This document shows positions 1 through 64,000 of a stretch of DNA of 64,000 nt, in pieces. The notes under the pieces were generated by a model that was given only the letters and a program-made list of their open reading frames with translations, did not search any database and was not told the DNA's origin. A program made the position numbers and the translations under genes. The DNA is from Candidatus Omnitrophota bacterium. GTDB lineage: Bacteria > Omnitrophota > Omnitrophia > Omnitrophales > Aquincolibacteriaceae. The DNA is taken from NCBI GenBank assembly GCA_023247035.1, contig JAHFHG010000003.1, forward strand, positions 15,081 through 79,080. Reading direction: 5' to 3'. How positions within the stretch are numbered: position 1 is the first letter of the stretch; each line of letters opens with the position of its first letter.

Positions 1-108
1 AAAAGTCAAAATGAGACTCAAGTTACAAAGTGATCGTCTCCGTCCCCTTGTCATTCCCGCGTCCTCCGGCGGAAAAACGGGTTAACCAATGAATGGAAGG
101 AAATCTTT

Positions 109-1056
109 ATGCCTACCGGATTTCTTTATGATGCGCGTTATTTGAAGCATCAGACAGGCGCCGGGCATCCCGAATGTCCCGAGCGGCTGGCGGTCACTTT
201 CGATTATTTGAAAGCGCAGCCGTGGTTTAAGGATCTAAAACATTTTTCAGCCCGCCTTGCCGATGAGAAATGGATTCGATCCGTTCATTCAAAAGAATAT
301 ATCCTTCGCGTGAAGCAAGCTTGCGAAAGGGGAAAGCGCTATTTGGATACGCCTGACGTTGGAATCTCTGCGGATTCTTTTGAATGCGCACGATTGGCTG
401 CGGGCGGGGCGCTGGAACTCGCGGATCAAATGATGAGCGGAAACACGACAAATGGATTCGCCCTCTTAAGGCCGCCCGGCCATCACGCCGGAGAAAATTC
501 CGCGATGGGATTTTGCCTTTTCAACAATATCGCGATCCTGGCGCGTTATCTCCAAAAAAAATATGGCTTGGAAAAGATCCTTATTCTGGATTGGGACGTT
601 CATCACGGAAACGGAACCCAGCACACGTTTGAGGAGGATCCGGGCGTATTTTACGTGAGCCTTCATCAATATCCTTTTTATCCCGGTACCGGCGCGGCTT
701 CCGAAACCGGAGTCGGGCGCGGCCGGGGAGCGACCTTGAATTGTCCGATGGCCGCCGGTTCGGGCGATTCCGATTATCAAAAGTCCTTTTCTGAAATTAT
801 CCTTCCCAGGACGGATTTTTTTAAGCCCGACGTGGTCCTGATCTCAGCCGGATTCGACGCGCACGAAAAAGATCCGCTCGGCGGTATTCGTCTTACCACG
901 GAATGTTTTGCCTGGATGAGCCGGCGCATGATTGAAGTCGCAAACAAGTTTTCAAAGAACCGGCTTCTGTCTCTTCTTGAAGGCGGGTACAATCTCGATG
1001 TGCTTCCCGCCTGCATTGCGGCGCACCTGCAAGTCCTAAAAAGTGTTAAAGTGTGA
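109..1056 (+). CDS. Histone deacetylase / acetoin-utilization (AcuC/HDAC) family amidohydrolase
   Basis: 315-aa ORF with HDAC-family signatures: GHHAGENSAMGFCLFNN, metal-binding DWDVHHGNGTQ, and a C-terminal LEGGYN motif. Confidence 0.85.
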   Translation: MPTGFLYDARYLKHQTGAGHPECPERLAVTFDYLKAQPWFKDLKHFSARLADEKWIRSVHSKEYILRVKQACERGKRYLDTPDVGISADSFECARLAAGGALELADQMMSGNTTNGFALLRPPGHHAGENSAMGFCLFNNIAILARYLQKKYGLEKILILDWDVHHGNGTQHTFEEDPGVFYVSLHQYPFYPGTGAASETGVGRGRGATLNCPMAAGSGDSDYQKSFSEIILPRTDFFKPDVVLISAGFDAHEKDPLGGIRLTTECFAWMSRRMIEVANKFSKNRLLSLLEGGYNLDVLPACIAAHLQVLKSVKV

Positions 1057-1128
1057 AAAATCAAGGCGATCTTTTAGAAGCATTCTAGCCTTAAATAGAT
1101 CAAAAAATAAAAATATTAATCAGATGCT

Positions 1129-1156
1129 TTGACTCTAAAATTTTTTTCTATAGAAT
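1129..1156 (+). promoter_or_regulatory. Candidate sigma70-type promoter (TTGACT-N16-TAGAAT) for the secreted paralog gene
   Basis: TTGACT at 1129-1134 and TAGAAT at 1151-1156 with a 16-nt spacer in an AT-rich intergenic region. A 9-bp perfect inverted repeat aactttgaa/ttcaaagtt lies just downstream (about 1165-1191). A purine-rich RBS GGAAGGAG precedes the ATG at 1252. Confidence 0.4.
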
Positions 1157-1251
1157 TACTGCTTAACTTTGAAACCCGGTCATTCAAAGTTTCTTCCACA
1201 GGGCAGCAGTGGAGGAAGAAAAAGGGATAAAGGCCGGAAGGAGCTAAACAA

Positions 1252-2061
1252 ATGTTTAAGTTAGAGAAGTCTCGCAAAGGGCGGGGAATAGGTTTGGGAA
1301 TAATTATGATCGCAGGGATTTTGAGCGCGTCAAGCGTGGTTTTGGCGCAGCAAGCAGGATTTGACCCTCAAAGGTCTCAGGCGTTGTCGGCCTACGAAAA
1401 ACAGTTGAAGGATTTTAGTCTCCAGCTTCAGCAGTCTGAAGAACCGCTGCGCACCTGGCGGTCGATGCTTGATCAGGACAAGGAAAGTGTTCTGAAATTT
1501 GATTCCGAGCTCAAACAAATGGGAACCAATCTTTTGGATGCTCACGGTTATTTAGCTCAGGCGACTCAGCAGCTTATGGATCGCGCGCGCGGGCTGGGGC
1601 ATGGCGAGTTGGCAGACGCCTGGACGAAAGAACTTAGCGGCCAAGAGCAGCAACTGGCGGAATGGCGGAAACAACGTGAAGAGTGGGAGAAATCCGTTCA
1701 GGAATGGATCCATCAAAGACAAGAGTGGAGTGCGCAGCTTGAAAAAAAGTTCCAGGATATTGATACGCTGAAAAAAGAAGTAAGCGGCGCGTTTCAGGAA
1801 ATTGAAAGGGCAAAAACACAGAATAATTGGCAGGACATTCTGAACAGCCTGACCGCCAAACTTGCGGATTTCGGCGGAAGGCTCAGCGCTATGTTCTTTG
1901 AATTACAAGGGTTCAATACGGAACTGACTCAAGGAAGCCAAAATTTGCAAGCCTCTTATGGAGCATTTTCAAAGTGGGCGGAATTCCTTGAAGGGTGGAA
2001 AAAGCTTCTGATCGATTGGGAAAGTCAGATCAGCCAGATGGAAGCCGGAAAGAAAGAATAG
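1252..2061 (+). CDS. Secreted Trp-rich alpha-helical protein, one copy of a roughly 230-aa uncharacterised repeat domain (paralog of the next gene)
   Basis: N-terminal signal peptide (KSRKGRGIGLGIIMIAGILSASSVVLAQQ). The helical domain has regularly spaced conserved Trp/Gln residues (LAEWRKQREEWEKSVQEWIHQRQEWSAQLEKKFQDI...KLADFGGRLS...FLEGWKKLLIDWESQ). It aligns position by position with the domains of ORF 2152..4149. Confidence 0.75.
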   Translation: MFKLEKSRKGRGIGLGIIMIAGILSASSVVLAQQAGFDPQRSQALSAYEKQLKDFSLQLQQSEEPLRTWRSMLDQDKESVLKFDSELKQMGTNLLDAHGYLAQATQQLMDRARGLGHGELADAWTKELSGQEQQLAEWRKQREEWEKSVQEWIHQRQEWSAQLEKKFQDIDTLKKEVSGAFQEIERAKTQNNWQDILNSLTAKLADFGGRLSAMFFELQGFNTELTQGSQNLQASYGAFSKWAEFLEGWKKLLIDWESQISQMEAGKKE

Positions 2062-2151
2062 GCTTCCCTTGGAGTAAAAAATAATCCGATTTTCATTTAT
2101 CTATTCCTTTTTTAATAACAATAACAACCGCAGCGGCGAGGAGCGAACAAA

Positions 2152-4149
2152 ATGTTAATAAGAAACAGTAGAAAGTTAGGTTTGAGTTTGGGAATTATCA
2201 TCGCAGGGATTTTGAGTTTAGGGACCACAGTTTTCGCACAAGAAGAAGGAGCGCAGGAAGGCCAGCAGCAGGAAGCGCCGCCCCAGCCTGAATATCAAGA
2301 ACCCGCTCCGGAACCCACCGCTCCGGCCGAGGTTGCAGCGGCAGCAGCTCCTGCTCCCGCAGAAGCGGCTGCGGTCACAGATGCCTCAGCTCAACAAGAG
2401 TACGAAGCTCAACGCGCGCGCGCCTTGGCCGCTTATGAGCAGCAGGTTCGGGACTTTGAGGCGCAGCTTGGCCAGGCTGAACAGCAGCTTCTCGGCTGGA
2501 AAAACCAGCTTCAAAACGATAAAAATTTTCTTATCAAATTCAATGCCGAACTCCAGCAGCTCGCCGGCGGGCTTAGAGATGCTTATGGGTATTTGGTCCA
2601 GCAAACTCAGCAGCTTATTGAGCGCGCCCGGAAATTAGGAGATAACGATCTGGCTAATGCCTGGGAAAAAGGATTGGGAGATCAGAAGAGCCAATTGGAA
2701 GACTGGGATAAGCGACATCAAGCCTGGACACAGTCCGTTCAGCAATGGACCGGCGAAAGAGAGCAGTGGGGCCTGCAGCTTGATAAGAAGCTCCAGGATA
2801 TTGAGGCGTTGAAAAATGAAGTGCGCAATCTTTTCCAAGAAATTGAAAACGCCCGGACATTGAACGATTGGCAGGGAGTGTTGAACAACTTGAATGGAAA
2901 ACTCGCTGATTTCGGAGGCAGGCTCAGTCAAATTTTCGTCGAGCTTCAAGGTCTCAGCAGCGATTTGGCTCAGGGAAGTAATGAACTGCAAACCGCTTAC
3001 CAGGGTTTCGCTCAGTTGGGCCCGTTCCTTGAAGGTTGGAAGAAGCAATTGGTGGATTGGGATGCCCGGATGAATCAAAGAGAAGCCGGGGGCGGCGCGG
3101 GCGGAAGCAGGGAAAAGGAATCCGTCCAGGCTCCTCCGGGCCGGACCCAGGACAATCCGAGTTGGGAGGATTCTAAAAAACAGCTCCGGGATCTTCAGCA
3201 GATTTTGCAGAATTACAATCGATGGCTCCGTGACTGGAGCGGTGCGCTGAATCAATACCGCGCTGAGCTTCAGAAAGCGGATCAGGAACACAGAGGTCTC
3301 GGCCAGAGTCTCGCCTACGCCAGCCGTGATCTGGTGGCGCAAACAAGGCAGCTTCTTGAGCGTGCAAGGAGAATCGGCGACCGGGATTTCGCTTCGATTT
3401 TGGAAAAAGAACTTTCCTGGCGCGAGCAAGAACTCGCCCATTGGGATCAGAATCAGGAGCAGTGGAGCCGCCAAATCGCGGATGCCGGAAAGCAGCTTGA
3501 TGATTGGGCCAGGGCCCGAGATGAAAAATTTAGGGAAATGGATCAACTGACTCAGGAACTCGACGGGTTGCTCCAACAGATCGAAACAACGAAGGATGTC
3601 GAGGCCTTGGGGAAGGCCTTGCAGGATATTCACGCTAAAATGAATTATTTTACGGACAGAATTCATTCCTTCGCAGCTGAGTTTGAGTCCTTGGGGAACA
3701 ATTTTTCAAGCTGGACCACAACGCTGAACCAGTTTGCCGGCGTATTGAGCAACTGGCAGTATCATTTGGAAAACTGGAAAAAACATTTGGCGGAATGGGA
3801 GAGAGAATTGCAGCAAAGAGAAAGAGGCCAGGTGCCTTCTTCTCAGATCCGTTCGCAGTGGAGGAGCGATCTCGCGCAGTGGCAGTCTCCGCAGTTCAGC
3901 AGTCCGGCGGCAGGCAGGCTGTTTTCTTCGGCATCTTCGCAGCCCATTTCGATGAATCAAGTTAAGAGACAATTTACCTGGCAGAGCCTCATTCAGCAAT
4001 TTCTAGGCGGAAAAAGTCAATCTTCGCTGGGGACGACAGAGGCTGCTTCGACTTTCGGCGGCGCTTCTTCGGCCTCTTCGGCGGCGATGCTTCAGGCCCG
4101 CGTCAGGCAGCTTGAGCAGGAACTTCGCCAGGCGCGAGCCGGCAGTTGA
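2152..4149 (+). CDS. Secreted Trp-rich alpha-helical protein with two tandem copies of the same domain plus a Pro/Ala-rich linker and a Ser-rich C-terminal tail
   Basis: Signal peptide (SRKLGLSLGIIIAGILSLGTTVFAQEE). PAPA-rich low-complexity linker (APPQPEYQEPAPEPTAPAEVAAAAAPAPAEAAA). Domain copy 1 (AYEQQVRDFEAQL...FLEGWKKQLVDWDARMNQREAG) matches gene 1252..2061 residue by residue. A more diverged copy 2 (ILQNYNRWLRDWSG...WQYHLENWKKHLAEWERELQQRE) follows, then a Ser-rich tail. Confidence 0.75.
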   Translation: MLIRNSRKLGLSLGIIIAGILSLGTTVFAQEEGAQEGQQQEAPPQPEYQEPAPEPTAPAEVAAAAAPAPAEAAAVTDASAQQEYEAQRARALAAYEQQVRDFEAQLGQAEQQLLGWKNQLQNDKNFLIKFNAELQQLAGGLRDAYGYLVQQTQQLIERARKLGDNDLANAWEKGLGDQKSQLEDWDKRHQAWTQSVQQWTGEREQWGLQLDKKLQDIEALKNEVRNLFQEIENARTLNDWQGVLNNLNGKLADFGGRLSQIFVELQGLSSDLAQGSNELQTAYQGFAQLGPFLEGWKKQLVDWDARMNQREAGGGAGGSREKESVQAPPGRTQDNPSWEDSKKQLRDLQQILQNYNRWLRDWSGALNQYRAELQKADQEHRGLGQSLAYASRDLVAQTRQLLERARRIGDRDFASILEKELSWREQELAHWDQNQEQWSRQIADAGKQLDDWARARDEKFREMDQLTQELDGLLQQIETTKDVEALGKALQDIHAKMNYFTDRIHSFAAEFESLGNNFSSWTTTLNQFAGVLSNWQYHLENWKKHLAEWERELQQRERGQVPSSQIRSQWRSDLAQWQSPQFSSPAAGRLFSSASSQPISMNQVKRQFTWQSLIQQFLGGKSQSSLGTTEAASTFGGASSASSAAMLQARVRQLEQELRQARAGS

Positions 4150-4154
4150 GAGCT

Positions 4155-4209
4155 AGAAAAAAACCCGGTGAGGTCACATTTCAGTGAAACTTGCCGGGCT
4201 TTTTTTTTA
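4155..4209. terminator. Bidirectional rho-independent terminator between convergent genes
   Basis: A-run (4155-4163), then stem CCCGG...CCGGG around an internal tcac/gtga palindrome, then T9 (4200-4209). It lies between the + gene stop (4149) and the - gene stop (4219), so it reads as hairpin plus U-tract on both strands. Confidence 0.6.
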
Positions 4210-4218
4210 TAACTCAAG

Positions 4219-7200
4219 TTATAATAAATCCAATTGCAGGTTTTTGGGGGAGGCAGCCTTTCCTTTGAAAGAACTCTTCTGTCTCTCCAGAAGTTTTTCT
4301 TCAATGTCCTTTAGAAATGGCGAGGCTTTTTGATCTCTGAAACTTCCTCTCCAAAACCGTTTGTCTGCGTGCGTAAGAAATAAGCGGTCCTTGGCGCGTG
4401 TCATTCCGACGTAAAAAACGCGTCTTTCTTCGGCAAATTCTTCCTGATCTTCAGACGCATCTGCCCATTTCAAGGGGATCAGGCCGTCTTCGCATCCGGC
4501 AATAAATACTACGGGAAACTCGAGGCCTTTGGCGGCGTGCAGCGTCATGAGAGAAACCCGGTCAGAGCGCGCATCCCAAGTGTCCATATCCTGCTCCAGA
4601 CTCATTGCAGACCAAAATAAATTCCAGTTTTCCCCGCACCGCCGGGCGATGGCCTTAAGTTTTTCGAAAATCAATTCTGCTTCGCGTGAAGAAGAAGGGT
4701 CCGGAAGCTTTGATTGGGCGAATGTTAAGCCCTCAAGCAGGCTGGTCTCGTATTCAGTTTTCTGAATTTTGCGCAAGATGCCTTGGACGTTTGAATCGTC
4801 GATGAGCGCCCGGTGGCTGCACCTCTGAAACGGCATTCCCGAACGGGACAAGGCTTCTTCCAGGACGGAAGCCTGCGCCTCGGTCCGGAAAAGAATTGCG
4901 AAATCCGAGAAAGAATAAGGTTTTTCACTTTCTCCTTCCGACCTGCCGGTATCGACTGAAAAAAAAGAAATGCCCCCGATCATTTTCTCGATCCTTTCAA
5001 CGATGAATTCCGCCTCAGCTTTGTCGGAACGCGCCTGATGAATGACCACTTTGCCGGTATCTTCCAGGAAGGCTTCGAGGGCGCGATTTTCGATCAGGCC
5101 GGCGGAGGCCATGACTTGATGGGAAGCCGAAAGGATCGATTGCCCTGAGCGGTAATTTTTGATGAGATGAATTTTTCTAGCGCCGGGAAAATCCTCTTCG
5201 AATCTTAAAAAAAGTTTCACATCGGCTCCGCGAAAACTGTAGATAGCCTGGTCCGGATCGCCGATCGCGCAAAGGTTTGGCTTTTCAGAGACCAGAAGCC
5301 GTATGAGCCGGTACTGCAATTCGTCGATATCCTGATATTCATCAATGGAAATCCAAGGGCGCTTCTTACGATAAGATGCCGCCAGATCAGGATCTTCCCC
5401 AAGCATTTTTACGGGAAGGGCCAGGAGATCGTCATAATCCAGAACGCCATTAATTTCTTTTTCCTTTTCCAGGATTTTCCGGGCGGACTGGATTTCGGGA
5501 TTGGATTCGGATTCTTTAAGCGTTCGTTTCAGGCGGGAAATTTCTTCGAGGATTTTTGAAGCCTTGCGTTCCGCGAGCCCTAAAGAGTTTTTCAGCAAGG
5601 TTTTTCTTTCCTCCTCCCCGGCAATGCGGAATCCACGCGGCAGCCCGGCCGCCTCGCGGTTTTCCTGAAGGAATTGAAATCCAAAGGCGTGAAAAGTAAC
5701 CACGGGAATTTTTGACCAGACGCGGGGGACAAGCGATTTCAACCGCTCCTGCATTTCCTGAGCCGCCCGGCGCGTAAAAGTAATGGTGAGGCACTGCTCG
5801 GGCGGGATCTTATGATTGAGGATCAGGTTGGCGACGCGGTGAGTCAGGACGCGGGTTTTGCCTGAACCCGGGCCGGCGAGGATCAACACAGGCCCGTTTA
5901 GCGTTTCAACGGCTCTTTGTTGATCGGGATCCAGCGTCAGTGAACTTTCCTCTTTACAAATTTTATCGGAGGGAAGAGAGGGAAGCGTGGAAGGGTTTCG
6001 GGCCGGACGAATTTTCTCGTCCTTGCCGGCGGATATTTTTTGAGGACGCGCCGCCGTTTCCTCTCCGGAATCAAATAAAACACGCGCGGTCGTTTTTGCT
6101 TTCAATTCCTTTTCGGTAAAAAGTTTGATCTTTCCGTATTCGCCGTCAAAACCCGCTTCGCGGATCACCTTGCCTTGCCGCATCCGCGAAATAGCCTCTG
6201 TAACGAGAGGCGAGGCGGATTTTCCGATCTCTCCAAGCGGAAGCCCGTTTAAGATTTCAAGCTCCGGCCCTAATTTAGCGAGAAGCTGTTCATGATTCTG
6301 CGCCACAGCTTGGCTCGCCGCGCCGCGGTCCAGAATCTCGGAGATGATTTCCGGCAGCGGAATGAGATTCTTGAAATCACCGGCTTGGCTGGGTTTCTCG
6401 CCTTGAAAACGGTCCGCAAGCTCTTCGACCCGGTACATCACGCCGAGCGTCAGAGGTTTTTTACATTCCGGGCAAATGCCTTGATGAGAACGGCTTTCTT
6501 CGGGCCGGAAGCGCACGCCGCATTTCCGGTGGCCGTCCAGGTGATATTTTCCTTCTTCGGGAAAAAACTCGACGGTCCCCGAAAAGCCTTTTCCGGTTTC
6601 GAGCGCCGAACGGATTGCGAAATAGCTGAGTTCCGTATCGAAAGCGCTCGCCTCGCGGCCCAGCTTTTGTGGGGAATGAGCGTCGGAATTCGAAACGAGC
6701 CGGTAGCGGTCCAGGCTGGAAACCCGCCAATTCATTTCCGGGTCCGAGGACAGCCCCGTTTCAACCGCGAAAATGTGATCCGCCAAATCTCCATAACATT
6801 CGCTGACCGTATCGAAGCCGGATTTCGATCCGAGAACGGAAAACCAGGGTGTCCAGATGTGAGCGGGAACGATGTAGCACTCCGGGCTTGCCTCCAGCAC
6901 GATTTCCAGCAGATGCCTGGAATCGAGCCCTAAAATGGGCCGGCCGTCGGAGCGGATATTTCCGATCTTGGAAAGAGACTTGTTGATCTTCTCCGCGGTT
7001 TCGATTGAAGGCGCGTAAACGAGATGATGGACCTTGCGGGTTTTGTCGCCCTTTTTGTAGATCGTTGAAATTTCCACCGAAAGCATCAAACGTGTCGCGC
7101 CCCGGCAGACCGGCGGAAGTCTCTGAAAGACTTTTTTTTCAAGATCCTCCCGCAAACGGAAGAGGCCCGGCTCGGCGGGGACAAGTTTTTCTTTGATTTC

Positions 7201-7350
7201 ACTCATCCACGCAGGGTGGGTGAAATCGCCCGTTCCGATGACGGTGATTCCTTTTTTGCGTCCCCAGTAAGCCAAATTTTCGAAATCGCAGTCCCGGCTG
7301 GTGGCGCGGGAATATTTGGAATGGATGTGGAGGTCCGCGAAGAAACGCAT
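4219..7350 (-). CDS. Fusion protein: N-terminal PHP-family phosphoesterase with Zn-ribbon (COG1379-like) plus C-terminal UvrD/PcrA/Rep-like SF1 DNA helicase
   Basis: 1043-aa ORF. The N-terminus MRFFADLHIHSKYSRATS...GTGDFTHP is a PHP His-motif. CGVRF...CPEC is a Cys4 ribbon. From about residue 470: DPDQQRAVETLNGPVLILAGPGSGKTRVLTHRVANLI (UvrD Walker A), DEYQD (motif II), and GTDFLSVRFGN... The C-terminal helicase 2B/2A part has GMTRAKDRL. Confidence 0.8.
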   Translation of the reverse strand: MRFFADLHIHSKYSRATSRDCDFENLAYWGRKKGITVIGTGDFTHPAWMSEIKEKLVPAEPGLFRLREDLEKKVFQRLPPVCRGATRLMLSVEISTIYKKGDKTRKVHHLVYAPSIETAEKINKSLSKIGNIRSDGRPILGLDSRHLLEIVLEASPECYIVPAHIWTPWFSVLGSKSGFDTVSECYGDLADHIFAVETGLSSDPEMNWRVSSLDRYRLVSNSDAHSPQKLGREASAFDTELSYFAIRSALETGKGFSGTVEFFPEEGKYHLDGHRKCGVRFRPEESRSHQGICPECKKPLTLGVMYRVEELADRFQGEKPSQAGDFKNLIPLPEIISEILDRGAASQAVAQNHEQLLAKLGPELEILNGLPLGEIGKSASPLVTEAISRMRQGKVIREAGFDGEYGKIKLFTEKELKAKTTARVLFDSGEETAARPQKISAGKDEKIRPARNPSTLPSLPSDKICKEESSLTLDPDQQRAVETLNGPVLILAGPGSGKTRVLTHRVANLILNHKIPPEQCLTITFTRRAAQEMQERLKSLVPRVWSKIPVVTFHAFGFQFLQENREAAGLPRGFRIAGEEERKTLLKNSLGLAERKASKILEEISRLKRTLKESESNPEIQSARKILEKEKEINGVLDYDDLLALPVKMLGEDPDLAASYRKKRPWISIDEYQDIDELQYRLIRLLVSEKPNLCAIGDPDQAIYSFRGADVKLFLRFEEDFPGARKIHLIKNYRSGQSILSASHQVMASAGLIENRALEAFLEDTGKVVIHQARSDKAEAEFIVERIEKMIGGISFFSVDTGRSEGESEKPYSFSDFAILFRTEAQASVLEEALSRSGMPFQRCSHRALIDDSNVQGILRKIQKTEYETSLLEGLTFAQSKLPDPSSSREAELIFEKLKAIARRCGENWNLFWSAMSLEQDMDTWDARSDRVSLMTLHAAKGLEFPVVFIAGCEDGLIPLKWADASEDQEEFAEERRVFYVGMTRAKDRLFLTHADKRFWRGSFRDQKASPFLKDIEEKLLERQKSSFKGKAASPKNLQLDLL

Positions 7351-7475
7351 TTTGATTTGATAAGTTATCTTAAAATGCCGGAGTTGTGAATTAAAATATA
7401 GGCAATGACTTTAATCCGGGCAAAAAAAGTTGCTGACTCTCGAAGTTCTTTGAATAGAATAAGCATTCATTCTTT

Positions 7476-7548
7476 GCTGGCGTAGCTCAGCTGGTAGAGC
7501 GGCTGTTTTGTAAACAGCGGGTCGGGGGTTCAAATCCCTCCGCCAGCT
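7476..7548 (+). tRNA. tRNA-Thr (anticodon UGU)
   Basis: Manual fold: 7-bp acceptor GCTGGCG/CGCCAGC, D-arm GCTCAGCTGGTAGAGC, anticodon stem GCTGT/ACAGC with loop TTTGTAA (UGU), T-arm GGGGGTTCAAATCCCTC. Confidence 0.8.
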
Positions 7549-7563
7549 AAAAATCGTTTTTAC

Positions 7564-7649
7564 GGGGAGTTACCAAAGCGGCCAAATGGACCTGACTGTA
7601 AATCAGGTGGCTTATGCCTTCAGAGGTTCGAATCCTCTACTCCCCACCA
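7564..7649 (+). tRNA. tRNA-Tyr (anticodon GUA), long variable arm, CCA encoded
   Basis: Acceptor GGGGAGT/ACTCCCC, D-loop AGCGGCCAAATGG, anticodon stem CCTGA/TCAGG with loop CTGTAAA (GUA), long variable arm, T-arm GAGGTTCGAATCCTC, and ACCA 3' end. It closely parallels canonical bacterial tRNA-Tyr. Confidence 0.85.
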
Positions 7650-7652
7650 GTT
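7630..7652 (+). repeat. attL: 23-bp direct repeat (3' end of tRNA-Tyr), gaatcctctactccccaccagtt
   Basis: Exact 23-bp match to 12177-12199. The copy at 7630-7652 is the T-arm/acceptor 3' end of tRNA-Tyr. Confidence 0.8.
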
Positions 7653-7731
7653 TTTAGCCGCCCTCTGAAATTCCTTAATTGACGAGGGGTTTCAGAGGGT
7701 ATATATGGATACCAATTTCATCCGGCTGTAA

Positions 7732-7986
7732 TTGATACGCATTGCGCGAAATGCTGGCATTTATGATCTTACCGAAGTTCATGCCCTCCGGCATACCTTC
7801 GCCAGCCAGCTCTTAATGCGCGGCGTTGACCTTCCTTCCGTTCAAAAACTCATGGGGCATAGCAAAATCGAAACCACGCTGATTTATTCTCATCAAACCA
7901 CAGATCATTTGCGGGATGCTGTGGAAAAACTATCAGCAAACAGGCAATGGATTTCATACGATATCACTCAAAGGAGAAATGAATAA
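7732..7986 (+). pseudogene. Tyrosine recombinase (phage integrase) C-terminal fragment, N-terminal about 250 aa missing
   Basis: 84-aa ORF carrying the catalytic-domain motifs HALRHTFASQLL (His-x-x-Arg box) and GHSKIETTLIYSH (catalytic Tyr). Only about 80 bp separate it from the tRNA, so no room for an N-terminal domain. Confidence 0.7.
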
Positions 7987-8123
7987 TGCTGAAAAGCGCG
8001 ACTTGGGTTTTACTGGCGTCAATACTGCTCACTATGGTCTCGTGTGACAAGCCGATTTAAAAAGTTCAAAACAACGATTGCGTATCAGAATATAGATATC
8101 AATATATACAAAACGTAAATGGT

Positions 8124-8315
8124 GTGTTTGATAAAAAACTCGGGATTATTTTTTACTTAAACAATCCCCCCACTGAATTTGTCGCCATTTCTCCTGTGGA
8201 CGAATATCTTTGGGGAAGAAATCCTGAAGATTTAAGAAAGTTTATCAGTTTAGATCGCGCTGAGACGTGGAAAAAAGGTATGGGTATTGAGGTGCCGGAA
8301 AAAGAAACAAAATAA
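8124..8315 (+). CDS. Hypothetical small protein (island cargo)
   Basis: 63-aa ORF in the AT-rich stretch of the island; no recognisable motif. Confidence 0.25.
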   Translation: MFDKKLGIIFYLNNPPTEFVAISPVDEYLWGRNPEDLRKFISLDRAETWKKGMGIEVPEKETK

Positions 8316-9135
8316 TATTCTAAATTTCTCGCCGTCTGATTCTATTAACCACATTTCATTTTTAAACGAAGTTACGCCTTATGAAAACGTGATTGAAAAA
8401 ATGGCTCAAAAAATCTATATGCCAGGCATCAACAAGATTAATTCGTTTATGGATTTGAAAGGTGCCAGAATGTGCTCGCAATTGGGTTTGTCATACGATC
8501 GCACAACATTGATCAATGTGCTTCTCGGATTGATGGAGAAAGATGAAATTCCGGAGGTTTGGAAGAAGAAAATTATTGATTTGATTTTTGTGTTCGACAA
8601 ATATGGACGCAAACCGTCGCATAAAGCGGATTTTTCGAAACTTTTCAAATATGAGTTATCGAGCGTTGATTACTATCACGAAAGGGCTGGAGAAATCTTG
8701 CGCAGAAATAGGTCGAAAGAAAAATCGCTCAAAGATTTGATAGCAAACGCCAAAAGCGGAAAGCCTCATTTGAAAGATAAAGCATTGTACCGCTTAATCG
8801 CGATTGATCCGCGTTGGCTTTACGATGACTGGATTCAAGAGCGAGTCGTTGATGCTTGCAATTCGGGAAACCGTTTCTTTCTACAAAGCTTGGGGGATGC
8901 CCTTTCCAAAGCCGCAAAAGCGTTTATCCCTATTCCGAGAAAAGATTCACGGGCTGATACAGTAATCAAATATTTAAAGAGGAAGGGACGATTAAACATC
9001 CTGCCGCGAAAATTAAAACAATTATCAAAAGAAATTGACACTATAGCAGACCTGAACGCCGATATTTCCCCAAATAATCTAGCCAAAATTCTTAAAAGGT
9101 ATAACCTCCGTTCTAGAATCCATCGAGATTTATAG
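8287..9135 (+). CDS. Hypothetical protein (island cargo, AT-rich; likely true start near 8401, MAQKIYMPG)
   Basis: 282-aa ORF, Lys-rich and markedly more AT-rich than flanking DNA. A strong terminator follows. No recognisable domain. Confidence 0.5.
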   Translation: MRCRKKKQNNILNFSPSDSINHISFLNEVTPYENVIEKMAQKIYMPGINKINSFMDLKGARMCSQLGLSYDRTTLINVLLGLMEKDEIPEVWKKKIIDLIFVFDKYGRKPSHKADFSKLFKYELSSVDYYHERAGEILRRNRSKEKSLKDLIANAKSGKPHLKDKALYRLIAIDPRWLYDDWIQERVVDACNSGNRFFLQSLGDALSKAAKAFIPIPRKDSRADTVIKYLKRKGRLNILPRKLKQLSKEIDTIADLNADISPNNLAKILKRYNLRSRIHRDL

Positions 9136-9149
9136 CCTTCCTTAAAAAA

Positions 9150-9184
9150 GGACACAACTTTCGTATTTTTGTGTCCCTTTTTTG
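9150..9184 (+). terminator. Rho-independent terminator
   Basis: GGACACAA-loop(ctttcgtattt)-TTGTGTCC followed by a T-run, immediately after the stop at 9135. Confidence 0.7.
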
Positions 9185-9210
9185 AACTCGTCCTTGTTTA
9201 AAATGCTCCT

Positions 9211-9528
9211 ATGGCGAAACAAGTGATGAGGCGTGATTCTTCCGATCCAAGTATCTGCATTTCAGAAATCCAACTTTTCCCTATAAAACCCCACAAGAGC
9301 CTTGTCGGGTTTGCCTCCTGCGTTCTCAATGGGCAAGTTTATATCGGCGGTATCGCGCTTCATTGCGACCTTGCAAATCAATCCTTCCGCTGTGTCTATC
9401 CCACGAAGAAATTCAGAGACGGCAAAGAAATGCCTATCTATCACCCGATCACCAGGGAGGCAGGCGAAGCTATCCAAAAGGCCATTGTAACGGAATGGGA
9501 AAATTTGATTAAACGGGAATATTTTTAA
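9211..9528 (+). CDS. SpoVG-like protein
   Basis: 105 aa; matches the SpoVG pattern: ISEIQLFPIKPHKSLVGFASCVLNGQVYIGGIALHCD...YPTKKFRDGKEMPIYHPITREAGEAIQKAIVTEW. Compare SpoVG TDVRLRRV...[20 protein letters not shown]...[23 protein letters not shown]. Confidence 0.55.
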   Translation: MAKQVMRRDSSDPSICISEIQLFPIKPHKSLVGFASCVLNGQVYIGGIALHCDLANQSFRCVYPTKKFRDGKEMPIYHPITREAGEAIQKAIVTEWENLIKREYF

Positions 9529-9551
9529 TTTTATTTAAAAAGTGGTGAAGC

Positions 9552-9878
9552 ATGGGAAGTCAAAAGCGAAAAAAAGGCAAGCACCGGGATTTTGTGGCAT
9601 TTTTAAGACCTCTGCTTGATTCGCCGGAATGGCTTGATCTTTCAAATTCGGCAAAGCTTGCCTATCTTTATTTCAAAAAGGCCTACGTCGGCCACAACAA
9701 CGGCGAAATCAAACTCTATTACAGCCAAATGGGCAAGGTCCTTAAATCATCCGCAACTTTCAGCAAAGCGATCAAGGAGCTCGAAAACAAGAACTGGATC
9801 AAAACTGAAAATCAAGGCGGACTTTTCAAAAGGGCGTCCACTTACAGTCTTACTTTTCTTCATGACAGATTCCGGTAA
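9552..9878 (+). CDS. Hypothetical basic protein (possible winged-helix DNA-binding/replication-associated protein of the island)
   Basis: 108-aa ORF with a Lys-rich N-terminus; no firm motif. Confidence 0.35.
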   Translation: MGSQKRKKGKHRDFVAFLRPLLDSPEWLDLSNSAKLAYLYFKKAYVGHNNGEIKLYYSQMGKVLKSSATFSKAIKELENKNWIKTENQGGLFKRASTYSLTFLHDRFR

Positions 9879-10020
9879 GGGGATGGCAAATATTTAGAAT
9901 ATCTTTGCAATTTGAAGCTGAGTTTGTGCGGAAAACCGGCAGACAGGTTCAAAAAATAAAGCTGGAAGTGCGGTCCAGGGATTGATTGGCTTTAATTTTT
10001 GAAGTGGGCAACTTTAAAAA

Positions 10021-10596
10021 ATGAAGGTGCTTCTGATGGAAGAAGACAACGAATTACAACAAAGGCAAACGCTTTCATTGAATGATTTGAATGAAAAGGA
10101 GCGGCAAGCCGTTGAAATGCGGTATTTGGGCAAGACCTCTCAGGAGATTGGAGAGGCAACCGGCTATAACGATGTTTATGTCCGCAATCTATTTATGCAG
10201 GGCGGCCGGCTTGAAAAGGCGTACCGGGACTTCGCGCATATTCAGCAAGGCTTAGCACAGGAAAAGGTGGCTTCCGCCTTAAATCGAGCAAGAGAAGAAG
10301 CCCTAAGCGCCATTGAGCGTATTATCGCTCTTTCAAAAGATGCCAGCAATGAAGCGGCCATTTTCAAGGCAAATGAATTTTTGCTCAGCGTGGCAGGTGT
10401 TAACGCTCAAGTCACCTTGCGGACCTTTCTTCTCAACAAGTCTTATGAGCACGCCTGCAAACTCGTTGATGACACCTTTAAAGACCTCTACGGCAAGACA
10501 ATCCGCGACAGCGCGGGCAAAATGACACTTGTGGAGCTTGCCAAGCAGTTTAGTGATTTAGGAAGGGGCGAAGCAAATCAAATGGATGGAAATTAG
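10021..10596 (+). CDS. HTH DNA-binding protein (sigma-70 region-4 / LuxR-type helix-turn-helix)
   Basis: 191 aa; the N-terminal ERQAVEMRYLGKTSQEIGEATGYNDVYVRN resembles a sigma-70 r4/ECF-type HTH; the rest is helical. Confidence 0.45.
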   Translation: MKVLLMEEDNELQQRQTLSLNDLNEKERQAVEMRYLGKTSQEIGEATGYNDVYVRNLFMQGGRLEKAYRDFAHIQQGLAQEKVASALNRAREEALSAIERIIALSKDASNEAAIFKANEFLLSVAGVNAQVTLRTFLLNKSYEHACKLVDDTFKDLYGKTIRDSAGKMTLVELAKQFSDLGRGEANQMDGN

Positions 10597-10602
10597 CGCG
10601 AA

Positions 10603-10809
10603 GTGGAAAAGTTTTTGACTCCGAAGCAGTTAAGCGAGTTTTTGCAGGTCGACCTTTCGACGGTCTATCTTTGGACTCATACGGAGTTTATCCCGCATTA
10701 CAAGCTTGGCCGCTCGGTTCGGTTTCTCGAAGGTGATGTTTTGGAATGGCTTCGGAAGCGGAAATTCCAAGGACGGATGACTTTAAAGTATGAAGTAAAC
10801 AGACTTTGA
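10603..10809 (+). CDS. Excisionase / AlpA-family HTH DNA-binding protein
   Basis: 68 aa; LTPKQLSEFLQVDLSTVYLWTHTEFIPHYKLGRSVRFLEGDVLEWL is a typical Xis/AlpA (MerR-like) HTH_17 signature. Confidence 0.65.
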   Translation: MEKFLTPKQLSEFLQVDLSTVYLWTHTEFIPHYKLGRSVRFLEGDVLEWLRKRKFQGRMTLKYEVNRL

Positions 10810-10894
10810 AAAGGCAGCAAGATACGCCCGACTTTTCTGCACCTAATTGCATTTTAGTCTTGACTTTTCGGCAGTTTGCTTCAATATAGCCAAC

Positions 10895-12013
10895 ATGAAA
10901 CGAAGCCTCGAAGCACTTATCAAGAAAGACTTGGATAAGAAGATAGTCCTCCTGAGCGGACCCCGCCAGGTGGGGAAAACCACCCTTGCCAAAGCCCTTT
11001 ATCCAAAGACCGCCGAGTATTTTAATATCGACAGCGAAGAACACCGATTGCTGATCAAGAAAACTGCTTGGCGGCGGGACTGCGAGCTAGTGATTTTTGA
11101 CGAACTCCACAAACTGAAGAAATGGAAGAACTGGATCAAGGGGATTTATGATACCGAAGGAGTACGGCCAAGACTTCTTGTAACAGGTTCGGCGAGGATG
11201 GATGCCTATCGAAAAGGAGGCGATTCTCTGGCAGGTCGTTTTTTTTCATACAGACTGCATCCTTGTTCGGTTGCTGAGGTAAAAGATAAATACCAGGCAG
11301 ATGAGGCGTTGGAAAGAATTTTACGGTTCGGCGGTTTCCCGGAGCCATTTCTTAGGGGCAACGAAGCGGCTGCAAAACGTTGGCGGCGTTCCCATGCGGA
11401 CCGTATTTTGCGTGAAGATTTGCGTGATATTGCTTCAATCCGTGATTTGAAGGGGATTGAAACGCTCGTTGAAATGCTTCGCCGTTCGGTGAGCAGCACA
11501 GTTTCCTACGAATCACTGAGTAGAGATTTGCAGACCTCTCCCCACACGGCTAAAAACTGGATACATATGCTTGAAAACCTCTATATCCTTTTTGTGGTAA
11601 CGCCTTATTCTCACAATATTGCCCGGAGTCTGCTCAAGGCACCCAAGGTCTATTTTTATGACACGGGTTTTGTTAAGGATGATCCCGGAGCAAGATTTGA
11701 AAATGCGGTGGCTTGTGCTCTTCTTAAACGGCTGCACTTTTTAGAGGATACGGAGGGAGAAAAATGTTCTCTTCACTATGTTAGGGACAAGGAAAAAAGA
11801 GAAGTTGATTTTCTCACCATCCGGGAAGGGAAACCCGAATTTTTAATTGAAACCAAAGTCGCCAACCCCGATATAGCTCATCTAAAACATTTTTCGAGAT
11901 CATTAGGTAGAGTAAAACCGATTCTCCTCGCCAGAGAACTCAAACGTGAAATTCAGTTGGAAGGCGTTCCAATCAAAAAGGCGAGTCATTGGCTACAAGG
12001 TCTTGAGGCTTGA
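10895..12013 (+). CDS. AAA+ ATPase (AAA_14 / DUF4143 family)
   Basis: Walker A LLSGPRQVGKTTLAKAL near the N-terminus (start taken at MKRSLEAL), Walker B-like LVIFDELH, and the C-terminal DUF4143-like segment REVDFLTIREGKPEFLIETK. Confidence 0.75.
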   Translation: MKRSLEALIKKDLDKKIVLLSGPRQVGKTTLAKALYPKTAEYFNIDSEEHRLLIKKTAWRRDCELVIFDELHKLKKWKNWIKGIYDTEGVRPRLLVTGSARMDAYRKGGDSLAGRFFSYRLHPCSVAEVKDKYQADEALERILRFGGFPEPFLRGNEAAAKRWRRSHADRILREDLRDIASIRDLKGIETLVEMLRRSVSSTVSYESLSRDLQTSPHTAKNWIHMLENLYILFVVTPYSHNIARSLLKAPKVYFYDTGFVKDDPGARFENAVACALLKRLHFLEDTEGEKCSLHYVRDKEKREVDFLTIREGKPEFLIETKVANPDIAHLKHFSRSLGRVKPILLARELKREIQLEGVPIKKASHWLQGLEA

Positions 12014-12176
12014 AAGCCAAGTTATATTTTTGGGACCAAATTGGGACCAAAGAAATTCAAACTCCATCAAACGCAATCGATGCTATCGGAACAGTAGAAA
12101 GCACGAAACGCTTGATAAATCAGGCGACTTCGCGCATCATATTCAAAATGCGGGAGTTGTGAAAATCCGATTTTAA

Positions 12177-12199
12177 GAATCCTCTACTCCCCACCAGTT
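12177..12199 (+). repeat. attR: second copy of the 23-bp tRNA-Tyr 3'-end direct repeat
   Basis: gaatcctctactccccaccagtt, identical to 7630-7652. Confidence 0.8.
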
Positions 12200-12498
12200 C
12201 TGCGAATCCACTTAATCATCGGGCTGCACTCAAGCAGGCAAAAACCAAGACTCACCCAAACACTCACCAATTAAAATAGAATCGGTTAAACAAATCCGTC
12301 CTTTTTTGTTCATGCGTTAATCGCCCCGCTGCCCATGATTTGAATCGGCGCCGGTGAATTTGGAAAAATATTACGATCCGAAGCAAGAGTCCAAATCGAA
12401 GAGCAAGAGGACTTGAGCGCGAATCCGGATTTTCTTTCCGTCGGATACATTCTCTCCGGAGCCGTTCCATTCGGGGCTTGTGAGCCAGTCGCGGCCTT

Positions 12499-12786
12499 GT
12501 GTCCCTGCTGATTATTCCGGCCGTCACCGGAAGCGCGGCCGCCAAGATTGAGGAATTGAATCACAAAGAAAATAGGCTAAAAATCGCGGCCGTTTTTTTG
12601 GAAAATCATCCCGAGCTATTAAGACAAATCCCGAATATTGAGGATATGATTCGGTTTGACGGCCGGCCTCGAATTCTTTTTGTGGATCAGAAGATGCTCG
12701 CCCTTGCCGCTGATTATTTTGTCCGCGCAGAAGTCCGCTTTAAAAAAGTTAAAATGGAAAACGAAAAAGCGCAATTCAAGGCTTAA
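12499..12786 (+). CDS. Hypothetical protein
   Basis: 95-aa ORF in a low-coding-density stretch after attR; no motif recognised. Confidence 0.25.
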   Translation: MSLLIIPAVTGSAAAKIEELNHKENRLKIAAVFLENHPELLRQIPNIEDMIRFDGRPRILFVDQKMLALAADYFVRAEVRFKKVKMENEKAQFKA

Positions 12787-13057
12787 AATTTTGTGCGCTG
12801 TTTTTGAATTTTTCCTTGTGTTTTTTCTTCTTTTTTATAAAGCTTTCAAAACCTCCAGTCGAAGAATCCTATTATTAAAGCTCAAGAATTTGATAAAAAG
12901 ATTTAAGTATTGACATTTTTATTTTCAGATGCTAACTTTCTTTCCGTTATCCCTCTCCTCTTGAAAAGCAACTTTAGAAAAAAGGGGGGTTGACGATACT
13001 TATTCAAGCACTGGCTCCGCCTCATTCACTGTAGCGTTTGCACTTTGAGAGGATAAA

Positions 13058-13531
13058 ATGAAAACAAAAAACAGTTTTGGGTCATTCTCCTTCCCCCCGG
13101 CTCCTTTTGTCTTGACTCTCATTCTTTTATTAATGGCACCGCTTTTTTCCATGGTTTTTGCGGAGGAGCCAGCCAAAGTTACAGATGCCGTCAATGTTTT
13201 TGCCTATAACCCAGATAATCCCGCGGAGATTCATCCTTTATATGCCGGAGACACCCTTCCATTTGATTCGGTTGTTTATCTCGCTGATTCAAAAAGCAGG
13301 GTCACTTTTACTCAGCAAGGTGAAACCGTAGTGCTGGACCAGCCCGGTTTTTATGATACTTCAGGACAGCCGGTGGAAGTTACCGCCGAAGTCCACGCGC
13401 AGGTCGAAAAACTTGTGAATGCCAAGACTGCCGTAGCGGCAGCGGAAAGCCTCATTGAAGATGCGAAAGCCGGCGATTCCCTAGGCTTATATGTAAATGA
13501 ACCGCAAAACGTTTCAAGTCCATCAGAATAA
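13058..13531 (+). CDS. Secreted hypothetical protein
   Basis: 157 aa; N-terminal signal peptide (FVLTLILLLMAPLFSMVFAEE); acidic mature part. Confidence 0.5.
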   Translation: MKTKNSFGSFSFPPAPFVLTLILLLMAPLFSMVFAEEPAKVTDAVNVFAYNPDNPAEIHPLYAGDTLPFDSVVYLADSKSRVTFTQQGETVVLDQPGFYDTSGQPVEVTAEVHAQVEKLVNAKTAVAAAESLIEDAKAGDSLGLYVNEPQNVSSPSE

Positions 13532-13570
13532 TATAGGCTTGCGCATCCAATTAGAAATAGGGAGATACAG

Positions 13571-14806
13571 ATGAAAAAGCTGCTAAGTTTGGGGATGGTA
13601 CTTTTTTTGTCTTTTTGCGGAACGCTTTCGGCCGGGGAAGAGATCAGCGCTGTAACGCGTGACACCGTGGGAGGTAAAAAAAAGTGGTTTGACGGCGGCG
13701 GCATTGGTTTGGGGCCTGAAAAGCTTTGGCGTATCAGCCCGGGCTTCAAATACTCCACCCTGTATGACTCTAACGTAAACCGTGAGCCGCACACTAAGCA
13801 AGATCATGATATCATCATGCAGTTTATTCCCTCCATTGCCTTAAGCCGGATTGGAAGTAAATTCGGCATCCTTTCAGATTATGAGATGAACTATCAATTA
13901 TTTTTGCGGGATTCGGATCAAACCTCCTTCAATCATCGTTTTAATACCAAAGCCTGGTATGAAAGCGAGCGGCTTAAAGTAAAATTGCATGAAAGTTTCG
14001 GGTGGGTTAAAACTTACGCGACCACGGAACAGACTGAGCGAAGAATAGTCATTTTCAATAAAGTAAATCCTGAGGTCTCCTACCGCGTGACCTCTAAAGT
14101 CAGCGTTTCTTCAATCTATGAAAATTCCATTTTCCACTACAAGGACACCGTGCTGGAAGAAAATAGCTACATCCGAAATGATATCGGTGGGCGCGTTTAC
14201 TACCACGTGACAGACAAGACGGATCTTTTTTTGCAGGGATCCTCGATCTTCACAGATTACTATCAGACCGAGTCGGAGAGTTTTGATTCTCATGGCTACG
14301 GGATTTATGTCGGCGTTATCGGTGAAGTGACGGATAAAACCATTGTGAATCTCAAGACCGGTTTTGAAAGCCGTGATTACGACAACGGCACGATTAATTC
14401 TTTTGACAATTGGGTAGGAGAACTCGGGCTGCGCCACAGCCTTACGGCAAAAAGCGATGTCACCCTAATCGCAAAACGGGGGATCGAGGAATCTATTTAT
14501 CGAAATACGGGTTGGTACGGTTTTAATAAGTTCTCCCTTCATTATGACTACCAAGTCACGCATAACATTGCCGCGCAAATCATCGGCGGGTTTCAACATA
14601 ACGGGTACCCGCGCCAAACGTTCGAAGGCCCGATCCGCCGGAAAAGAAAAGATAAAATTATCACGGCAGAAGCCAAACTGAAATGGGAGCCGATTTCAAA
14701 CGTGATTCTCGCGGGCGGGTATACCTACGGAACACGGATTTGTAATTTTGACGAGTTTGATTACATTGAACATGCCATTGAAGCGTCGACCTCATTGAAG
14801 TTTTAA
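13571..14806 (+). CDS. Putative outer-membrane beta-barrel protein of the polysaccharide export module
   Basis: Signal peptide MKKLLSLGMVLFLSFCGTLSAGEE; alternating amphipathic Y/T/S-rich strands; C-terminal ...STSLKF ends in an aromatic residue; immediately upstream of a Wza-like gene. Confidence 0.5.
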   Translation: MKKLLSLGMVLFLSFCGTLSAGEEISAVTRDTVGGKKKWFDGGGIGLGPEKLWRISPGFKYSTLYDSNVNREPHTKQDHDIIMQFIPSIALSRIGSKFGILSDYEMNYQLFLRDSDQTSFNHRFNTKAWYESERLKVKLHESFGWVKTYATTEQTERRIVIFNKVNPEVSYRVTSKVSVSSIYENSIFHYKDTVLEENSYIRNDIGGRVYYHVTDKTDLFLQGSSIFTDYYQTESESFDSHGYGIYVGVIGEVTDKTIVNLKTGFESRDYDNGTINSFDNWVGELGLRHSLTAKSDVTLIAKRGIEESIYRNTGWYGFNKFSLHYDYQVTHNIAAQIIGGFQHNGYPRQTFEGPIRRKRKDKIITAEAKLKWEPISNVILAGGYTYGTRICNFDEFDYIEHAIEASTSLKF

Positions 14807-15402
14807 TGAGGCTATTTTTTTTATCAGGCGCCTTTTTTTTTGGTCTTGCCGGGCAGTGCCCGGTAATTCCGCATTTGTTTGACCCCATAGCTTTCGCAAA
14901 AGTAGAGCAAGGCAGTTCCTTTCAACTTCATGCGGGTGACCGTTTGGCGATCGCCGTCTACCGCGAAGAAGATCTCTCAGGCGTTTATGAGATTGATCCC
15001 GCCGGAGCCTTGAATTTTCCCCTTGTCGGAGAAATGCGCGTTGCCGGTCTTCGTGTCGATGAATTGCTCGGCCGGCTGAATTGGAATCTGCGAAAGTACC
15101 TCGTCAATCCTCAGGTCAGTGTTTCCCGGGCGGAGACCACGATTAAGTCCATTTCAGTTTTAGGGCAGGTCAAAAACCCCGGAGCTTTTGACTATGCCCC
15201 CGGCCTCACTGTGATGAGGGTTATTTCCCAAGCGGGAGGGTTTGACCGAGCGGCGAATAAGCGGAAAATCCGGGTCGTCAGAATTGTGAGCGGAAAAAAA
15301 GAATCATTCATGATCAACGGTTCGGCGATTATTAACGGGGAAGAAGATGATCCGGCGGTTGAGTCCGGCGACATGATTTTTGTCTCCGAAGCGATTTTTT
15401 AG
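14806..15402 (+). CDS. Polysaccharide export protein (Poly_export + SLBB domains; Wza/GumB-like periplasmic component)
   Basis: LHAGDRLAIAVYREEDLSGVYEIDPAGALNFPLVGEMRVAGL is a Poly_export motif. VLGQVKNPGAFDYAPGLTVMRVISQAGGF is an SLBB domain. Confidence 0.75.
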   Translation: MRLFFLSGAFFFGLAGQCPVIPHLFDPIAFAKVEQGSSFQLHAGDRLAIAVYREEDLSGVYEIDPAGALNFPLVGEMRVAGLRVDELLGRLNWNLRKYLVNPQVSVSRAETTIKSISVLGQVKNPGAFDYAPGLTVMRVISQAGGFDRAANKRKIRVVRIVSGKKESFMINGSAIINGEEDDPAVESGDMIFVSEAIF

Positions 15403-17226
15403 ATGATCATTCCAACGAATCCAAATCCAAATTTAAATCCTTATCAGCCTCAGCCCAAAAACGAAGACGTTGACTGGGAAGCAGCGCTGCAGGGCCTTTA
15501 CAGCCGGCGCTGGTTAATCCTCACGGTGACGGTCCTCGCGGGTTGTTTGGCGGCGCTTTTTACAGCGGTCATGCCGGACGTGTATACGGCCCAAACGAGC
15601 ATCCTCGTCGAGCGTTTCAATGATACGCCTCTCCACTACAAAGAAATCCTTTTTCCCACCGGCGAGCAGGGTCCCGGCTATTATGAAACCAAAGTCGCAT
15701 TGCTCAAAAGCCGGCCCATTCTGGAGCAGACCATCAAACAGCTCAATCTTCTGGAGCATTACCGGAAGGCAGACAAGCGGGTTAAGAATACGCAAGACGT
15801 GGTAAAGATACTGAACAAAAGGGTTCGCGCGAATGTCCTGGGCCGGACGCAAATTATTAGAGTTGAAATCAAAGATACCGACCCGCAGATGGCCGCACGG
15901 ATTGCGAATATCATTTCAGAGAATTTTGTGCGCGAGGCTTGGCGTGAACGCTTTTTTATCTCCGATCAGCTTCTGAAATGGTTCCCGGATGAAGCGGGGA
16001 CCCTGCAGAAGAATGCCCCGATCCAGCAATTGCGAAAACTTGAAACCGATGAAGTCATCACGTCTCTTCCCAGCGTCATGCAAGATTCCGTGCTCAACGG
16101 TATTAAGCAGGACCGAATGAAAGTGGATGCGGAAATCCGCGAGCTTTCCAGGCGCTATACGAAAGAACATCCGAAAATGAAAGAGCTGCGCGCCCGAGCG
16201 GATTATCTCAAAAGTGAACTTAAAGGGCAGATCGAAAGAATTGTCGGAGGCCTTAAGGCGGGACTTGCGGGCCAATTCAGCGTGAACAACATTAAGATTG
16301 TCGAAACCGCGACTCCGCCGTCGAAGCCTTCCGGTCCGAAGCGCTTGTTGATGGTCTTGGGTTGCACGTTGGTCGCTTTTGCCTTTAGCGCTTGGCTTGC
16401 CATTTTTCTTGAGTATCTCAACCGCCATATCCGCACGGAAGAGGACGTGAAGCGCCTTGGCGTGTCCTTTTTGGGCTATATGCCGCTGATCACGGATCTT
16501 GATCCAACCCGGAACGCCAAAAGCCTCATGGACATCATGGATTCGGATATAAGGCTTAATGACGACGTGATAAACATACGGACTTCGCTTCTTTTTTCTA
16601 TGCCTGCCGAGCAAGGAAAGCTGCTTTTGTGCACAAGCGCGATTCCAGGTGAGGGGAAATCAACGATCGTTGCGATGCTGGGACTATCCCTGGCGGAGTC
16701 AGGGTCCCGGGTGCTTCTTATCGATGCCGATATGCGCAATCCCACCCTCCACAAAATCTTCAACCTCGACAATGAGGAAGGATTGAGCGGCTGTCTTGCG
16801 GGCGCTGTGAAGGCTCGCGAAGCGGTTCATATCTTGGAGAAAAATACCTTGCTGCATGTGATGCCTGCGGGTCAAAAACCGCCTAATCCCGCGGTCTTAA
16901 TTGGGTCTTCAGCCCTGGGCCAGCTTATCAGTGAGCTGGCCGGCGAGTATGACAAAATTATTTTTGACGTTCCTCCGGCTCTCCACATTGCAGATGCGTT
17001 GATATTGGCGCAAAGAATGCATGGGGCGATTTTGGTTTTTGAGGAGGGTAAAATCCATCAGACCATCGCCAAAAAACTCATTGAAAAAGTAAGCGCAGCG
17101 CACGGCATTTTGATTGGAACCGTAGTGAACCGGGCGAAGTTCCAAAAACTGGATTACCGAGCCTACCATTATTATCATCAGTATCAAAAAAAATATTATC
17201 ACGACACGGTCGGCAAGCCCGACTGA
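15403..17226 (+). CDS. Wzc/GumC-like polysaccharide co-polymerase (Wzz domain) fused to a BY-type tyrosine kinase
   Basis: N-terminal TM plus Wzz-like coiled-coil periplasmic region and a second TM. C-terminal P-loop SAIPGEGKSTIVAMLGLSLAESGSRVLLIDADMRNP, Walker B IIFDVPP, and a C-terminal Tyr cluster YRAYHYYHQYQKKYYHD. Confidence 0.85.
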   Translation: MIIPTNPNPNLNPYQPQPKNEDVDWEAALQGLYSRRWLILTVTVLAGCLAALFTAVMPDVYTAQTSILVERFNDTPLHYKEILFPTGEQGPGYYETKVALLKSRPILEQTIKQLNLLEHYRKADKRVKNTQDVVKILNKRVRANVLGRTQIIRVEIKDTDPQMAARIANIISENFVREAWRERFFISDQLLKWFPDEAGTLQKNAPIQQLRKLETDEVITSLPSVMQDSVLNGIKQDRMKVDAEIRELSRRYTKEHPKMKELRARADYLKSELKGQIERIVGGLKAGLAGQFSVNNIKIVETATPPSKPSGPKRLLMVLGCTLVAFAFSAWLAIFLEYLNRHIRTEEDVKRLGVSFLGYMPLITDLDPTRNAKSLMDIMDSDIRLNDDVINIRTSLLFSMPAEQGKLLLCTSAIPGEGKSTIVAMLGLSLAESGSRVLLIDADMRNPTLHKIFNLDNEEGLSGCLAGAVKAREAVHILEKNTLLHVMPAGQKPPNPAVLIGSSALGQLISELAGEYDKIIFDVPPALHIADALILAQRMHGAILVFEEGKIHQTIAKKLIEKVSAAHGILIGTVVNRAKFQKLDYRAYHYYHQYQKKYYHDTVGKPD

Positions 17227-17285
17227 TCGGCTTCGCTTCTTATCTCCTCTTTGAATGAAATCCGACCTGGATTTCGTAAAACATT

Positions 17286-19289
17286 ATGGGTGTAACCAGC
17301 CAAAGAGAAGTGCGTGATTCACGGATTTCAGAAATTATCAATGCGGCTTCCCGGTGGATTGTTCCCGCCATTCTTTTTTATTCGACTCTTTCCGCGGGTG
17401 AGCCCCGCGCGTTGACGCTTTTTTCGACGCGGTTTTTGACTTTTTTTGGTTTTTTCCTCCATCTGCCTTCATTGTTTTCGAAGAAAAATGATTTCACCAG
17501 TTTTCCTTCCGCCCTTCTTGCGCCGGTTCTTCTCTTTTCCGTTTTTCTTTTGCTGGGAGTTTTCCAGATTTTTTCAGGCTTAAATATCTTCCACATTCAA
17601 GTCGGCAGCGTAAACCCCTATGCCACCCATTCTTCCCTTGCCCAATTGGCAAGCTATTTTGTTTTTTTCGCCCTCTGTATCCGATTCGTCTCACGCCCGG
17701 AAAACCTCGAGAAACTCCTTTTTCTTCTCGCCCTTCTTGTCTCCGGGGTCACGATATGGGGGATTGCGGAACGGTTTTTGGGGCGCCAGTTTTTTGGAAC
17801 CGACAATCCTTTGCAGGACAGCTTTGGCCCTTTTGTGAACCCGAATCATTACAGCGCGTTCATCGGGCTTTCGCTGCCCCTCTTTTGGAACGCCTTGCTA
17901 AACCGCCTGATCCCGCATGAGGCGTCTTTATCAAACCGCCCGGCAGGAGGGCAGCCGCTTTTATTTTGGAAAAAGATATTAAACTTTTTGGATTCTGGTA
18001 TCCTGTTCCTGCTTTTTCTTATCGCACTAGCCGTGGCAGGCTGTTTTTTATCGGGCTCTAGGCTGGGAGCTTTGCTCATCGTGTTTTCCCTCTTCTTTCA
18101 AGGAATAGTATTTAGCCTCAACCACCGGAGCGTCTTAAAAGCGTTCGGTTTGGCTGCAGGCGTCATCTCCGCCGCCGCGATTCTAGTGATACTGCCGGCG
18201 GGATTGGGAGCGGTCTTCCGGACCTTTGGCTGGGATTCATTAGTGGCGGCGTGGACGGAACGTCTTCAGGTTTCCGGCGACTCGCTGGGGATTTTTTTTC
18301 AGTACCCGCTCTTGGGCGCCGGGTTAGGAACTTATGGTTTTATATCGTCCAAATGGGTTGTCCTGAGTGATTCGGTCACGTGGGTTCACGCCCACAATGA
18401 TTATGTTGAGCTGCTCGCGGAAACCGGCCTTGCCGGTTCCCTTCTTCTGCTTACGGCCTTTGGAGCTCTGATTTTCGTCAGTCTGCGGGATTTTTCGAAT
18501 CATTCGCTGCATTCCCGCTCGATCCGGATCCAGGCGCTTTTTGCCGTCTTCAACATCGCCGTTATGGAACTGGCTGATTTCCCCTTGAAGGTGCCGGCGG
18601 TTGCGCTTCTTTTTTCCGCGCAGCTCGCTCTTTTGACTTGGCGCATTGCCAGGACCGATGATCTAAGGAGTTTAAGACGATCCGCTCAATACAGCCTGGG
18701 CGCAATTTTTTTGGTCGCCGCTATTTTTTTTATGGATTGGACCGTGAAGGATTATCAAGCCGCTCGGCTTGCCCAAAGCGTGACGGACCGGATTCAAAAT
18801 CTGGAAAAAGCGGTCCAGATTCAGCCGTCGAACGCAGAATACTGGTATCAACTGGGTTTGGAATATCTTAAAGCCAAGCCGGACGCGCCGGGCCGGGATT
18901 CCAAGGCAAGGGCGGTTGAGGCCTTTCGAAACGCCGTTCATTTAAGCCCGACCTATCCGCGTTACTGGTTTTCTTTGGGAGGCGTTGAGTATCACGCCGG
19001 GCTCCGGAAACAAGGTCTGGAGTCTCTTGAACAGGCGGCGGACTGGGCGCCTCATAAATCCGGATATTTACTGCATCTTATCGCCCTTTATTTAAAGGCA
19101 AGCGAAGAATCCTCCACAGCAGAAGAAAAAAATTTAAATTTGAATAAGGCCAAGGAACTTTCGAAGCGCTTGAACAGGATGAAGACGTTTCCCGGTGAGC
19201 AGGATCAAAGGCATTGGATGGGCGATGCCTATGAAAAGTTCGCCGGCTGCGCGCTTGAGTGGAATCTCAACCGGAAGGCCGGTCCATGA
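17286..19289 (+). CDS. O-antigen ligase/polymerase-family (Wzy_C) polytopic membrane protein with C-terminal TPR repeats
   Basis: About 11 predicted TM helices. The Wzy_C signature [22 protein letters not shown] is present. The C-terminal soluble part has TPR-like repeats ([12 protein letters not shown]..., [16 protein letters not shown]). Confidence 0.7.
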
Positions 19290-20911
19290 GTCCAGCCGCC
19301 GTTTCCGGATCAAGAAAGATCCCGCGGGTTGCAGTCGTTGGCTGCGGGGATTGGGGCCGGAACCTGATCCGGAACTTTCACGATCTGAAGGCCCTCGCCG
19401 CCTTGTGCGATACGGATGAAAAAAAGATTCACGATTTGAAAAAACTGTATCCGGAAGCCGAATTTTTTTCTTCCTATGCCGCAGTTCTCGCAGATCCTTC
19501 TCTCGAAGCGGTGGCCATTGCCACGCCGGCTGAATGGCACGGAACCTTGGTGAAACAGGCACTGCTTGCCGGAAAAGATGTCTTGGTCGAAAAGCCCTTG
19601 TGTTTATCCCTAGCCGAAGGCGAGGAAATCCTGGCGGCGGCAAAAGGGAGAATCCTTATGGTGGGCCATCTTCTCTGGTATCATCCCGCCGTTCTTGAGC
19701 TCAAAAAACTGGTCGACGAAGGCGCTCTCGGCCGCATTCAATATATCTATTCGAACCGGCTTAACCTGGGCAAGATCCGCCGGGAGGAAAATATCCTTTG
19801 GTCCTTCGCCCCGCACGACATCTCCGTGATCCTCGGCCTGCTCGGCGAAATGCCGCAAAGCGTCCAGGCCCAGGGCGGCAATTATCTGCGCCAGCAAATC
19901 GCCGATGTCACCGTCAGCCTCTTATCTTTTTCAAGCGGAGTCAAGGCGCATATTTTTGTCTCCTGGCTTCATCCTTTCAAGGAGCAAAAATTAATTGTGG
20001 TCGGCGATAAAAAAATGGCGGTGTTTGATGATTTGGAAACCGAAAGGAAGCTTGTCCTTTATCCTCACTCGATTCATTGGAAAAACCAATTCCCGGTGGC
20101 GAATAAGGCCGAGGGTTCTGCTGTCGCCGTCACTCCCGTTGAGCCGCTTTATGCCGAATGCCTTCATTTCCTCCAAAGTGTCCAAACCCGGATTCCGCCC
20201 CGAACCGACGGACGGGAAGGCTTGCGCGTTTTGAAAGTGCTTCAAGAATGCCAGAAGGCGCTTGAGTCCCATTTTCCAATACAATCTCAAGGAGTTTCTT
20301 TACCCGCAAGTTCCCGGAAATATTTCGTCCATGAGTCTGCTTTTATAGATGAGGGAGTGGAAATCGGCGAGGGCACTTCCATCTGGCACGTTTCTCATAT
20401 TCTCAAAGGCTCACGGATCGGGAAAAATTGCAGGATCGGCCAAAACGTGGTGATCGGCCCGAATGCCTGGGTGGGAGAGGGCGTCAAAATTCAAAACAAT
20501 GTGTCGGTTTATGAAGGCGTGACGTTGGAAGACTTTGTTTTTTGCGGGCCTTCGGTGGTCTTTACCAATGTCAATACCCCACGGAGTGAATATTCAAGAA
20601 AAAAAGATGAGTTCCGATCCACCCTTGTGAAACGAGGGGCAACTTTGGGCGCGAATTGCACCCTCCTTTGCGGCCTTACGATCGGAAGGTATGCCTTTGT
20701 CGGCGCCGGCGCGGTCGTCACGAAAGATGTTCCGGATCATGCGCTTGTGGTCGGCAATCCGGCCCGTATCGCGGGTTGGGCGTGTGAATGCGGCCTCAAG
20801 CTTGCGAATCCGGAAAGCAACGGTTATTCGTGCGAGTGCGGCAAGAATTATCGAAAAGATGAAGCCGGAAGGATCCTTTTACAGGACAACGTTGTAGAAA
20901 GCTTGTCATGA
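19286..20911 (+). CDS. Bifunctional Gfo/Idh/MocA oxidoreductase (WbpB-like) fused to a left-handed beta-helix N-acetyltransferase (WbpD-like)
   Basis: N-terminal Rossmann [17 protein letters not shown]...EKP. The C-terminal half has hexapeptide repeats [13 protein letters not shown] / [35 protein letters not shown]. Start taken at ATG 19286 overlapping the previous stop (ATGA). Confidence 0.8.
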
Positions 20912-22053
20912 TCAATGTCCCTTCGCTTAATTTAAAAGCCCAGCACGAAATCCTTCAGCAGGAAATTCTGGAAGCCATTGAGCGCGTCATCCGGAGCCAG
21001 CGTTTCATCCTGGGAGAAGAAGTCGAAATGCTGGAAGAGCGTATTGCGGCTTATTCCCAGTGCCGCTACGCGGTGGGTGTTTCTTCCGGAACGGATGCCC
21101 TGCTCGTTTCGCTGATGGCGCTTGGCATCGGCTGGGGCGATGAGGTCATCACAACTCCGTATTCTTTTTTTTCGGCCGCGGGCAGCATTGCGCGGGTAGG
21201 CGCCAAGCCGGTTTTTACGGATATTGATCCCTGCACCTATAATCTCGATCCGTCTCAAATGGAGCGCGCAATAACTTCCCGCACAAAGGCTGTGATCCCC
21301 GTCCATTTGTTCGGCCAGTGCGCCGATATGCCCGCCATTCTGGAGATCAGCAGGCGCCACGGCCTTAAAGTCATTGAAGATGCCGCGCAGGCCTTGGGAG
21401 CAGAATACCCGCCGTCCCGCCGCGTCGGCTCGAGCGCCGGCCTGGGATGTTTCTCGTTCTATCCCACTAAGAATTTAGGCGCGATGGGAGACGGGGGAAT
21501 GGTGGTGACTTCCGATCCTGATCTGGCCCAGAAGGTCCGGCTTTTGAGAGTTCACGGAAGCCAGCCCAAATATTATCATCCCTTGATCGGAGGCAACTTC
21601 CGGCTCGATGCGCTTCAGGCGGCGGTCCTCAATGTCAAGTTCCGCTATCTTGACGAATGGATCAGAAAACGCCGGGAACGGGCACGCCATTACAAAAAAT
21701 TATTTCAGGGAGCCCGGCTGGAAGAAAAAGGATGCCGCCTTCCCAAAGAAATTCATGCCGGCGCCGGACTTGCCCACGGCCACACCTTTAATCAGTTTAT
21801 CGTTCGAGTTCCTCAAAGAGAAAGAGACCCGCTCCGGACCCATCTTGGAGCGCGCGGCGTCCAGACGGAAATTTATTACCCGCTTCCTCTCCACTTGCAG
21901 GAATGTTTTGCGTATTTGGGCCACAAGGCGGGCGATTTTCCGCAGGCCGAATCCGCGGCCCGGGAAACGCTTGCGTTGCCCCTTTTCCCCGAAATGACCC
22001 AGGATCAGCAGGAATCCGTTGTGGAAGCCATCGCGGAATTTTATTCATCATGA
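20908..22053 (+). CDS. DegT/DnrJ/EryC1/StrS-family PLP-dependent sugar aminotransferase (WbpE-like)
   Basis: 381 aa; family pattern GTDAL...VITTPYSF...PVHLFGQ...DAAQALGA...[16 protein letters not shown] (the Lys in TKNLG is the PLP lysine). Confidence 0.85.
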
Positions 22054-23123
22054 AAATTGTGAGTGTTGTGGGAGCGCGTCCTCAATTTATCAAATGCGCC
22101 CTCTTGTCCAAAGAGTTGCGCAAAGGAGCGGATGAGGTGCTCGTCCATACCAGGCAGCATTATGATGAAAACATGAGCGCCGTCTTTTTTAAGGAACTCG
22201 AAATCCCCGAACCGGAATACAATCTGGAGGTTGGATCCGGAAGCCAGACAGGCCGGATGCTGCAGGGAGTTGAAGAAATCCTGCAAATAGAAAAACCTGA
22301 TTATGTGGTTGTTTACGGAGACACGAATTCCACCCTTGCCGGCGCTTTGGCCGCGGCCAAACTTCATCTTCCTGTCGCGCATGTGGAAGCTGGACTAAGA
22401 AGTTTCAATAAAAAGATGCCGGAGGAAATCAACCGGATTCTTACAGATCAGGTATCGAGCCTTCTTTTTTGTCCCACGCAAACAGCGGTTCAGAATCTTG
22501 AAAGGGAAAACATTCGAGAAGGTGTCCATCTTGTGAGCGATATCATGATTGATGCCGCGTATCATTACGGCGAAAAAGCAGAAACCGGCTCCCAAGTTTT
22601 GGAACGGCTCAGGTTAAAATCCAAAACCTATGCGCTTGCCACGATTCATCGGGCGGAGAACGCGGATGATCTTGAGCATTTTTCTTCCATTTTGTCAACG
22701 CTAGACAAAATAGCCAGGGAGATCTTGCCGGTGGTGATCCCCCTTCATCCCCGAAGCTATAAGCAAATGAAATCTAATCGTTTAAACTTTCCTTCTCTTC
22801 AAATCGTGGAACCGGTTTCATACCTTGATATGCTGCGATTGGAAAAAAATGCGAAAGCCATTTTGACGGATTCGGGAGGCGTTCAAAAAGAAGCCTGCGT
22901 TTTTCAGGTTCCCTGCATCACGCTTCGTAATGAAACAGAATGGGTGGAAACGGTGGAGGCGGGGTGGAATGTTTTGGCTGGCGCGCAGGAGGAAACGATT
23001 GTTCGCAGCCTTAAGAAAATTAAAAAGGGTTCTTATCTTCCTAATGGCTATGAGGCCAAGGAAAAAGATACGGCTAAAAAGATTACGGAAATACTTGTTC
23101 AACAATTTTCCATGGCGCGATGA
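22050..23123 (+). CDS. UDP-N-acetylglucosamine 2-epimerase (non-hydrolysing; WecB/WbpI-like)
   Basis: Start [15 protein letters not shown] (ATGA overlap with the upstream stop); motifs DYVVVYGDTNSTLAGALAAAKL...VAHVEAGLRSF...HPR...GGVQKEA. Confidence 0.85.
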   Translation: MKIVSVVGARPQFIKCALLSKELRKGADEVLVHTRQHYDENMSAVFFKELEIPEPEYNLEVGSGSQTGRMLQGVEEILQIEKPDYVVVYGDTNSTLAGALAAAKLHLPVAHVEAGLRSFNKKMPEEINRILTDQVSSLLFCPTQTAVQNLERENIREGVHLVSDIMIDAAYHYGEKAETGSQVLERLRLKSKTYALATIHRAENADDLEHFSSILSTLDKIAREILPVVIPLHPRSYKQMKSNRLNFPSLQIVEPVSYLDMLRLEKNAKAILTDSGGVQKEACVFQVPCITLRNETEWVETVEAGWNVLAGAQEETIVRSLKKIKKGSYLPNGYEAKEKDTAKKITEILVQQFSMAR

Positions 23124-24619
23124 TTAAAACAATCAAGCCAAGCCCTTTTCTGGCCCATGTTTTTTCGACCGCCGGAGCCTCGCTTGCGACCGCGGTTTCC
23201 AGTATTTTTGTTTTGCGTTTTCTTGCCCAAGGACTGGGAAGCGAATCGTTCGGTTTGTACTCCTTATCGAACCGCGCTTTCAGCATTTTGATTCCGTTCG
23301 CAAGTTTGATGATGGGGCTTGCGATGTCCCGCAACTTATCGTCTACGCCGGATCGTGAGGAGAAGAACGCGTATATCCTCTCAGCGTCCTCTTGGGTTCT
23401 TCTTTCCGTTGGTTTTGTTTGGATCACAGGGGTTTTGTTTCGAGAGAGGCTCAGCTCATTTTTCCTCGGGAGTTCACAGCGCCATTTATTGTGGTTTGCG
23501 ACCCTCTCGTCAGTGACCTTCTTTTCTTTTTATTCCCTTTTGGACGGCATTTACTTTGGAACTTCTAAAATTTTCAAAGCGAATCTGTGGCAATGGCTGT
23601 TAAGCGTGATCGGGCCTTTGGCCATTGCATTCCGGTTCCGGCACGCGCCGGTCTACCGGATTATTTTTCTTCTGAGCGCTTTATACTCCCTTGCTTTAAT
23701 TCCCTTGGCCCTGACCTGGTTTGGGATCTGGAAAACGAAAACAATCAAAGGGGACCTTCTCCGGCACAAAGGACGACTGATCGCTTTTAGTGCGCCCCGC
23801 ATTGCCGGCGGATGGCTGGCATCCTTGCTTCTCCTCATCGGGCCTCTTTTCGCGTCTCATTTTATTTCTTACGCCGAAGCGGGATTTTTGATGCTCGCCC
23901 AAAGCGTATTTCGCGTCGCGGAAATGGGGACGAACGCTTTTGCCTCAGTCGCATTGAGCAAAGCAGGGTCTTTAATCGGGGAAGGGAAGCAAGTTTTTTT
24001 AAAAGAGCGGGTCGGGGATATGATCGAAATGATTTTTCAAATCGGCCTTTTCCTTGCGGCGCATCTTTTTTTGTGGTCGGATGATCTCGTGATCTTATGG
24101 CTGGGGAACGAATATCTGAATGTCTCCTTGCGCATAAAAATATATCTTTTGGGTTTTATACCTTATTTTGCCTACGTGGTTTTAAGGCCAATTATCGAAG
24201 CCCTGGAATTTAAGCCGGTTAATGTTTTCCACTTGGGGATTTCTTGTGCCGCCGCGCTTAGTTTGGCGTTCCCGCTCGCGCGGGCGGGAGGAGCGCTCGG
24301 TCTTGCTCTTTCGACTTCTCTGGGGTTCTTGGTTTTGGGAGCATTAACCGTGCGCTATTTTGGGAAAAAAAATTTAGCGGGGAGGGCGATCTTTAAAATT
24401 GTTATGATCAATGCTGCTTTGGCGGTTCCTTTAATAGTCATTCAGCCTTGGCTTCGTCTCTGGCCGGGCTCCCTGCGATTCACCGCATCGATCACGCTTG
24501 AACTGCTCTTGGCGGCGCTTTACGTTTATGTTCTTTGGAGTTTGAAGTCCCGCTGGATCTTGGAGTTTCAAAAAAGACTCATTACCTATGACAGTTCCGA
24601 GGAGTCGGCCCATGATTGA
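23120..24619 (+). CDS. Wzx-type oligosaccharide flippase (polysaccharide biosynthesis protein, MOP superfamily)
   Basis: 499 aa, about 12-14 TM helices, typical Wzx N-terminal pattern. Confidence 0.6.
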   Translation: MIKTIKPSPFLAHVFSTAGASLATAVSSIFVLRFLAQGLGSESFGLYSLSNRAFSILIPFASLMMGLAMSRNLSSTPDREEKNAYILSASSWVLLSVGFVWITGVLFRERLSSFFLGSSQRHLLWFATLSSVTFFSFYSLLDGIYFGTSKIFKANLWQWLLSVIGPLAIAFRFRHAPVYRIIFLLSALYSLALIPLALTWFGIWKTKTIKGDLLRHKGRLIAFSAPRIAGGWLASLLLLIGPLFASHFISYAEAGFLMLAQSVFRVAEMGTNAFASVALSKAGSLIGEGKQVFLKERVGDMIEMIFQIGLFLAAHLFLWSDDLVILWLGNEYLNVSLRIKIYLLGFIPYFAYVVLRPIIEALEFKPVNVFHLGISCAAALSLAFPLARAGGALGLALSTSLGFLVLGALTVRYFGKKNLAGRAIFKIVMINAALAVPLIVIQPWLRLWPGSLRFTASITLELLLAALYVYVLWSLKSRWILEFQKRLITYDSSEESAHD

Positions 24620-25910
24620 TATGCCGCACGACTTCCACATTTTACTTTTCGGAATGATCGTCCTGCTTTTTTCGGCCATCTATATGCATTACTCCAACCG
24701 GATTTTTGATTTGAGTTCTATCAGTATCTCTTCAGTTTGGTATTTTGCTTATGTGGCGACCATTTTTATCCCGTCTTTTTTTACCTTTTACGAAAAGATA
24801 GGGCCTTATAGGTTTAACTACATCTATGCTATGGCCAGTCCTCTCATTACGGTGCCCGCGGGTATTTCGCTGGCGAATGTCTTATGGAAGTATAACCCTC
24901 AGGAAATTAAGCAATTTTACTTGCGGGCTATTGAAGACCGGCCGAAAAGTTTTATCCGGATTCTCAATTATTCATTTCTTTTGTTTATCGGTATCGTACT
25001 TTTCTTTTCGTGGTGTATCGAGCAAAGGGGTAAGCCTATCCCGGTTATTTATGCGCTGACCCATCCACAGAACCCATACCAGGATCTTGCGATGTTGCGG
25101 GACTATTCCTTGAAGTTGTTGGATTCTCCGTTTCGCTATCTTTACCACACGACACGAGATTTTTTGCTGCCTCTTTTGATGTTGGTGGCCTTGTGCAACT
25201 ATTATTATTCCCGCTCTCGGGGCTGGTTATTTTTCTTAATAGTATCTTCATGTTTCGGATTTTTTTTTGCCACCGCCAATATTGCAAAAGGGCCAACTTT
25301 TAACATTGCCCTTCTGTTGCTTTTAAATTTTTATATCATTAGACGAGGGAAGCTTCCCTCATGGATGGTGATTATCGGAATAGCCTTGGCCTTGATTTTC
25401 CCTGTCTTCATTTATATGATAGGAAATATAAGCTGGGACGGATTTACAAGTGCGTTTAGCAGAATTATGGAGCGGATTTTCGTCGCGCCGGCGGCAATCG
25501 GTTACTATTGCTTCGAAATTGTTCCGGAACGCCTGCCTTTCCAATGGGGACGCAGCATAGGCGCCATCGTAAAGCTCTTAGGCCTGGAGGTTGAGAACTA
25601 CAATTCATTTGTGACATGGTATATCATGGGGGTTGATTCCACGACAAGCATGTCGGGGGTTTTTGTGATCGAACTCTTCGGAGATTTTGCCTTTCCCGGG
25701 GTGATCCTTGGTGGGATTCTCGTGGGGATCGCCATGCAATGGGTTCATGTTTCGATCATTCGTAACCGCAAGACTTTATTTGCCATCGTGACCTATGTTC
25801 TCTTTATTCGTTTTTTTTCAGATCTAACTACTTTACAAATTGCCGGGGCCCTCATTCTGTCTGGGGCTCCCTTTTTATGGATTATGTATAAAGCAAAAAT
25901 TTTAGGTTAA
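24612..25910 (+). CDS. Polytopic membrane protein, putative Wzy-type repeat-unit polymerase
   Basis: About 430 aa with more than 10 TM helices and no soluble domain; sits in the flippase/polymerase part of the cluster. ORF-track start 24588; ATG 24612 overlaps the upstream stop. Confidence 0.35.
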   Translation: MIDMPHDFHILLFGMIVLLFSAIYMHYSNRIFDLSSISISSVWYFAYVATIFIPSFFTFYEKIGPYRFNYIYAMASPLITVPAGISLANVLWKYNPQEIKQFYLRAIEDRPKSFIRILNYSFLLFIGIVLFFSWCIEQRGKPIPVIYALTHPQNPYQDLAMLRDYSLKLLDSPFRYLYHTTRDFLLPLLMLVALCNYYYSRSRGWLFFLIVSSCFGFFFATANIAKGPTFNIALLLLLNFYIIRRGKLPSWMVIIGIALALIFPVFIYMIGNISWDGFTSAFSRIMERIFVAPAAIGYYCFEIVPERLPFQWGRSIGAIVKLLGLEVENYNSFVTWYIMGVDSTTSMSGVFVIELFGDFAFPGVILGGILVGIAMQWVHVSIIRNRKTLFAIVTYVLFIRFFSDLTTLQIAGALILSGAPFLWIMYKAKILG

Positions 25911-25946
25911 TAAAGCCTTACTTCCATCAAAGCTGAGGGAAAGGAT

Positions 25947-26768
25947 ATGGATCAGACTGAGGCCAGAAAAAAAGAAGAAATAGAATTCCACGACCGGCTT
26001 CGCGGAGAGGAGTTGGCTAAAGATTCGAGATTGTATAAACATTACCACTCGAACTCTAAATTCTATTCCGTGGATAGAGCAAACCGGAAATTGTGCGAGA
26101 CATGGATCCAAACAAAATGCCCGGGGAAAAGATTGCTTGATTTTTGCTGCGGCGACGGCGAATATTCACTTGCCGCAGCGCGGGCCGGAGCGCAGACTAC
26201 CGGGATTGACATTTCCGAGGTTGCGGTCCGCAAAAGCGCTGAACGCGCCCGGGTTGAAAATCTAACCAATGTACAGTTTTTGGTCCGAGATGCGGAAGCA
26301 ACCGGGTTTGAAGACCGTTCTTTTGATCTCATTCTTTGTGCAGGCGTTTTACATCATCTCGATCTAGACCATGCTTATCCTGAACTTGCACGGTTGCTGG
26401 CTCCTGGAGGAGAGATTCTTTGTATGGAGCCCTTGCGCTATAACCCCGTCTTCCAATGGTATCGCCGTCTCACGCCTCATTTGAGGACCGCCTACGAGAC
26501 GGACCATATTTTGAGAATGAAGGATATCCATAAAGCAAAAAAGTATTTTCGCAATGTGGACCTAAACTTTTTTCATCTTACCACTCTTGCGGCGGTTCCC
26601 TTCCGGAATACGCCTCTATTTTCCAGCTTGTTGAGTTTTTTTGAAAACATAGACTCCGTTTTGATGCGAATTCCCTGGATACAGAGGCTGGCATGGATGG
26701 CCATCTTTAAACTTTCAGACCCTATCTGTGATGAACAAGGGAAGAGTCCTTTGAAGAGAGCCCCTTAA
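25947..26768 (+). CDS. Class I SAM-dependent methyltransferase
   Basis: Motif I LLDFCCGDGEYSL, motif post-I GIDISEVAV, and ILCAGVLHHL. Confidence 0.75.
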   Translation: MDQTEARKKEEIEFHDRLRGEELAKDSRLYKHYHSNSKFYSVDRANRKLCETWIQTKCPGKRLLDFCCGDGEYSLAAARAGAQTTGIDISEVAVRKSAERARVENLTNVQFLVRDAEATGFEDRSFDLILCAGVLHHLDLDHAYPELARLLAPGGEILCMEPLRYNPVFQWYRRLTPHLRTAYETDHILRMKDIHKAKKYFRNVDLNFFHLTTLAAVPFRNTPLFSSLLSFFENIDSVLMRIPWIQRLAWMAIFKLSDPICDEQGKSPLKRAP

Positions 26769-26812
26769 AGTTATTTTGGCACCAGGATAAACAGATTTCA
26801 CTTCTTGCTATC

Positions 26813-27940
26813 ATGCGTCTGATTTCAGAAAAGGTTAGGATAGAATCCTATCAAGAACGGCATATCCCCTGGGTTCAGGAGTTCAATAGAAGGCTGGGGG
26901 GTAAATACGGAGCGTCAAAATTTCCAGAATCCAACGTTCCTTCTTGGCTGCCTCCCACGAAAAGTCATCGTCTTTATCAGGAATTCTTTCTGGCCGTCGA
27001 TGACGAGGCGGTTCGGGGAGCGTATATTCTTAAACACCAAGATTTTTTTATCAAGGGCCGCGCGATTTCCATAGCCGCCTATCAATTTCCAATCTCCGAG
27101 GGAATTATCAACCCGGATTTTATGGAAGTTGCTATTTTGCTTACCTTGGACGCTCTGCAAAGACAACCGAATCTCTTTGCTCTCGGGATGGGAAGCTATT
27201 CTGAAAGTTTTCCACGGCTTTTGAAGGCGATGCGCTGGAGTTTCTGTGAAATTCCTTTTTATTTTAAGGTCATACACCCGTTTCATTTTTTAAGGAAGAT
27301 TGCTTTTTTGCGAAAGGCCCTGCCGGGAAAAGTTCTTTTGGATTTTGCCGCGTTTACAGGGGTCGGGTGGTTAGGGATCCGCGCACTTCAAACTTTTAAA
27401 ACTCATCGGCCCATCGGCGCACGCATACGTGTTGAGGAGTTTGACGAATTCGATGAGAGAGCCAACATTTTGTGGAATAGAGTGAAACAGGAATATGCGG
27501 CCATTGCTGTAAGAGACTCTTTAAATTTAAATATCTTATATCCCAGATTGTCCCCGAAATTTAAGCGAATCCATGTTTTTGAAGGCGAGAGAAATATCGG
27601 ATGGGCGGTATTATTGGACACCCCCATGAGCTGCCATAAGCAATTCGGCTCAATGCGGGTCGGCAGTATCGTCGATTGTCTATCCCATCCCGACGACGCA
27701 GCTAAAATATTGAGCGCAGCGGCAGACTATTTGTCCCTCCGCCGTGTGGATATTATTATTTCGAACCATTCGCACAAAAGCTACCGAGAGGCTTATGAAA
27801 AGGCGGGGTTTTTTCGAGGGCCAAGCAACTTTTTATTTGCAGCTTCGAAGAAACTGGACAGCCTTATGGAGCCTTTTGAGGTAACAAAGGATCAGATTTA
27901 TTTTATGCGGGGGGATGGAGACGGTCCTATCAATCTATAA
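26813..27940 (+). CDS. Hypothetical protein (possible GNAT/FemAB-like acyltransferase fold)
   Basis: 375-aa ORF, good coding continuity; no unambiguous motif. Confidence 0.4.
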   Translation: MRLISEKVRIESYQERHIPWVQEFNRRLGGKYGASKFPESNVPSWLPPTKSHRLYQEFFLAVDDEAVRGAYILKHQDFFIKGRAISIAAYQFPISEGIINPDFMEVAILLTLDALQRQPNLFALGMGSYSESFPRLLKAMRWSFCEIPFYFKVIHPFHFLRKIAFLRKALPGKVLLDFAAFTGVGWLGIRALQTFKTHRPIGARIRVEEFDEFDERANILWNRVKQEYAAIAVRDSLNLNILYPRLSPKFKRIHVFEGERNIGWAVLLDTPMSCHKQFGSMRVGSIVDCLSHPDDAAKILSAAADYLSLRRVDIIISNHSHKSYREAYEKAGFFRGPSNFLFAASKKLDSLMEPFEVTKDQIYFMRGDGDGPINL

Positions 27941-27976
27941 CCTATAATATAAATGTAACGCGAGAATCGAAATCAA

Positions 27977-28924
27977 ATGGTAACTCGCTGGCCTGGAAAT
28001 AAAAAATTTGCCTTTACTATTTTGGATGATGCAGACTGCAACACATTGCAGAATAATTCTATCGTCTACGACTTTTTGAATGGACTAGGTTTCAAGACCA
28101 CTAAAACAGTCTGGATTTTTGACGGAGAGATTCGAGAGGACAACAGGCAGGATATTGGCGTAACGTGCGAAGATAGAAATTTTCTGGACTGGGTTTTGAA
28201 ATTAAAAAAGCAGGGTTTTGAAATTGCTTTGCACAGCGCCTCTTGGAGCCCCTCTCCGAGACAAAAAATCATTGAAGCACTGGATACCTTCAAATCTTAT
28301 TTTGGCGAAGATCCGAAAGTCCTGGCGCAGCATGCGGATACCCTCCCCAACGAAGCTATCTACTGGGGCGCCGGCCGGTTAAGCGGGCTTCACCGGAAGA
28401 TTTATGATGCCATTGCGCAAATCAAGAGAGAGCAGAGAAATATTTATCTGGGCGATTCCAAGGACAGCCCCTACTTCTGGGGTGACGTTTGCAGGCAAAG
28501 GATCAAGTACGTGCGGAATTTCGTCTACTCTGACATTAACACGTTGAAAGCGTGTCCCTTCCAGCCCTACCATGATCCCCATAGACCTTATGTGCGTTAT
28601 TGGTTTACTTCTACCGAGGGTCCCGAAGTGAATTCCTTTTGCTCGAGCCTATCATTGGAGAATCAACAAAGACTTGAAGAAGAAGGCGGGGCTTGTATCA
28701 TGTACACTCATTTTGCTAAAAATTTTGCGGTCGATGGGAAGTTAAATTCAAATTTTAAGGGGCTCATGGAAAGATTGGCCAAGAGGGAGGGGTGGTTCGT
28801 GCCCGTGTCTGAATTGTTGGACTACTTATTGAAACAGAATGGAGAGCATATTCTGTCGAATGCCGAAAGAGCAGGATTAGAAAGAAAGTGGTTGTGGCAT
28901 AAAATAAAGGTGGGCAGCTCATGA
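27977..28924 (+). CDS. Hypothetical protein (possible polysaccharide deacetylase-like)
   Basis: 315 aa; N-terminal FAFTILDDAD loosely resembles the NodB TFDDG motif. Weak call. Confidence 0.3.
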   Translation: MVTRWPGNKKFAFTILDDADCNTLQNNSIVYDFLNGLGFKTTKTVWIFDGEIREDNRQDIGVTCEDRNFLDWVLKLKKQGFEIALHSASWSPSPRQKIIEALDTFKSYFGEDPKVLAQHADTLPNEAIYWGAGRLSGLHRKIYDAIAQIKREQRNIYLGDSKDSPYFWGDVCRQRIKYVRNFVYSDINTLKACPFQPYHDPHRPYVRYWFTSTEGPEVNSFCSSLSLENQQRLEEEGGACIMYTHFAKNFAVDGKLNSNFKGLMERLAKREGWFVPVSELLDYLLKQNGEHILSNAERAGLERKWLWHKIKVGSS

Positions 28925-29640
28925 GCAACATTTTGATCTTAGGAGGCAGCAGCGGCATTGGCGAAGCTCTAGTGCGCTTAGCGGCGAAGGCTTCAAATCA
29001 GGTGGTATTTACTTATTTTCAAAACCAGGATAAGGCCAAAGTCCTAGAGCGCGAGACAGGCGCCAAAACTGTTTTTTATGATCAATCCACAGAAGCTGCG
29101 GTCAATGATCTCATTCAATATATCCTGACCAACAATTTTGATGCGCTCGTGAACAATGCGGCGGAACCCTATAAGCGTGAGACTTTGTTGGAGTTGAACG
29201 CGGATGATTTCTTGCAGTATCTTGGACGGGGAATACGAGGGGCTTTCAAGGTATGTCAAGCCTTTGCTTCTTCGATCGTTAAGAGAAACGGTTCTGGAAA
29301 AATCGTCCATGTTTTATCTTCGGTGGTGATGGGTTTCCCGCCGGAAAAACAAGCCAGTTATGTCGCTTTGAAATATGCCTGGCTGGGCCTCATGCGGGCA
29401 CAAGCGGTTGAATTCAAAAAACTCAACATTCATGTGAATGCCGTATCACCGTCGATGACGCGAACTCCTTTTATCGGCGATCTTCCAGAACGGTTTGTCA
29501 AAATGCTCGAGCAAACCTTGCCGATGGGTCGAATCGCCACCGCCGAAGAGGTGGCGGGTGTGATTCATTTTTTGATTTCCTCCCAAGCCAGTTATATTCA
29601 TGGGGCTAACATCCCTGTCACGGGAGGGCAAACGTTTTGA
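28921..29640 (+). CDS. Short-chain dehydrogenase/reductase (FabG-like ketoacyl reductase)
   Basis: Rossmann ILGGSSGIGEAL, NNAA motif, catalytic S...YxxxK (YVALKYAWLG). Confidence 0.75.
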   Translation: MSNILILGGSSGIGEALVRLAAKASNQVVFTYFQNQDKAKVLERETGAKTVFYDQSTEAAVNDLIQYILTNNFDALVNNAAEPYKRETLLELNADDFLQYLGRGIRGAFKVCQAFASSIVKRNGSGKIVHVLSSVVMGFPPEKQASYVALKYAWLGLMRAQAVEFKKLNIHVNAVSPSMTRTPFIGDLPERFVKMLEQTLPMGRIATAEEVAGVIHFLISSQASYIHGANIPVTGGQTF

Positions 29641-30077
29641 TGCCGGACTCTTTTGAACAATTGCATATTGGGCAAGAGTCGGTATTTTCGCACCGGATTA
29701 CTGATGAGGATGTGAAGAAGTTCGTTGAGTTGACCGGCGATACGAACCCTTTGCATTTGGATGATCTATTTGCCGTTCAACGGTCTTTTGAGAAACGCGT
29801 TGTCCACGGCATGCTGACAGCTTCCTTTGTCTCCACGGTGATTGGGACTCTTCTGCCGGGTCCGGGTTCGCTATGGTACGAGCATTCTTTCCGGTTCTTA
29901 AAGCCTGTTTATGTGGGACAAACGATTCAAGTTCATGTCCGGGTCCGTCACAAATCGAATGCCCAACGAGTGGTCGTGCTGGACGTTCACGTTTATGGGG
30001 AAGGAAACCACGTGGTTGTGGAGGGAGAGGCAAAAGTTAAAGTGTTGAACCCATTTAAAATTGAGGCGGCGCCATGA
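29637..30077 (+). CDS. MaoC-like (R)-specific hydratase/dehydratase (hot-dog fold)
   Basis: 146 aa; MaoC signature GDTNPLHLDDLFA...HGML. Confidence 0.75.
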   Translation: MMPDSFEQLHIGQESVFSHRITDEDVKKFVELTGDTNPLHLDDLFAVQRSFEKRVVHGMLTASFVSTVIGTLLPGPGSLWYEHSFRFLKPVYVGQTIQVHVRVRHKSNAQRVVVLDVHVYGEGNHVVVEGEAKVKVLNPFKIEAAP

Positions 30078-31867
30078 GCCGGATTTCATTCTTGGAAATG
30101 GACGCGCGGCTTCAGGCAGCTGATATGAGAGGGTACCCCGTTTGCCCAATCACCCTCTTAAGGAATGTCACCTTGGAAAATATCCAGATTTTTCTGCGAT
30201 ATTTCGCCTATGAAGCCGGGTGGAACGCTCAAGTTTCTTTTGGAGATTATGACAGCGTACTTCAAGAAGCGGTGAGCGACTCAAAAAAATTGTTTCCGGA
30301 TTCAAAATTTATACTTGTGTATTTATTTTTAGAGAATCTGTCTTGGAATATCGCCCGCAATTTCAACGGACTTTCGATGGAGGCCCTGCAGGTTGAGAAG
30401 GAACACGTGAAAAATTATCTCCGCTTGGCTCTTGAGGGCATCCGAACACACACGCAGGCCCCGGTGTTATGGCACAGCTTTGAGTCGCCCGTTTATCCAG
30501 CGGATGGGATCGGAGGCCCCCAGAGGTCTGGGGGACAGTTAGAAACCGTCAGCGAGCTCAATGATTATTTAAAGCAAATTTTAAAAATGCAACCCAACAC
30601 TTATGGAATCGATTTGAATTCTTGTCTTGCGCGCGTGGGTTACGACGCCTACTATGACAGGCGTTATTGGCATCTCGCACGGGCTCCTTACAGCCAGCGT
30701 GCGCTCAAGGAGATTGCCTTGGAAGATTTTAAATTCATCCGCGCATTAAGCGGGAATGTTAAAAAATGTTTGGTATTGGATTGTGACGATGTTTTGTGGG
30801 GCGGGGCGGCGGGCGAAGCGGGCTTAGAGGGGATTCAGCTTGGAAAATCTTATCCAGGATCGCCGTATTATGAATTTCAACAAGAGATACTCAATCTTTA
30901 TCATCGCGGCGTGATCCTGGCGCTCTGCAGCAAGAATAACGAGCAGGATGTCTGGGAAGTTTTCGACCGCCATCCCGAGATGATCCTTCAACGGCGTCAT
31001 TTTGCGGCCTGGCGGATCAATTGGAAGAACAAAGCCGACAATCTCCGTCAAATCGCCCAAGAACTCAATATTTCCACGGAACATTTGGTTTTTGCCGACG
31101 ATAGTGAGTTTGAGATCAATCTTGTGAAAGAATGGATGCCGGAGGTTTTGACGCTCCATCTTTCGCGCTCGCACGCTGTTGAATTTAGGGAGAAGCTGCT
31201 GCGATTAGACTGTTTTGGTCAGATCAGTTTTACGGCTGAGGATCAAAGCCGGTCTCAAATGATTCAACAAGAAACTGAGCGCAGGAAATTTCAGACGAAC
31301 CATCAGGATTTGCAGTCCTATCTGCGCTCGCTAGAGCTGGTGGCGACCCTTCGCTTGGCGGATGGGGTTACGATTCCGAGAATTTCTCAATTGACTCAAA
31401 AAACCAATCAGTTCAATTTGACGACCCGGCGGTATTCAGAGTCTGATATCCGAAGTTTTGCCGAAAGCCCCAATCACCGTGTTTTTAGCCTGTCTCTCAG
31501 GGATCGGTTCGGCGATGCGGGCCTTGTCGGTGTTTTTATCGCGGAGAGAGCGGGCTCATCCAATTGCCGGATCGACACTTTTTTGATGAGCTGCCGCGTG
31601 TTAGGCAGAGAAGCAGAGGTTATTTTTGCAGAGCGATGCTTAACGGCGCTTGCCTCCGAATGGGGCGTTAAAGAGTGGGCGGCTGAATATATTCCAACGC
31701 CTAAAAATGCCCTCGCGGAACGGTTTTGGGATCAATTTGGATTTAAAAGGAAAGAGGCGAAAGCCGCTCAGAGCGCCGTTCATTATTCATTGGAAGAATC
31801 GCAAAGAATTTTGATCAGCAATTCTATTATTCATGTTGAGGAGGAATTTTGTGGAACAAAAAGTTAA
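30074..31867 (+). CDS. FkbH-like HAD-IIIC domain protein (glyceryl/acyl-ACP loading enzyme family)
   Basis: 597 aa; HAD-IIIC signature KCLVLDCDDVLWGGAAGE, a second HAD motif VFADDSEFE, and a C-terminal acyltransferase-like region; followed directly by an ACP gene. Confidence 0.65.
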   Translation: MSRISFLEMDARLQAADMRGYPVCPITLLRNVTLENIQIFLRYFAYEAGWNAQVSFGDYDSVLQEAVSDSKKLFPDSKFILVYLFLENLSWNIARNFNGLSMEALQVEKEHVKNYLRLALEGIRTHTQAPVLWHSFESPVYPADGIGGPQRSGGQLETVSELNDYLKQILKMQPNTYGIDLNSCLARVGYDAYYDRRYWHLARAPYSQRALKEIALEDFKFIRALSGNVKKCLVLDCDDVLWGGAAGEAGLEGIQLGKSYPGSPYYEFQQEILNLYHRGVILALCSKNNEQDVWEVFDRHPEMILQRRHFAAWRINWKNKADNLRQIAQELNISTEHLVFADDSEFEINLVKEWMPEVLTLHLSRSHAVEFREKLLRLDCFGQISFTAEDQSRSQMIQQETERRKFQTNHQDLQSYLRSLELVATLRLADGVTIPRISQLTQKTNQFNLTTRRYSESDIRSFAESPNHRVFSLSLRDRFGDAGLVGVFIAERAGSSNCRIDTFLMSCRVLGREAEVIFAERCLTALASEWGVKEWAAEYIPTPKNALAERFWDQFGFKRKEAKAAQSAVHYSLEESQRILISNSIIHVEEEFCGTKS

Positions 31868-32084
31868 AAAGATTATGAGCCAGATTTTTCGTGTGGCTGA
31901 AGATCATATCCGGGAAGACGCCTCCTCTCTGACAATCGACTCCTGGGATTCGCTGGCGCATATGAATCTCATCGCAGCGCTCGAAGAAGAATTTGGCGTG
32001 CAGTTTCAAGATCAGGAAATCATTCAGATGACTAGTTTTGAGGCGATCCTTTCAAGCCTTGCTTTAAAAGCCGGTTCATCATGA
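31851..32084 (+). CDS. Acyl carrier protein
   Basis: About 77 aa; phosphopantetheine-attachment motif IDSWDSLAHMNLIAALEEEFGV (DSL Ser). The likely start is GTG 31851, 5 nt after the GAGGAGG RBS; the ORF-track ATG 31833 overlaps the FkbH stop. Confidence 0.75.
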   Translation: MEQKVKKIMSQIFRVAEDHIREDASSLTIDSWDSLAHMNLIAALEEEFGVQFQDQEIIQMTSFEAILSSLALKAGSS

Positions 32085-33394
32085 CCGTGGCGCAAGTCCA
32101 TGCCCGGCACAGGGGTGTGCAAAAGCCTTTAAAATCCTGCTTTTCAAGAGAAATTTCTAAGAAAATCCTACTTTTTTTCTTTTCACTTTTTTTTTCCCTT
32201 TTTTCTGGCGAGTTATTGATGCGAGGTTTTTACCCGCAGCAGCTCATTAAGACCGAAGGAATTTGGCGGCCTGATCCGGAACTGGGGTGGCGGCACATAG
32301 AGTCAGCTCGCCGCTTTATCAATAACGGCGAACGCCGGCCTGTCCTATGGGTGACGGATGAGAACGGTTTTCGCACGAGTCCTGTCCGGAAAAAAAGGGG
32401 ACAGCAGCCTGACGTGTCTCTTTTAATGATAGGGGATTCTTTTTTGGCGGCTCTGGCCTTGGATTATGAAAAAACGATTCCTGACCGAGTCGAGCGATAC
32501 TTTAAAAAGAAATATTCTATCCTGCCCCGGGTGGACAATGCAGGCGTGGGCGCGTGGGAGCCCGGGCAATATCTGCTTGAAACGCGCCGCGCTCTCAAAC
32601 AAAGACATTATGATATGGGAGTTATTTTTTTCTATATTGGAAATGATGTGATTGACCGTCTTCGATTTAAATTTATGCCGCAAGATATATCGCCCTCCAA
32701 GCAGTTAAGAATTCCAAGCGGATGGACGCCGCAGGCTTTCCAAAAGGATCTTATTTTACCCCTCAATAATTTTTTAAGAGAACGGTCTCATCTGTTTGTA
32801 TTTTTGAAGGCCCGGCTGCAGATTCTTTTGGCAAGAATGGGATTCACGGACTATTATTTCCCGGATATTTTTCTTAGGAAAGAGGCAAACTCCCTGAAAT
32901 GGGAGGCGACGGCGGCCATGGCGGAGCTGATTTATCAGGAATTTCAGCAGCGCAAGATCCCGGCCTTGTTTGTTCTGCTGCCGGTGAATTATCAGGTCCA
33001 GCCGCAGCTGCTTACCCGGTATAGAAAAATGTTTAATATTCCTCCGGATTCGATTGATCTTGACCAGCCCAATCAAAAATTGGCCGCTCAATTTCAGCAA
33101 AGATCCATTCCTTTCATAGATATGCTGCCTCTTTTTAGAGAGAACGCAAAAAAAGGTTTGAAGATGTACGGCTCAAGCGACAATCATCTCAATGCTGAAG
33201 GTCATGACACAGTGACGGAAGCCATTCTTCCGAAGGTGGAAGCGACATTAAAATTTAAATCGGAGTCTTTTAAAAATTCCATTGCCGATACCGGCCGGCA
33301 GCTTCGCTTGGTGAAACTGCGCAACAGGAGAGAAGTCCAAGGCACAAGGATCCCTTCGGTCAAGCCGGAGAATCACCGTTTTGTGGATGCTTAG
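32081..33394 (+). CDS. Membrane-anchored SGNH-hydrolase-like protein (AlgX/AlgJ-type polysaccharide O-acyltransferase/esterase candidate), paralog 1
   Basis: N-terminal TM (ILLFFFSLFFSLFSGELLM); GDS block LLMIGDSFLAALALD; C-terminal DxxH block SSDNHLNAEGHD. Clear paralog of 33401..34570. Confidence 0.6.
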   Translation: MTVAQVHARHRGVQKPLKSCFSREISKKILLFFFSLFFSLFSGELLMRGFYPQQLIKTEGIWRPDPELGWRHIESARRFINNGERRPVLWVTDENGFRTSPVRKKRGQQPDVSLLMIGDSFLAALALDYEKTIPDRVERYFKKKYSILPRVDNAGVGAWEPGQYLLETRRALKQRHYDMGVIFFYIGNDVIDRLRFKFMPQDISPSKQLRIPSGWTPQAFQKDLILPLNNFLRERSHLFVFLKARLQILLARMGFTDYYFPDIFLRKEANSLKWEATAAMAELIYQEFQQRKIPALFVLLPVNYQVQPQLLTRYRKMFNIPPDSIDLDQPNQKLAAQFQQRSIPFIDMLPLFRENAKKGLKMYGSSDNHLNAEGHDTVTEAILPKVEATLKFKSESFKNSIADTGRQLRLVKLRNRREVQGTRIPSVKPENHRFVDA

Positions 33395-33400
33395 CGCCTG

Positions 33401-34570
33401 ATGGAAACTTCCGCAGCCCCCAGAGTTCTCCGCTTCAACTTCCTAAAAAACGCCGCAGTTTTTTTGCTTGCGTTCTTATTCTCCCTGGCGCTGGGAGAGA
33501 TTTTAATTCGACTCGTCGCACCCCAGCAGTTGATCGTGACCAACAACCGGTTGTGGAAACCCGAGCCCGTTTTCGGCTGGCGGCATTTTGAGTCCGCGGA
33601 TACGCCTGTCAATACGGGGGAGCGCTTAACGCATCTGGTGACCGATGAACACGGTTACCGCATCAACCGATCTTTAACAAAGGGCGAGGAAGCAGGCAAA
33701 GCGGATATTTCAATTCTCATGATAGGCGATTCCTTTCTCGAAGCCCTGGCGATTGAGAATGAAGAGACGATCCCTCAGAGAATCAAGCAGATGCTTGAAG
33801 CAAAATATCATAAGAGAGTGCGTGCGGTTAATGCGGGCGTGGGCTCCTGGGAGCCTGGGCAGTATTGGCTTGAGGCCCGTCGTGCGCTTGCCCTAGCCCC
33901 CTATGATCTCGGAATCGTTTTTATTTACATTGAAAATGATATTGTCGATAAGGTGCGGACAACCTTCAGCCATAAAGAATTCGAAAAAAATACGACACTC
34001 CGACTCCCTCGGGAATGGACATGGAATTCGCTCATTAGCGCCGTTTTTTACCCCATCAATTTTTATCTGAAACAAAGATCCCAGCTTTTTGTATTTCTTA
34101 AAGAAAGATTTAATATCCTCTTGGCACGGATGAGGTTGACCGCCTATTATTTCCCTGTGATCTTTGAACGTAAAGAAAAGAATTCCAAGAGGTGGGAGAT
34201 TACCGCCGACGTTTGCCAAAAGATCCAGCAGGAATTCGAAAAGTATTCAACGCCCGTTTTTTTCGTGTTTCTCCCCACGGACTATCAGCTGGATCCCAGC
34301 GCTTTAAATGAATACATAAAAATGTTTGATATTTCTCTTCAGTCGGTTGATTTGGAACAACCCGATAAGATGCTCGCTCTTTCTTTTAAAAAAAGGTATC
34401 TTGATTTTATCGATACCCTCGTGCCGATGCGGGAAAGGGTCCGACGGGGCGTCAAAATGCACGGGCAAATAGACTCCCACTTAAATGCGGAAGGCCACCG
34501 CGCGGTGGCCGAAATCATCTTCGGGGAGGTCGAAAAATATTTGCCCCCACAACTGAAAGAAAATCATTAA
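33401..34570 (+). CDS. Membrane-anchored SGNH-hydrolase-like protein, paralog 2
   Basis: Same architecture: TM AAVFLLAFLFSLALGEILI, ILMIGDSFLEALAIE, QIDSHLNAEGHR. Confidence 0.6.
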   Translation: METSAAPRVLRFNFLKNAAVFLLAFLFSLALGEILIRLVAPQQLIVTNNRLWKPEPVFGWRHFESADTPVNTGERLTHLVTDEHGYRINRSLTKGEEAGKADISILMIGDSFLEALAIENEETIPQRIKQMLEAKYHKRVRAVNAGVGSWEPGQYWLEARRALALAPYDLGIVFIYIENDIVDKVRTTFSHKEFEKNTTLRLPREWTWNSLISAVFYPINFYLKQRSQLFVFLKERFNILLARMRLTAYYFPVIFERKEKNSKRWEITADVCQKIQQEFEKYSTPVFFVFLPTDYQLDPSALNEYIKMFDISLQSVDLEQPDKMLALSFKKRYLDFIDTLVPMRERVRRGVKMHGQIDSHLNAEGHRAVAEIIFGEVEKYLPPQLKENH

Positions 34571-34635
34571 AAAATTCATCCTTCCATACCTGGCTGGACC
34601 CGTTGAGGGTTTGAAAATGCTAGACAAAGGATAAA

Positions 34636-36150
34636 ATGCTTAAAAGTTCCGATTCTGTTTGTTTTACCTCTTTGCTCAGAATCTTTGCAACCATTGTGTC
34701 CTTATCCGGACTTTTATGTCTCCTCCGTTTTGTCTCCAACATTTCATTTTCCGAGCCTCTTCAATTGCTCACGTCTGGAAGTGAAGAGCTGTCCTTTTTG
34801 AGCTTGTGGAAATTTGTACATCACCAGCCTGTTTATATCGACCCTCATAAAATTCCATTTTCGCTTTCGTGTTTTAATTGGCTGTTTTACGTGGTCTATG
34901 GAATGCTCACTAAGGCAGTATTGTTTTTTGCGCGGATATCGGATCCATGGATTCCGACGATTGGAAGGCTGATAAGCTTGTTTTTTTCAGTCCTGGGGTT
35001 AATCATTGCCAGAAAAACATTGGTAGTCCTATGTAGGCATCCCTCAAAAAAAATGAATCTTTTTTTTCTTTTGGTTCCTTTTTATTTATTTTTTGGACCC
35101 TTAACAGCCTTTTGGCATTTGACCGCACGCCCGGATATCGCAGCGGTTGTATTTGAATTGCTCGCTTTTTATATTTTTATCAAAGAATTTGAAAACCGGC
35201 CCACCAGGGCAGCCTTGACGGCAACCTTATTTGCCTTTATTGCCTGGTCTTTTAAGCAGGTGAACATCTCTGTCTTTTTAAGCCTCATGATTTTTTGTTT
35301 TATCTATTACCGGCGTGCAGCCTGGATGATGGGCCTTATGTTAGCGTCTTTATGCTCTTTGGTGGTTTGGCTTGGAGGGCCTGACTACCGAGAAAACGCC
35401 ATTCTTTTTTTTCCGAAGTCAGGTTTTTCAAATGCTTTGGTGAGTAAACATTTTTTATATTATATTGTCCAAAGCCTTTTTGCCATACCTGGGTACGTCG
35501 CTATGGGAACGGTCTTCTTTTTCAAGACATTCAGAGACCGTATCCTGGGCGAAAAAAAATATCAGTTTTGCTTTCTCACTGCTGTCGTGACTTCGCTATA
35601 TGGGGGGGCCACATCGCAGAAAATAGGAGCTTCTGAAAATTATTTTATACCCGCAAGTATTTTTGCGGCGTTCTTCTGCCTTTTATTTTTATCAGATATT
35701 GTGCAAGACCGCATTCCCAAGATATTCCATATTTCCTTCTATTTTTCTGCGTCCATCAATATTTTGGTTCTTTTATTGATATTATTTGGAATCAAACAGC
35801 ACGTGTCACTACGATTTCAGCATAAGGCCTATTCGGAATTATTAAAATGCACCGAGTCACTTCCGCGTCCTGTCTTTTCTCAAACGCCCTATCTTAATCT
35901 CCCTTGGATGCTTGGAGGCGAGAATTTCGTGATCGTCGATCAACGCTTAGTAGGAGACGAGCATAAAGGAGTCTATGAAAGAGGAGGCATCCGAGGCCTT
36001 ATCCGGGAAGGATATTTTGCCACACTTCTTTTGGATAAAGGTCAGATGACCCCGCGTAGCGCCATGGATATACCGAAGGAAGACCTCAGTCATTACGTCG
36101 AGCAGCTGTCAACTTGCCCGCCGACCCATCTTGTTTTTATAAGAAAGTAG
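34636..36150 (+). CDS. Polytopic membrane protein (possible GT-C-type glycosyltransferase or acyl-transfer membrane component)
   Basis: 504 aa, about 11-13 TM helices, hydrophobic throughout. Confidence 0.35.
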   Translation: MLKSSDSVCFTSLLRIFATIVSLSGLLCLLRFVSNISFSEPLQLLTSGSEELSFLSLWKFVHHQPVYIDPHKIPFSLSCFNWLFYVVYGMLTKAVLFFARISDPWIPTIGRLISLFFSVLGLIIARKTLVVLCRHPSKKMNLFFLLVPFYLFFGPLTAFWHLTARPDIAAVVFELLAFYIFIKEFENRPTRAALTATLFAFIAWSFKQVNISVFLSLMIFCFIYYRRAAWMMGLMLASLCSLVVWLGGPDYRENAILFFPKSGFSNALVSKHFLYYIVQSLFAIPGYVAMGTVFFFKTFRDRILGEKKYQFCFLTAVVTSLYGGATSQKIGASENYFIPASIFAAFFCLLFLSDIVQDRIPKIFHISFYFSASINILVLLLILFGIKQHVSLRFQHKAYSELLKCTESLPRPVFSQTPYLNLPWMLGGENFVIVDQRLVGDEHKGVYERGGIRGLIREGYFATLLLDKGQMTPRSAMDIPKEDLSHYVEQLSTCPPTHLVFIRK

Positions 36151-36204
36151 TAGATTTAATTTTATGAATCCAAAGACTCTTTTTAGTCTAAGTTTTAACT
36201 CTAA

Positions 36205-36963
36205 ATGTGGTATCTGGTTATGAGTGTTCGTATTGCTCAAAATAAACAAAGTGAGGCGGCTTTTTTCAACGAATATGCGAAGCCGGAGGGCTACGATGTT
36301 TTTGAACAGACAAGCACCCGTAAATTAGTCGATACTTGCATTCAACTTGCCGGTTGGGAACAGGGAGGATTGATAGCGGATTTGGGGTGTGGATCAGGAG
36401 TCTTCACATCACTGCTTGCTGCGAATGGTTTTAAAACGCTGGGATTGGATTTAAGTCATAAGTTGCTCGTGTCTGGCGGAGTAAGATCGCCGCACCTACA
36501 GTTTATGGCGGGGGATGTCGAGTTTCTTCCATTGCGATCAGAAAGTTTGGATGGGGTATTGCTGAGCGGCATCTTGCATCACCTTCCCGATCCGACTCAT
36601 TGTGTGCGCGAAGTTTTTCGGGTCCTTAAACCTAACGGCGTTGTTGTGACCTTTGATCCGAATCGGCTCAATCCATTCATGTGGCTTTATAGGGACCGGA
36701 GTTCGCCATTCTACAGCAGTAAAGGCGTGACGGCAAATGAACGGCCCATCCTTTCAAGCGCGTTAATGGAAGTATTTTCTAAGCAAGGCTTTTGCGTTTC
36801 TGTTTCCTATTTATCCGGGCTGCATTATCGGTACGTGGCTTCAACGTTTGGCCGGTTTCTGCTGCCGCTTTATAATAAGGTTGACGATTATTTGTTCCGC
36901 TTGAGTTTTTTAAAGCCGTTCAGCGCGTTTGTGCTGGCACGAGGACTAAAATCGGCAGGATGA
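36205..36963 (+). CDS. Class I SAM-dependent methyltransferase
   Basis: Motif I IADLGCGSGVFTSLL; LLSGILHHLPDP; VLKPNGVVV. Confidence 0.75.
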   Translation: MWYLVMSVRIAQNKQSEAAFFNEYAKPEGYDVFEQTSTRKLVDTCIQLAGWEQGGLIADLGCGSGVFTSLLAANGFKTLGLDLSHKLLVSGGVRSPHLQFMAGDVEFLPLRSESLDGVLLSGILHHLPDPTHCVREVFRVLKPNGVVVTFDPNRLNPFMWLYRDRSSPFYSSKGVTANERPILSSALMEVFSKQGFCVSVSYLSGLHYRYVASTFGRFLLPLYNKVDDYLFRLSFLKPFSAFVLARGLKSAG

Positions 36964-38193
36964 GTGGGTATGGAAAATAAAATAATAAAAGGTCATTATG
37001 ATGTTGCGGTTGTCGGGGGAGCGGGGCATGTAGGGCTTCCTCTGTCGCTGGTGCTGGCCGATCGCGGCTATCGGACCTTGATTTATGATGTGGACAAGCA
37101 GGCTGTGGAAAAAATCAGATCAGGTGTGATGCCCTTTATGGAAAATGGAGGCGTTTCTTTATTGCGGAAAATGCTTAAAAAAAGGAAAATTGGATTTGCA
37201 GAAGCCCCCCAAGAGTTAAGAGCCGTGCCGAAAATTATTATTACCATCGGCACACCGATTGATGAATTTCTCAATCCTTCCTTAAAAGAGATTCAAAGTT
37301 GTCTTGATGATTTGTTTCCTTATTTATCCAAGGAACAGCTTCTTATTTTGCGTTCCACCGTCTATCCCGGCGTAACAGAATGGGTCTTTAAATACCTTTT
37401 GAAACGGGGCAAAAGGCTGAAAGTCAGTTTTTGTCCGGAAAGGATCGTCCAAGGCCGCGCCATTGAAGAGCTGCAAACCTTGCCTCAGATTGTCAGCGGG
37501 ATGACACCCGAAGCGGCACGAGAAGCCGCGAGTTTATTTCTAAAAATTGCCCCTAAAATTGTCCGCTTGCAACCGATCGAAGCGGAGTTTTCTAAACTTT
37601 TTTGTAATGCGTACCGGTACATTCATTTTGCGGTAGCCAATCAATTTTATATGATTGCTGAATCGGCAGGGGTCAGTTATTGCAATATTTTGAATGGCCT
37701 CAAGAAAGAATACCCACGTGCACAGGATATCCCTACGGCTGGATTTACGGCAGGACCATGTTTATTTAAAGACACAGCCCAATTAGCCGCTTTTTTCAGA
37801 AACAAATTTAGCCTTGGCCATGCCGCCATGTTAATCAATGAAGGGCTCCCTCAATATATCGTGGATTCTTTGCGTCAAAAATACGATTTATCAAAAAAGA
37901 CAGTCGGGATTTTAGGCATGGCTTTCAAAGCTGATATTGATGATGCGCGTGCGTCGCTTGCTTATAAATTGAGAAAGCTGCTTGCTTATCAAACCCAAGA
38001 TGTCCTGATTACAGACCCCTTCATTAAAAATGATCCCAACATTTTATCGTTCGAAGAAGTCGTAAAGAAAAGTGACATTTTAATTCTTTGTGCCCCTCAT
38101 CAGGTCTATAAGAAAGTCCGACTGGGAAAGAAAATCGTAGTTGATATTTGGAATTTCTGGGACAGTAAGAAGGATGGTCTAAAGAGGGTTTAG
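36964..38193 (+). CDS. Nucleotide-sugar 6-dehydrogenase (UDP-glucose/GDP-mannose dehydrogenase family; WbpA/WecC-like)
   Basis: N-terminal NAD fold VAVVGGAGHVGLPLSLVLADRGY; central GFTAGPC catalytic-Cys-region style; C-terminal UDP-binding domain. GTG start. Confidence 0.75.
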   Translation: MGMENKIIKGHYDVAVVGGAGHVGLPLSLVLADRGYRTLIYDVDKQAVEKIRSGVMPFMENGGVSLLRKMLKKRKIGFAEAPQELRAVPKIIITIGTPIDEFLNPSLKEIQSCLDDLFPYLSKEQLLILRSTVYPGVTEWVFKYLLKRGKRLKVSFCPERIVQGRAIEELQTLPQIVSGMTPEAAREAASLFLKIAPKIVRLQPIEAEFSKLFCNAYRYIHFAVANQFYMIAESAGVSYCNILNGLKKEYPRAQDIPTAGFTAGPCLFKDTAQLAAFFRNKFSLGHAAMLINEGLPQYIVDSLRQKYDLSKKTVGILGMAFKADIDDARASLAYKLRKLLAYQTQDVLITDPFIKNDPNILSFEEVVKKSDILILCAPHQVYKKVRLGKKIVVDIWNFWDSKKDGLKRV

Positions 38194-38194
38194 T

Positions 38195-39262
38195 ATGAAA
38201 GGAAAGATCCGGGTGGGAATCATAGGAGCGGGATTTGGAAGACGAGTCCATCTTCCCGCGTTTCAAAATGACTCGCGGTGCGAGGTGACGGCTCTTTTTA
38301 CCGACCACGAAGAAAAAAGGGACGCTTTTAAAAAGCAGTTGCCTCACTTGCGAATTTTCTCTGACTGGCAGGCATTGGTCCATGACAACGATATTGATCT
38401 TATTTCCGTTGCAGTTCCCCCGCGAGCTCAGCCGGAAATATTGAAAGCCGCTTTGGCAAAAAGGAAGCCTATTTTTTGCGAAAAACCGTTGGCCGCCTCT
38501 TTAGAGCAAGCCAACGAGGTCATCGAATTAGCACGGAAAACTCGAATTCCCGCCATGATCGACTTTGAGATTGCGGAAAACGATAAGTGGCGAACGGCCA
38601 AAAAAATTTTAGAAGAAGGCGGGATTGGAAGGCTCCGTCACGTCTCCGTAAATTGGACCCCTGTGGAAGTTCGCAATGCTGAACACTCTTGGAAAATGGA
38701 CAGAGATCAAGGAGGAGGTGTTCTCCATTCTTTTGTTTCCCATTCGTTTTATTATTTGGAATGGTTTCTCGGCAGGATGAAGAAAATTTCCGGAAAATTT
38801 TTCCATCCAGAAAACAACCCCCAAAATGATACCCTGGCACATTTCTGTTTAGAAACCCAACAAGGCGTGCCTGTCGTCTTATCCGTAAGCACGCATGCTC
38901 CCTTTGGGAAGGGCCATCGTTTGGAATTCTATGGTGATGAAGGCGCTATCTTTCTAGAGAATTCAACGAAGGATCACGTACGAGGGTTTAGCCTCAAGCA
39001 TGGCCATAAGGAAGACGGTCTCAGGGAAATTTTATCAGGGCCGGAACATTTTACGGGACGTAGCGATGAAGACGGTCGGATTTTTGCTGTCAGTCAGTTA
39101 ACGAAAAAACTTGTGGACTGGATACTCAACGGAAAACCTGAGAAGCCATCATTGATGGAAGGGTGGCGTGTGCAATATTTGATTGACCGGGCGCTAGAAT
39201 CGGCCGAATGCGATTCATGGGTATCATGCACTTCTAAGATGATAATCCCTTATGCCAATTAA
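38195..39262 (+). CDS. Gfo/Idh/MocA-family oxidoreductase
   Basis: IRVGIIGAGFGRRVHLPAF...EKP motif; C-terminal alpha/beta domain. Confidence 0.75.
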   Translation: MKGKIRVGIIGAGFGRRVHLPAFQNDSRCEVTALFTDHEEKRDAFKKQLPHLRIFSDWQALVHDNDIDLISVAVPPRAQPEILKAALAKRKPIFCEKPLAASLEQANEVIELARKTRIPAMIDFEIAENDKWRTAKKILEEGGIGRLRHVSVNWTPVEVRNAEHSWKMDRDQGGGVLHSFVSHSFYYLEWFLGRMKKISGKFFHPENNPQNDTLAHFCLETQQGVPVVLSVSTHAPFGKGHRLEFYGDEGAIFLENSTKDHVRGFSLKHGHKEDGLREILSGPEHFTGRSDEDGRIFAVSQLTKKLVDWILNGKPEKPSLMEGWRVQYLIDRALESAECDSWVSCTSKMIIPYAN

Positions 39263-40025
39263 GGACTTGCGCCAAATGAATGAGCTTGACATCGTGATTC
39301 CGGTTTATAACGAGGGGGAGAATATCATTCCCGTACTGGAACAACTGCATAAGGACGTGACTACGAAGTTTACAGTCTTGATCTGTTATGATCACGATCA
39401 CGACACCACGCTCAAGGCATTAGAGTCTTACAAACCGGATTTTGAAATCAAGTATGTTAAAAATGAAAAAACCGGGCCCCATGGTGCGGTGTTATCGGGA
39501 TTCAAGGCGTCAACCGCAGAAGCTATTCTGGTTTTTCCTGCAGATGATACTTATAATACCGAAATCATCGACCCTCTCATGAACCGGTTCAGGGAAGGTT
39601 ATGATCTGGTTGTGCCAAGCCGATTCATGCGCGGAGGCAAGATGGAGGGCTGCCCCGCTCTGAAGAGTTTTCTCGTAAGACTTTCGGCCTTCTCTCTCTA
39701 CCATTTCGCGCGCCTTCCGGTCCACGATCCCACGAATGGTTTCCGTCTTTTTTCAAGAAAGATTATCAATCAGATCGTGATTGAATCCACCTTGGGCTTT
39801 TCCTTTAGTCTGGAGCTTTTAGTGAAGTGCCACCGGCTGCGTTGGAAGATCGCCGAGATTCCGGCTGCTTGGTATGAGCGAAGAAAGGGGAAGAGCCGCT
39901 TTCGAATTGCGAAATGGCTTTTTGAATATCTCCGCTGGTATTTCTACGCATTTGCCACCCACTTCCTCAAAAGAGGGCCTGAGACCGTGCCTTTGCGTCG
40001 TGAGAAAGTGCTGAATTTAAATTAA
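39252..40025 (+). CDS. Glycosyltransferase family 2 (Dpm1/ArnC-like polyprenyl-phosphate sugar transferase)
   Basis: LDIVIPVYNEGENI, DxD-like FPADD, short soluble protein with a C-terminal amphipathic segment. Confidence 0.7.
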   Translation: MPIKDLRQMNELDIVIPVYNEGENIIPVLEQLHKDVTTKFTVLICYDHDHDTTLKALESYKPDFEIKYVKNEKTGPHGAVLSGFKASTAEAILVFPADDTYNTEIIDPLMNRFREGYDLVVPSRFMRGGKMEGCPALKSFLVRLSAFSLYHFARLPVHDPTNGFRLFSRKIINQIVIESTLGFSFSLELLVKCHRLRWKIAEIPAAWYERRKGKSRFRIAKWLFEYLRWYFYAFATHFLKRGPETVPLRREKVLNLN

Positions 40026-40027
40026 AT

Positions 40028-41032
40028 ATGGCTAAATCCTACTTGGTAACAGGCGGTGCCGGGTTTATCGGAGCAGTTTTTGTAAAACGGCTTCTTCGGG
40101 AAGGCAATACCGTCAGAGTTTTAGATAACTATTCGCGGGCTTCATCAACGCGACTAGCGGATATTCAGCATGAATGCGAAATTACTGCGGGGGATATTCG
40201 TAATCCATCGACGGTCATGGAGTGTGTAAAAGGCGTTGATTGTGTATGCCATCTGGCAGCGATCAATGGCACAGAAAATTTTTATACGAAACCGAATGAA
40301 GTTTTGGATGTGGGAGTAAGGGGGATCCTGAATGTCATCGAAGCCTGTTTAAAACAAGGGGTCAAAGAATTAATGGTTGCCTCCACCTCAGAAGTTTATC
40401 AAACACCCAGTTTCATTCCCACGGATGAGAAAGTCCCGCTGACCATCCCCGATCCCTTCAACCCCCGTTACTCCTATGCGGCGAGCAAGATGATTAGCGA
40501 AATAATCGCGATTAATTGCGGCCGCGAATATTTTGACCGGGTGATCATTTTCCGGCCTCACAATGTTTATGGTCCCGATATGGGATGGGAACATGTTATT
40601 CCCCAGTTTGCGGTTCGCCTGAAAAAGTTAGCTGAAAATGTGGCGGGAACTGTCCGCTTTCCGGTTTTGGGATCCGGCCGAGAAACCCGGGCTTTTGTTT
40701 TTATCGAGGATTTTATTGAGGGGTTAATGCTTCTTGCGAAACATGGCAAAAAAGGTGTAGAAATATACAATATCGGTACCACCGAAGAAGTAGCCATAGA
40801 GCAGCTCGCAAATAGGGCCGGGAAATTTTTCGGAAAAAAGATTGTAATCGTACCCGGGAAAACCCCGGAGGGTTCGACTCTCCGGCGGTGTCCGGACATT
40901 TCCAAAATTTCAGCATTGGGTTATAAACCGAAATATTTGCTCGAAAAAGGATTGCCTCTCACCTTAAGCTGGTATGAGGAGCATATGTCTGAAGCCCCTG
41001 GGGTCTTAACGGGCAGTCGTGGATCACGATGA
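40028..41032 (+). CDS. NAD-dependent epimerase/dehydratase (extended SDR)
   Basis: YLVTGGAGFIGAVFVKRLL; catalytic YAASK. Confidence 0.8.
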   Translation: MAKSYLVTGGAGFIGAVFVKRLLREGNTVRVLDNYSRASSTRLADIQHECEITAGDIRNPSTVMECVKGVDCVCHLAAINGTENFYTKPNEVLDVGVRGILNVIEACLKQGVKELMVASTSEVYQTPSFIPTDEKVPLTIPDPFNPRYSYAASKMISEIIAINCGREYFDRVIIFRPHNVYGPDMGWEHVIPQFAVRLKKLAENVAGTVRFPVLGSGRETRAFVFIEDFIEGLMLLAKHGKKGVEIYNIGTTEEVAIEQLANRAGKFFGKKIVIVPGKTPEGSTLRRCPDISKISALGYKPKYLLEKGLPLTLSWYEEHMSEAPGVLTGSRGSR

Positions 41033-42291
41033 AGAGTGATATTCCTTTCACATTCGGAACCGGGACAAGCATCATTGTTAAACGATGCCAAATTTGCGAT
41101 TCGCCTGATTTGGAGTCTATTCTCTTTTTGGGTTATTTACCTCCGGTGAATAGGATGCATTTTATCGGCGAACGGCCGCAAGAGGAGACAACGTATCCTG
41201 CCGAATTGCTTTATTGCCATCACTGCCGCCTGGTGCAATTAGGTTTGATCGTTGATGCTAAAGTGTTATTCCCATTTTCCTATCCTTACACAAGCAGCAC
41301 AACCAAAATTCTTCGGGAGAACTTTGCAGAACTGTATGAAGAGGCCAAGTCCTTGATTCCTCTCGGGCCCAACGATCTTATTGTTGACATCGGATCCAAT
41401 GACGGCAATTTATTAAGCAATTTCCGAGATCGCCATAGGGTCTTGGGCGTTACTCCGGAGGAGATAGGAAAAATTGCTATCGAGCGCGGGATTCCAACCC
41501 TCCTGGATTATTTGAGCGATAGGGTCGTCGACCAGATTCTTCGAGAGGATGGGCAAGCAAAACTGGTGACTGCTACGAATGTTTTTGCTCACATCGAGAA
41601 CATCAATGATGCCACAGAACTCATTTTAAGACTTTTATCCCCGGAGGGGGTTTTTATCTCCGAATCCCATTATCTAAAAGCGCTCATTGAGACCTTGCAG
41701 TATGACGCCATTTATCATGAGCATCTGCGTTATTACTCCTTGCATAGTTTAGTCTATTTATTCGAACAGCGCGGCTTGGAAGTTTTTCACGCAAAGCCCA
41801 TTCCAACTCATGGCGGCTCTATCCGTGTTTATGCGTCCCGAAAGGGTGTTTATCCTGTGCAAGATACCGTGGCAAAGCTGCTGAACGATGAAGAAAATTT
41901 TTTTATGAACCAGAACGGTTTTCATAAATTCCGCAAACGCGTCATCGAGTCCAAGTTTAAACTATTGACAATCTTGCAGGCCATCAAGTCAAAAGGTCAG
42001 AGTATTTATGGGATCAGCGCACCTTCGCGGGCCAGCACCCTCATTCATTATGTGGGCATCGATGACGGGATTCTCGACGGTGTGTGTGAAATAAAAGGCT
42101 CACATAAGATAGGAAAGTATGTTCCAGGAACCCTCATCCCTATTTTCGATGAAGAAAGATTGTTTACAGAATCGCCTGATTTTGCGCTTTTGCTGTCATG
42201 GCATATCGCGGATGAACTCATCCCTAAATTGACCGGAAAAGGATTCAAGGGAAGATTTATCGTCCCTTTACCGGAACCCAGAGTTGTTTGA
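41029..42291 (+). CDS. Zn-ribbon-containing class I SAM-dependent methyltransferase (TylCIII-like NDP-hexose C-methyltransferase family)
   Basis: N-terminal CxxC...CHHC ribbon (CQICDSP...CHHCRLVQ); MTase motif I IVDIGSNDGNLL; C-terminal C-methyltransferase-type domain. Confidence 0.6.
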   Translation: MKSDIPFTFGTGTSIIVKRCQICDSPDLESILFLGYLPPVNRMHFIGERPQEETTYPAELLYCHHCRLVQLGLIVDAKVLFPFSYPYTSSTTKILRENFAELYEEAKSLIPLGPNDLIVDIGSNDGNLLSNFRDRHRVLGVTPEEIGKIAIERGIPTLLDYLSDRVVDQILREDGQAKLVTATNVFAHIENINDATELILRLLSPEGVFISESHYLKALIETLQYDAIYHEHLRYYSLHSLVYLFEQRGLEVFHAKPIPTHGGSIRVYASRKGVYPVQDTVAKLLNDEENFFMNQNGFHKFRKRVIESKFKLLTILQAIKSKGQSIYGISAPSRASTLIHYVGIDDGILDGVCEIKGSHKIGKYVPGTLIPIFDEERLFTESPDFALLLSWHIADELIPKLTGKGFKGRFIVPLPEPRVV

Positions 42292-42387
42292 GCCGACTTA
42301 AATACAAGCTGATTCTGCATTCGATATGAAAACTAAGCAGCCGTCAAGATTGGTTAAAACTTATAATTTTTTCATCTCATCCTCCCT

Positions 42388-43395
42388 ATGAAAATTCTCA
42401 TCACAGGCGGAGGAGGATTTATCGGCAGCAGCCTTGCCTTAGCCCTTGGTTCGACGCACGATATCATTGCTCTGGATCATGGGCGCTGGTATTCTCTGCT
42501 TGAGCGGCGAATGCCTCCTTGCGTCTCGCTCGTGCGCGGCGATGTGAGCGACGCCGCTTTGCTGGATACGTTGCTGCCTGGCGTCAATATTATTGTTCAC
42601 CTTGCGGGAGTGGTCGGAGAAAGCAGGTGCAAGAACGATCCCGTGAAGGCTGTGATGTCGAACGTTTTGGGCACGCATATTCTTTTAGAACGCGCCCGCC
42701 GCCACGGCATCAAATTGTTTCTTTTTGGTTCGTCCTACTGGGTTTATTCCTTTTATGATGATCGTCCGATGCCGCTCACGGAATCAGACGAACTCCGAAC
42801 GGACAGTTTTTACGGTGCCCTGAAGGCCAGCTCGGAACGCGAGATTCAAGATTCTGCTCTCCCTTATATTATTGTCCGGCTTGCCAATGTGTACGGTTAC
42901 GGAACCGGAGTCGGCTCGTTGTGGCGGGCTCTTGTTGGAAAATTTATCCGCTCAGCCTTTGAAGGCAAACCTTTGACGCTCTACGGCGAGGGCAGCCAGG
43001 GGCTTGAGTTGGTGCATATCGAGGACGTGGTGAATGCACTGCGAGCGCTGATCGAATCAAAGACGGTTCGCAATGAAATCGTGAACATCGGGAGCGGCGG
43101 GGTTCATTCTATTCGTGACATTGCCCATACCGTCCAGCGTCTGGCGGTAACCCATTTGGGCAGCGCGGCGATCGTGCTGCCCGTACCAGCCCCGCCTGGA
43201 AAAATTTGGCCTGACCGCTGGCTTTCCATTGAAAAAATAAAGCAAATTGTCCCCTCATTTCCCCGGGTACCCTTTGAAGATGGGGTTCTGGAGGTCTTGA
43301 AAAAATATCAGGAGTTTCGGCCGGACAGTTGGAATCAGTTAGACCGCAGTGAGGCCGGTGAATTTACTGCGCCTAAACTTTCAGTTAAGGATTAA
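42388..43395 (+). CDS. NAD-dependent epimerase/dehydratase (extended SDR)
   Basis: ILITGGGGFIGSSLALAL; YGALK catalytic motif. Confidence 0.8.
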   Translation: MKILITGGGGFIGSSLALALGSTHDIIALDHGRWYSLLERRMPPCVSLVRGDVSDAALLDTLLPGVNIIVHLAGVVGESRCKNDPVKAVMSNVLGTHILLERARRHGIKLFLFGSSYWVYSFYDDRPMPLTESDELRTDSFYGALKASSEREIQDSALPYIIVRLANVYGYGTGVGSLWRALVGKFIRSAFEGKPLTLYGEGSQGLELVHIEDVVNALRALIESKTVRNEIVNIGSGGVHSIRDIAHTVQRLAVTHLGSAAIVLPVPAPPGKIWPDRWLSIEKIKQIVPSFPRVPFEDGVLEVLKKYQEFRPDSWNQLDRSEAGEFTAPKLSVKD

Positions 43396-43415
43396 GATAA
43401 GGAGGAACTTCGAAA

Positions 43416-44489
43416 ATGCTTGTTACTCTTGCACAAATCGGCTGCGGTTATTGGGGTCCCAATCTTTTAAGGGCTTTTTCAGCTCAAAGTAATTGCCGTG
43501 TTAAATGGGTTGCGGAGCTCAATCAGGAACGCCGCCGTTACGTCGAAGCCAACTACTCAAAGACAAAAACAACGGAGGATTGGGAACGGATTTTATCGGA
43601 TCCGGAAGTCCAAGCCGTTGTGATTGCGACGCCGGCTGCAACTCATTACGAACTTGCCAAGGCTGGGCTCGAGGCCGGCAAACACGTGTTTGTGGAAAAA
43701 CCTTTGGCGATGAACACGCAGGAAGCGGATGAATTGGCGCTCTTGGCCTCTGCAAAAGGCAAGACACTTATGGTGGGCCATACGTTTCTTTATAATCCCG
43801 CCGTGCGCTATATCAAACGAATTATGGACACCGAGGAACTCGGACAGATTTATTACCTTTACAGCCAAAGGTTGAATCTCGGGCAGGTCCGCTCCGATGT
43901 GAATGTTTGGTGGAATTTGGCGCCTCATGATATCAGTATTTTTCTTTACCTGATGAATGGAAGCCTTCCCGCTTCCATATTAGTGCACGGCCAGGGTTAT
44001 ATTCAAAATGGAATCGAAGACGTGGTTTTTGCTACGCTCTCCTGGGCCAATGGAATTATGGCGCATTTGCAGTTGAGCTGGCTAGATCCCAGCAAAGTTC
44101 GCAAGATCACCATTGTAGGCAGCCGCAAAATGATTGTTTATGACGATCTGCATGAAGATAAAATAAAAATTTTGGATAAAGGGATTGACCGTGTTCCAAA
44201 AGCAGGTGAAAGCATGGATTTCGATCATTTCAGCAATTATCAACTTCGCCCCCGGGTAGGGGGCATCTTAATGCCTCGGATTGAGAACGAGGAGCCTTTA
44301 AAACTGGAAGCCGCTCATTTTCTTGAATGCGTTAAGACAGGGATACCCTCTCTAACCGGGCCGGAGCACGCCAGGGCTGTTGTCGCTGTTCTCGAGGCGG
44401 GAGAAAAAGCGCTCCAGCAAAAAGGCGCTGTTTCGTTAATCGCCTCAGAGCTTGTGAAGGTTCATTCCCATAAAGACCTTATCCTATGA
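43416..44489 (+). CDS. Gfo/Idh/MocA-family oxidoreductase (WbpB-like; paralog of the N-terminal half of 19286..20911)
   Basis: Colinear with the fusion's N-terminal domain (HTFLYNPAV..IKRIMD..LGQIYYLYSQRLNLGQVR...NVWWNLAPHDISI versus [33 protein letters not shown]...[13 protein letters not shown]). Confidence 0.8.
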   Translation: MLVTLAQIGCGYWGPNLLRAFSAQSNCRVKWVAELNQERRRYVEANYSKTKTTEDWERILSDPEVQAVVIATPAATHYELAKAGLEAGKHVFVEKPLAMNTQEADELALLASAKGKTLMVGHTFLYNPAVRYIKRIMDTEELGQIYYLYSQRLNLGQVRSDVNVWWNLAPHDISIFLYLMNGSLPASILVHGQGYIQNGIEDVVFATLSWANGIMAHLQLSWLDPSKVRKITIVGSRKMIVYDDLHEDKIKILDKGIDRVPKAGESMDFDHFSNYQLRPRVGGILMPRIENEEPLKLEAAHFLECVKTGIPSLTGPEHARAVVAVLEAGEKALQQKGAVSLIASELVKVHSHKDLIL

Positions 44490-45589
44490 AACGTATCGCC
44501 GTCGTCGGAGCCGGAGGAAGTCCGGCCATCGGGTTCGAGCGCTCCTTGAGGGCTGCCCCCGAGCCGTTTGCATTGATTGGTTTTGATATCGACCCGTACG
44601 CGCTTCAAAGGGCCGAAACAGATCAGAGGTTTTTGACGCCTCGTCCCAAAGATCCTGATTACTTGCAGGTTATCTCAGGTCTCCTTGAAGAAACGGGGGC
44701 CGATTTATTGCACGTTCAAGTCTCTGCTGAAATGATCGCGATTTCGGGTTTACGGGAACGCCTGCCTTGCAAAACATTCCTGCCGCGTCATGAAACCGTT
44801 CTCATTTGTGAAGACAAGTATAGGTCCTACCTTCGGTGGCAGGAGCAAGGGCTCAAAGTTCCATGGACATTGCTTTTGAGGAACTCTGAAGATCTTCAAA
44901 ATGCGTTTAAAAATTTTGGACCGCGCCTTTGGCTACGTTTTACAAACGGTTCAGCGGGCCGTGGATCTTTTGCGACGAGCAATTTTGAAGAGGCCAAGTG
45001 GTGGATTGATTACTCCAAAGGCTGGGAAAAGTTTACCGCAAGTGAATGTTTGGAACGTGAAACCGTGACGTGGCAATCCATCTGGAAAGAAGGGGAATTG
45101 ATAGTCGCTCAGGGCCGTAAGCGTCTTTTTTGGGAATTCGGAAGCCGCGCCCCTTCCGGAGTGACCGGAATCACAGGCGCTGGTGTGACGTGCAGCGACC
45201 CGCAGGTGGATGAAATCTCGATGCGGGCGATTTTGAGCATTGACCCAAAACCCCAGGGCATCTTTGGCGTCGACCTTACTTACGATCGAAACGGAATACC
45301 CAACCCAACGGAAATTAATATCGGCCGTTTTTTCACAACCCATCAATTTTTTACCGTAGCAGGTTTAAATATGCCTTATATCTTTGTTCAGTGCGCTTTA
45401 AATGGCCCCTTACCTAAGTTTCTCCGGAAAGTTAATCCTCTGCCTCCCGGTTTGGTCTGGATCCGAGGGATGGATACTCAACCCATTTTGACAACAGTCG
45501 AAAAAATCAACGAAACGCTCGAGGAACTAAACGGCCGTCGTCAAAGGAAATTAACGAGTAACTTTTCTGAAAAAGAGGGCGCGAAGTGA
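44486..45589 (+). CDS. ATP-grasp-fold protein (candidate amide ligase)
   Basis: 367 aa; N-terminal Rossmann-like IAVVGAGGSPAIGF, central WLRFTNGSAGRGSF, C-terminal FGVDLTYDRNGIPNPTEINIGRF; overall ATP-grasp-like topology. Confidence 0.45.
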   Translation: MKRIAVVGAGGSPAIGFERSLRAAPEPFALIGFDIDPYALQRAETDQRFLTPRPKDPDYLQVISGLLEETGADLLHVQVSAEMIAISGLRERLPCKTFLPRHETVLICEDKYRSYLRWQEQGLKVPWTLLLRNSEDLQNAFKNFGPRLWLRFTNGSAGRGSFATSNFEEAKWWIDYSKGWEKFTASECLERETVTWQSIWKEGELIVAQGRKRLFWEFGSRAPSGVTGITGAGVTCSDPQVDEISMRAILSIDPKPQGIFGVDLTYDRNGIPNPTEINIGRFFTTHQFFTVAGLNMPYIFVQCALNGPLPKFLRKVNPLPPGLVWIRGMDTQPILTTVEKINETLEELNGRRQRKLTSNFSEKEGAK

Positions 45590-46704
45590 TCCCACTCGTT
45601 GATTTAAAAGCCCAATATGAATCCCTGCGAGAAGAAATCAATGCGGGCATCCAGTCGGTACTTGATAAGAGCGCCTTCGTTCTCGGAGAAGAAGTGCAAA
45701 AATTCGAGAAGGATTTTGCAGCTTACTGCAGTGGGAAGGTTTGTGTGGGGGTCGGGAATGGTACGGATGCCCTCTATCTTACATTAAAAGCCCTGGGAAT
45801 CGGGCCCGGGGATGAGGTCATCACGGTTTCCCACACTTTTATCGCCACCGCTGAAGCCATTTCGCTTACCGGGGCTCAACCTGTGTTTGTGGATATCCGG
45901 GAAGATACAATGCTGATGAATGCGGACCTTGTTGAAGCTGCTATTACAAAAAAAAGCCGGGCGATTCTTCCTGTCCATCTTTACGGACAGCCGTGTGATA
46001 TGAAATCCCTCTCAGCAATTGCGAAACGTTATAATCTTTGGGTGATTCAAGATGCAGCCCAAGCCCATGGCGCGTTTTGGCAGGGCCAGCCGATTGCCTT
46101 GTTGGGAGATGCAACGTGCTTTAGTTTTTACCCCGGGAAAAATCTGGGCGCTTATGGTGACGGAGGGGCGGTAGTCAGTCAGAATGAAGAATTGATTTCT
46201 AAAATCCGTAAGCTCGCAAATCATGGCCGCGTCACAAAGTATTCTCACGAGCTCGTAGGAGTGAATAGCCGTTTGGATAGCCTGCAAGCGGCTGTTCTGC
46301 GTATTAAATTGCGATATTTAAATCAATGGAATGAAGCCCGCTGCCGGCTTGCGGCCTCTTATCTTGACGCCTTAAAGGAAACGAAGGAAATTTTTTTGCC
46401 TTCTGTTCATAAAGAGGCTTCAAGTGTTTGGCATCTTTTTGTTGTTCGTATCCCAAAACGCGAGGATATAAGAAACCTCATGAAAGAACACAAGATTGAA
46501 ACCGGGATTCATTATCCGGTTCCGGTTCATCAGCAGCCGGCCTATCAGGGGCTCCGGATTCCCAAGGGCAGTCTCCCGGTAACGGAAAAAGCAGCCGCAG
46601 AAGTTCTCAGCTTACCTTTATATCCTGAATTGCTCAAAGAGAACCTTGAAATTGTGGCTCAAACTCTTAAAGAAGTGCTTGAGAGGCTTTTCTCATGGAA
46701 ATAG
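45586..46704 (+). CDS. DegT/DnrJ/EryC1/StrS-family sugar aminotransferase (second copy)
   Basis: GTDAL...VITVSHTF...PVHLYGQ...DAAQAHGA...FSFYPGKNLGAYGDGG. Confidence 0.85.
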   Translation: MIPLVDLKAQYESLREEINAGIQSVLDKSAFVLGEEVQKFEKDFAAYCSGKVCVGVGNGTDALYLTLKALGIGPGDEVITVSHTFIATAEAISLTGAQPVFVDIREDTMLMNADLVEAAITKKSRAILPVHLYGQPCDMKSLSAIAKRYNLWVIQDAAQAHGAFWQGQPIALLGDATCFSFYPGKNLGAYGDGGAVVSQNEELISKIRKLANHGRVTKYSHELVGVNSRLDSLQAAVLRIKLRYLNQWNEARCRLAASYLDALKETKEIFLPSVHKEASSVWHLFVVRIPKREDIRNLMKEHKIETGIHYPVPVHQQPAYQGLRIPKGSLPVTEKAAAEVLSLPLYPELLKENLEIVAQTLKEVLERLFSWK

Positions 46705-48071
46705 GGTTTGAAAGCATCGGCAATGCGACACTGATTTGTTACGACAAAAAGCCGGTTCTCGTCACAGATCCCTGGCTTACGGGCGGCGCCTACTTTGAAA
46801 GCTGGACGTTGTCCCATGAAATACCCGAAGAACAGATGAAAGCAATTCTATCCAGCGAGTATGTGTGGCTATCTCACGGTCATCCGGATCATCTCAGTTC
46901 TGCCTCCTTGAAACTTCTGAAAGGCAAAAGGATTTTATTGCCGGACCACGTCGGCTCCAGAATCTACGGCGAAATGGAGACGCAAGGGTATGATGTCCAC
47001 CGCCTCAAAGACCGGCAATGGATTAAACTGTCCGACCGAATCCGAATTTTAACAATCGCAGATTACTATCAGGATGCCATCATCCTGATTGATATTAATG
47101 GACGTTTGATTGTGAATACAAACGACGCAGGAGAACTCGGCTGGGGTCCTTTTGTAAGAAAAACGATTAAAAAATACGACATCTCATTTCTTTTGTCTTT
47201 GTCGGGTTTTGGCGACGCGGATATGCTCAACTATTTTGACGAAAGAGGAGAAAGGATCATGCCCATAGGCGCGAAAAGGATTCCATTCGGAAAGACCGTG
47301 GCCCTTTTTGCAGAGGGTTTTGGGGTTAAATATTTTTTGCCGTTCAGTTCCATGCATCAATACCGGAGATCGGATAGCCTTTGGGCCAATCGGTGTGTGA
47401 CCGCACTCTCCGATTATGAGGTTGGATTCGAATCCAAATCCTGTAAAATTTTGCCGGCGTTTATCCGTTACGACTGCCTCAAGGACCAATACCAATGCCT
47501 TAATCCGGCCATGAATCCCATTAAAGTTTTGCCTCCGGAGGAAATCGGTGACTCCTGGGATGATCCGCTTGAGCCGGGAGATTTTGAATTAGTCAAAAAC
47601 TACTTTAAAGCCGTCTCTCATCTTGAGCGGACTCTTGATTTTATTAATGTCCGTGTTGCAGGCAAAGATCACCGGATTGAATTTAACCGTCATAGGTTTG
47701 ACCGGGGAATCACATTCGAAACTCCAAGGAAATCGCTGATGCTGGCTGTCACACATCAAATATTTGATGATTTACTTATCGGAAACTTTATGAAGACGAC
47801 CCTGCATGGAACATGGCGTACGAAGAGCATTTATCCTTATTTTAGTCCCTATGTTCCCAAGTATGCTGATAATGGCAGGGCGAGGACGCGTGAGGAGCTT
47901 GCCGCTTATTTTAAGGAATATCGCAAGCGTGCGTTTCTCGATTACTTCCGCCATAAGATCGAAGAGGGCTCCACCAACATCCTTCGCCCTTTATTTTCTC
48001 GAGATTCTAAAGCCTTTCATGTTGGAAGGATTGTTTACTACAAATATAAACGACTTACCAGCGCTTTATAA
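46695..48071 (+). CDS. MBL-fold metallo-hydrolase domain protein with an uncharacterised C-terminal domain
   Basis: N-terminal ...VWLSHGHPDHL (HxHxDH) and a later DAIILIDINGRLIVNTNDAG; C-terminal 250 aa unknown. Confidence 0.5.
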   Translation: MEIGFESIGNATLICYDKKPVLVTDPWLTGGAYFESWTLSHEIPEEQMKAILSSEYVWLSHGHPDHLSSASLKLLKGKRILLPDHVGSRIYGEMETQGYDVHRLKDRQWIKLSDRIRILTIADYYQDAIILIDINGRLIVNTNDAGELGWGPFVRKTIKKYDISFLLSLSGFGDADMLNYFDERGERIMPIGAKRIPFGKTVALFAEGFGVKYFLPFSSMHQYRRSDSLWANRCVTALSDYEVGFESKSCKILPAFIRYDCLKDQYQCLNPAMNPIKVLPPEEIGDSWDDPLEPGDFELVKNYFKAVSHLERTLDFINVRVAGKDHRIEFNRHRFDRGITFETPRKSLMLAVTHQIFDDLLIGNFMKTTLHGTWRTKSIYPYFSPYVPKYADNGRARTREELAAYFKEYRKRAFLDYFRHKIEEGSTNILRPLFSRDSKAFHVGRIVYYKYKRLTSAL

Positions 48072-48186
48072 AAGAAACTTTTGTATCAAGACCCTGAAAT
48101 TGTATTGCAGAAATTTTGTTTTAACTATATATTAAGGCAGCCGATACTAATTTTAGCCTCATTAGCCTCACATCAAAGGAGTCGGG

Positions 48187-49734
48187 ATGAAAGTCGGTTG
48201 TGTTTTTTCACAGGATGATTACGCAAGCAAAGAGAAACCTCTTAAAAATGCGGCAGAAATTCCTTACGGCATTTCCATCATTGCCACCATCCTTAAAGTC
48301 AATCGTCATGATACCCGCCTTTTCGTTTTTTGCCCGGTCTCGCCGGTCGAAGAAATCCTCGAAGGTTATATAAGAACGGAACGCCCGCGTTTATTTTGCC
48401 TTTCGGCGGTTTCATCCCAATTTCTTTATATTGAAAAGGTAGCTCGTATTATCAAAAAAATTGACCCGAGTATTTTTGTCATTTTGGGAGGGCACCACGC
48501 CTCTCTGGCCCCCGAAAATGCCATTCAATCTCCTAACCTGGACGCCATTTGTATTGGAGAAGGGGATTTTGCAATTCAGGAATTAGCCGTCCAAATTGAA
48601 AAAGGGGAAAAGGTCACCCAAATTTCAGGGCTCTGGATTAAGGATAAAACAACGGAATGCATCGAGAAAAACCCTACTCGTCCCTTTCTGCAAGAGCTTG
48701 AAACCCTGCCTTTCATCGACCGCACGATGTGGGAACCCTGGATCCTGTTTCGGGATGAGCAAGCCTCCATCCTCGTCGGCCGGGGCTGCCCTTTTAAATG
48801 CACTTATTGCTCCAATCACGCTATTGCCAAATTGTCGGAAGGAACCTTTGTCCGGTTTCGTCCTCCTCACGATTTAGTCGGGGAAATCAAATATGTGTCG
48901 GAGCAGTATCCTAATCTCAGAAAATTTTATTTGGAAGTAGAGACCATTGGTGCTTATATCACCAAGGCGAAAGAATTATTCCGCGCAATCGCAGATTACA
49001 ATGGCTCTCGAGAAGAAAAATTAACCTTTAGTATGAATCTGGCGGTTCATTCTGCTTTTATGAGAAATAGAGAAGATGTCAGAGAGTTCTTCAGTTATTG
49101 CAGGGACGCGAATGTGGTCAATCTCAATATCGGCCTTGAATCCGGCTCGGAGAGAATGCGTAAGGAGATTCTTCGCCGGCCCCGCTATACGAATAAAGAG
49201 CTGGTTGAATTTGCAGCCATCGCTAAAGAGTTTGGAATCACTATTTCCCTCTATGTCTTAATGGGCCTTCCGACTGAAACCCCGAAGGATTTTGCCGAGA
49301 CTGTTCAAGCGGTGAGGGATATCAATCCGAATGAAGTCTCTTTATCTATTTTTTATCCTTATATAGGCACCGATTTATACAACATTTCAAAGGAATATGC
49401 CCCTGATGTGGATTTAGACCCGCGCGCTGAACGCACCAAAGCTGTTTTGAATATTCCGACCTTCCCCAGATGGCGGATTCGGTTGGAATACGTCCTTTTC
49501 TGGTACAAAGCTTTTAGAGGAAATTGGCCTCTTTTCAAGATATTCAGTTATATGGTGAAGGCCTACATTTCACCTCATGAAAACCTTCAGCGAGCTTACC
49601 GGTTTTTGATTAAGAAAAGCAGGTTCTTGTACCGGTTAAAAAATTTAGTTACGAAAAATTCAGTTACGATTACCGGGAAGTCAGCCGCAATCTTTCATGG
49701 GGAACGTGCCTTGGTCTCAGAAAGACTGGCTTAA
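48187..49734 (+). CDS. B12-binding-domain radical SAM enzyme (class B radical SAM, methyltransferase-type)
   Basis: N-terminal B12-binding-like domain, then VGRGCPFKCTYCSNH (CxxxCxxC). Confidence 0.75.
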   Translation: MKVGCVFSQDDYASKEKPLKNAAEIPYGISIIATILKVNRHDTRLFVFCPVSPVEEILEGYIRTERPRLFCLSAVSSQFLYIEKVARIIKKIDPSIFVILGGHHASLAPENAIQSPNLDAICIGEGDFAIQELAVQIEKGEKVTQISGLWIKDKTTECIEKNPTRPFLQELETLPFIDRTMWEPWILFRDEQASILVGRGCPFKCTYCSNHAIAKLSEGTFVRFRPPHDLVGEIKYVSEQYPNLRKFYLEVETIGAYITKAKELFRAIADYNGSREEKLTFSMNLAVHSAFMRNREDVREFFSYCRDANVVNLNIGLESGSERMRKEILRRPRYTNKELVEFAAIAKEFGITISLYVLMGLPTETPKDFAETVQAVRDINPNEVSLSIFYPYIGTDLYNISKEYAPDVDLDPRAERTKAVLNIPTFPRWRIRLEYVLFWYKAFRGNWPLFKIFSYMVKAYISPHENLQRAYRFLIKKSRFLYRLKNLVTKNSVTITGKSAAIFHGERALVSERLA

Positions 49735-49810
49735 CGCGATTATTTAACAGATTTTCGTACGTTCCATCGACTGCGAAGTGCCCCGTGTTAAGTTCTAAAC
49801 ACAACTTCCC

Positions 49811-51226
49811 ATGAAACTCAATTCTTCCAAAAGTCCTTCTCAGGGCGCCACGCTTTTTTTTATCGGCGGCTTGGCGGATATCGATTTGGCCACGAACCAA
49901 TCTTTAAAGAACACAATTAAATACTTGTCCGAGTTCGGTTATAACGCCCATTATTTTGGCGCTTTTCCCGCAGGTTATAAGATTCTTCAGGATCCCAAGA
50001 AGATTTTTAATGAGCGCGTTGTTTTTCACCGGTCGCCTCATTTTCTGACGCCCTTCTTTGATGGTGCGAAGTTTTTGAAAGATGCATTGGGGAGGCCGCG
50101 AAAGAAAGAACTGCAACTGAATCAGCTGAAGGCTGAGCGGAAAGTTAGATATACAGATGAATATAATCGGATAGCTCTTTTAGCTTATATGGGTTTTTTC
50201 TATATCTACTTAGCGATCGAGTCCTTTCGCGTGTTTTACTATACTCTTAAATTAAAACCGGACCTCTTTTACGGGATCGCAGGGCCGGGAAATGCTTTGG
50301 CGACACTCTTTGGTAAGCTCTTCGGTAAGCCTGCGATTCATCGATGGCAGGGATCTCACGGGTGTATGGCAGAAGACGTGCAAAGAAACAAGATACGGGT
50401 TTTCGACAAATTTATTCTTCCCGACTCCTCCTTTTCTTATTGGCTTCCATCCGATGCAGTAATTATGACGAATGACGGCTCGGGCGGAGACAAAAACTTG
50501 CGTTTATTGGGGATTCCGCCGGAGAAAATTCACTTTTTGATGAACGGGCTTGATCTCGAGGATATGACTCTTCCGCCCAATTGGGATCCTGAAGCGTTTA
50601 AAAGATCTCTGGGCCTTCAGGATAAAAAAATTTTGATTATGGTCTCACGTCTGGTCTTATGGAAACGAGTGGATCGAGGGATCAGATGTCTTGCTCATTT
50701 AGTGAATGAACTCGGGTTAAAAGATGTGGTATTGCTGATCTTGGGAGAAGGGCAAGTGAAAGCAAATCTGGAAGTACTTGCCAGAGAGCTTGGGCTTGCG
50801 GATCATGTGAGATTCGCGGGAGCAATCCCGCATAATCAGGTTGTCCAGTATTATTCCATCGCCGAGGCCTTTATCTCGCTTTATGACATTTCCAATATCG
50901 GAAACCCGCTTCTGGAGGCTATGTATTGCAGCTTGCCTATCTTTACGCTCGACGACGGCAGTGCGGATGAATTGCTCAAAGATGGGCAGAATGCTTTTTT
51001 GATCCCCTTTGAAAAGCTCGACAAAGAGTTGCCTTTAAAAGTCAAAGCCCTTTTAACGGACGAATCTTTGCGACTTAGAATCAGGGAGAATGTCAAAAAA
51101 ACGTTTCACGCCAAAGTTCTTTCCTGGGAAGACCGTATGGCAGTTGAAGATCAGATCATTCGAAAACTACTTTTATCCTCCAAATCGCCGGCTTTGGTTC
51201 CTCTCGCCGAAAATGTTTCAAAGTAA
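49811..51226 (+). CDS. Glycosyltransferase family 4 with an N-terminal extension, paralog 1
   Basis: GT4 C-terminal block RLVLWKRVDRG...EAMYCSLPIFTLDDGSADELL (EX7E). Paralog of the next gene along the whole length. Confidence 0.75.
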   Translation: MKLNSSKSPSQGATLFFIGGLADIDLATNQSLKNTIKYLSEFGYNAHYFGAFPAGYKILQDPKKIFNERVVFHRSPHFLTPFFDGAKFLKDALGRPRKKELQLNQLKAERKVRYTDEYNRIALLAYMGFFYIYLAIESFRVFYYTLKLKPDLFYGIAGPGNALATLFGKLFGKPAIHRWQGSHGCMAEDVQRNKIRVFDKFILPDSSFSYWLPSDAVIMTNDGSGGDKNLRLLGIPPEKIHFLMNGLDLEDMTLPPNWDPEAFKRSLGLQDKKILIMVSRLVLWKRVDRGIRCLAHLVNELGLKDVVLLILGEGQVKANLEVLARELGLADHVRFAGAIPHNQVVQYYSIAEAFISLYDISNIGNPLLEAMYCSLPIFTLDDGSADELLKDGQNAFLIPFEKLDKELPLKVKALLTDESLRLRIRENVKKTFHAKVLSWEDRMAVEDQIIRKLLLSSKSPALVPLAENVSK

Positions 51227-52607
51227 ATCTGCTTCTACTCCTGAGACTCTTTTTTTTATCGGTGGTTTGACAGATATGGATCTTGCCAGCAATCAATCTG
51301 TTAAAAACACCCTGAAATACCTTTCCCAATTCGGCTACCTTATCCATTTTTTCAGCGCCTTTCCCGAGGATTACCGAATTCTGCAAAACCCCCAAGAGGC
51401 CTTAGGGGGGCGCGTCGTCTTTCACCGGACGCCCAGGTTTTTGACTCCTCTCTATGACTTTATTAAATTTTTGAAAGATATTTTAGGAATGCGCCGCAAA
51501 AAAAATAGCCGTAAAAAAATCAATCCGGCCGAAAAAATCCGATATTTTGACGAATACAATCTCATGGGGCGTTTGTTTTACATTGCGTTCTTCCTTTTCT
51601 ATGTTCCGGTTGAAATGATCCGCGTTTCTTTTTATTATTTTCAGCTCAAACCCCAACTTTTTTACGGGCTCAATGGCCAGGGAACCGCCTTGGCTTCTTT
51701 TTTAGGAAAGCTTTACCGCAAACCCACTATTCAAAGGTGGCACGGATCTTTCTACACCGAAGAAGATGTTAAGAAGATACAAACGCGGTGGATCGACAAG
51801 TTTCTCGCCCTTGACGGCGGATTTTCCAAATGGCTTCCATCGGATGCTGTCATCATCACCAATGATGGAACCCAAGGAGATAAAGTATTTCGCATGATCG
51901 GGGTTCCTCCAGAAAAAATCCATTTTTGGATGAACGGAATGGATCTGGAAGGCATGAGCCTGCCGCCGGATTGGGATACTCAAAGGTTCAAAGAAGGATT
52001 GAGCCTTTCCGGCAAAAAAATCGTGATGATGGCTTCCCGGCTGGTCTTATGGAAACGCGTCGACCGCGGGCTGGACTGTCTCTACCGCCTAGTGAACGAC
52101 TACGGAATGGACGACGTTGTGCTTCTCATTTTGGGGCAGGGACAGGAAGATGAGCCCCTGCAGGCCTTGACGAAGGCATTGAATCTTGAGCCGTATGTCC
52201 GGTTTTTAGGCGCCGTTCCCCACCCTCAAATGGCGAAATACTATTCGATTGCAGATGTCTTTTTAAATCTGTACGATGTTTCCAATCTCAGCAATCCTTT
52301 ATTAGAAGCGATGTGCTGCGGCGCGCCCATAGTGACGCTTGACGATGGAAGTACGGCCGGATTGCTTCAAGAGGGCGTCAATGCTTTTTTAGTCCCTCAC
52401 GAGAAACTGGAAACGGATTTACCCTTGAGAGTCAGAGATCTTTTGACGGATGCCTCCTTAAGACGGCGGATTCAAGAGAACGCAAAAAAAAGCTTCCATG
52501 AAAAAGTTCTTTCCTGGCGTGAGCGAATGCTCCTTGAGCACGAGCTTCTTCAAGGCTTTATGCCCAAGCAGAAAAAAGTTGTTTCGGAAGCTCAAGTCCT
52601 CGTGTGA
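51213..52607 (+). CDS. Glycosyltransferase family 4, paralog 2
   Basis: RLVLWKRVDRG...EAMCCGAPIVTLDDGSTAGLL. ATG 51213 overlaps the upstream gene by 14 nt. Confidence 0.75.
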   Translation: MFQSKSASTPETLFFIGGLTDMDLASNQSVKNTLKYLSQFGYLIHFFSAFPEDYRILQNPQEALGGRVVFHRTPRFLTPLYDFIKFLKDILGMRRKKNSRKKINPAEKIRYFDEYNLMGRLFYIAFFLFYVPVEMIRVSFYYFQLKPQLFYGLNGQGTALASFLGKLYRKPTIQRWHGSFYTEEDVKKIQTRWIDKFLALDGGFSKWLPSDAVIITNDGTQGDKVFRMIGVPPEKIHFWMNGMDLEGMSLPPDWDTQRFKEGLSLSGKKIVMMASRLVLWKRVDRGLDCLYRLVNDYGMDDVVLLILGQGQEDEPLQALTKALNLEPYVRFLGAVPHPQMAKYYSIADVFLNLYDVSNLSNPLLEAMCCGAPIVTLDDGSTAGLLQEGVNAFLVPHEKLETDLPLRVRDLLTDASLRRRIQENAKKSFHEKVLSWRERMLLEHELLQGFMPKQKKVVSEAQVLV

Positions 52608-52610
52608 AAG

Positions 52611-53654
52611 ATGAACCCCGAAGAAGAATTGCCTTTCGCGTCACTGATTGTCCCTTGCCGGAATGAACAAAAGCACATTGCGGCCTGCCTCGATTCTATT
52701 TTAAATAATGATTATCCTCGCGGCCGTCTTGAAATTATTGTGGTAGACGGCTTAAGCGAAGACGGCACCCGAAGTATTTTGGAATCTTACCGCCGCAAAT
52801 ATCCTTTTATCCAAATCTTGGATAATCCGAAATGCTATGTTTCTTCGGCGATGAATCGCGGTCTTAGGCAGGCGAAAGGGGGCATCATTTTTAAGATGGA
52901 TGCCCATGCCGACTACCCGCCGGATTATCTTACTCAATGCGCCGGTTTTCTCTGCAAAACTCAAGCGCAAAACGTCGGGGGGAAATTTGTGGTGCGTCCG
53001 GGAGATCAAACGAAAGTGGCGAAAGGGATCGCGCTTGCTATGGGGCACCCGTTCGGAGGCGGCAACTATTATCGCTGGATGCATGCCCGCCGGTCGCCTA
53101 CCGAAGTGGAAACCGTTTCTTTTGGATGTTTTAAAAAAAAATTTTTCGATCAACACGGCCTTTCTTTTAATGAAAACTTAGCGAGAGGGGAAGATGTGGA
53201 AATCAATGCCCGCATCAAAAGGCTGGGCGGTAAAGTTATCTTTACTCCGGACATTCAATTCAATTATTATTGCCGGGCGGGTTTGAAGGAGTTCTGGAGG
53301 CATCAATACAGTTCCGGATTCTGGAATGTTTATGGAGCGCGGTACGGCACTCGATTGACGGTCCGCGCCCTGATTCCTTTGACGGCTCTCTTAACGTTGG
53401 GAGCAATGACCGTGCTTTCGACTTTATTTCCGCAATCCCTTGCGGTTCTCTCCTTATTGATTACATTGTATTTGATAATAAACCTCGGGATTTCCTTGAA
53501 ACTGGCTTGGAAACAAAAAGAACCTGTTTTTTTCATTTTAATGCCTATTGTTTTTGCAACCCTCCACCTCAGTTTTGCCTGCGGGGCTTTTCGCGGGACG
53601 TTGAAAAAATATGCGCACGCTTTCCAACCTCAAGCCGCCTTCGCAAAGACCTAG
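52611..53654 (+). CDS. Glycosyltransferase family 2 with C-terminal TM helices
   Basis: ASLIVPCRNEQKHIAACLDSIL, DGLSED, catalytic-region motifs, two C-terminal TM segments. Confidence 0.75.
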   Translation: MNPEEELPFASLIVPCRNEQKHIAACLDSILNNDYPRGRLEIIVVDGLSEDGTRSILESYRRKYPFIQILDNPKCYVSSAMNRGLRQAKGGIIFKMDAHADYPPDYLTQCAGFLCKTQAQNVGGKFVVRPGDQTKVAKGIALAMGHPFGGGNYYRWMHARRSPTEVETVSFGCFKKKFFDQHGLSFNENLARGEDVEINARIKRLGGKVIFTPDIQFNYYCRAGLKEFWRHQYSSGFWNVYGARYGTRLTVRALIPLTALLTLGAMTVLSTLFPQSLAVLSLLITLYLIINLGISLKLAWKQKEPVFFILMPIVFATLHLSFACGAFRGTLKKYAHAFQPQAAFAKT

Positions 53655-54468
53655 CCTTCAAGGCCTTCGGGTCGCTTTTCTGATGAGCGTCTACCGGGAG
53701 GAGCGCCCTGAATTCCTCCGGCAATCCCTTGAAAGTATGTGCCGGCAAACCTACGGCAATCTGGACATCCATATTTTTGAGGACGGAAATCTGGGGGAGG
53801 AGCTTTCGCAAGTTTTGTTTTTTTATGGGGGCCGGCATTCGAATTTATTTTTTCACCGGCACGCAGAAAATCGCGGGCTGGCGGTATGCCTCAATGAATT
53901 GATCGAAAAATTGAAAGACAGCTACGATTATTTTGCCAGAATGGACTCCGATGACGTTTCTTTCCCTGACCGGGTGCAGAAACAGGTGGAGTTCCTGGAA
54001 GCTCATCCCGAGATCGATGTGGTCGGCGGCTCGATTTTGGACATCGATGAATCCGGCCGGTATCTTAAAGAGGTCCGTTATCCCGAAGACCATCAAACAA
54101 TCGTGAAATTTTTTCAAAAACGAAACCCGATGGCCCACGCGGCCGTGATGTACCGCAGAAGCTATTTCGAAAAGGCGGGGCTTTATCCTCCGGTCCGGCT
54201 GGAGGACGGGTTGTACTGGATGCAGGGCATCATGGCAGGGTGCCGGTTCCACAATATCCCGGATTTCCTTTTGGGCGTCCGGCGCACCGAGGATTTTCTC
54301 AAGCGAAGATCTGGATTGAAGAAAGCCTGGGATGAGTTTAAAATCAAGCTCACCATTAACCGCCGACTGGGGTTTGGGGCAGTCGCTTATCTTTACTCCG
54401 TAGCGATTTTTCTCATGCAGCTCTTGCCCATTCCGATTAAAAAAATTTTGTATGAAAAATTACGATAA
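53611..54468 (+). CDS. Glycosyltransferase family 2
   Basis: VAFLMSVYREERPEFLRQSLESMCRQTY, DSDD (DxD), ...AHAAVMYRRS. Confidence 0.7.
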   Translation: MRTLSNLKPPSQRPSLQGLRVAFLMSVYREERPEFLRQSLESMCRQTYGNLDIHIFEDGNLGEELSQVLFFYGGRHSNLFFHRHAENRGLAVCLNELIEKLKDSYDYFARMDSDDVSFPDRVQKQVEFLEAHPEIDVVGGSILDIDESGRYLKEVRYPEDHQTIVKFFQKRNPMAHAAVMYRRSYFEKAGLYPPVRLEDGLYWMQGIMAGCRFHNIPDFLLGVRRTEDFLKRRSGLKKAWDEFKIKLTINRRLGFGAVAYLYSVAIFLMQLLPIPIKKILYEKLR

Positions 54469-55177
54469 AATACGCAACGCGAGCGCGCGGGACGGGCGAC
54501 TGTCCGGCTATTTCGTGCTCAAGCGGTCGCTTGATGTCCTGTTTTCTTTGTTTGCGGTGATTCTCTTGGCGCCGCTTTTTTTCGGGATTGCGGCGTGGAT
54601 CAAGAGGGAGTCGCACGGCCCCGTATTTTTCTCCGGCTTGCGCATCGGAAAAAACGGCCGGCCGTTTCGAATGCTGAAGTTTCGGACCATGATTGCGGAT
54701 GCGGATAAAATCGGCGGCTCTTCAACCCCTGGAGATGACCCGCGCCTTACCCGGGTCGGAAAATTTCTAAGACGGTACAAACTCGACGAACTGCCGCAAT
54801 TTTTGAACGTTCTCCGGGGGGAGATGAGTTTTGTGGGGCCGCGGCCTCAAGTGGAGTGGGCGGTCAAGCTTTACACGGAGGAGGAAAAGGCCGTGATGGG
54901 CGTTTCCCCAGGCATTACAGACTTCGCCTCCATCCGGTTTCGGAACGAAGCGGAAATCCTCCGCGGCAGCAGGAATCCGGATCAAGATTACCTTGAAAAA
55001 ATCGCGCCCGAAAAAATGCGCCTCGCCTTGGAATATGTCAGGAAACAATCTTTGGGAGTGGATTTAAAAATCATTTTAGCGACTGCAGGCACGTTGCTCG
55101 GGCTGCCGCCGGATTGGATTTTTAGAGGCTCCGAGGCGGGCAAAAAAGAACTTATCCCCGAAAATCAAACATCTTAG
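54452..55177 (+). CDS. Small bacterial sugar transferase (PglC/WbaP-C-terminal-like undecaprenyl-phosphate phosphoglycosyltransferase; initiating enzyme)
   Basis: Single N-terminal TM; hallmark KFRTM...DELPQFLNVLRGEMSFVGPRP. Confidence 0.85.
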   Translation: MKNYDKIRNASARDGRLSGYFVLKRSLDVLFSLFAVILLAPLFFGIAAWIKRESHGPVFFSGLRIGKNGRPFRMLKFRTMIADADKIGGSSTPGDDPRLTRVGKFLRRYKLDELPQFLNVLRGEMSFVGPRPQVEWAVKLYTEEEKAVMGVSPGITDFASIRFRNEAEILRGSRNPDQDYLEKIAPEKMRLALEYVRKQSLGVDLKIILATAGTLLGLPPDWIFRGSEAGKKELIPENQTS

Positions 55178-55192
55178 TGAAGGGGAAACGCT

Positions 55193-55993
55193 TTGGTCAA
55201 ACCGCAAGAATTAAAAAAAGGAAATTCCCGGACTCAAAGAGACGGAGTGAAGTCCTTTAAAACGGAAGCCGAACGCCAAGTTGGAAAAAATATCGAGCGC
55301 ATCTTTACCGAAAGTTCCGACAGCGTCGAGATCAAGCTCCGGAATTTTCCCAAATATGTGGGAAGGCAGCACCTCAAACGTTTCTTGGCCTTCTATGAAA
55401 TTTTTAAACGTGTCCTGCCCGTGAAAGGATCCGTTGTCGAGTGCGGCGTTTTTCGGGGATTTGGATTGATGTCCTGGGCCAAGCTGAGCACGATACTGGA
55501 GCCTGAAAATTTGACCCGCCGCATTTACGGCTTCGATACTTTTGAAGGGTTCCCTTCGATCCATCCCAAGGACCAAAGCGGCTACCAAAAGAGCGGAAGC
55601 GGGGACTTCGCAACGCAGAGTTACGACGAACTGCTCCAGCTCATCGGCGAGTATGACAACGACCGGTTTTTGGGATATTTTGAAAAAGTAAAATTGATTC
55701 GCGGCGACATGACCAAGACGATCCCGGATTTTATAAAAGATAATCGGCATTTGATTGTCAGTTTATTGTTTCTGGATTGCGATCTCTATGAACCCACTCG
55801 AGCCGCCCTCCAGCATTTCCTGCCTCGAATGCCGCGGGGAGCCGTTCTGGCGTTTGATGAGCTGGATAATCCGATTTGGCCCGGTGAGACGACGGCGCTT
55901 TTGGAAAATTTTGGAATTCGCAACCTTAAACTCGAGCGTCTGGAATGGGACCCTTATATCAGCTACGCTGTGCTGGACCGGAAAAATCGATGA
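55193..55993 (+). CDS. TylF/MycF-family (macrocin-O-methyltransferase-like) SAM-dependent sugar O-methyltransferase
   Basis: VVECGVFRGFGLMSWA, LFLDCDLYEPTRAAL, GAVLAFDE - a TylF-family pattern. Confidence 0.65.
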   Translation: MVKPQELKKGNSRTQRDGVKSFKTEAERQVGKNIERIFTESSDSVEIKLRNFPKYVGRQHLKRFLAFYEIFKRVLPVKGSVVECGVFRGFGLMSWAKLSTILEPENLTRRIYGFDTFEGFPSIHPKDQSGYQKSGSGDFATQSYDELLQLIGEYDNDRFLGYFEKVKLIRGDMTKTIPDFIKDNRHLIVSLLFLDCDLYEPTRAALQHFLPRMPRGAVLAFDELDNPIWPGETTALLENFGIRNLKLERLEWDPYISYAVLDRKNR

Positions 55994-56838
55994 ATCCTGC
56001 AAGCGGAAAAGTTCTTCGCAAACAAAAACTGTATCCCTCGCTCGCCAAAAGGATCCGGCAGAATGTGCTGCAGATGACGCACGACGCCCGGAGTTCCCAT
56101 GTCGGCACTTCGCTTTCAATGGCCGATCTCCTGGCGGTCCTTTACGGCGGCATTTTACGCGTGCGGCCCGAGGAGCCGGATTGGCCCGCGCGCGACCGGT
56201 TCATTCTCAGCAAGGGGCACGGCTGCGCCGGCCTGTACGCGGCGCTGGCCGAGAGGGGATTTTTTCCCCGGGCCTGGCTCGAGAATTTTTATCAAAATGG
56301 CTCGCGCCTTGCCGGACATGCGACTCACCACGGCGTCCCGGGAGTTGAGGTTTCGACCGGATCTTTGGGGCACGGTTTGCCGATGGCCTGCGGAATGGCG
56401 GTGGCCGGCAAGCGGGGCGGTGAAGATTACCGTGTTTTTGCGCTCTTGAGCGACGGCGAGTGTGACGAAGGTTCGGTTTGGGAAGCGGCCTTGTTCGCCT
56501 CGCACCATAAACTCGACCATTTGACTGTGATTGTGGATTACAACAAAATCCAAAGCCTCGGAGCAGTGAAAGATATTCTGTCCCTAGATCCTTTCATCGC
56601 CAAATGGGAGGCCTTCGGCTGGAGCGCGCGCGAGATTGACGGCCACGATACGGACAAAATCGAAAAGGCCTTTAAAGAAATGCCTTTCAAAGAAGGGAAG
56701 CCGAGCTGTTTGATCGCCCACACTTTGAAAGGCAAGGGAGTCGGCTTCATGGAAAATGCGCTTCTTTGGCATTACCGTTCGCCTGACGTTGAAGAGTTGA
56801 GGCGCGCCTTGAAAGAATTGGACGGGGGCGAAGAATGA
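55990..56838 (+). CDS. Transketolase N-terminal (ThDP/PP-binding) subunit, split form
   Basis: HVGTSLSMADLLAVLY...DRFILSKGH...GSLGHGL...LLSDGECDEGSVWEA; ATGA overlap with the upstream stop (ORF-track start 55945). Confidence 0.8.
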   Translation: MNPASGKVLRKQKLYPSLAKRIRQNVLQMTHDARSSHVGTSLSMADLLAVLYGGILRVRPEEPDWPARDRFILSKGHGCAGLYAALAERGFFPRAWLENFYQNGSRLAGHATHHGVPGVEVSTGSLGHGLPMACGMAVAGKRGGEDYRVFALLSDGECDEGSVWEAALFASHHKLDHLTVIVDYNKIQSLGAVKDILSLDPFIAKWEAFGWSAREIDGHDTDKIEKAFKEMPFKEGKPSCLIAHTLKGKGVGFMENALLWHYRSPDVEELRRALKELDGGEE

Positions 56839-57767
56839 GGACCGCTTTTTTCCGTACGCTCCTGGATTTAGCGGCGCAGGATGAGCGGATCCACCTTGTC
56901 GTCGCTGATATCGGTTTCGGCGCGGTCGAGCCCTTTGCAGAAAGGTATCCCGACCGCTTTCTTAATGTGGGAGTGGCGGAACAGAATATGATCGGGATCT
57001 CCGCGGGCCTGGCATTAAGCGGCAAGGTTGTCTTTGCTTATTCGATCAGTAATTTCCCAACGCTGCGCTGCCTGGAACAAATCCGCAACGACGTTTGTTA
57101 TCATAATGCAAGCGTCAAAGTTGTGGCGGTCGGCGGAGGATTCACCTACGGCGCTTTGGGGATGTCTCACCACGTTACGGAAGACATCGCCATTTTGAGA
57201 GCGCTTCCCAATATGACGGTCGTGGCCCCCGGAGATCCGGTGGAAACGGAATACGCAACCCGCGCCCTGGCCGCTTATCAAGGCCCTTGCTATTTGCGGC
57301 TGGGAAGGGCAGGAGAGCCGGTCATTCATAAACAAGGAATTGATTTTCAATTGGGGAAGGCGATTGAGGTTCGTCCCGGAAGTGACCTGACTTTGATTTC
57401 GACGGGCGGCCTCTTGGAAATCGCGGTTCAAGCCGCGGAGGCCTTGGAGGCTTGCGGGGCGCAAGTGCGCGTGCTCAGTATGCCTACGGTAAAGCCTTTG
57501 GATCAGGAAGCCGTGCTTGCCGCCGCCCGGGAAACGCCTGCGATCGCGACGCTGGAAGAGCACAGCGTGCTCGGAGGGCTCGGAGGAGCGGTCGCTGAAG
57601 TCCTGGCTGAATCCCTAGCAGAAAAGGTTCTTTTTAAAAGGTTAGGCCTGCCTTCGGTTTTTTCCTCCCACATTGGCGATCAGAATTATTTACGCGCAGC
57701 TTACGGTCTTTCGAAAAGCGGCATTGTGGAATCTTTGAAATCCCTTTTAGACCTCGTGCGAAAATGA
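56835..57767 (+). CDS. Transketolase C-terminal (Pyr + C-terminal domain) subunit, split form
   Basis: GVAEQNMIGISAGLALSGK...YSISNF...GPSH (here GMSHH)...TLEEHSVLGGLG. Confidence 0.8.
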   Translation: MRTAFFRTLLDLAAQDERIHLVVADIGFGAVEPFAERYPDRFLNVGVAEQNMIGISAGLALSGKVVFAYSISNFPTLRCLEQIRNDVCYHNASVKVVAVGGGFTYGALGMSHHVTEDIAILRALPNMTVVAPGDPVETEYATRALAAYQGPCYLRLGRAGEPVIHKQGIDFQLGKAIEVRPGSDLTLISTGGLLEIAVQAAEALEACGAQVRVLSMPTVKPLDQEAVLAAARETPAIATLEEHSVLGGLGGAVAEVLAESLAEKVLFKRLGLPSVFSSHIGDQNYLRAAYGLSKSGIVESLKSLLDLVRK

Positions 57768-58906
57768 CGGCTCTCCTTCCTTTGAAAACCCAGCCGGGCT
57801 GGAAAGTCCGCTTCGTGGATTATCCCCGGCAATTCCGGAAAATGGAAACCGAAATCATGGAGACAATCCATTCGGTCCTCTCGCAGGGCGATCTCATCCT
57901 CCGCCGGCAATTGCTGGATTTCGAAAGCGGTTTCGCGGAATTCGTCGGGACGCGTTTTGCCGTCGGATTGAGCAATTGCACGGACGCGATTCATCTGTCT
58001 CTCCGGGCCGCAGGCATCAAAGCCGGGGACGAGGTGATTACGGTTTCGCATACTTTTGTCGCCACGGCTGCCGCAATCCATCATGCGGGAGCTGTCCCGG
58101 TGCTTGTCGATATCGGCGACGACCACAATATGGATGTCCGTCTTTTGGAGAAGGCGATCACGCCAAAGACGCGCGCGATTGTGCCCGTCCATTTAAACGG
58201 CCGGCTTTGCGATATGGACCCGCTCATGACGGTTGCGGAAAAGCACGGTTTGATTGTGATCGAAGATTCGGCGCAGGCGCTGGGGGCTTCTTATCGAGAC
58301 AAACGCGGCGGATCATTCGGCGCTGCGGGATGCTTCAGTTTTTATCCCGCCAAACTGCTCGGCGCTTTTGGAGACGCCGGCGCCCTGACGACCCATAGTG
58401 AAGAAATCGCGGAAAAAGTGCGCTCGCTCCGGGATCACGGGCGAAACAAGGCAGGAGATATCGACGGCTGGTCTTTTAATTGCCGGATGGACAATCTCCA
58501 GGCCGCGCTGCTGAATCTCAAATTGGCGCGGCTTTCGGAATGTATTGCGCGAAGGCGGGAAATCGCCCGGCTGTATCACGAGCGCTTATCGTCCGTTACC
58601 GAGCTGCGTTTGCCTCCGCCTCCGGGAGCGAGCGGAATTTATTACGACGTATTTCAAAACTACGAGATCGAGGCTCCACAAAGAGACAAACTGGTTTCTT
58701 TTTTGAAAGAAAAAGGAATTGAGATCCTTATTCCCTGGGGCGGCAAAGGCGTGCATCAATTCAAGGCTTTGGGGCTTTCGGACTTTGAGCTGCCGCGCAC
58801 GGAGCGCCTTTTTCGAAACGTCCTGATGCTGCCGCTGCACACGGAATTAACCGACGATCAAATCGAATACGTGAGCGATGTTGTCCGCAAATTCTACGGC
58901 TGTTAA
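57764..58906 (+). CDS. DegT/DnrJ/EryC1/StrS-family sugar aminotransferase (third copy)
   Basis: CTDAIHLSL...VITVSHTF...PVHLNGR...DSAQALGA...FSFYPAKLLGAFGDAG. Confidence 0.85.
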   Translation: MTALLPLKTQPGWKVRFVDYPRQFRKMETEIMETIHSVLSQGDLILRRQLLDFESGFAEFVGTRFAVGLSNCTDAIHLSLRAAGIKAGDEVITVSHTFVATAAAIHHAGAVPVLVDIGDDHNMDVRLLEKAITPKTRAIVPVHLNGRLCDMDPLMTVAEKHGLIVIEDSAQALGASYRDKRGGSFGAAGCFSFYPAKLLGAFGDAGALTTHSEEIAEKVRSLRDHGRNKAGDIDGWSFNCRMDNLQAALLNLKLARLSECIARRREIARLYHERLSSVTELRLPPPPGASGIYYDVFQNYEIEAPQRDKLVSFLKEKGIEILIPWGGKGVHQFKALGLSDFELPRTERLFRNVLMLPLHTELTDDQIEYVSDVVRKFYGC

Positions 58907-59705
58907 AAAAGAAAACGGGACCGTGATCAGGCCGGACTTCACCACGGTCACGGAAATGCCCGGCAGCCGGGCCTCCCGCGAACAACTTTCGATGCTTTAT
59001 ACGCGCTATCACTTTGCGGCCTCGTTTTGCGCGGAAAAAGATGTTCTCGAGGCGGCGTGCGGCGCCGGCCCGGGATTAGGCTATCTGGGACGCCGCGCGA
59101 AAAAGGTTATTGGAATCGATATTGATGCACGCAATTTGAGTGTTGCGCAAAGCCACTATCGGGGAAGGCAGAATATTGAGCTGCTTTCTATGGATGCTCA
59201 CACTCTGGAATTTGAGGACGCATCGTTTGATGTCATCATCCTCTTTGAAGCTATTTATTACCTCAACCAGCCCCGGAGGTTTCTGGCGGAATGCCGCCGT
59301 GTTCTAAGAGACGGGGGAACGCTGCTTCTCAATACCGTGAATCCGGAATGGCGCGATTTTAATCCAAGCCCTTTCAGCACGCGTTATTTTGGGGCCCGCG
59401 AATTGCGTGATCTGCTTGAAAGTTCCAATCTTAAGGCGAATCTTTTCGGAGCCTTTCCGGGCTCCGGCTCTTCATTGAGATTTAAAACCATTTCATTTCT
59501 CAAACGGACCGCCGGAAATCTGGGGCTTATTCCAAAAACAATGAAGGACAAGGAATCCTTGAAACGCATTTTTTTCGGAAGGCTGGAGCCGTTTCCGTCC
59601 GAGGTCCGGGAGGCGATGGCTCAATATGCGGCGCCTGTTCCTCTTCCGATCGATGGCCCGGTCCCTCAATATAAAGTTCTTTACGCCGCCGGCAGAAAAA
59701 GATGA
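58878..59705 (+). CDS. Class I SAM-dependent methyltransferase
   Basis: VLEAACGAGPGLGYL (motif I), GIDIDARNL, VIILFEAIYYL, LRDGGTLLL; true start may lie at a downstream Met. Confidence 0.7.
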   Translation: MLSANSTAVKKENGTVIRPDFTTVTEMPGSRASREQLSMLYTRYHFAASFCAEKDVLEAACGAGPGLGYLGRRAKKVIGIDIDARNLSVAQSHYRGRQNIELLSMDAHTLEFEDASFDVIILFEAIYYLNQPRRFLAECRRVLRDGGTLLLNTVNPEWRDFNPSPFSTRYFGARELRDLLESSNLKANLFGAFPGSGSSLRFKTISFLKRTAGNLGLIPKTMKDKESLKRIFFGRLEPFPSEVREAMAQYAAPVPLPIDGPVPQYKVLYAAGRKR

Positions 59706-59971
59706 AGGCTTCAAATAGAAAAATCGCGGGGCTTGATCTTGATAGAAGGAGGAAATTCTTTTATAAGCAATGTCTCGTATGCTACTATAAAGGCTGAAAA
59801 AATAGATTGAATGTCCGGACGGTTGGAATATTCCTTCATCGAGGCATCCCTGCGTATCGGGTGGATTTCCAAGCAGAAGGAAGGCTCGATTGAGCGGTTC
59901 CGTAAGTAAAAAGAAACCTTTTAATAAAAAAATCGATCGCCGAAGCTGTCACCTATCGGAAACATTTAAGT

Positions 59972-61891
59972 TTGCTAAACACCTCATCGTTTCGCCAGTG
60001 CATCCCATTTTTGCGTAAAGCCGCTCTGCTTCTTTGCGACGCCGCGTTGGTGAACGCCTCTTTTTTTCTTGCCTTTCTCATCCGTTTTGACCAGACCCCT
60101 GAATTTTTCACCGTGATGGGAATCTACCAACACCTGATTCTGCCCATAACCGTCATCCGTTTGGCGCTCTTCTACGCGTTTGGGTTGTACGAGTGGTCCT
60201 TTCGATACGCCAGCTTAAGCGAAGCCATCCAGTTACTGAGCGCCGTCTGCGCGAGTTCCTTGATGATCTTTGCCTGTATTGCCTTTTTCTTTTTTCAGCA
60301 GTACCGGACGATGATCGGACGTTCCGTGCTGCTTATTGATTTTCTCATTTGTCTTTTCCTTTTGGCCGCTTCCAGGTTCTCCGTCCGGGGCCTTATAAAG
60401 TTCCAGCAAAAATTTAGAAACTATTTTCAAAAATTAGACCTTAACCGGACTTTAATCATCGGAGTCGGCGACGCCGGAGAGCTCTTGCTTCGAGAGTTTC
60501 AAAAACATTCCTATTTGAAGTACTGGCCGGTCGGTTTTTTGGACAATGACCGTGAAAAACGAGGGATGCGGATTCACGGCGTCAAGGTATTGGGCGCGCT
60601 TTCTGATCTGCCGCGGGTGGCCGTGAAAAAACATATCCGCACCGTGATTATCGTCCTTCCCCGAATTTCCCGGGATCAGATCCAGGAAATCATCCGGACT
60701 TGCCAGCAGCTTCAACTGGCCTGCCGCATTTTGCCTCCCGCTTCTCTTTTATGGTCAAGCCAGATTTTTCCTTTAAAGCTGAGGGATGTCGACGCCTCGG
60801 ACCTGTTGGGACGTGAAATCATTCAAACGGACCCGGCCCGGATGCAGGACTTTTTTAGAAACAAAAAAGTTTTGATCACGGGCGGCGGAGGATCCATCGG
60901 CTCCGAAATTGCAAAGATTCTCTCCCGGACTCAACCCCAGGAATTGATCCTTGTGGATCACGCGGAAAATAATCTTTACGAGATCCAAAATTATTTTCAA
61001 GAAAATCCTACGGAAACCGTCGTCAATTATTATCTTTGCGACGTGAAAAACCGGGAGGATATGGAAAAGATTTTTGACGCGCATCGCCCTCACATTGTTT
61101 ATCACGGAGCTGCCCACAAACACGTTCCGTTAGGCGAACAGTTCTACAAAGAGGGGATTTTGAATAATGTGCTCGGGACTAAAGTGACCGCCGATCTAGC
61201 CTGTGCGTATGGAGCCCGGACCTTTGTCCTGATCTCCACGGATAAAGCGATCCGGCCTGCCAGTATTATGGGATCTACAAAAAGAATCGCGGAACTTTAT
61301 ATTCAAAGTTTGAAGGACAGGGGGACGGATTTTCTCTCCGTTCGTTTTGGAAATGTCCTCAACAGCCGGGGCAGCGTGGTGCCGCTCTTTCAAAAGCAGC
61401 TGCAGGAAGGCTCTCCCGTCACCGTGACGGACGCCAACGTCACGCGCTATTTTATGGACCTTTGCGAGGCCGTCTTTTTAATCATGGAAGCGACCCGGCT
61501 GGGCTCGGATTCGGAAATCTTCGTCCTTGATATGGGAAAACCCATCAAAATTGTGAACCTGGCCCGCTCCCTTGCCCAGCTTATGGGAATCGCGGAAGAC
61601 CAAATGACGTTGAAGTATATCGGGCTACGCCCGGGAGAAAAACTGGAAGAAGAAATTGAACTCAACTCCGAAACTGCGATCCCGACCCAGCACCGGAAGA
61701 TCAAAATCTGGAAATCCTCCCGGCAGCCCGCACCTGAGGATCTAGCGAGAGCCATCGAAGAACTCTTTGATCTTGTCCAACAAGGCGCCCCGAAAAACGC
61801 GGTCATCCAAAAGCTCAGCGAGATTGTCCCGGAGTACAGGCCTGTTTCCAAGGATTTTGCAGGCCCGCAAGTTCTCAACGCCCCCCATTAA
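59972..61891 (+). CDS. Membrane-anchored nucleotide-sugar 4,6-dehydratase (WbpM/PglF/CapD family, Polysacc_synt_2)
   Basis: Four N-terminal TM helices, a CoA-binding-like linker (LIIGVGDAGELL), then VLITGGGGSIGSEIAKIL...YHGAAHKHVPL...STDKA. Confidence 0.85.
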   Translation: MLNTSSFRQCIPFLRKAALLLCDAALVNASFFLAFLIRFDQTPEFFTVMGIYQHLILPITVIRLALFYAFGLYEWSFRYASLSEAIQLLSAVCASSLMIFACIAFFFFQQYRTMIGRSVLLIDFLICLFLLAASRFSVRGLIKFQQKFRNYFQKLDLNRTLIIGVGDAGELLLREFQKHSYLKYWPVGFLDNDREKRGMRIHGVKVLGALSDLPRVAVKKHIRTVIIVLPRISRDQIQEIIRTCQQLQLACRILPPASLLWSSQIFPLKLRDVDASDLLGREIIQTDPARMQDFFRNKKVLITGGGGSIGSEIAKILSRTQPQELILVDHAENNLYEIQNYFQENPTETVVNYYLCDVKNREDMEKIFDAHRPHIVYHGAAHKHVPLGEQFYKEGILNNVLGTKVTADLACAYGARTFVLISTDKAIRPASIMGSTKRIAELYIQSLKDRGTDFLSVRFGNVLNSRGSVVPLFQKQLQEGSPVTVTDANVTRYFMDLCEAVFLIMEATRLGSDSEIFVLDMGKPIKIVNLARSLAQLMGIAEDQMTLKYIGLRPGEKLEEEIELNSETAIPTQHRKIKIWKSSRQPAPEDLARAIEELFDLVQQGAPKNAVIQKLSEIVPEYRPVSKDFAGPQVLNAPH

Positions 61892-61898
61892 AATTAAA

Positions 61899-61930
61899 AG
61901 CCGCTTCATTTCCATAAAAAGAAAGCGGCT
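61899..61930 (+). terminator. Possible terminator hairpin (no strong U-tract)
   Basis: AGCCGCTT-17-nt loop-AAGCGGCT immediately after the stop at 61891; followed by a GC-rich sequence rather than a T-run. Confidence 0.3.
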
Positions 61931-62394
61931 GCGCCTGCCGGATTGAAAAATCTTCTCGCTAACTTCCGCTATAAAATGCTCGATGAAATTCACAAAACAA
62001 TCTCGCTGTTATAAATTTTCAAAAGGATTTTCTCTTCCATCTTTTTCTCGATTTCAAAAAAATCAGAAAAAAATAAAAAAAAATAAAATAGATATTGATT
62101 TCTGACTTTTTTGGAGTATTTTTAGCGTCAAACGAATCAAGCGTTCGTTTATGTTTCGCCGAACCGATCCAATCAGAGCGATTTCCAGGACATTAGCCCC
62201 GGAAACGCTTCGCATTTCTCGGGGCCGCTTTTCCGCCGATTATTGGAGGACGCGGGAATGACAACCGCTTGTCTTACAAAGAGCGATGCTCCATGAATTC
62301 GGAAATTTGCAGAACTCAAGTTAAAAAATTACTGATTCATGGCCTGATGCTTCGTCAAAATGATAATCTGCCCCAGCCTTGTTCACGAGGAATC

Positions 62395-64000
62395 ATGAAG
62401 CCGCGTCTTTTTATTCGAATCACCGCATTTTTCACGCTCGCTTGCTTCATCGTTTCAGAAAGTGCCTTTGCCTCCCCGCAGATTCTTCAAAGTTTAAATT
62501 CATCCCCGGAAATTAATTCTTCGCTGGCGCAGCCTCTTTCCGTTCCCGCGGAACTGGGGACAGTCGTTTCTTCCTGGGGATCGCCCGCCTCTGTTGTTTT
62601 GATCGAAGACGCGCACGGAAATTACGACGCTCAAAAGAAAACGCAGGACCTGCTTAGATTTTTAGACCGCGAGCGGGGAATTTCTCAAATTTTTCTTGAA
62701 GGCGGCGTGGGCCGGCAGGATCCGGAATTGCTGCGCTTCTTCAAAGACCCTTCGCTGAATAAGAAGGCCTGGGAGTTTCTTTTAAGGGAGGCGGAAATCG
62801 GCGGCGGGGAATTGTACCTGTTGGAAGACGCCAAGAAAGTGCAGGCATTTGGTTTGGAAGAGCCGAAGGTCTATCTCGCCAATCTCAAGGCCTTCCGCCG
62901 CGTGCTTCAGAATCAGGCGCAGTCGGAAAAATTTTTGAAAGGCCGCGGCAAGGAAATCAAGAAAAACGCCTCACGCCATTTTTCGCGCCGGCTTTATTCC
63001 TTTTTCCAGGAATGGCTCCGGAGCGAGGAAGAAGACGGAGCGGATTTCTTAAGGTATTTCCTCGTCCTTCAGAGAGAAGCCAAGCGGAGCCTTCAGATTG
63101 ATTTGGGCAAGGCGAGCGAGCAGCGGGACTGGCCGATGCTCGTGCGGCTGGCCGAGATTCGCAAGCGGGAGAAGAAGCTTGATCAAAAGAAAGCCGCCAG
63201 CCAGAAGGAAATGCTGATGAAGTGGGCAAAGGAGCGGAGACTTGATCTCAAGCTCATTTCGTTTTTGGAAGCAAAGAAGGGGGAAAGTGCAAAAATTTAC
63301 GGCTACGAAAGCCGGCGCAGATTCTGGGAAGCCTTCCACGAGCAGGCCTCGAAGAAAGGTTTCGAGTTTGAGTCCTACCCTGAGCTTGTCCTCTTTGAAG
63401 GATTCCGGATTTTAGAGGAGGAGATCGGCGCGGAAAAATTAATAGAGGAAATGAAGTCGCTGGCGGAACGGATTTTCGAGAAATCAATTGAAACCGCCCA
63501 GCAGCGCCGGATTCTTGAAGAGGCGAAGCATTATCGTTTGCTTAAAAAATTATTCTCCCTGGAAATGAAGAGGGAGGAATTTGAGGAGTTGCGGCGTAGA
63601 GCGGTTAATAATGCCCCGAGAAGTCTTCTTTCCTTGTCATTCCCGAATGGTTTAATCGGGAATCCAGAAGTTAAAAAGCTGGATTCCCGCCTTCGCGGGA
63701 ATGACAGAATTTCTAAAGGTGTTATCAAAACTCATACCCCAATCCGCTCCCTCTACCGCCAAGCCCTTCAATTCTACCGGCTTGCGGTTCAGCGCGACGA
63801 AATTATGGTCAAAGAGCTGCTCAAGGAAAATGGGGGGAAGGATTCCTCAAAATTTTCGGTCGTCCTTGCCGGCGGATTTCACACGGACGGACTGGCGAAG
63901 ATTCTAAAAGAACGCGGCATTTCCTACGCCGTCATTCGTCCTCACATTCGGGAGGTTGAAGGCCGCAAACAATACGTGGCGTCATTAATGGGGGAAAAGG
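62395..64000 (+). CDS. Partial (3'-truncated by the window edge) secreted Tiki/TraB/GumN/ChaN-superfamily-like protein; not in the ORF track
   Basis: I translated the ATG at 62395 by hand: 535 codons with no stop up to the window end. Signal peptide MKPRLFIRITAFFTLACFIVSESAFA. N-terminal VVLIEDAHGNYDAQ (GxxH/ExH-like) and C-terminal VVLAGGFHTDGLAKIL (GxxH) bracket a helical region, as in the Tiki/ChaN fold. Confidence 0.6.
   Translation, partial: MKPRLFIRITAFFTLACFIVSESAFASPQILQSLNSSPEINSSLAQPLSVPAELGTVVSSWGSPASVVLIEDAHGNYDAQKKTQDLLRFLDRERGISQIFLEGGVGRQDPELLRFFKDPSLNKKAWEFLLREAEIGGGELYLLEDAKKVQAFGLEEPKVYLANLKAFRRVLQNQAQSEKFLKGRGKEIKKNASRHFSRRLYSFFQEWLRSEEEDGADFLRYFLVLQREAKRSLQIDLGKASEQRDWPMLVRLAEIRKREKKLDQKKAASQKEMLMKWAKERRLDLKLISFLEAKKGESAKIYGYESRRRFWEAFHEQASKKGFEFESYPELVLFEGFRILEEEIGAEKLIEEMKSLAERIFEKSIETAQQRRILEEAKHYRLLKKLFSLEMKREEFEELRRRAVNNAPRSLLSLSFPNGLIGNPEVKKLDSRLRGNDRISKGVIKTHTPIRSLYRQALQFYRLAVQRDEIMVKELLKENGGKDSSKFSVVLAGGFHTDGLAKILKERGISYAVIRPHIREVEGRKQYVASLMGEK
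63636..63705. repeat. Nested palindromic MITE-like element (ATTCCC-N13-GGGAAT ... ATTCCC-N8-GGGAAT) inserted in-frame inside the CDS
   Basis: Outer 10-bp inverted repeat gtcattcccg/cgggaatgac (63636-63645 and 63696-63705) and inner 11-bp inverted repeat cgggaatccag/ctggattcccg around an aagttaaaaag loop. The translation in the CDS frame is SFPNGLIGNPEVKKLDSRLRGNDR, typical of proteins read through such palindromic units. Confidence 0.6.

What the first reader, a model, noticed from the sequence alone, without database searches (positions are those of the whole stretch)
1252..4149. Tandem paralogs of secreted Trp-rich helical proteins built from a novel roughly 230-aa repeat domain (one copy, then two copies)
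Both proteins start with near-identical signal peptides. They share a long domain with strictly spaced W/Q/E residues (e.g. ...AWxKxLxxQxxxLxxWxKxxxxWxxSVQxWxxxxExWxxQLxKKxQDIxxLKxEVxxxFQEIExAxTxNxWQxxLNxLxxKLADFGGRLS...FLEGWKKxLxDW...). The first gene has one copy. The second has a PAPA-rich linker, one close copy, one diverged copy and a Ser-rich tail. I do not recognise the fold or family; the pattern resembles exchangeable apolipoprotein or phasin-like amphipathic helices but with a secretion signal. Gene duplication plus intragenic domain duplication, and a strong promoter, suggest an abundant envelope or extracellular structural, coat or S-layer-associated protein family.
Basis: seen in the sequence. 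Interest (0 to 1): 0.6.

Follow-up and report, generated by a model that had tools for sequence, protein, structure and literature searches.

The report
Exported tryptophan-ladder three-helix-bundle paralogs
Two neighbouring genes encode exported, rod-shaped proteins built from one and two copies of a very rare, unclassified three-helix domain that other uncultured bacteria use as the outside-facing part of membrane-bound cyclase signalling enzymes; what it does is still unknown.

Summary
ORFs 1252..2061 (269 aa) and 2152..4149 (665 aa) share an approximately 231-aa domain, one copy and then two (52% and 32% identity; z = 27-61 against shuffles). Both start with Sec-type export signals.

AlphaFold2 models each copy as three helices of about 70 residues (pLDDT 85). 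The heptads are uninterrupted, and tryptophans occupy one core position, forming a ladder on helices 2 and 3.

No Pfam, NCBIfam, PHROG, PADLOC, PDB-sequence, PDB-fold or viral-fold match is significant. Only generic coiled-coil noise appears.

An exhaustive profile search of 1.84 billion representative proteins found about 13 real relatives, all from metagenomes:
- Five are short secreted proteins.
- One is anchored by a TM helix and a Pro/Ala-rich linker.
- Seven are class III adenylate/guanylate cyclases followed by a TM helix, a Pro/Ala linker and this domain.

So this is a new, very rare extracytoplasmic helical-bundle domain family.

My best reading is a non-enzymatic rod or recognition module on the outer face of the inner membrane or in the periplasm of a diderm. 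This part is inferred, not shown. The apolipoprotein/phasin resemblance is not supported. The abundant coat or S-layer idea is untested and somewhat disfavoured. Interest is moderate.

The parts
1129..1156 (+). Sigma-70-like promoter candidate (TTGACT, 16 nt, TAGAAT) with an A/T-rich stretch upstream, 96 nt before the ATG of gene 1
   Evidence: 10 of 12 matches. Four sites were found in the stretch scanned (window 900-4400) against 2.0 +/- 1.5 expected, so it is plausible by position only. Sequence read.
1236..1243 (+). Shine-Dalgarno-like GGAAGGAG, 8 nt before the ATG of gene 1
   Evidence: Read directly from the sequence.
1252..2061 (+). Gene 1: 269-aa exported protein (P0001) made of an export signal plus one domain copy
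   Evidence: The identical protein is found on three independent metagenome contigs.
1252..1347 (+). Export signal of protein 1 (aa 1-32: MFKLEKSRKGRG / IGLGIIMIAGILSASSVV / LA, then Q). It is either a cleavable Sec signal or, given the 18-20-residue hydrophobic core, possibly a signal anchor.
   Evidence: Read from the sequence. There is no Cys, so no lipobox, and no twin-Arg motif. No signal-peptide predictor was available.
1360..2052 (+). Domain copy W1 (protein 1 aa 37-267): three helices spanning aa 39-114, 118-187 and 193-266
   Evidence: AF2 model with mean pLDDT 85.2 and pTM 0.62; alignments A1 and A2; heptad and Trp columns.
2138..2143 (+). Shine-Dalgarno-like GAGGAG, 8 nt before the ATG of gene 2. 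No terminator-like site was found in the 90-nt spacer.
   Evidence: Sequence read; no terminator in the spacer. Co-transcription with gene 1 is inferred.
2152..4149 (+). Gene 2: 665-aa exported protein with signal, PA-rich linker, two domain copies, Ser/Gln-rich tail and a terminal helix
2152..2238 (+). Export signal of protein 2 (aa 1-29, ending ...TTVFA, then QEEG)
   Evidence: Read from the sequence. It is 60% identical to the signal of protein 1.
2239..2400 (+). Pro/Ala/Glu/Gln-rich linker (aa 30-83), predicted disordered
   Evidence: Composition of 31% Ala, 17% Pro, pI 4.05; pLDDT below 50. The same kind of linker follows the TM helix in P0007 and in the cyclase-linked relatives.
2401..3093 (+). 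Domain copy W2 (protein 2 aa 84-314), 52% identical to W1
   Evidence: Modelled helices are 75-161, 165-234 and 240-313.
3136..3831 (+). Domain copy W3 (protein 2 aa 329-560), 32% identical to W1 and 27% to W2
   Evidence: Modelled helices are 336-407, 411-479 and 483-557.
3832..4146 (+). Ser/Gln-rich basic tail (aa 561-665). It is mostly low-confidence or disordered and ends in a helix at aa 640-664 (nt 4069-4143).
   Evidence: Composition of 21% Ser, pI 11.8; pLDDT below 50 for aa 583-641 and a helix at 640-664.
4154..4209 (.). Strong hairpin flanked by an A-run and a U-run, lying between the convergent gene 2 and the PHP-UvrD gene. It is a likely bidirectional intrinsic terminator.
   Evidence: RNA fold of -27.6 kcal/mol, z = -4.86, with 0 of 200 shuffles as stable.

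Best explanation
The two genes are a diverged tandem duplication. They encode exported, non-enzymatic rod proteins built from a previously unclassified extracytoplasmic domain of about 225 aa.

Shown:
- Each domain copy is predicted to be an antiparallel bundle of three helices of about 70 residues. That length is roughly 10 nm, which I estimate from the helix length.
- The heptads are unbroken, and Trp fills one core position heptad after heptad on helices 2 and 3.
- These Trp columns are the best-conserved columns of the whole family.
- The same domain is the C-terminal, outside-facing part of single-pass class III adenylate/guanylate cyclases, laid out as cyclase, TM helix, Pro/Ala-rich linker, domain. 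It also occurs in a cyclase-less TM-anchored protein and in a few short secreted proteins.

Inferred:
- After Sec export, both proteins sit on the outer face of the inner membrane or in the periplasm of a diderm, probably an Omnitrophota-like bacterium. They are either cleaved or held by their long signal-anchor-like N-termini.
- Protein 1 would be a single rod.
- Protein 2 would be a flexible Pro/Ala tether, two rods in series and a disordered basic Ser/Gln tail with a terminal helix. That is long enough in principle to reach across much of a periplasm.
- The module most likely acts by binding or self-association, not by catalysis. The conserved Trp-rich, membrane-distal half would recognise a partner in the envelope, either a protein or a glycan.
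- In the cyclase fusions, that same event would be coupled to dimerisation-dependent cNMP synthesis.
- The stand-alone paralogs here would then be a scaffold or spacer, or soluble partners of such a recognition system.
For: Architecture and homology:
- (z = 27-61; z = 11-18 for distant relatives, even with heptad-phase-preserving shuffles).

Fold:
- three helices at 3-78, 82-151 and 157-230 of the domain, pLDDT 85.
- two such units in protein 2, with the linker and tail disordered.
- Gly, Asp and Pro cluster at the two predicted turns across the family.

Heptad core and Trp ladder:
- hydrophobic columns run 9 to 58, 88 to 151 and 161 to 224 in exact multiples of 7, and the Trp columns lie on them.
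- the six best-conserved columns are all Trp.

Relatives:
- 33 hits at E <= 1e-3 among 1.84 billion representatives, 13 of them spanning the full domain.
- PF00211 at E down to 3.5e-18 in six cyclase-linked relatives.
- sequences showing TM helices and PA-rich linkers.
- P0007 is a genuine cyclase-less anchored form.
- a cyclase-linked member lies in a tight row with an HD-domain gene.

No catalytic or known family signature:
-.

Diderm host:
- Outer-membrane and export genes in the window.
- Best matches of the neighbouring helicase are Omnitrophota.

Real coding genes:
-.

Expression signals:
-.
Against: - No experiment and no functionally characterised relative exists, so the function rests on architecture alone.
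- The monomeric three-helix fold-back is an AF2 prediction from shallow alignments (3 and 8 sequences). An extended intermolecular coiled coil cannot be excluded.
- I had no model coordinates, so whether the Trp residues are buried or exposed was judged only from the heptad register.
- The higher conservation of the distal third is marginal (permutation p = 0.07).
- Gene neighbourhoods of the relatives are not conserved: GGDEF, receiver, PIG-L, DoxX/PEP-CTERM, PMSR/Wzy. Context gives no firm functional link.
- The window holds no cyclase-linked paralog.
- Signal-peptide cleavage and final location are not established.
- The host phylum rests on a single neighbouring protein.
Confidence: 0.5

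Rival explanations
1. One reading: they are abundant structural proteins of the envelope or cell surface (coat, sheath or S-layer-associated) that self-assemble from rods.
For: - A well-placed promoter-like site, good Shine-Dalgarno sequences and a very strong terminator.
- Duplication of both the gene and the domain.
- Rod-like helical bundles. The nearest fold matches include the elongated three-helix-bundle surface receptor of trypanosomes (5hu6, TM 0.54).
- A large exopolysaccharide cluster lies in the same window, and envelope-polysaccharide genes lie near two relatives.
Against: - No SLH, anchoring, PEP-CTERM or other sorting or assembly domain was found (the C-terminus read).
- The family is extremely rare and patchy.
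- More than half of its members are ectodomains of signalling enzymes.
- Expression level is not measured. The promoter match is not statistically distinctive.
- The EPS cluster is 9 kb away, beyond an opposite-strand helicase gene and a low-GC island.
Confidence: 0.2
2. They are exchangeable, lipid- or membrane-binding amphipathic-helix proteins (apolipoprotein, phasin or I-BAR-like). The bundle would open or dock onto a membrane or vesicle surface in the periplasm.
For: - Weak fold resemblance to I-BAR/IMD domains (2ykt TM 0.55; 1y2o, 2d1l) among the top Foldseek matches.
- Trp is a typical membrane-interface residue, and the helices are long and amphipathic.
Against: - No Foldseek match reaches E <= 1e-3.
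- No apolipoprotein, phasin or LEA family appears even at E <= 10.
- The periodicity is a strict 3-4 heptad forming a narrow core stripe, not the 11/22-mer pattern of exchangeable apolipoproteins.
- The domains are very hydrophilic (GRAVY -0.84 to -1.12) and acidic.
Confidence: 0.1
3. They are secreted effectors or alpha-helical toxins of a host-dependent or predatory bacterium (ClyA/Hbl/Nhe-like or a translocator-like helical bundle).
For: - Exported elongated helical bundles.
- Three family members touch the Bacillus_HBL model weakly (best E = 0.0023).
- Protein 1 touches NheA at E = 0.62.
- The host may be an Omnitrophota-like organism.
Against: - The matches are far below the cut-offs and are shared with dozens of coiled-coil families.
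- There is no hydrophobic hairpin or tongue anywhere in the mature proteins.
- No dedicated secretion system or partner toxin genes lie nearby.
- The same domain is tethered to the producer's own membrane in the cyclase fusions.
Confidence: 0.07
4. It is not a real feature: the ORFs or their similarity are an artefact of Gln/Glu/Leu-rich low-complexity, coiled-coil-like sequence.
For: - Many sub-threshold hits to unrelated coiled-coil families.
- A long antisense ORF (2635..3666, 343 aa) lies inside gene 2.
Against: - Similarity is 11-58 sd above heptad-phase-preserving shuffles.
- Alignments are nearly gapless over the full length, with the same domain boundaries in distant relatives.
- Codon-position divergence is typical of coding sequence.
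- The identical protein is found in three assemblies.
Confidence: 0.01

Closest known systems
Extracytoplasmic helical-bundle sensor domains of bacterial receptors (4HB_MCP/TarH, the HBM domain, and the TorS periplasmic sensor, PDB 3o1h)
   Same: Both are all-helical, elongated, extracytoplasmic modules attached through a membrane span to a cytoplasmic signalling output. TorS appears among the top Foldseek matches (prob 0.98, TMq 0.40). In this family the output is a class III cyclase.
   Different: - There is no significant sequence or fold match.
- This domain has three helices, an odd number. It is therefore C-terminal to a single TM helix and ends away from the membrane. The known sensors are inserted between two TM helices.
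- The cyclase lies N-terminal to the membrane span, the reverse of the usual order.
- The known families do not have a heptad Trp ladder.
- The window proteins carry no output domain at all.
Elongated three-helix-bundle surface proteins (Trypanosoma haptoglobin-haemoglobin receptor, PDB 5hu6/4x0j/4e40) and a designed three-helix bundle (4tql)
   Same: A single chain folds into three long antiparallel helices forming a rod of about 10 nm, displayed outside the cytoplasmic membrane. TM-scores are 0.33-0.54.
   Different: These matches are eukaryotic or synthetic, with 10-15% identity and E >= 5.7e-3, so this is a shape resemblance only. There is no evidence of common descent or of ligand type.
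I-BAR / IMD domains (IRSp53 2ykt and 1y2o; MIM 2d1l)
   Same: Helical bundles of similar length (about 230-250 aa), with TM up to 0.55.
   Different: I-BAR domains are cytoplasmic, eukaryotic dimers that bind membranes through basic ends. The domains here are acidic (pI about 5), exported, and have no sequence match.
Exchangeable apolipoproteins, phasins and LEA proteins
   Same: Helical, hydrophilic and amphipathic sequences rich in Gln, Glu and Lys.
   Different: There is no family match even at E <= 10. The periodicity is heptad rather than 11/22-mer. Export signals are present, and Trp-rich core positions are conserved.
Pfam DUF6674 (PF20379)
   Same: The closest relative P0002 aligns over nearly the whole model (residues 40-238 to positions 35-224 of 251) at 25.6 bits, E = 1.1e-5.
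   Different: The score is below the 28.5-bit cut-off. None of the other 14 domain sequences, including the three in this window, matches it. I treat it as helical-repeat noise until a profile-profile test says otherwise.

Membership tests
Exchangeable apolipoprotein / apolipophorin-III / phasin / LEA families | Significant match to the family profile (Pfam apolipoprotein, ApoLp-III, phasin or LEA models) | tested here: not met
   hmmscan against Pfam-A at E <= 10 lists none of them for either protein, nor among the families matched by the 15 domain sequences.
Exchangeable apolipoprotein / apolipophorin-III / phasin / LEA families | 11/22-residue amphipathic-helix periodicity with a broad apolar face | tested here: not met
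   Conserved hydrophobic columns follow an unbroken 3-4 heptad for 7-9 heptads in each helix. The domains have GRAVY of -0.84 to -1.12.
S-layer or surface-coat proteins | A recognised anchoring or assembly module (SLH, a PEP-CTERM or other sorting signal, an S-layer family domain) | tested here: not met
   No such Pfam or NCBIfam hit. The C-terminus of protein 2 is a Ser/Gln-rich tail plus an amphipathic helix, with no PEP motif, TM helix or basic tail arrangement.
S-layer or surface-coat proteins | High abundance and self-assembly into a lattice | not testable with these tools
   This needs proteomics or transcriptomics of the source community and in vitro assembly or cryo-ET.
Sec-exported (type I signal peptide) proteins | Positively charged n-region, hydrophobic h-region, and small residues at -3/-1 before the cleavage site; no lipobox; no twin-arginine motif | tested here: inconclusive
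   All these features can be read in both N-termini (VLA then Q; VFA then Q; no Cys). However, the h-regions are 18-21 residues, which is TM-like. No SignalP-type predictor was available, so a cleaved signal and a signal anchor cannot be told apart.
New family: Trp-ladder three-helix-bundle ectodomain (shared with class III cyclase fusions P0003-P0006, P0011, P0012, P0032) | Full-length, single-stretch profile match with the same domain boundaries | tested here: met
   hmmsearch of the three-copy profile gives P0002 at 3e-32 and P0003 at 2.4e-15, falling to P0032 at 9.7e-4. All cover profile positions of about 6 to 217-228. Pairwise z = 11-27 against shuffles.
New family: Trp-ladder three-helix-bundle ectodomain (shared with class III cyclase fusions P0003-P0006, P0011, P0012, P0032) | Conserved Trp at heptad core positions on helices 2 and 3, and Gly/Asp/Pro at the two turns | tested here: met
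   W33, W102, W123, W157, W206 and W213 are present in 10-14 of 15 sequences. The six best-conserved columns are all Trp. The turns lie at positions 79-85 and 152-157.
New family: Trp-ladder three-helix-bundle ectodomain (shared with class III cyclase fusions P0003-P0006, P0011, P0012, P0032) | Extracytoplasmic location (after a signal peptide or a TM helix, often through a Pro/Ala-rich linker) | tested here: met
   This can be read in every member. The cyclase domain N-terminal to the TM helix is confirmed as PF00211. The topology itself is inferred, not measured.
Helical-bundle receptor sensor domains (4HB_MCP, HBM, TorS-type) | Significant profile or fold match, and insertion between two TM helices | tested here: not met
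   No Pfam hit. TorS 3o1h matches only at E = 2.2e-2, TMq 0.40. The domain is C-terminal to a single TM helix.
Alpha-helical pore-forming toxins (ClyA / Hbl / Nhe) | Family profile match, and a hydrophobic hairpin or tongue for membrane insertion | tested here: not met
   NheA at E = 0.62, 8.9 bits against a cut-off of 500. Bacillus_HBL has a best E of 0.0023 in 3 of 15 members. No hydrophobic segment occurs in the mature proteins.
Pfam DUF6674 (PF20379) | Score at or above the gathering threshold of 28.5 bits | tested here: not met
   Only P0002 matches, at 25.6 bits. The window proteins and the other members do not match.

The most novel reading that the evidence does not exclude
The domain is a new class of extracytoplasmic recognition or sensor module.

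Its heptad-spaced Trp ladder has a repeat of roughly 10.5 A by my estimate. That is about the length of a beta-1,4 disaccharide repeat. The ladder would bind an envelope polymer (a peptidoglycan or exopolysaccharide strand) or a partner protein.

In the cyclase fusions, this binding would control cNMP synthesis from outside the cell. The stand-alone secreted paralogs in this window would act as soluble co-receptors, decoys or periplasm-spanning rulers for the same ligand.
Probability: 0.15. Interest if true: 0.6.

Novelty: new variant of a known kind. Interest (0 to 1): 0.35.

Why it matters
If the reading holds, this defines a new extracytoplasmic domain family with three features:
- an unusual structural signature, a conserved tryptophan ladder in a long three-helix bundle;
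- a direct link to second-messenger signalling, as the outside-facing module of single-pass class III cyclases arranged in the unusual order cyclase, TM helix, ectodomain;
- occurrence so far only in uncultured environmental bacteria.

It would add one entry to the small catalogue of bacterial periplasmic sensor or recognition folds. It would also give a handle on what such cyclases sense.

For this window alone the practical value is modest. The result is two better-described hypothetical proteins of an Omnitrophota-like MAG, and the family is very rare.

Tried and rejected
Searches that found nothing:
- The word-indexed search of 5.8 billion proteins, run with protein 1, with the three-copy alignment and with the 15-member alignment. 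It returned only the query itself, plus P0010 and P0034. It did not even return the 665-aa paralog, whose exact sequence is not in that collection.
- Pattern scans with A1 of the species-representative genomes, the JGI metagenomes and the viral contigs. A2 was too divergent to scan with.
- Pfam, NCBIfam, PHROGs and PADLOC gave only sub-threshold hits to SMC, Rad50, JetC, LmuB, tape-measure, myosin and tropomyosin-type coiled coils.
- PDB sequence profiles gave partial coiled-coil hits only.
- Foldseek against PDB and BFVD gave nothing at E <= 1e-3.
- Rfam on 1000-4300 gave nothing.
- The literature searches found nothing about this family.

Tools that were not available:

Ideas considered and rejected:
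- DUF6674 as the family. Only P0002 touches it, and it scores below the cut-off.
- Synteny with the PHP-UvrD neighbour. An HMM of the family found no copy in 80 related loci from other lineages.
- A conserved gene neighbourhood for the relatives. Signalling genes (GGDEF, receiver, PilZ, HD) and envelope-polysaccharide genes recur, but not consistently enough to call.
- A significant concentration of conservation at the membrane-distal tip. It is only a trend, p = 0.07.
- The antisense ORF 2635..3666. I treat it as a by-product of codon composition.

Full report
**1. The observation**

BLASTP of the first protein against the second gives two independent full-length matches, E = 6e-82 and E = 4e-32. 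I cut out three domain copies:
- W1: protein 1 aa 37-267
- W2: protein 2 aa 84-314
- W3: protein 2 aa 329-560

These align with a single 3-column gap. W1 is 52% identical to W2 and 32% to W3, with 49 invariant columns.

Such Gln/Glu/Leu-rich helical sequences can look alike by composition, so I compared Smith-Waterman scores with shuffles. The three pairs lie 27-61 sd above plain shuffles. They lie 25-58 sd above shuffles that keep each residue in its heptad phase.

The tryptophans are at strict heptad spacing. Protein 1 has W124, 138, 145, 152, 159 and W242, 249, 256.

The remaining regions of protein 2 are as described:
- The Pro/Ala-rich linker is aa 30-83 (31% Ala, 17% Pro).
- The Ser-rich tail is aa 561-665 (21% Ser, pI 11.8).

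- The signal peptides are 60% identical, not near-identical.
- The 'strong promoter' is one 10-of-12 sigma-70-like match at 1129-1156. Four such sites were found in the 3.5-kb stretch scanned (window 900-4400), against 2.0 +/- 1.5 expected by chance.

**2. Are these real genes?**

- The identical 269-aa protein is encoded on three independent metagenome contigs with the same neighbours. Those contigs are 99.8-99.9% identical to the window.
- In the 24.9-kb assembly L001, gene 1 is identical. Gene 2 differs there by four bases, with one conservative amino-acid change, I16V.
- Between the paralogs, codon positions 1+2 are more alike than position 3 (identity 0.69 vs 0.48 for W1-W2).
- Both genes have Shine-Dalgarno-like sequences 8 nt before the ATG.
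- No terminator-like site was found in the 90-nt spacer between them.
- A very stable hairpin follows gene 2, flanked by an A-run and a U-run (-27.6 kcal/mol, z = -4.9). It faces the convergent helicase gene.
- No Rfam family matches the leader or the spacer.
- The 343-aa antisense ORF inside gene 2 has no support. I regard it as a by-product of composition.

**3. Fold**

AlphaFold2 on W1 with only the three-copy alignment gives three long helices, at domain residues 3-78, 82-151 and 157-230. Mean pLDDT is 85.2 and pTM is 0.62.

The full-length model of protein 2 has mean pLDDT 69.7. It shows:
- two such units (helices 75-161, 165-234, 240-313 and 336-407, 411-479, 483-557);
- a disordered N-terminal linker, a disordered linker between the domains and a low-confidence tail;
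- a terminal helix at 640-664.

In the 15-sequence family alignment, the conserved hydrophobic columns follow an unbroken 3-4 pattern. They run 9 to 58, 88 to 151 and 161 to 224, each an exact multiple of seven. The Trp columns lie on that same stripe. Gly, Asp and Pro cluster at the two predicted turns.

So the tryptophans occupy one core heptad position, repeat after repeat, on helices 2 and 3. When subfamilies are weighted equally, the six best-conserved columns are all Trp: W213, W109, W88, W206, W116 and W102.

The membrane-distal third is more conserved than the rest, but only marginally so (p = 0.07).

I had no access to model coordinates. Burial of the Trp side chains is therefore inferred from the register and was not measured.

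**4. Known families**

No curated family reaches its cut-off:
- Pfam and NCBIfam return only weak hits to myosin, tropomyosin, SMC, Rad50 and similar coiled coils.
- PHROGs returns tape-measure helices, and PADLOC returns JetC/LmuB arms.
- PDB sequence profiles give partial coiled-coil hits.
- Foldseek has no hit at E <= 1e-3 in PDB or BFVD.

The nearest shapes are a designed three-helix bundle (4tql), I-BAR/IMD domains (TM up to 0.55), the trypanosome haptoglobin-haemoglobin receptor (TM 0.54) and the TorS sensor.

No apolipoprotein, phasin or LEA model appears. The heptad periodicity also argues against that kind of helix.

P0002 touches DUF6674 just below threshold, but no other member does.

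**5. Relatives**

The fast searches found only the query itself. Pattern scans of species genomes, JGI metagenomes and viral contigs found nothing.

The exhaustive HMMER search of 1.84 billion cluster representatives gave 33 hits at E <= 1e-3. Thirteen of them, counting the query protein itself, are single-stretch matches over the full domain. The rest are repeat or coiled-coil proteins.

The real relatives fall into three architectures:
- Short secreted proteins like those here: P0002 (E = 3e-32), P0008, P0010 and P0013, plus P0034 found later.
- P0007: a TM helix, a Pro/Ala-rich linker and the domain. It is a genuine 311-aa gene on a 143-kb contig.
- Seven proteins of about 405-488 aa. In six of them the N-terminal domain was scanned and confirmed as a class III adenylate/guanylate cyclase (PF00211, E down to 3.5e-18). 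In P0032 it was read from the sequence. A TM helix, a Pro/Ala-rich linker and the domain at the very C-terminus follow.

Pairwise scores between the window copies and these relatives are 11-27 sd above heptad-preserving shuffles. All clusters are singletons or pairs, and none carries a name.

The domain is therefore always placed outside the cytoplasmic membrane. In most members it is tethered to that membrane.

**6. Context**

Gene neighbourhoods are not conserved.
- In the window, the pair lies between a histone-deacetylase-family gene and a convergent PHP-UvrD helicase gene.
- Homologs of that helicase in 80 other genomes have no copy of the domain nearby.
- P0002 follows a GGDEF-domain gene.
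- P0008 and P0013 follow a receiver-domain gene.
- P0003 has a PilZ gene on its contig.
- P0012 lies in a tight row between a DUF6901 gene and an HD-domain gene.
- P0005 and P0007 have Wzy/BacA genes, or PEP-CTERM and glycosyltransferase genes, a few kb away.
- The window carries a roughly 50-kb polysaccharide cluster from 13.5 kb onward.

Signalling and envelope-polysaccharide themes recur, but the numbers are too small to say more.

The outer-membrane and export genes show that the host is a diderm. The helicase's best matches are Omnitrophota (66% and 59%), which suggests the phylum but does not establish it.

**7. Explanation**

What is shown: a diverged tandem duplication encodes exported, all-helical proteins without a catalytic signature. 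They are made of a new domain that other bacteria use as the ectodomain of single-pass cyclases.

What is inferred:
- The domain is a rod of about 10 nm, a length I estimate from the helix length.
- It acts by binding or self-association at the outer face of the inner membrane or in the periplasm.
- In the cyclase fusions this event would regulate the dimerisation-dependent catalytic domain.
- Here, protein 1 (one rod) and protein 2 (a tether, two rods and a basic disordered tail with a terminal helix) would act as a scaffold or spacer, or as soluble partners of such a system.

I give this 0.5. Most of the uncertainty lies in the functional part.

The rivals:
- Abundant coat or S-layer protein, 0.2. 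The expression signals and the rod shape speak for it. Against it are the rarity of the family, the lack of any anchoring domain and the signalling relatives.
- Membrane- or lipid-binding amphipathic bundle, 0.1.
- Secreted toxin or effector, 0.07.
- Artefact, 0.01.

**8. Novelty and verdict**

The fold type, an elongated three-helix bundle, is known, and so is the general idea of a helical extracytoplasmic module. Several things are new in the databases I could search:
- the sequence family itself;
- its heptad Trp ladder;
- its odd-helix, C-terminal, single-TM arrangement behind a cyclase.

I rate it a new variant of a known kind, of moderate interest (0.35).

Noticed in passing
window 13058-62000 (+ strand): A polysaccharide export and biosynthesis cluster of about 50 kb, almost all on one strand. 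Its genes include:
- an EpsL/BBP2-like outer-membrane protein (13571-14806)
- Poly_export/SLBB (14806-15402)
- a Wzz plus tyrosine-kinase fusion (15403-17226)
- Wzy_C plus TPR (17286-19289)
- GFO-Hexapep, DegT and UDP-GlcNAc 2-epimerase genes, and a flippase
- an FkbH-domain protein (30074-31867) and an AlgX-like SGNH protein
- a B12-radical SAM enzyme (48187-49734) and a C-methyltransferase
- glycosyltransferases and Polysacc_synt_2 (59972-61891)

Several large ORFs in it have no family (24588-25910, 26813-27940, 34636-36150, 46695-48071).
   Followed up: partly
window 7732-12500: A truncated phage-integrase C-terminal fragment (7732-7986) is followed by a low-GC stretch (0.40 against about 0.50). 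That stretch holds unassigned ORFs (8287-9135, 10021-10596) and an AAA_14/DUF4143 ATPase (10847-12013). It looks like the remnant of a mobile island between the helicase gene and the polysaccharide cluster.
   Followed up: partly
window 4219-7350 (- strand): A 1043-aa gene for a PHP-like N-terminal region fused to a UvrD helicase. Full-length relatives at 47-66% identity occur across Omnitrophota, Binatia, Sorangium, many Actinomycetes, Endomicrobia and Gastranaerophilales. That is a wide and patchy distribution for a fused architecture.
   Followed up: partly
L095 4351-7024 and L096 2039-4712: A cyclase-linked relative (P0012) sits in a tight row: a DUF6901 gene overlaps its start, and an HD/HD_4-domain gene begins 3 nt after its stop. 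This suggests a small second-messenger synthesis and degradation module attached to this ectodomain.
   Followed up: no
L004 1-1275; L007 144-1883; L009 209-2582: Stand-alone secreted relatives lie just downstream of signalling genes. P0002 follows the end of a GGDEF (RYGGEEF) gene by 115 nt. P0008 and P0013 follow a single-domain receiver gene, and a conserved 78-aa ORF comes after them.
   Followed up: partly
window 2146-2151 vs L001 10894-10899: The only indel between the window and the 24.9-kb assembly in this region is one A in the run just before the ATG of gene 2 (AACAAA vs AACAA). It changes the Shine-Dalgarno-to-start spacing by one base.
   Followed up: no
window 2635-3666 (- strand): A 343-aa antisense ORF lies entirely inside gene 2. 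It has no homology support and is probably a by-product of the CAG/GAG/CTG-rich coding strand.
   Followed up: partly
window 1157-1251: The 96-nt leader of gene 1 contains an inverted repeat (AACTTTGAA ... TTCAAAGTT, around 1165-1192). No Rfam family matches it, and I did not fold it.
   Followed up: no

Follow-up and report, generated by a model that had tools for sequence, protein, structure and literature searches.

The 3' end of a tRNA-Tyr gene recurs 4.5 kb downstream in the 64-kb window (the whole stretch of DNA analysed here), which raises the question of what the enclosed DNA is and whether it can still move. The best explanation, to which we assign a probability of roughly 0.85, is that a small element of an Omnitrophota-specific family inserted in the 3' end of tRNA-Tyr(GTA), lost its integrase by deletion and is now fixed.

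Target site and boundaries

The integration target belongs to a tRNA pair detected by ARAGORN on the forward strand, in which tRNA-Thr(TGT) (7476-7548; Rfam tRNA 70.8 bits) is followed by tRNA-Tyr(GTA) (7564-7649; 58.8 bits). The original prediction reported that the last 23 nt of tRNA-Tyr recur exactly at 12177-12199, and this repeat was confirmed as a unique pair: GAATCCTCTACTCCCCACCAGTT has exactly two copies in the window, the attL core at 7630-7652 and the attR core at 12177-12199 (both forward strand; 23/23 identical), where 0 are expected by chance. The core consists of the last 20 nt of tRNA-Tyr, which extend from the T-loop across the 3' acceptor strand to CCA, followed by GTT, and the insertion left the tRNA gene intact. 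No looser copy was found in the window on either strand with up to 6 mismatches allowed, nor did the 23-mer occur in IMG/VR viral contigs. Between the repeats lie an integrase remnant and six intact ORFs. The GC content of the island is 43.2% (38.1% over 8000-9200), that of its flanks 50.7% and 48.0%. The suggestion that the island replaces a continuation into further tRNA/tuf genes is not supported: in Omnitrophota relatives that share the Thr-Tyr pair, such a continuation is likewise missing.

No empty tRNA-Tyr site turned up in the searchable collections, and none could be reconstructed, because close relatives of the host are missing from them: among 185,579 species genomes, the best match to the flanking helicase reaches no more than 66% identity, synteny is absent, and JGI metagenomes do not contain the attB junction pattern. 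In an independent assembly of this organism (Logan SRR14366783; L122, 99.9% identical), the sequence is continuous through attR, so that this one assembly gives no direct evidence of polymorphism in the population or of excision.

A family of related elements

Searches with the 191-aa helix-turn-helix protein of the island (p191), the hallmark of the family, yielded 33 and then 53 homologues (~50 protein clusters), and all clusters bearing a name are from Omnitrophota. The corresponding elements span 2-12.5 kb and have repeats of tRNA 3' ends (Tyr, Ser, Asp) at their boundaries; sites other than tRNA-Tyr are tRNA-Ser(TGA), tRNA-Asp(GTC) and tRNA-Ser(GGA), with repeats of 16, 44 and 14 bp, respectively. 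Relatives carry int, an HTH_17 gene and a primase in the absence of structural genes. The primase is of the D5_N/DUF5906 or DUF3987 type, or a DnaB-like helicase with a primase zinc-binding domain takes its place; DUF3987 or DUF5906 primases are present in L093/L104, L085 and L100, and the window element and L082 have none. No relative was found in IMG/VR, INPHARED phages or PLSDB.

Some relatives occupy the same site. In L082/L083 and in L100, an intact integrase gene for 367-368 aa lies no more than about 115 bp downstream of the same tRNA-Thr/tRNA-Tyr pair, and comparison with these elements strengthens the reading of the 23-bp repeats as att sites, of the integrase as truncated and of the gene list. 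The 17-bp repeat bounding the L082 element begins at the same tRNA base as attL of the window, and homology between the two elements is collinear from the integrase to the right arm. The 5.8-kb element of L082/83/84, recovered from several samples, retains its integrase in full, has an att repeat at either end and shares the backbone and its gene order with the window element, and in L100 two family elements lie side by side around one tRNA pair.

Integrase remnant and element arms

The tyrosine-integrase pseudogene (7705-7956, forward strand) corresponds to residues 283-366 of the 367-368-aa integrase and matches only positions 116-170 of the 172 in Pfam Phage_integrase (E 4e-15). The truncated integrase announced for the tRNA-proximal end is thus borne out, with the addition of an in-frame TAA (7729-7731) that aligns with a Gln in the L082 integrase; the longest ORF of the remnant is 7732-7986. 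In tblastn, the full remnant is 83% identical to the intact integrase of L082 and 88% to that of L100, and its ORF is 94% identical to the L100 protein over 68 residues. The HxxR motif and the Tyr region are kept, and the Box I Arg and the Lys are gone. Altogether ~0.9 kb is missing from the window copy, namely codons 1-282 of the integrase gene and the TTGGGACCAA repeats of the left arm. Between the attL core and the remnant remains a 51-bp stub, within which the repeat search detected a hairpin (7661-7699, forward strand; 15-nt arms, 87% complementary). By blastn and visual comparison, this stub does not resemble the left arm of either L082 or L100, and the end-points of the deletion are therefore approximate. 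A second integrase is absent from the 64-kb window, and a full-length integrase rebuilt across the element ends was ruled out by translating both ends.

The right arm is preserved. Two perfect tandem TTGGGACCAAA repeats were found at 12030-12051 (forward strand) by the repeat search, and TGGGACCAA occurs nowhere else in the window. Comparable pairs immediately precede the integrase in L082 and L100 and also occur in the right arm of L082, such that the repeats occupy both arms in L082, the left arm in L100 and the right arm only in the window copy. The non-coding segment 12031-12193 (163 nt) is 73% identical to L082 11325-11487. The GGGACCAA repeats are putative arm-type integrase-binding sites.

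Backbone genes and cargo

All ORFs of the interior are on the forward strand, and profile searches substantiated the gene list given previously: (i) a SpoVG-like protein of 105 aa (9211-9528; Pfam SpoVG E 1.5e-7, 31.9 bits against a cut-off of 29.6), whose homologues, 34-38% identical, lie upstream of replication genes in L096 and L097; (ii) a 108-aa basic winged-HTH protein (9552-9878; PHROG 186 (E 4e-7), 428, 270 and 8102), which resembles the DNA-binding N-terminus of phage replication initiators and DnaD-like loaders and is 43% identical to a 113-aa ORF at the equivalent position of L082; (iii) p191 (10021-10596; Pfam Sigma70_r4 E 1.5e-5), in which a sigma-r4-type HTH at the N-terminus precedes a 43-residue helix, and which is 68% identical to its L082 homologue; (iv) an AlpA/Xis-like protein of the HTH_17/excisionase family (68 aa; 10603-10809; Pfam HTH_17 E 2e-13; TIGR01764 ‘excise’ 39.9 bits against a cut-off of 28.8), 71-76% identical to its counterparts, which follow the p191 homologue in L082 (76%) and L085/87; and (v) the DUF4143 ATPase described below. 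The HTH_17 protein presumably acts as excisionase, and p191 may be a regulator or a small-terminase-like protein. The original prediction had listed these genes simply as part of the interior; because the first four recur in related elements, they look like backbone rather than cargo.

The AT-rich genes look like cargo specific to the window element. The 63-aa ORF (8124-8315) has no detectable relatives, with no match in Pfam, PHROG, PADLOC or NCBIfam. The ORF that follows (8287-9135) encodes 282 aa and has its likely true start at 8401, giving an orphan all-helical protein of 244 aa, the length also of the database gene call. In the remote-homology check, just 20 matches were obtained among 1.84 billion representatives, Pfam matches 0 of 19 family members, and the AF2 model (pLDDT 82, pTM 0.76, 12 helices) has no PDB fold match at E<=0.001. 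One homologue, P0043, adjoins an HTH_17 gene, an AAA_25 helicase and an integrase. The predicted terminator corresponds to a terminator-like hairpin 3' of the 282-aa ORF (AAAAAAGGACACAA / TTGTGTCCCTTTTT; 9144-9182; repeat search) with 14-nt arms at 9144-9157 and 9169-9182 (93% complementary), followed by TTTTT, and it divides the AT-rich genes from the backbone module.

The 388-aa ATPase (10847-12013; Pfam AAA_14 E 1e-23, DUF4143 E 1e-27) is window-specific cargo and fills the slot that separates xis from the right arm; in L082 this slot holds an unrelated 176-aa ORF instead. It matches four PADLOC models of PDC-S01 (AAA_14 + DUF4143 ATPases; E 3.6e-26 to 2.8e-55), itself only a candidate defence system, and sits in a cargo slot of a mobile element; it is a candidate phage-defence gene whose role would be defensive. 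To our knowledge, no defence phenotype is known for this DUF4143 ATPase.

Proposed history of the locus

These observations suggest the following course of events: The element would have inserted through site-specific recombination by its own tyrosine integrase, which would have duplicated the 23-bp core into attL, inside the tRNA gene, and attR. Judging from the relatives, the ancestral element began with the attL core and a left arm bearing paired GGGACCAA sites; these were followed by int, a variable cargo slot, a small module for DNA binding/replication, a 19x-aa HTH protein, the HTH_17 Xis-like protein and a second cargo slot, and then by a right arm, again with paired GGGACCAA sites, and the attR core. 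A deletion of ~0.9 kb took the left-arm sites and integrase codons 1-282, and the codons left over contain a stop. With these losses the element can no longer excise itself and is therefore fixed in the chromosome, in agreement with the immobilisation previously considered probable. All non-integrase genes are intact ORFs.

Alternative explanations

Whether the remnant might still travel as a passenger is a separate matter, compatible with its own integrase being lost. In streptococcal ICEs and CIMEs, elements accrete at a common site; by analogy, an intact relative could enter the perfect tRNA-Tyr attL, and the tandem pair could excise together through the newcomer's attL arm and the attR core and right arm kept by the window element. 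The identical cores, the retained right-arm repeat pair and 163-nt arm homology, the intactness of every non-integrase gene, the targeting of tRNA-Tyr by several family members and the paired elements of L100 fit such a route, but the 64-kb window holds no intact relative or integrase, no tandem array exists at the site, and attR is without polymorphism in the one independent assembly, so that we consider it rather unlikely. That the repeat is generic or arose by chance, with ordinary chromosomal genes in between, is effectively refuted: only the missing empty-site comparison speaks for it, whereas 100 shuffles of the sequence gave 0 matches to the 23-mer (up to 3 mismatches allowed), the L082 repeat begins at the very same tRNA base, and the collinear homology extends from integrase to right arm.

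Two further readings derive the island from phages. The family may, as a tentative possibility, consist of PICMI/PICI-type phage satellites, with p191 as a small-terminase-like or late-gene factor diverting a helper phage and the window copy as a decayed satellite. The int, HTH_17 and primase genes of the relatives, without structural genes, are the set that defines PICMIs (PMC10803314). In L099, moreover, the p191 homologue follows primase/helicase genes, and 266 nt after it comes a gene for a large terminase (TerL; Terminase_3 E 1e-5, PHROG 2 E 3e-14). The AF2 model of p191 (pLDDT 75) predicts an N-terminal HTH and a long helix; its BFVD fold matches include proteins labelled small terminase at E about 0.009 (top match E 1e-4), and its top PDB match is the prophage protein 2AO9, but the latter is not significant (E 0.2), TM-scores are <0.4, and p191 has no TerS profile match in Pfam or PHROGs. 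Further against this reading, phages with an L099-related TerL carry unrelated genes upstream, a terminase is found in only 1 of about 15 contexts, the viral and plasmid collections named above contain no relative, no helper phage is known, and neither the window element nor L082 has a primase. The link to a terminase gene in L099 and the clear deletion of the integrase could be expected of a full-size prophage reduced by large deletions; such an origin is highly improbable given the intact 5.8-kb element with the same backbone order in several samples, and no capsid, tail or lysis gene fragment was detected among the island ORFs (Pfam, PHROG).

Relation to known elements

Integration at tRNA 3' ends by lambda/P4-type integrases with arm sites is classical, and tRNA-gene islets with degenerate tyrosine integrases share with the window element the tRNA 3'-end direct repeat, an integrase by the tRNA, an Xis-like HTH_17 protein, lower GC and decay by integrase deletion. 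The window element differs in its very small size (4.5 kb), its uncultured Omnitrophota-like host and a backbone (191-aa HTH, 108-aa wHTH, SpoVG-like) without characterised counterparts. CIMEs are cis-mobilisable elements derived from ICEs or IMEs by loss of the recombination and transfer modules, as described for Streptococcus thermophilus. The window element resembles them in its intact flanking att cores without a working recombinase and could likewise move by accretion with an incoming relative, but no conjugative ancestry is evident and mobilisation is hypothetical.

In PICIs, which measure about 10-15 kb, pri-rep, terS/rpp/ppi or capsid-morphogenesis genes can be recognised. Like PICI/SaPI-type satellites, the family has a layout of int, replication, packaging-factor and accessory genes, including a gene towards the distal end that may be TerS-like, and accessory or defence cargo; in the window element, however, profile searches recognise none of the PICI genes listed. 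PICMIs, the phage-inducible chromosomal minimalist islands of Vibrionaceae, are about 6 kb and contain int, an AlpA/HTH_17 excisionase-like gene, a primase (DUF3987 or DUF5906), a few unknown genes and sometimes a defence gene (PMC10803314). The family relatives are comparable in size and gene set and also lack capsid-remodelling genes, but PICMIs integrate next to fis (PMC10803314) and the family in tRNA genes. PICMIs do not have the 191-aa HTH hallmark, and a primase is missing from the window element and L082. In itself, the island is an ordinary genomic islet, but following it up revealed a family of very small elements in Omnitrophota that target tRNA genes and had not been described before.

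A decayed islet in a tRNA-Tyr gene

The evidence supports reading the island at 7630-12199 as a decayed, tRNA-integrated islet of the tyrosine-recombinase type, a known kind of element. According to ARAGORN, with which Rfam agrees, the window holds only two tRNA genes, tRNA-Thr(TGT) at 7476-7548 and the intact target gene, tRNA-Tyr(GTA), at 7564-7649; an Rfam scan of the island returned these two tRNAs and nothing more. The 23-mer GAATCCTCTACTCCCCACCAGTT, which spans the T-loop of tRNA-Tyr to its CCA plus three further bases, occurs at 7630-7652 (attL core) and 12177-12199 (attR core), with no other copy in the window at up to three mismatches and no match in 100 shuffles. Older or tandem att copies downstream were also considered and rejected, as none was present on either strand of the window at up to six mismatches. 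The GC content is 43.2% for the island and 38.1% for 8000-9200, compared with 50.7% and 48.0% for the flanks. In the island, the 3' end of an intact tRNA gene thus serves as one copy of a direct repeat, the att site adjoins a tyrosine integrase gene, here a C-terminal remnant with a stop codon, and relatives with intact machinery occupy the same type of site (tRNA-Tyr in contigs L082/83 and L100, tRNA-Ser in L085-87 and tRNA-Asp in L093).

The integrase homology detected by tblastn at 7705-7956 corresponds to residues 283-366, the C-terminal 84 residues, and is 83% identical to the L082 integrase and 88% identical to that of L100. The 84-aa ORF at 7732-7986 aligns with Pfam Phage_integrase at positions 116-170 of 172 only, the last third; a TAA at 7729-7731 stands where L082 encodes Gln, and the Box I Arg and the region of the catalytic Lys are absent. 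Both central claims of the original prediction therefore hold: the 23-nt tRNA-Tyr 3'-end repeat delimits the island as an exact pair unique in the window, and Pfam, tblastn and the alignment to L082 agree that only a C-terminal recombinase fragment lies beside the tRNA. The distance from the core to codon 282 is about 950 bp in L082 and L100, compared with about 51-53 bp from attL to the remnant in the window; taking 51 bp against ~950 bp, about 0.9 kb has been lost from the window copy. A split integrase that is rejoined in the circular form is ruled out, since the right end carries an ATPase gene and encodes no integrase N-terminus.

In L082 and L100, the integrase start is preceded, at a distance of about 20-35 bp, by paired GGGACC(A/G) repeats, 11 bp apart; a further, degenerate pair occurs in the right arm of L082. 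In the window, a perfect tandem pair of TTGGGACCAAA is confined to the right arm (12030-12051), and TGGGACCAA is seen nowhere else in the 64 kb. The intact integrases carry about 60 N-terminal residues before the SAM-like core-binding domain, and, judged from sequence, the repeats are putative arm-type integrase sites. Because the integrase and the left arm are both missing, the window copy should not be capable of self-excision. It is att-flanked and has no working recombinase, as in cis-mobilisable elements (CIMEs), and the two perfect cores and the right arm that it keeps would, we infer, be what a cis-mobilised passenger needs.

Host context and the empty site

Left of the tRNA pair, at 4219-7350 on the - strand, lies a gene for a 1043-aa protein in which a TIGR00375-family N-terminal domain is fused to a UvrD/PcrA-type helicase; its relatives, 47-66% identical, are scattered over Omnitrophota, Binatia, Sorangium, actinomycetes and Melainabacteria. 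Among 185,579 species genomes (GTDB, one per species), the best identity to this PHP-UvrD helicase was 66%; the top matches include Omnitrophota MAGs, none with the tRNA neighbourhood of the window. No relative close enough for a comparison with the empty site was thus present there. The predicted attB junction joins ...CTCCCCACCAGTT to CTGCGAATCCACTTAATC, and the predicted attP junction reads ...AAATCCGATTTTAA, followed by the 23-mer core and then TTTAGCCGCCCTCTG; the exact attB pattern had no match in the JGI metagenomes, nor did the 23-mer in IMG/VR.

Exact-protein look-ups with the window proteins yielded no more than L001, L090 and L122, all of them short contigs from this organism. Two of them, the Logan SRR14366783 contigs L001 and L122, provide the one independent assembly: L001 equals window 7620-9374, and L122 equals window 9551-14596 at 99.9% identity, unbroken across attR. 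No unoccupied variant is visible in it. The start of L001 at 7620 was considered as an assembly branch or polymorphism at attL and rejected, being 3 nt off the position expected from an empty site, with L122 unbroken at attR. The break in L001, exactly 30 nt short of the tRNA-Tyr end, probably stems from a tRNA 3' end shared with other community members rather than from an empty-site variant.

The 850 bp to the right of attR (12200-13050) are AT-rich, with 42.9% GC overall and 36-37% over 12600-13200, and contain one 95-aa ORF without a family match; this stretch could be an older remnant or could regulate the polysaccharide locus that follows. A long run of + strand genes extends from 13571 to about 60000 and opens a polysaccharide export/biosynthesis locus (BBP2_2 porin, Wza-like Poly_export/SLBB protein, Wzz with a P-loop kinase-like protein, Wzy_C with TPR, and a GFO_IDH_MocA-hexapeptide fusion).

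Backbone and cargo

Each gene named in the original list for the island was found again by profile searches. The protein encoded at 9211-9528 scores 31.9 bits against the SpoVG model of Pfam (cut-off 29.6) and 25.5 bits against NCBIfam PRK13259, for which the equivalog cut-off is 108; by these profile scores it is a member of the SpoVG fold family, not an orthologue of the septation regulator. SpoVG-like genes are also located upstream of replication genes in L096 and L097. A 108-aa winged-helix (wHTH) protein follows at 9552-9878 (PHROGs 186 and 428), resembling the N-terminal winged helix of phage replication initiators and DnaD-like loaders, then the 191-aa Sigma70_r4 HTH protein, p191 (10021-10596; Pfam), an HTH_17/excisionase-family gene, xis (10603-10809; Pfam PF12728, E 2e-13, and NCBIfam), and an AAA_14 + DUF4143 ATPase (10847-12013; Pfam), assigned by PADLOC to the candidate defence family PDC-S01 in a full-length match (model PDLC04790, E 2.8e-55, residues 16-355). 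A hairpin followed by a T-run was located 3' of the 282-aa ORF at 9144-9182 by repeat search. No convincing iteron-like origin repeats were found in the island, save for a 15-nt AT-rich inverted repeat at 9948-10003.

Comparison with L082 reveals a common backbone in conserved order: integrase C-terminus, 108-aa wHTH protein (43% identity), p191 (68%), HTH_17 protein (76%) and right-arm non-coding DNA, the last being 73% identical over the 163 nt before attR (window 12031-12193, L082 11325-11487). Two slots vary. The one between integrase and backbone holds a 63-aa ORF and the 244/282-aa protein in the window, and a PDZ protein and a 242-aa ORF in L082; the one between xis and the right arm is filled by the DUF4143 ATPase in the window and by a 176-aa ORF in L082.

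The 282-aa ORF probably encodes a protein of 244 aa starting at 8401, matching the database gene call P0034. Its description as cargo of unknown function has withstood the remote-homology search: exhaustive HMMER retrieved 20 relatives among 1.84 billion representatives, six of them below 1e-10, no Pfam domain was found in these relatives, and the AF2 model built from 19 sequences, all-helical and confident (pLDDT 82, pTM 0.76), has no PDB fold match at E<=0.001. Other p191 elements carry ORFs of 261-285 aa at this position; a kinship of the 244-aa protein with them was rejected, as no HMM homology was detected. One homologue of the 244-aa protein, P0043, sits in another small element, adjoining HTH_17, AAA_25 helicase and integrase genes; for this reason, the 244-aa family is mobile-element associated.

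A family of small elements

Small elements with a repeat of a tRNA 3' end at either boundary emerge as a family from the genomic contexts of p191. In L082/L083, tRNA-Thr and tRNA-Tyr are followed by an intact 368-aa integrase, and the 17-bp repeat GAATCCATTACTCCCCA at 5702 and 11471 encloses 5.8 kb; the same tRNA pair precedes a 367-aa integrase in L100. Other members occupy tRNA-Ser(TGA) (L085-87; 16-bp repeat, 9.2 kb, with an M78/HTH_3 pair and a D5_N primase) and tRNA-Asp(GTC) (L093/L104; 44-bp repeat, 12.5 kb, with a DUF3987 primase and the integrase at the far end), and L088/89 and L105 carry large serine recombinases in place of the tyrosine integrase. At tRNA-Ser(GGA) in L101 (Ga0066636_10022533, 453-2487), a 14-bp repeat bounds a 1.9-kb remnant comprising only a truncated p191, xis and a 231-aa ORF, so that decay in place is recurrent in this family.

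In L100 (Ga0114951_10010483, 3616-7062), two family elements flank one tRNA-Thr/tRNA-Tyr pair. One of them has p191 and then a 429-aa integrase gene that shares its last 21 nt with the 5' end of tRNA-Thr; the layout of an integrase running into a tRNA 5' end recurs in L098 (2493-3647, tRNA-Arg) and L102 (737-1947, tRNA-Thr CGT). Such elements would have integrated at the 5' side of the tRNA, an unusual mode; in L100, L098 and L102, which are short contigs, a search for an upstream repeat gave none.

The hallmark protein and a possible satellite lifestyle

Among 5.8 billion clusters, a single-sequence search retrieved 33 homologues of p191 and a profile search 53, all annotated as hypothetical, the few named ones belonging to Omnitrophota/Omnitrophica; no relatives were found in IMG/VR, INPHARED phages or PLSDB plasmids. 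Most homologues have a conserved C-terminal CxxC (e.g. C-PKCD, alignment columns 230-245), which is missing from the window p191 and from P0002, its 88%-identical relative.

The p191 elements may be phage satellites, a reading that is tentative and treated here as a hypothesis rather than a finding, because the evidence on p191 as a small terminase (TerS) or late-gene factor points both ways. Relatives carry an integrase, HTH_17 and primase/helicase genes (D5_N/DUF5906, DUF3987, or DnaB-like with a primase zinc-binding domain) and no structural genes, the gene set that defines PICMI satellites (PMC10803314). PICMI domains comprise an integrase (PF00589/PF00239/PF07508), AlpA (PF05930/PF12728) and a DUF3987 (PF13148) or DUF5906 (PF19263) primase (PMC10803314). 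The integrase is intact in relatives and only a pseudogene in the window, and AlpA is represented by the window's HTH_17 (PF12728). Primase domains of the PICMI type are present in L085, L100 and L093/L104, whereas the window element and L082 have no primase, DUF5906 appearing in the former only as a sub-threshold P-loop match of the DUF4143 ATPase. Moreover, PICMIs integrate adjacent to fis, in contrast to the tRNA-Tyr site of the window element.

In contig L099 (OBEQ011648314.1, 805-5417), a p191 homologue lies near a packaging gene: alongside HTH_17, a primase zinc-binding domain and a 544-aa ORF, the contig encodes this homologue, a 56-aa ORF and a large terminase (TerL; Terminase_3, E 1e-5; PHROG 2, E 3e-14), so that p191 follows the primase/helicase genes and precedes TerL with one ORF between, an order not seen in its other contexts. 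This contig, which ends at 5.5 kb, is possibly a helper phage, or else a relative of the small elements that forms capsids. For p191, AF2 predicts (pLDDT 75) an N-terminal HTH and a helix of 43 residues, an architecture compatible with TerS that points towards a small terminase or late-gene factor. Foldseek against the PDB gave nothing significant (prophage protein 2AO9, E 0.2, then sigma-r4/LuxR HTH domains). In BFVD, the top match is unnamed (E 1e-4), and several matches named small terminase follow at E about 0.009 with TM-scores below 0.4. Against this, p191 matched no TerS profile in Pfam or PHROGs, Pfam giving Sigma70_r4 only; its profile retrieved HTH proteins and a few weak, unrelated matches from PDB sequences, and no terminase. 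Phages whose TerL is akin to the L099 protein have upstream genes unrelated to p191, and p191 was accordingly rejected as the TerS of those phages.

Taken jointly, and with clearly less than even odds, the window copy could be a decayed member of the first satellite lineage recognised in Omnitrophota, minimalist (2-12 kb) and tRNA-targeting. Equally doubtful as parts of this joint proposal, p191 might target helper phages such as the L099 lineage, either as a divergent small-terminase-like factor or by hijacking late genes, the two slots might hold defence candidates, among them the PDC-S01 ATPase and the 244-aa protein, and the remnant might still be mobilisable via its intact attR arm.

Implications

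To our knowledge, very few mobile elements of Omnitrophota have been described so far. A literature search found no description of the p191 element family; one preprint on mobile elements of this phylum treats other, much larger elements. Alone, the locus is a textbook decayed tRNA islet; the family is of somewhat higher interest. The locus serves as an entry point to a compact family of very small integrative elements, seemingly confined to Omnitrophota, in which the att sites are clear and the arm sites putative, and which share a conserved HTH protein and two slots for cargo. Its cargo offers candidates for anti-phage screening, namely the PDC-S01 ATPase and the 244-aa orphan without a PDB fold match. 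If the family is satellite-like, minimalist satellites would extend beyond Vibrionaceae, and candidate helper phages would be indicated.

Follow-up and report, generated by a model that had tools for sequence, protein, structure and literature searches.

Does the run of glycan genes that extends over ~48 kb, from 13058/13571 to 61891 of the window (the whole stretch of 64,000 nucleotides analysed here), serve one polysaccharide pathway, and which part of it departs from known systems? A preliminary description of this DNA had proposed a supercluster for a single, hypermodified repeat unit. The 48-kb cluster is real, and its genes equip an uncultured bacterium to synthesise and export a surface polysaccharide with heavy decoration. 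Systematic HMM annotation (Pfam and NCBIfam) confirmed almost the whole inventory proposed earlier. Most enzyme matches fall under the NCBIfam equivalog cutoffs and, therefore, the substrate assignments given below are generic.

A contiguous locus with a conserved backbone and a variable insert

The locus comprises 43 consecutive genes, all on the + strand, to which every coordinate below refers; among ORFs of at least 100 aa, once shadows of longer + strand ORFs are set aside, this strand is the only one used. After refinement of the starts with the gene calls of identical public contigs, 28 of the 42 junctions are overlaps or gaps within 3 nt: 23 are overlaps, of which 13 have the 4-nt ATGA/GTGA form, and a further five have gaps of 0-3 nt. 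The biggest intergenic gap lies upstream of the last gene and measures 344 nt, or 266 nt when translation is taken to begin at the TTG at 59972, and the sole apparent 213-nt gap holds an additional + strand gene, encoding an 83-aa acyl carrier protein (ACP). The colinear, single-strand arrangement with overlapping stop and start codons described previously is thus upheld. The first gene of the unit is possibly 13058..13531, which ends 39 nt upstream of the beta-barrel gene and encodes a small secreted protein of 157 aa with an N-terminal signal or TM (one hydrophobic segment, residues 7-37), for which family searches found no match.

An assembly chimera had been named as a possible refutation. 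Independent public assemblies tile the window from 1 to 63206 at 99.7-100 % identity and, therefore, the region is not chimeric. Assemblies from two other datasets match positions 1-9830, 15947-36768, and 22335-27007 at 99.7-100 %; with L099 added, which was placed by inference through its identical gene products, the match also covers 44051 to ~63206. At the junction at ~44.1 kb, which sits within an intact GFO ORF, the other sample bridges with a contig overlap of 141 nt only.

The word supercluster holds in that this is a contiguous glycan-assembly locus, but not as a monolithic unit. A 50-74 % identical relative, L093/L008, keeps the backbone in the order epimerase, Wzx, homologue of the 24588 protein, GT4, GT2, GT2, priming transferase, TylF, transketolase N and C subunits, DegT, methyltransferase, and WbpM, with identities of 33-74 % over this series, and has no counterpart of 25947-49734, ~24 kb of tailoring genes. 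This shows a conserved backbone (13.5-25.9 and 49.8-61.9 kb) with a ~24-kb variable tailoring insert in between (25.9-49.7 kb). The GC3 of the insert is ~0.42-0.56 versus 0.53-0.65 in the backbone.

Proposed amino sugars, C-methyl sugars, and acyl decorations

The nucleotide-sugar genes listed earlier (three DegT aminotransferases, three Gfo/Idh/MocA proteins, a 2-epimerase, a 6-dehydrogenase, a WbpM-type enzyme, and two extended SDRs) were all recovered by Pfam and NCBIfam. The gene at 19286..20911 encodes, according to its Pfam domains, a GFO/IDH/MocA sugar 3-dehydrogenase fused to a WlbB/WbpD-like N-acetyltransferase (LbH), a fusion that the preliminary description did not give and that is also found in L095 (56 % identity). 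The LbH half matches WlbB (PDB 3mqg, E 3.7e-60); for the GFO half, the closest entries are 3c1a and GnnA (7bvj), and the PDB search returned no WlbA/WbpB chain within the 1e-8 limit. DegT aminotransferase 1 follows (20908..22053; PF01041, 396 bits; nearest PDB entries 7b0d, DesV, QdtB, and WbpE), and then a non-hydrolysing UDP-GlcNAc 2-epimerase of the WecB/WbpI family (22050..23123, start from the public gene call; TIGR00236, 316 against a cutoff of 210). The nucleotide-sugar 6-dehydrogenase at 36964..38193 (TIGR03026, 266; cutoff 189.8) has UDP-ManNAc dehydrogenases as nearest PDB relatives (4r16, Cap5O). Together, the fused 3-dehydrogenase/acetyltransferase, DegT 1, the 2-epimerase, and the 6-dehydrogenase would make a 2,3-diacetamido-2,3-dideoxy-hexose or hexuronic acid. 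The di-amino uronic acid predicted earlier is backed only in part: the acetyltransferase is clearly WlbB/WbpD-like, but none of the 3-dehydrogenases resembles WbpB/WlbA, and the closest relatives of the 6-dehydrogenase act on UDP-ManNAc.

A second 3-amino sugar would come from the third GFO/IDH/MocA protein, which is 3-dehydrogenase-like (43416..44489; 38 % identical to the GFO half at 19286; 146.5 bits, under cutoff, with the archaeal UDP-GlcNAc 3-dehydrogenase model), and DegT 2 (45586..46704; PF01041, 409 bits; PDB matches). Between them, an ATP-grasp-like ligase, weakly assigned (44486..45589; PRK12767 models at E 2e-14, under cutoff; PylC-like_N at E 0.035), may perform an amide-forming step. 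The other GFO/IDH/MocA oxidoreductase (38195..39262; Pfam domains) has generic NCBIfam matches only. A 6-deoxy C-methyl sugar would come from an extended, 4,6-dehydratase-like SDR (40028..41032; Epimerase, 168.6 bits; best models LegB and RmlB, under cutoff), an NDP-hexose C-methyltransferase of TylC3-type architecture (41029..42291; Methyltransf_13, Methyltransf_23, and Methyltransf_14), and a second extended SDR, an epimerase or reductase (42388..43395; Epimerase, 137.5 bits).

The acyl cassette named earlier was found by domain search, together with the weak ATP-grasp, the MBL-fold protein, and the split transketolase. It consists of a FabG-like short-chain reductase (28921..29640; adh_short_C2, 137.7 bits; NCBIfam 3-oxoacyl-ACP reductase models under cutoff), a MaoC-type (R)-hydratase/dehydratase (29640..30077; PF01575, 76 bits), an FkbH-domain protein (HAD-IIIC, 30074..31867; TIGR01686, 298.8; cutoff 146.65), and the ACP (31833..32084; ACP models under cutoff, best E 6.6e-10; serine motif DSWDSL). 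Of 76 loci, 22 have the ACP together with FkbH, and the MaoC-SDR-FkbH-ACP core is found again in unrelated metagenomic loci. FkbH would load a glyceryl unit on the ACP, which the dehydratase and the reductase may convert, for example, to lactyl- or deoxy-hydroxyacyl-ACP.

Two neighbouring proteins, at 26813 and 27977, were missing from the earlier list. The former (26813..27940) had no match in Pfam, NCBIfam, or PDB sequence searches; its AF2 model (pLDDT 93.4) has a tandem GNAT fold, with Eis-like GNATs and N-myristoyltransferases as top Foldseek matches. Its family counts 1084 representative clusters, and the domain occurs fused with AMP-binding-FkbM-PP-binding and also with GNAT/FemAB domains. 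This protein is a putative carrier-protein-dependent N-acyltransferase, which would transfer the acyl group onto a sugar amine. The soluble protein at 27977..28924, without a family match of its own in the domain search, is weakly DUF2334/CE4-deacetylase-like through three homologues (37-40 % identity) that match DUF2334 at E 2e-4 to 1e-3, under cutoff; it may first free the amine. Also absent from that list is a tandem SGNH/AlgX-like pair of putative acyl-transferases/esterases, the first membrane-anchored (32081..33394; ALGX, 30.7; cutoff 26.5; N-terminal TM) and the second its paralogue (33464..34570; 49 % identical; weak GDSL match), which would O-acylate in the periplasm.

The six methyltransferases counted before resolve into five class-I enzymes and one B12-binding radical SAM enzyme. 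Class-I SAM proteins open the insert (25947..26768; Methyltransf_25/11) and recur at 36205..36963 (Methyltransf_11, 75.7 bits); the class B radical SAM enzyme (48187..49734; B12-binding and Radical_SAM), which closes it, is probably a methylase and matches no NCBIfam equivalog at or above its cutoff. The MBL-fold protein (46695..48071; HGHPDH motif) carries an extra C-terminal domain and belongs to an uncharacterised conserved family with >2590 homologues, ~55 % identical across phyla; its AF2 model (pLDDT 84.5) confirmed the fold, with generic MBL structural matches only.

As predicted, amination, N-acetylation, methylation, acylation, and possible amide-forming and C2-branching steps each have candidate enzymes; that they serve one hypermodified repeat unit, and that this unit is unusually complex, is inferred. 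The sugar chemistry itself (the 2,3-diacetamido route, the acyl cassette with the tandem GNAT, and the C-methyl deoxysugar route) is proposed from sequence.

The priming transferase-transketolase-WbpM cassette

The most interesting part of the locus is a cassette in the order priming transferase-(TylF)-split transketolase-DegT-(methyltransferase)-WbpM dehydratase. Apart from the window, it is present in each of the four foreign contexts that were examined. The priming enzyme is a small PglC-type polyprenyl-phosphate glycosylphosphotransferase (54452..55177; Bac_transf, 194 bits; 241 aa, one TM). It is followed by a TylF-family methyltransferase (55193..55993; PF05711, 48 bits; cutoff 23; 70-75 % identical in L093 and L094) and by a ThDP-binding transketolase-like N subunit (55990..56838; Transketolase_N, 152.8 bits), whose clade retains the ThDP motif together with the conserved His-containing motifs that characterise transketolase N-terminal domains. 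The C subunit (56835..57767; Pfam; nearest PDB entry the split transketolase 6yaj) has a divergent substrate site: in every clade member examined, GDLGFG stands in place of DADLSKST and VGGGFxYGxLG in place of THAGLTVGEDG, and the canonical substrate-binding residues have been lost. DegT 3 (57764..58906; PF01041, 339.6 bits) and a class-I SAM methyltransferase (58878..59705; Methyltransf_11, 84.6 bits) are, respectively, 70-72 % and 57-59 % identical in L093 and L094. The last gene (60050..61891, start from the public call; alternative start 59972) encodes a membrane-anchored WbpM/PglF-type UDP-HexNAc 4,6-dehydratase with four TM segments (Polysacc_synt_2, 334.5 bits; CoA_binding_3, 60.6 bits).

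The dehydratase would make UDP-4-keto-6-deoxy-HexNAc, the precursor of the priming sugar, which the split ThDP enzyme, DegT 3, and the TylF and Methyltransf_11 methyltransferases would then modify. The nearest PDB relatives of all three DegT proteins are 3-aminotransferases and, in this PDB comparison, none is PglE-like, so that 4-amination of the priming sugar by a PglE-type enzyme is unproven.

Predicted assembly and export of the polymer

Domain matches establish the families of the assembly and export proteins, whose mechanism is predicted by analogy with known members. The PglC-type enzyme would prime undecaprenyl phosphate, and four to five glycosyltransferases would build the repeat unit: two tandem GT4 paralogues, 57 % identical (49811..51226, Glycos_transf_1, 107.7 bits; 51213..52607, Pfam, start from public calls), and three GT2 (52611..53654, 53611..54468, and 39252..40025; Glycos_transf_2, 94.6, 67.3, and 77.5 bits). 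The five announced earlier are thus present, but the one at 39252 resembles polyprenyl-phosphate sugar synthases, since PgfS, dolichyl-P hexose transferase, PpgS, and ArnC are its best NCBIfam matches, each of them under cutoff. Given five glycosyltransferases, the repeat unit would have at most about six sugars. A 504-aa polytopic protein that the earlier list lacked (34636..36150; nine or more hydrophobic segments) found no family in Pfam/NCBIfam searches; that it is a GT-C-type transferase is a guess.

The Wzx flippase (23120..24619; Polysacc_synt, 38.2; cutoff 28.2; ten TM segments) and the PglC-like initiating transferase named previously are both backed by domain matches. Wzx would flip the repeat unit, which would be polymerised or ligated by one or both of two Wzy-like proteins. 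The Wzy_C and TPR polytopic protein (17286..19289; Wzy_C, 51.2; cutoff 31.7; TPR_11, 37.3; eight hydrophobic segments) may act as a polymerase, as a WaaL-type ligase, or as a PglL-type O-oligosaccharyltransferase. The other candidate Wzy polymerase, a 440-aa polytopic protein (24588..25910; at least six TM segments), found no family in Pfam/NCBIfam domain searches; a homologue (57 % identical) follows Wzx at the equivalent position in L093. This 440-aa candidate did not figure in the preliminary list.

Against a single pathway stand the two candidates of Wzy type and a possible Und-P-sugar synthase with a polytopic protein, which could serve a second acceptor. In its favour, Wzx, the priming transferase, and the PCP/OPX set each occur once and are distributed across the 48 kb; the locus accordingly behaves as one pathway. 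We consider it quite probable that the region forms one Wzx/Wzy-dependent locus, with which an uncultured diderm bacterium builds a surface heteropolysaccharide.

Export of the polymer would involve three adjoining gene products. The Wzc-type BY-kinase with a Tyr-cluster tail stands as described: a PCP-2a polysaccharide co-polymerase/BY tyrosine autokinase (15403..17226) with Wzz, GNVR, and AAA_31 P-loop kinase domains (TIGR01007, 143.8; cutoff 108), two TM segments flanking a periplasmic region, and seven Tyr within the last 25 residues. The outer-membrane beta-barrel (13571..14806) is a BBP2_2, EpsL/TIGR03016-like protein (PF10082, 59.9 bits; cutoff 23.7; NCBIfam EpsL and TIGR03016 matches under cutoff). 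The supposed Wza-like exporter is indeed an OPX protein (14806..15402; Poly_export, 66 bits; SLBB, 46 bits), but a short periplasmic one of D1 and D2 only; at 198 aa, it is too short to accommodate the outer-membrane helix domain found at the C-terminus of Wza. The exporter thus differs from full Wza in being a composite short-OPX/beta-barrel translocon, for which there is precedent (PMC9601211). The system is of an ordinary kind, and its unusual part is the widely conserved transketolase-like cassette.

A continuous chain of genes

The colinear, single-strand cluster that the preliminary description had placed at 13571-61891 was borne out by both the open reading frames and the refined gene calls. 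In a six-frame list, plus-strand ORFs run without interruption from 13058/13571 to 61891, and each minus-strand ORF of at least 100 amino acids within the cluster sits inside a longer plus-strand ORF. An apparent gap of 213 nt, the only one of its kind, is filled by the gene of an 83-amino-acid acyl carrier protein (ACP; 31833-32084). After refinement of the start codons by public gene calls for contigs that match the window at 99.7-100 %, the chain comprised 43 genes and 42 junctions. Genes overlap at 23 of these junctions, 13 of which are of the 4-nt ATGA/GTGA type; gaps of 0-3 nt are found at five, and the widest gap, upstream of the last gene, is 344 nt. A run of 43 co-directional genes is far beyond chance expectation. 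Promoter and terminator scans gave counts without a convincing excess over shuffled sequences (about +2 sd at 12-32 kb; 14 against 7.9 ± 2.6, or +2.3 sd, at 52-64 kb), the terminator scan found no clear terminator in the intergenic gaps, and the RfaH ops element was not found in the leader. The Rfam search returned two tRNAs and nothing else.

Pfam and NCBIfam models support nearly every item of the gene inventory that had been drawn up from the sequence alone. Two entries have to be changed: the protein listed as a Wza-like exporter is a 198-aa OPX protein with Poly_export and SLBB domains only, and the sixth of the six listed methyltransferases is a radical SAM enzyme with a B12-binding domain. 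A hexapeptide acetyltransferase is fused to one of the GFO oxidoreductases. Missing from the list were two membrane-anchored SGNH/AlgX-like proteins encoded in tandem (49 % identical to one another), a polytopic protein of 504 aa, another of 440 aa that is a Wzy candidate, and two soluble proteins without a family. Two tandem duplications are present in the locus, namely this SGNH/AlgX-like pair (32081-34570) and a GT4 pair (49811-52607) with 57 % amino acid identity and a 251-nt stretch of 72 % DNA identity. The reading as a glycan locus stands, but a single hypermodified repeat unit of exceptional complexity was not demonstrated. Taken as a whole, this is another large Wzx/Wzy polysaccharide cluster of an uncultured bacterium, of value for annotation but no surprise.

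A fusion of several loci during assembly could also produce a 48-kb colinear arrangement. In this sense, GC content ranges from 0.42 to 0.56 along the region, and in another sample the contigs are interrupted near 44.1 and 49.5 kb. Such an artefact is nonetheless extremely improbable: contigs of ENA ERZ27276474, ENA ERZ27280021, and Logan SRR14366783 together cover positions 1 to about 63206 of the window and match it at 99.7-100 %, independent contigs span the 49.5-kb break and both borders (25.9 kb and 49.7 kb) of the tailoring module described below, the 44.1-kb break falls within an intact GFO ORF, and the diverged GT4 pair is the sole internal DNA repeat in the cluster. BLAST placed independent contigs at 1-9830, 15947-36768, 22335-27007, and 44051-54126; the parent of a further near-identical contig (L097) reaches 9690-44191 according to its stated length, and another (L099) would span approximately 49496-63206, as judged from identical products and coordinates. 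A chimera, which the preliminary description had itself named as a threat to its reading, was examined with these independent contigs and ruled out. In one independent metagenome assembly, contigs end at 44051-44191 (the break at 44.05-44.19 kb) and at 49496-49621, in both cases with an overlap the size of a k-mer; these breaks lie at the edges of a block holding the second DegT aminotransferase gene (DegT2), an MBL-fold protein gene, and the radical SAM gene, which suggests strain-level variation or graph branching. In the genome-collection scan, the Wzc-like protein had relatives at no more than 35 % identity, so the collection holds no close species.

Several features flank the chain. In the stretch 7476-12199, the genes of tRNA-Thr (7476-7548) and tRNA-Tyr (7564-7649) are followed by a degenerate integrative island of about 4.5 kb, bounded by a perfect 23-nt direct repeat of the tRNA-Tyr 3′ end (7630-7652 and 12177-12199). 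It carries an 84-aa integrase C-terminal remnant (7732-7986), SpoVG-like and sigma-70 region-4-like genes, an excisionase-like HTH ORF (10603-10809), and an AAA_14/DUF4143 ATPase gene; the glycan locus begins about 0.9 kb past the right-hand repeat. Further upstream, the minus strand at 4219-7350 encodes a 1043-aa UvrD-family helicase with a long N-terminal extension, which has a public copy with an MJ0043_C domain and is 54-62 % identical in MAGs labelled as many different phyla; its named hits, at 54-61 %, are likewise scattered over many phyla, so that it gives no taxonomic placement. Two adjacent plus-strand paralogues (1252-2061 and 2152-4149) are 43 % identical and belong to no Pfam family; the longer one has an internal repeat of the shared module. 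On the other side, 400 nt past the cluster, a plus-strand gene (62293-64000) whose secreted product exceeds 569 aa and matches no family runs beyond the window end.

Export machinery and mosaic architecture

The predicted parts of the locus define a Wzx/Wzy-dependent pathway. These are: a priming transferase (241 aa, single TM segment; Bac_transf 194.3 bits against a cutoff of 27), a MOP-family Wzx flippase (ten TM segments; Polysacc_synt 38.2 against 28.2), a PCP with a BY-kinase domain (TIGR01007 143.8 against 108; seven Tyr in the last 25 residues), the OPX protein, whose Poly_export and SLBB domains occupy residues 35-193 and which lacks an outer-membrane-spanning C-terminal domain, and a barrel protein (411 aa; BBP2_2 59.9 against 23.7), whose gene starts at 13571 and ends at the start of the OPX gene. 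For polymerisation there are two candidates: the Wzy_C-TPR protein at 17286 (Wzy_C 51.2 against 31.7) and the polytopic protein at 24588, which matches no family. The Wzy_C domain (PF04932) is common to ligases and O-oligosaccharyltransferases. A PEP-CTERM/exosortase EPS locus was also considered. Since an exosortase (EpsH/XrtA) was not found in any window protein and the NCBIfam models EpsL, pepcterm_export, pepcterm_TyrKin, and ChnLen all score far under cutoff, the locus is not filed under that type.

A related locus is found on a 461-kb JGI metagenome contig (L093 and L008). Its genes are, in order and with identity to the window in brackets: the 2-epimerase (59 %), Wzx (33 %), the homologue of 24588 (57 %), a Metallophos gene with no window counterpart, a GT4 (50 %), two GT2 (49 % and 60 %), the priming transferase (64 %), TylF (70 %), the two transketolase-like subunits TK-N (74 %) and TK-C (70 %), DegT (70.5 %), a methyltransferase (58.5 %), and the WbpM-type dehydratase (53 %). 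Beyond the latter lie MBOAT, AlgX-like, asparagine-synthase-like, and TylF genes, the gene of an MBL family protein (70 %), and a GT4 gene. Nothing in this locus corresponds to window 25947-49734, a stretch of 24 kb with 22 tailoring genes, in which GC3 is approximately 0.42-0.56 as compared with 0.53-0.65 in the backbone genes. Therefore, the "supercluster" consists of a conserved backbone (about 13.5-25.9 kb and 49.8-61.9 kb) and a variable tailoring insert. This is the usual mode of diversification for such loci, and the window offers a clean case of it, in which a 24-kb swap-in module shows how glycan diversity arises in environmental lineages. The MBL-fold protein of the window (46695-48071; 458 aa) has an HGHPDH motif and an extra C-terminal domain; its predicted structure gave generic MBL matches only in Foldseek. 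It belongs to an unnamed family with more than 2590 homologues, whose identity stays near 55 % from Acidobacteria and Nitrospira to Myxococcaceae and Binatia, and its gene occupies a different position in the related locus.

The locus might also combine at least two glycan pathways with nothing but the strand in common, that is, a secreted polymer with other routes and/or a periplasmic side-branch system. The Wzy_C-TPR protein would then be a WaaL- or PglL-type transferase acting in lipid A-core ligation or general protein O-glycosylation, and the GT2 at 39252, whose closest matches are polyprenyl-phosphate sugar synthases, would make an Und-P-sugar for the polytopic protein at 34636. The presence of two unrelated Wzy-type candidates, the occurrence of the Wzy_C domain in ligases and O-oligosaccharyltransferases, the Pgl-like priming set (a small PGT, a WbpM/PglF-like dehydratase, and DegT), and the mosaic itself all agree with this. 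The locus has, however, a single flippase, a single priming transferase, and a single PCP/OPX set; the related locus retains at least the 24588 homologue within the same backbone, a GtrA-like flippase was not seen, and the assignments involved rest on sub-cutoff or family-level matches. A combination of pathways is accordingly regarded as unlikely.

A transketolase-like cassette beside the priming transferase

The most novel testable element of the locus is a transketolase-like priming-sugar cassette at its distal end (54452-61891). It comprises the small Bac_transf gene, TylF (in some contexts), TK-N (55990-56838), TK-C (56835-57767), DegT, a Methyltransf_11 gene (also variable), and the WbpM-type dehydratase gene. 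The same neighbourhood was observed in the window and in all four TK-N homologue look-ups (the JGI relative, a Nitrospirae MAG, a contig with a protein labelled Acidiferrales by NCBI, and an Omnitrophica MAG), with homologues 66-76 % identical in the alignment. Besides the window, the cassette is found in MAGs labelled as Omnitrophota, Nitrospirota, and Acidobacteriota. The transketolase pair lies between the priming transferase and DegT in 5/5 contexts, and the WbpM-type gene is present in 4/5; the exception is the Nitrospirae contig (L094), which ends about 0.1 kb past a second Bac_transf gene, itself 3′ of the methyltransferase gene, and shows no WbpM-type gene.

The two subunits differ in their conservation. 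TK-N retains the ThDP motif SDGECDEGS...N and the His-containing SSHVG and SKGHG motifs, which are typical of transketolase N-terminal domains. In an alignment of TK-C with human transketolase and with 6yaj, a functional split transketolase, GDLGFG stands in place of DADLSKST and VGGGFxYGxLG in place of THAGLTVGEDG, both in every cassette member and in the more distant L018. The replaced positions carry the equivalents of human Ser345, His416, and Asp424, which in transketolases contact the phosphate and the C2 hydroxyl of the substrate. This replacement argues against an ordinary role in the pentose-phosphate pathway and for a specialised substrate. A TK-C clade with GDLGFG and GGGFxYGxLGxSHH comprises the window protein (56835-57767) and those of L093, L094, L095, L101, L102, and L018; in all cases examined, the TK-C gene is part of a glycan locus and adjoins a DegT gene.

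The pair could nevertheless be an ordinary pentose-phosphate enzyme, either a passenger or a supplier of sedoheptulose-7-phosphate or other precursors, with no part in sugar tailoring. The family is 65-77 % conserved across phyla, as is often the case for housekeeping enzymes, and the N subunit keeps its ThDP and His-containing motifs. On the Nitrospirae contig (L094, GCA_016201865.1), genes for a GHMP kinase, a nucleotidyltransferase, an SIS isomerase, a HAD phosphatase, and a transaldolase are found at 3247-6784, beside the cassette. This heptose-type set is the sole hint linking the transketolase to sedoheptulose supply, and heptose genes are absent from the window. Given also the constant placement of the pair, the loss of the substrate-binding motifs from its C subunit, and the plasmid search with TK-C, which returned split transketolases of at most 45 % identity, an ordinary pentose-phosphate enzyme is quite unlikely.

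The Pgl-like priming-sugar module consists of a small PglC-type PGT and a PglF/WbpM 4,6-dehydratase (Polysacc_synt_2 334.5 bits). For the third aminotransferase, DegT3, the PDB comparison does not support a PglE-type 4-aminotransferase: its closest relatives are 3-aminotransferases, and 1o61 and 4ztc, presumably PglE entries, score only about 1e-33. No PglD-type acetyltransferase is present in the cassette in any of the five contexts. Conceivably, the ThDP enzyme might act on UDP-4-keto-6-deoxy-HexNAc or an amino derivative of it, adding a two-carbon hydroxyacetyl branch or delivering an acyl group by phosphoketolase-like chemistry; with either reaction it would take the place of the PglD-type acetyltransferase that serves in bacillosamine synthesis. 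It is tentatively suggested, as a possibility on the doubtful side, that the pair is no pentose-phosphate enzyme and defines a widespread new route to the reducing-end (priming) sugar of bacterial glycans. If the enzyme does tailor a nucleotide sugar, this would be new carbohydrate chemistry, directly testable in vitro. The literature search returned nothing relevant on split transketolases in O-antigen clusters or on transketolase together with bacillosamine.

Proposed sugar routes and acylation, and known systems

A di-acetamido sugar is likely made, to judge from the gene products. The proposed route would involve the fusion protein at 19286 (GFO and LbH domains), DegT1, the wecB-family 2-epimerase and, further along, a nucleotide-sugar 6-dehydrogenase. 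A five-enzyme route to 2,3-diacetamido-2,3-dideoxy-mannuronic acid has been described (PMC10622841). As in the Wbp/Wlb pathway of Pseudomonas aeruginosa (WbpA/B/E/D/I) and Bordetella (WlbA-D), all five enzyme classes are present, three of them adjacent, and the acetyltransferase domain is clearly WlbB-like: the similarity of the LbH half (residues 357-527) to the WbpD/WlbB 3-N-acetyltransferase is established at the level of sequence (WlbB, PDB 3mqg, E 3.7e-60). DegT1 matches WbpE at E 3e-78, with 7b0d, DesV, and QdtB scoring higher, and the 2-epimerase passes the TIGR00236 (wecB) cutoff. In contrast to that pathway, the window dehydrogenase is fused to the acetyltransferase, and its affinities lie with GnnA and archaeal UDP-GlcNAc 3-dehydrogenases more than with WbpB/WlbA (the best PDB relatives of the GFO halves are 3c1a and GnnA 7bvj, and the PDB search gave no WlbA/WbpB chain at E ≤ 1e-8 for the GFO domain), and the 6-dehydrogenase is closest to UDP-ManNAc dehydrogenases. 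Because of the fusion and of these two affinities, the order of the steps and the final sugar are uncertain, as is the uronic acid form. For the di-amino uronic acid of the preliminary description, the locus offers a WlbB-like acetyltransferase but not a WbpB/WlbA-type 3-dehydrogenase. Two other routes are suggested by the insert: GFO3, an ATP-grasp-like protein, and DegT2 might form a second 3-amino sugar with an amide-forming step, and an SDR, a TylC3-type C-methyltransferase, and a second SDR might form a 6-deoxy C-methyl sugar. All three DegT proteins are closest to 3-aminotransferases; therefore, no 4-aminotransferase can be assigned.

The acyl cassette is centred on an FkbH domain (TIGR01686 298.8 bits against a curated cutoff of 146.65), and the 83-aa ACP-like ORF, for which the ACP models score under cutoff, overlaps its stop codon. 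An exact-sequence look-up of the FkbH ORF gave no match; contig L097, identical to the window, carries a public call of equal length. The metagenome scan with FkbH yielded 80 loci, 76 with a match over more than half of the query, among which ACP recurs in 22, MaoC in 12, and SDR in 10. Polyketide FkbH glyceryl-ACP systems (methoxymalonyl-ACP, tetronates, lactyl starters) likewise have FkbH followed by a small ACP, with dehydratase and ketoreductase flanking; the window differs from them in that no FkbI/K/G-type methoxymalonyl-ACP enzyme or PKS partner was found among its proteins and in that the set sits in a glycan locus, so that the acyl group is presumably a sugar substituent. Among the papers searched, none connected FkbH with polysaccharide loci. 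The protein at 26813 has no relatives in Pfam, NCBIfam, PDB sequence, or profile searches and belongs to a previously unannotated family of 1084 representative clusters. Elsewhere, its domain is fused C-terminally to AMP-binding-FkbM-PP-binding proteins (P0435, P0468) or behind GNAT/FemAB domains (P0388, P0437). Its AlphaFold model (pLDDT 93.4) matches tandem-GNAT acyltransferases, that is, Eis-like proteins and N-myristoyltransferases, and we infer that it transfers the ACP-borne acyl group to a sugar amine. The FkbH/ACP cassette and this tandem-GNAT family suggest a general carrier-protein route for N-acylating sugars. The adjoining protein at 27977 has no match in the PDB sequence search; its homologues reach DUF2334 at E 2e-4 to 1e-3, and a single one reaches Polysacc_deac_1 (E 0.18), all under cutoff. 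In the Wbp/Vim system of Porphyromonas and Tannerella, the deacetylase VimE works with the GNAT-type VimA, which re-acylates a di-amino uronic acid (PMC7468200). By weak analogy of fold and context, 27977 might deacetylate and 26813 re-acylate, since here too a GNAT-fold protein adjoins a weakly deacetylase-like one in a locus with Wbp-type enzymes; the window differs in its sub-threshold deacetylase assignment and in its donor, which would be an ACP-bound acyl group from the FkbH cassette and not an amino acid.

Like the E. coli group 1 capsule and Myxococcus xanthus EPS loci, the window groups in a single direction the genes of a priming phosphoglycosyltransferase, Wzx, Wzy-type proteins, glycosyltransferases, a Wzc-like kinase with a Tyr-rich tail, and an OPX protein. 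The locus is far bigger than these, with 43 genes and a tailoring part of about 24 kb, its priming enzyme is of the small PglC type and not WbaP/WcaJ, and its OPX is truncated. A composite translocon of a D1D2-OPX protein and a beta-barrel is known from Myxococcus EpsY/EpsX and is reported to be widespread (PMC9601211; see also PMC9603273, PMC12819527). As in these Class-3 OPX systems, a D1D2-only OPX gene lies directly 3′ of a beta-barrel gene, a likeness known here from the genes; the window barrel is a BBP2_2/EpsL-like family member, and the Class-3 type is characterised by an AlgE-like barrel of 16-18 strands to which the OPX protein binds.

The known sugar-branching enzymes of LPS are YerE-like, and transketolases have only been proposed for hydroxyacetyl branching in miharamycin/amipurimycin (PMC12247030). 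The cassette resembles these ThDP systems in that a ThDP enzyme gene lies beside that of a 4,6-dehydratase making a keto-sugar acceptor. The window pair, however, belongs to the transketolase superfamily and not to the YerE/decarboxylase type of LPS, and the enzyme is split into two subunits, of which the C-subunit has a divergent substrate site.
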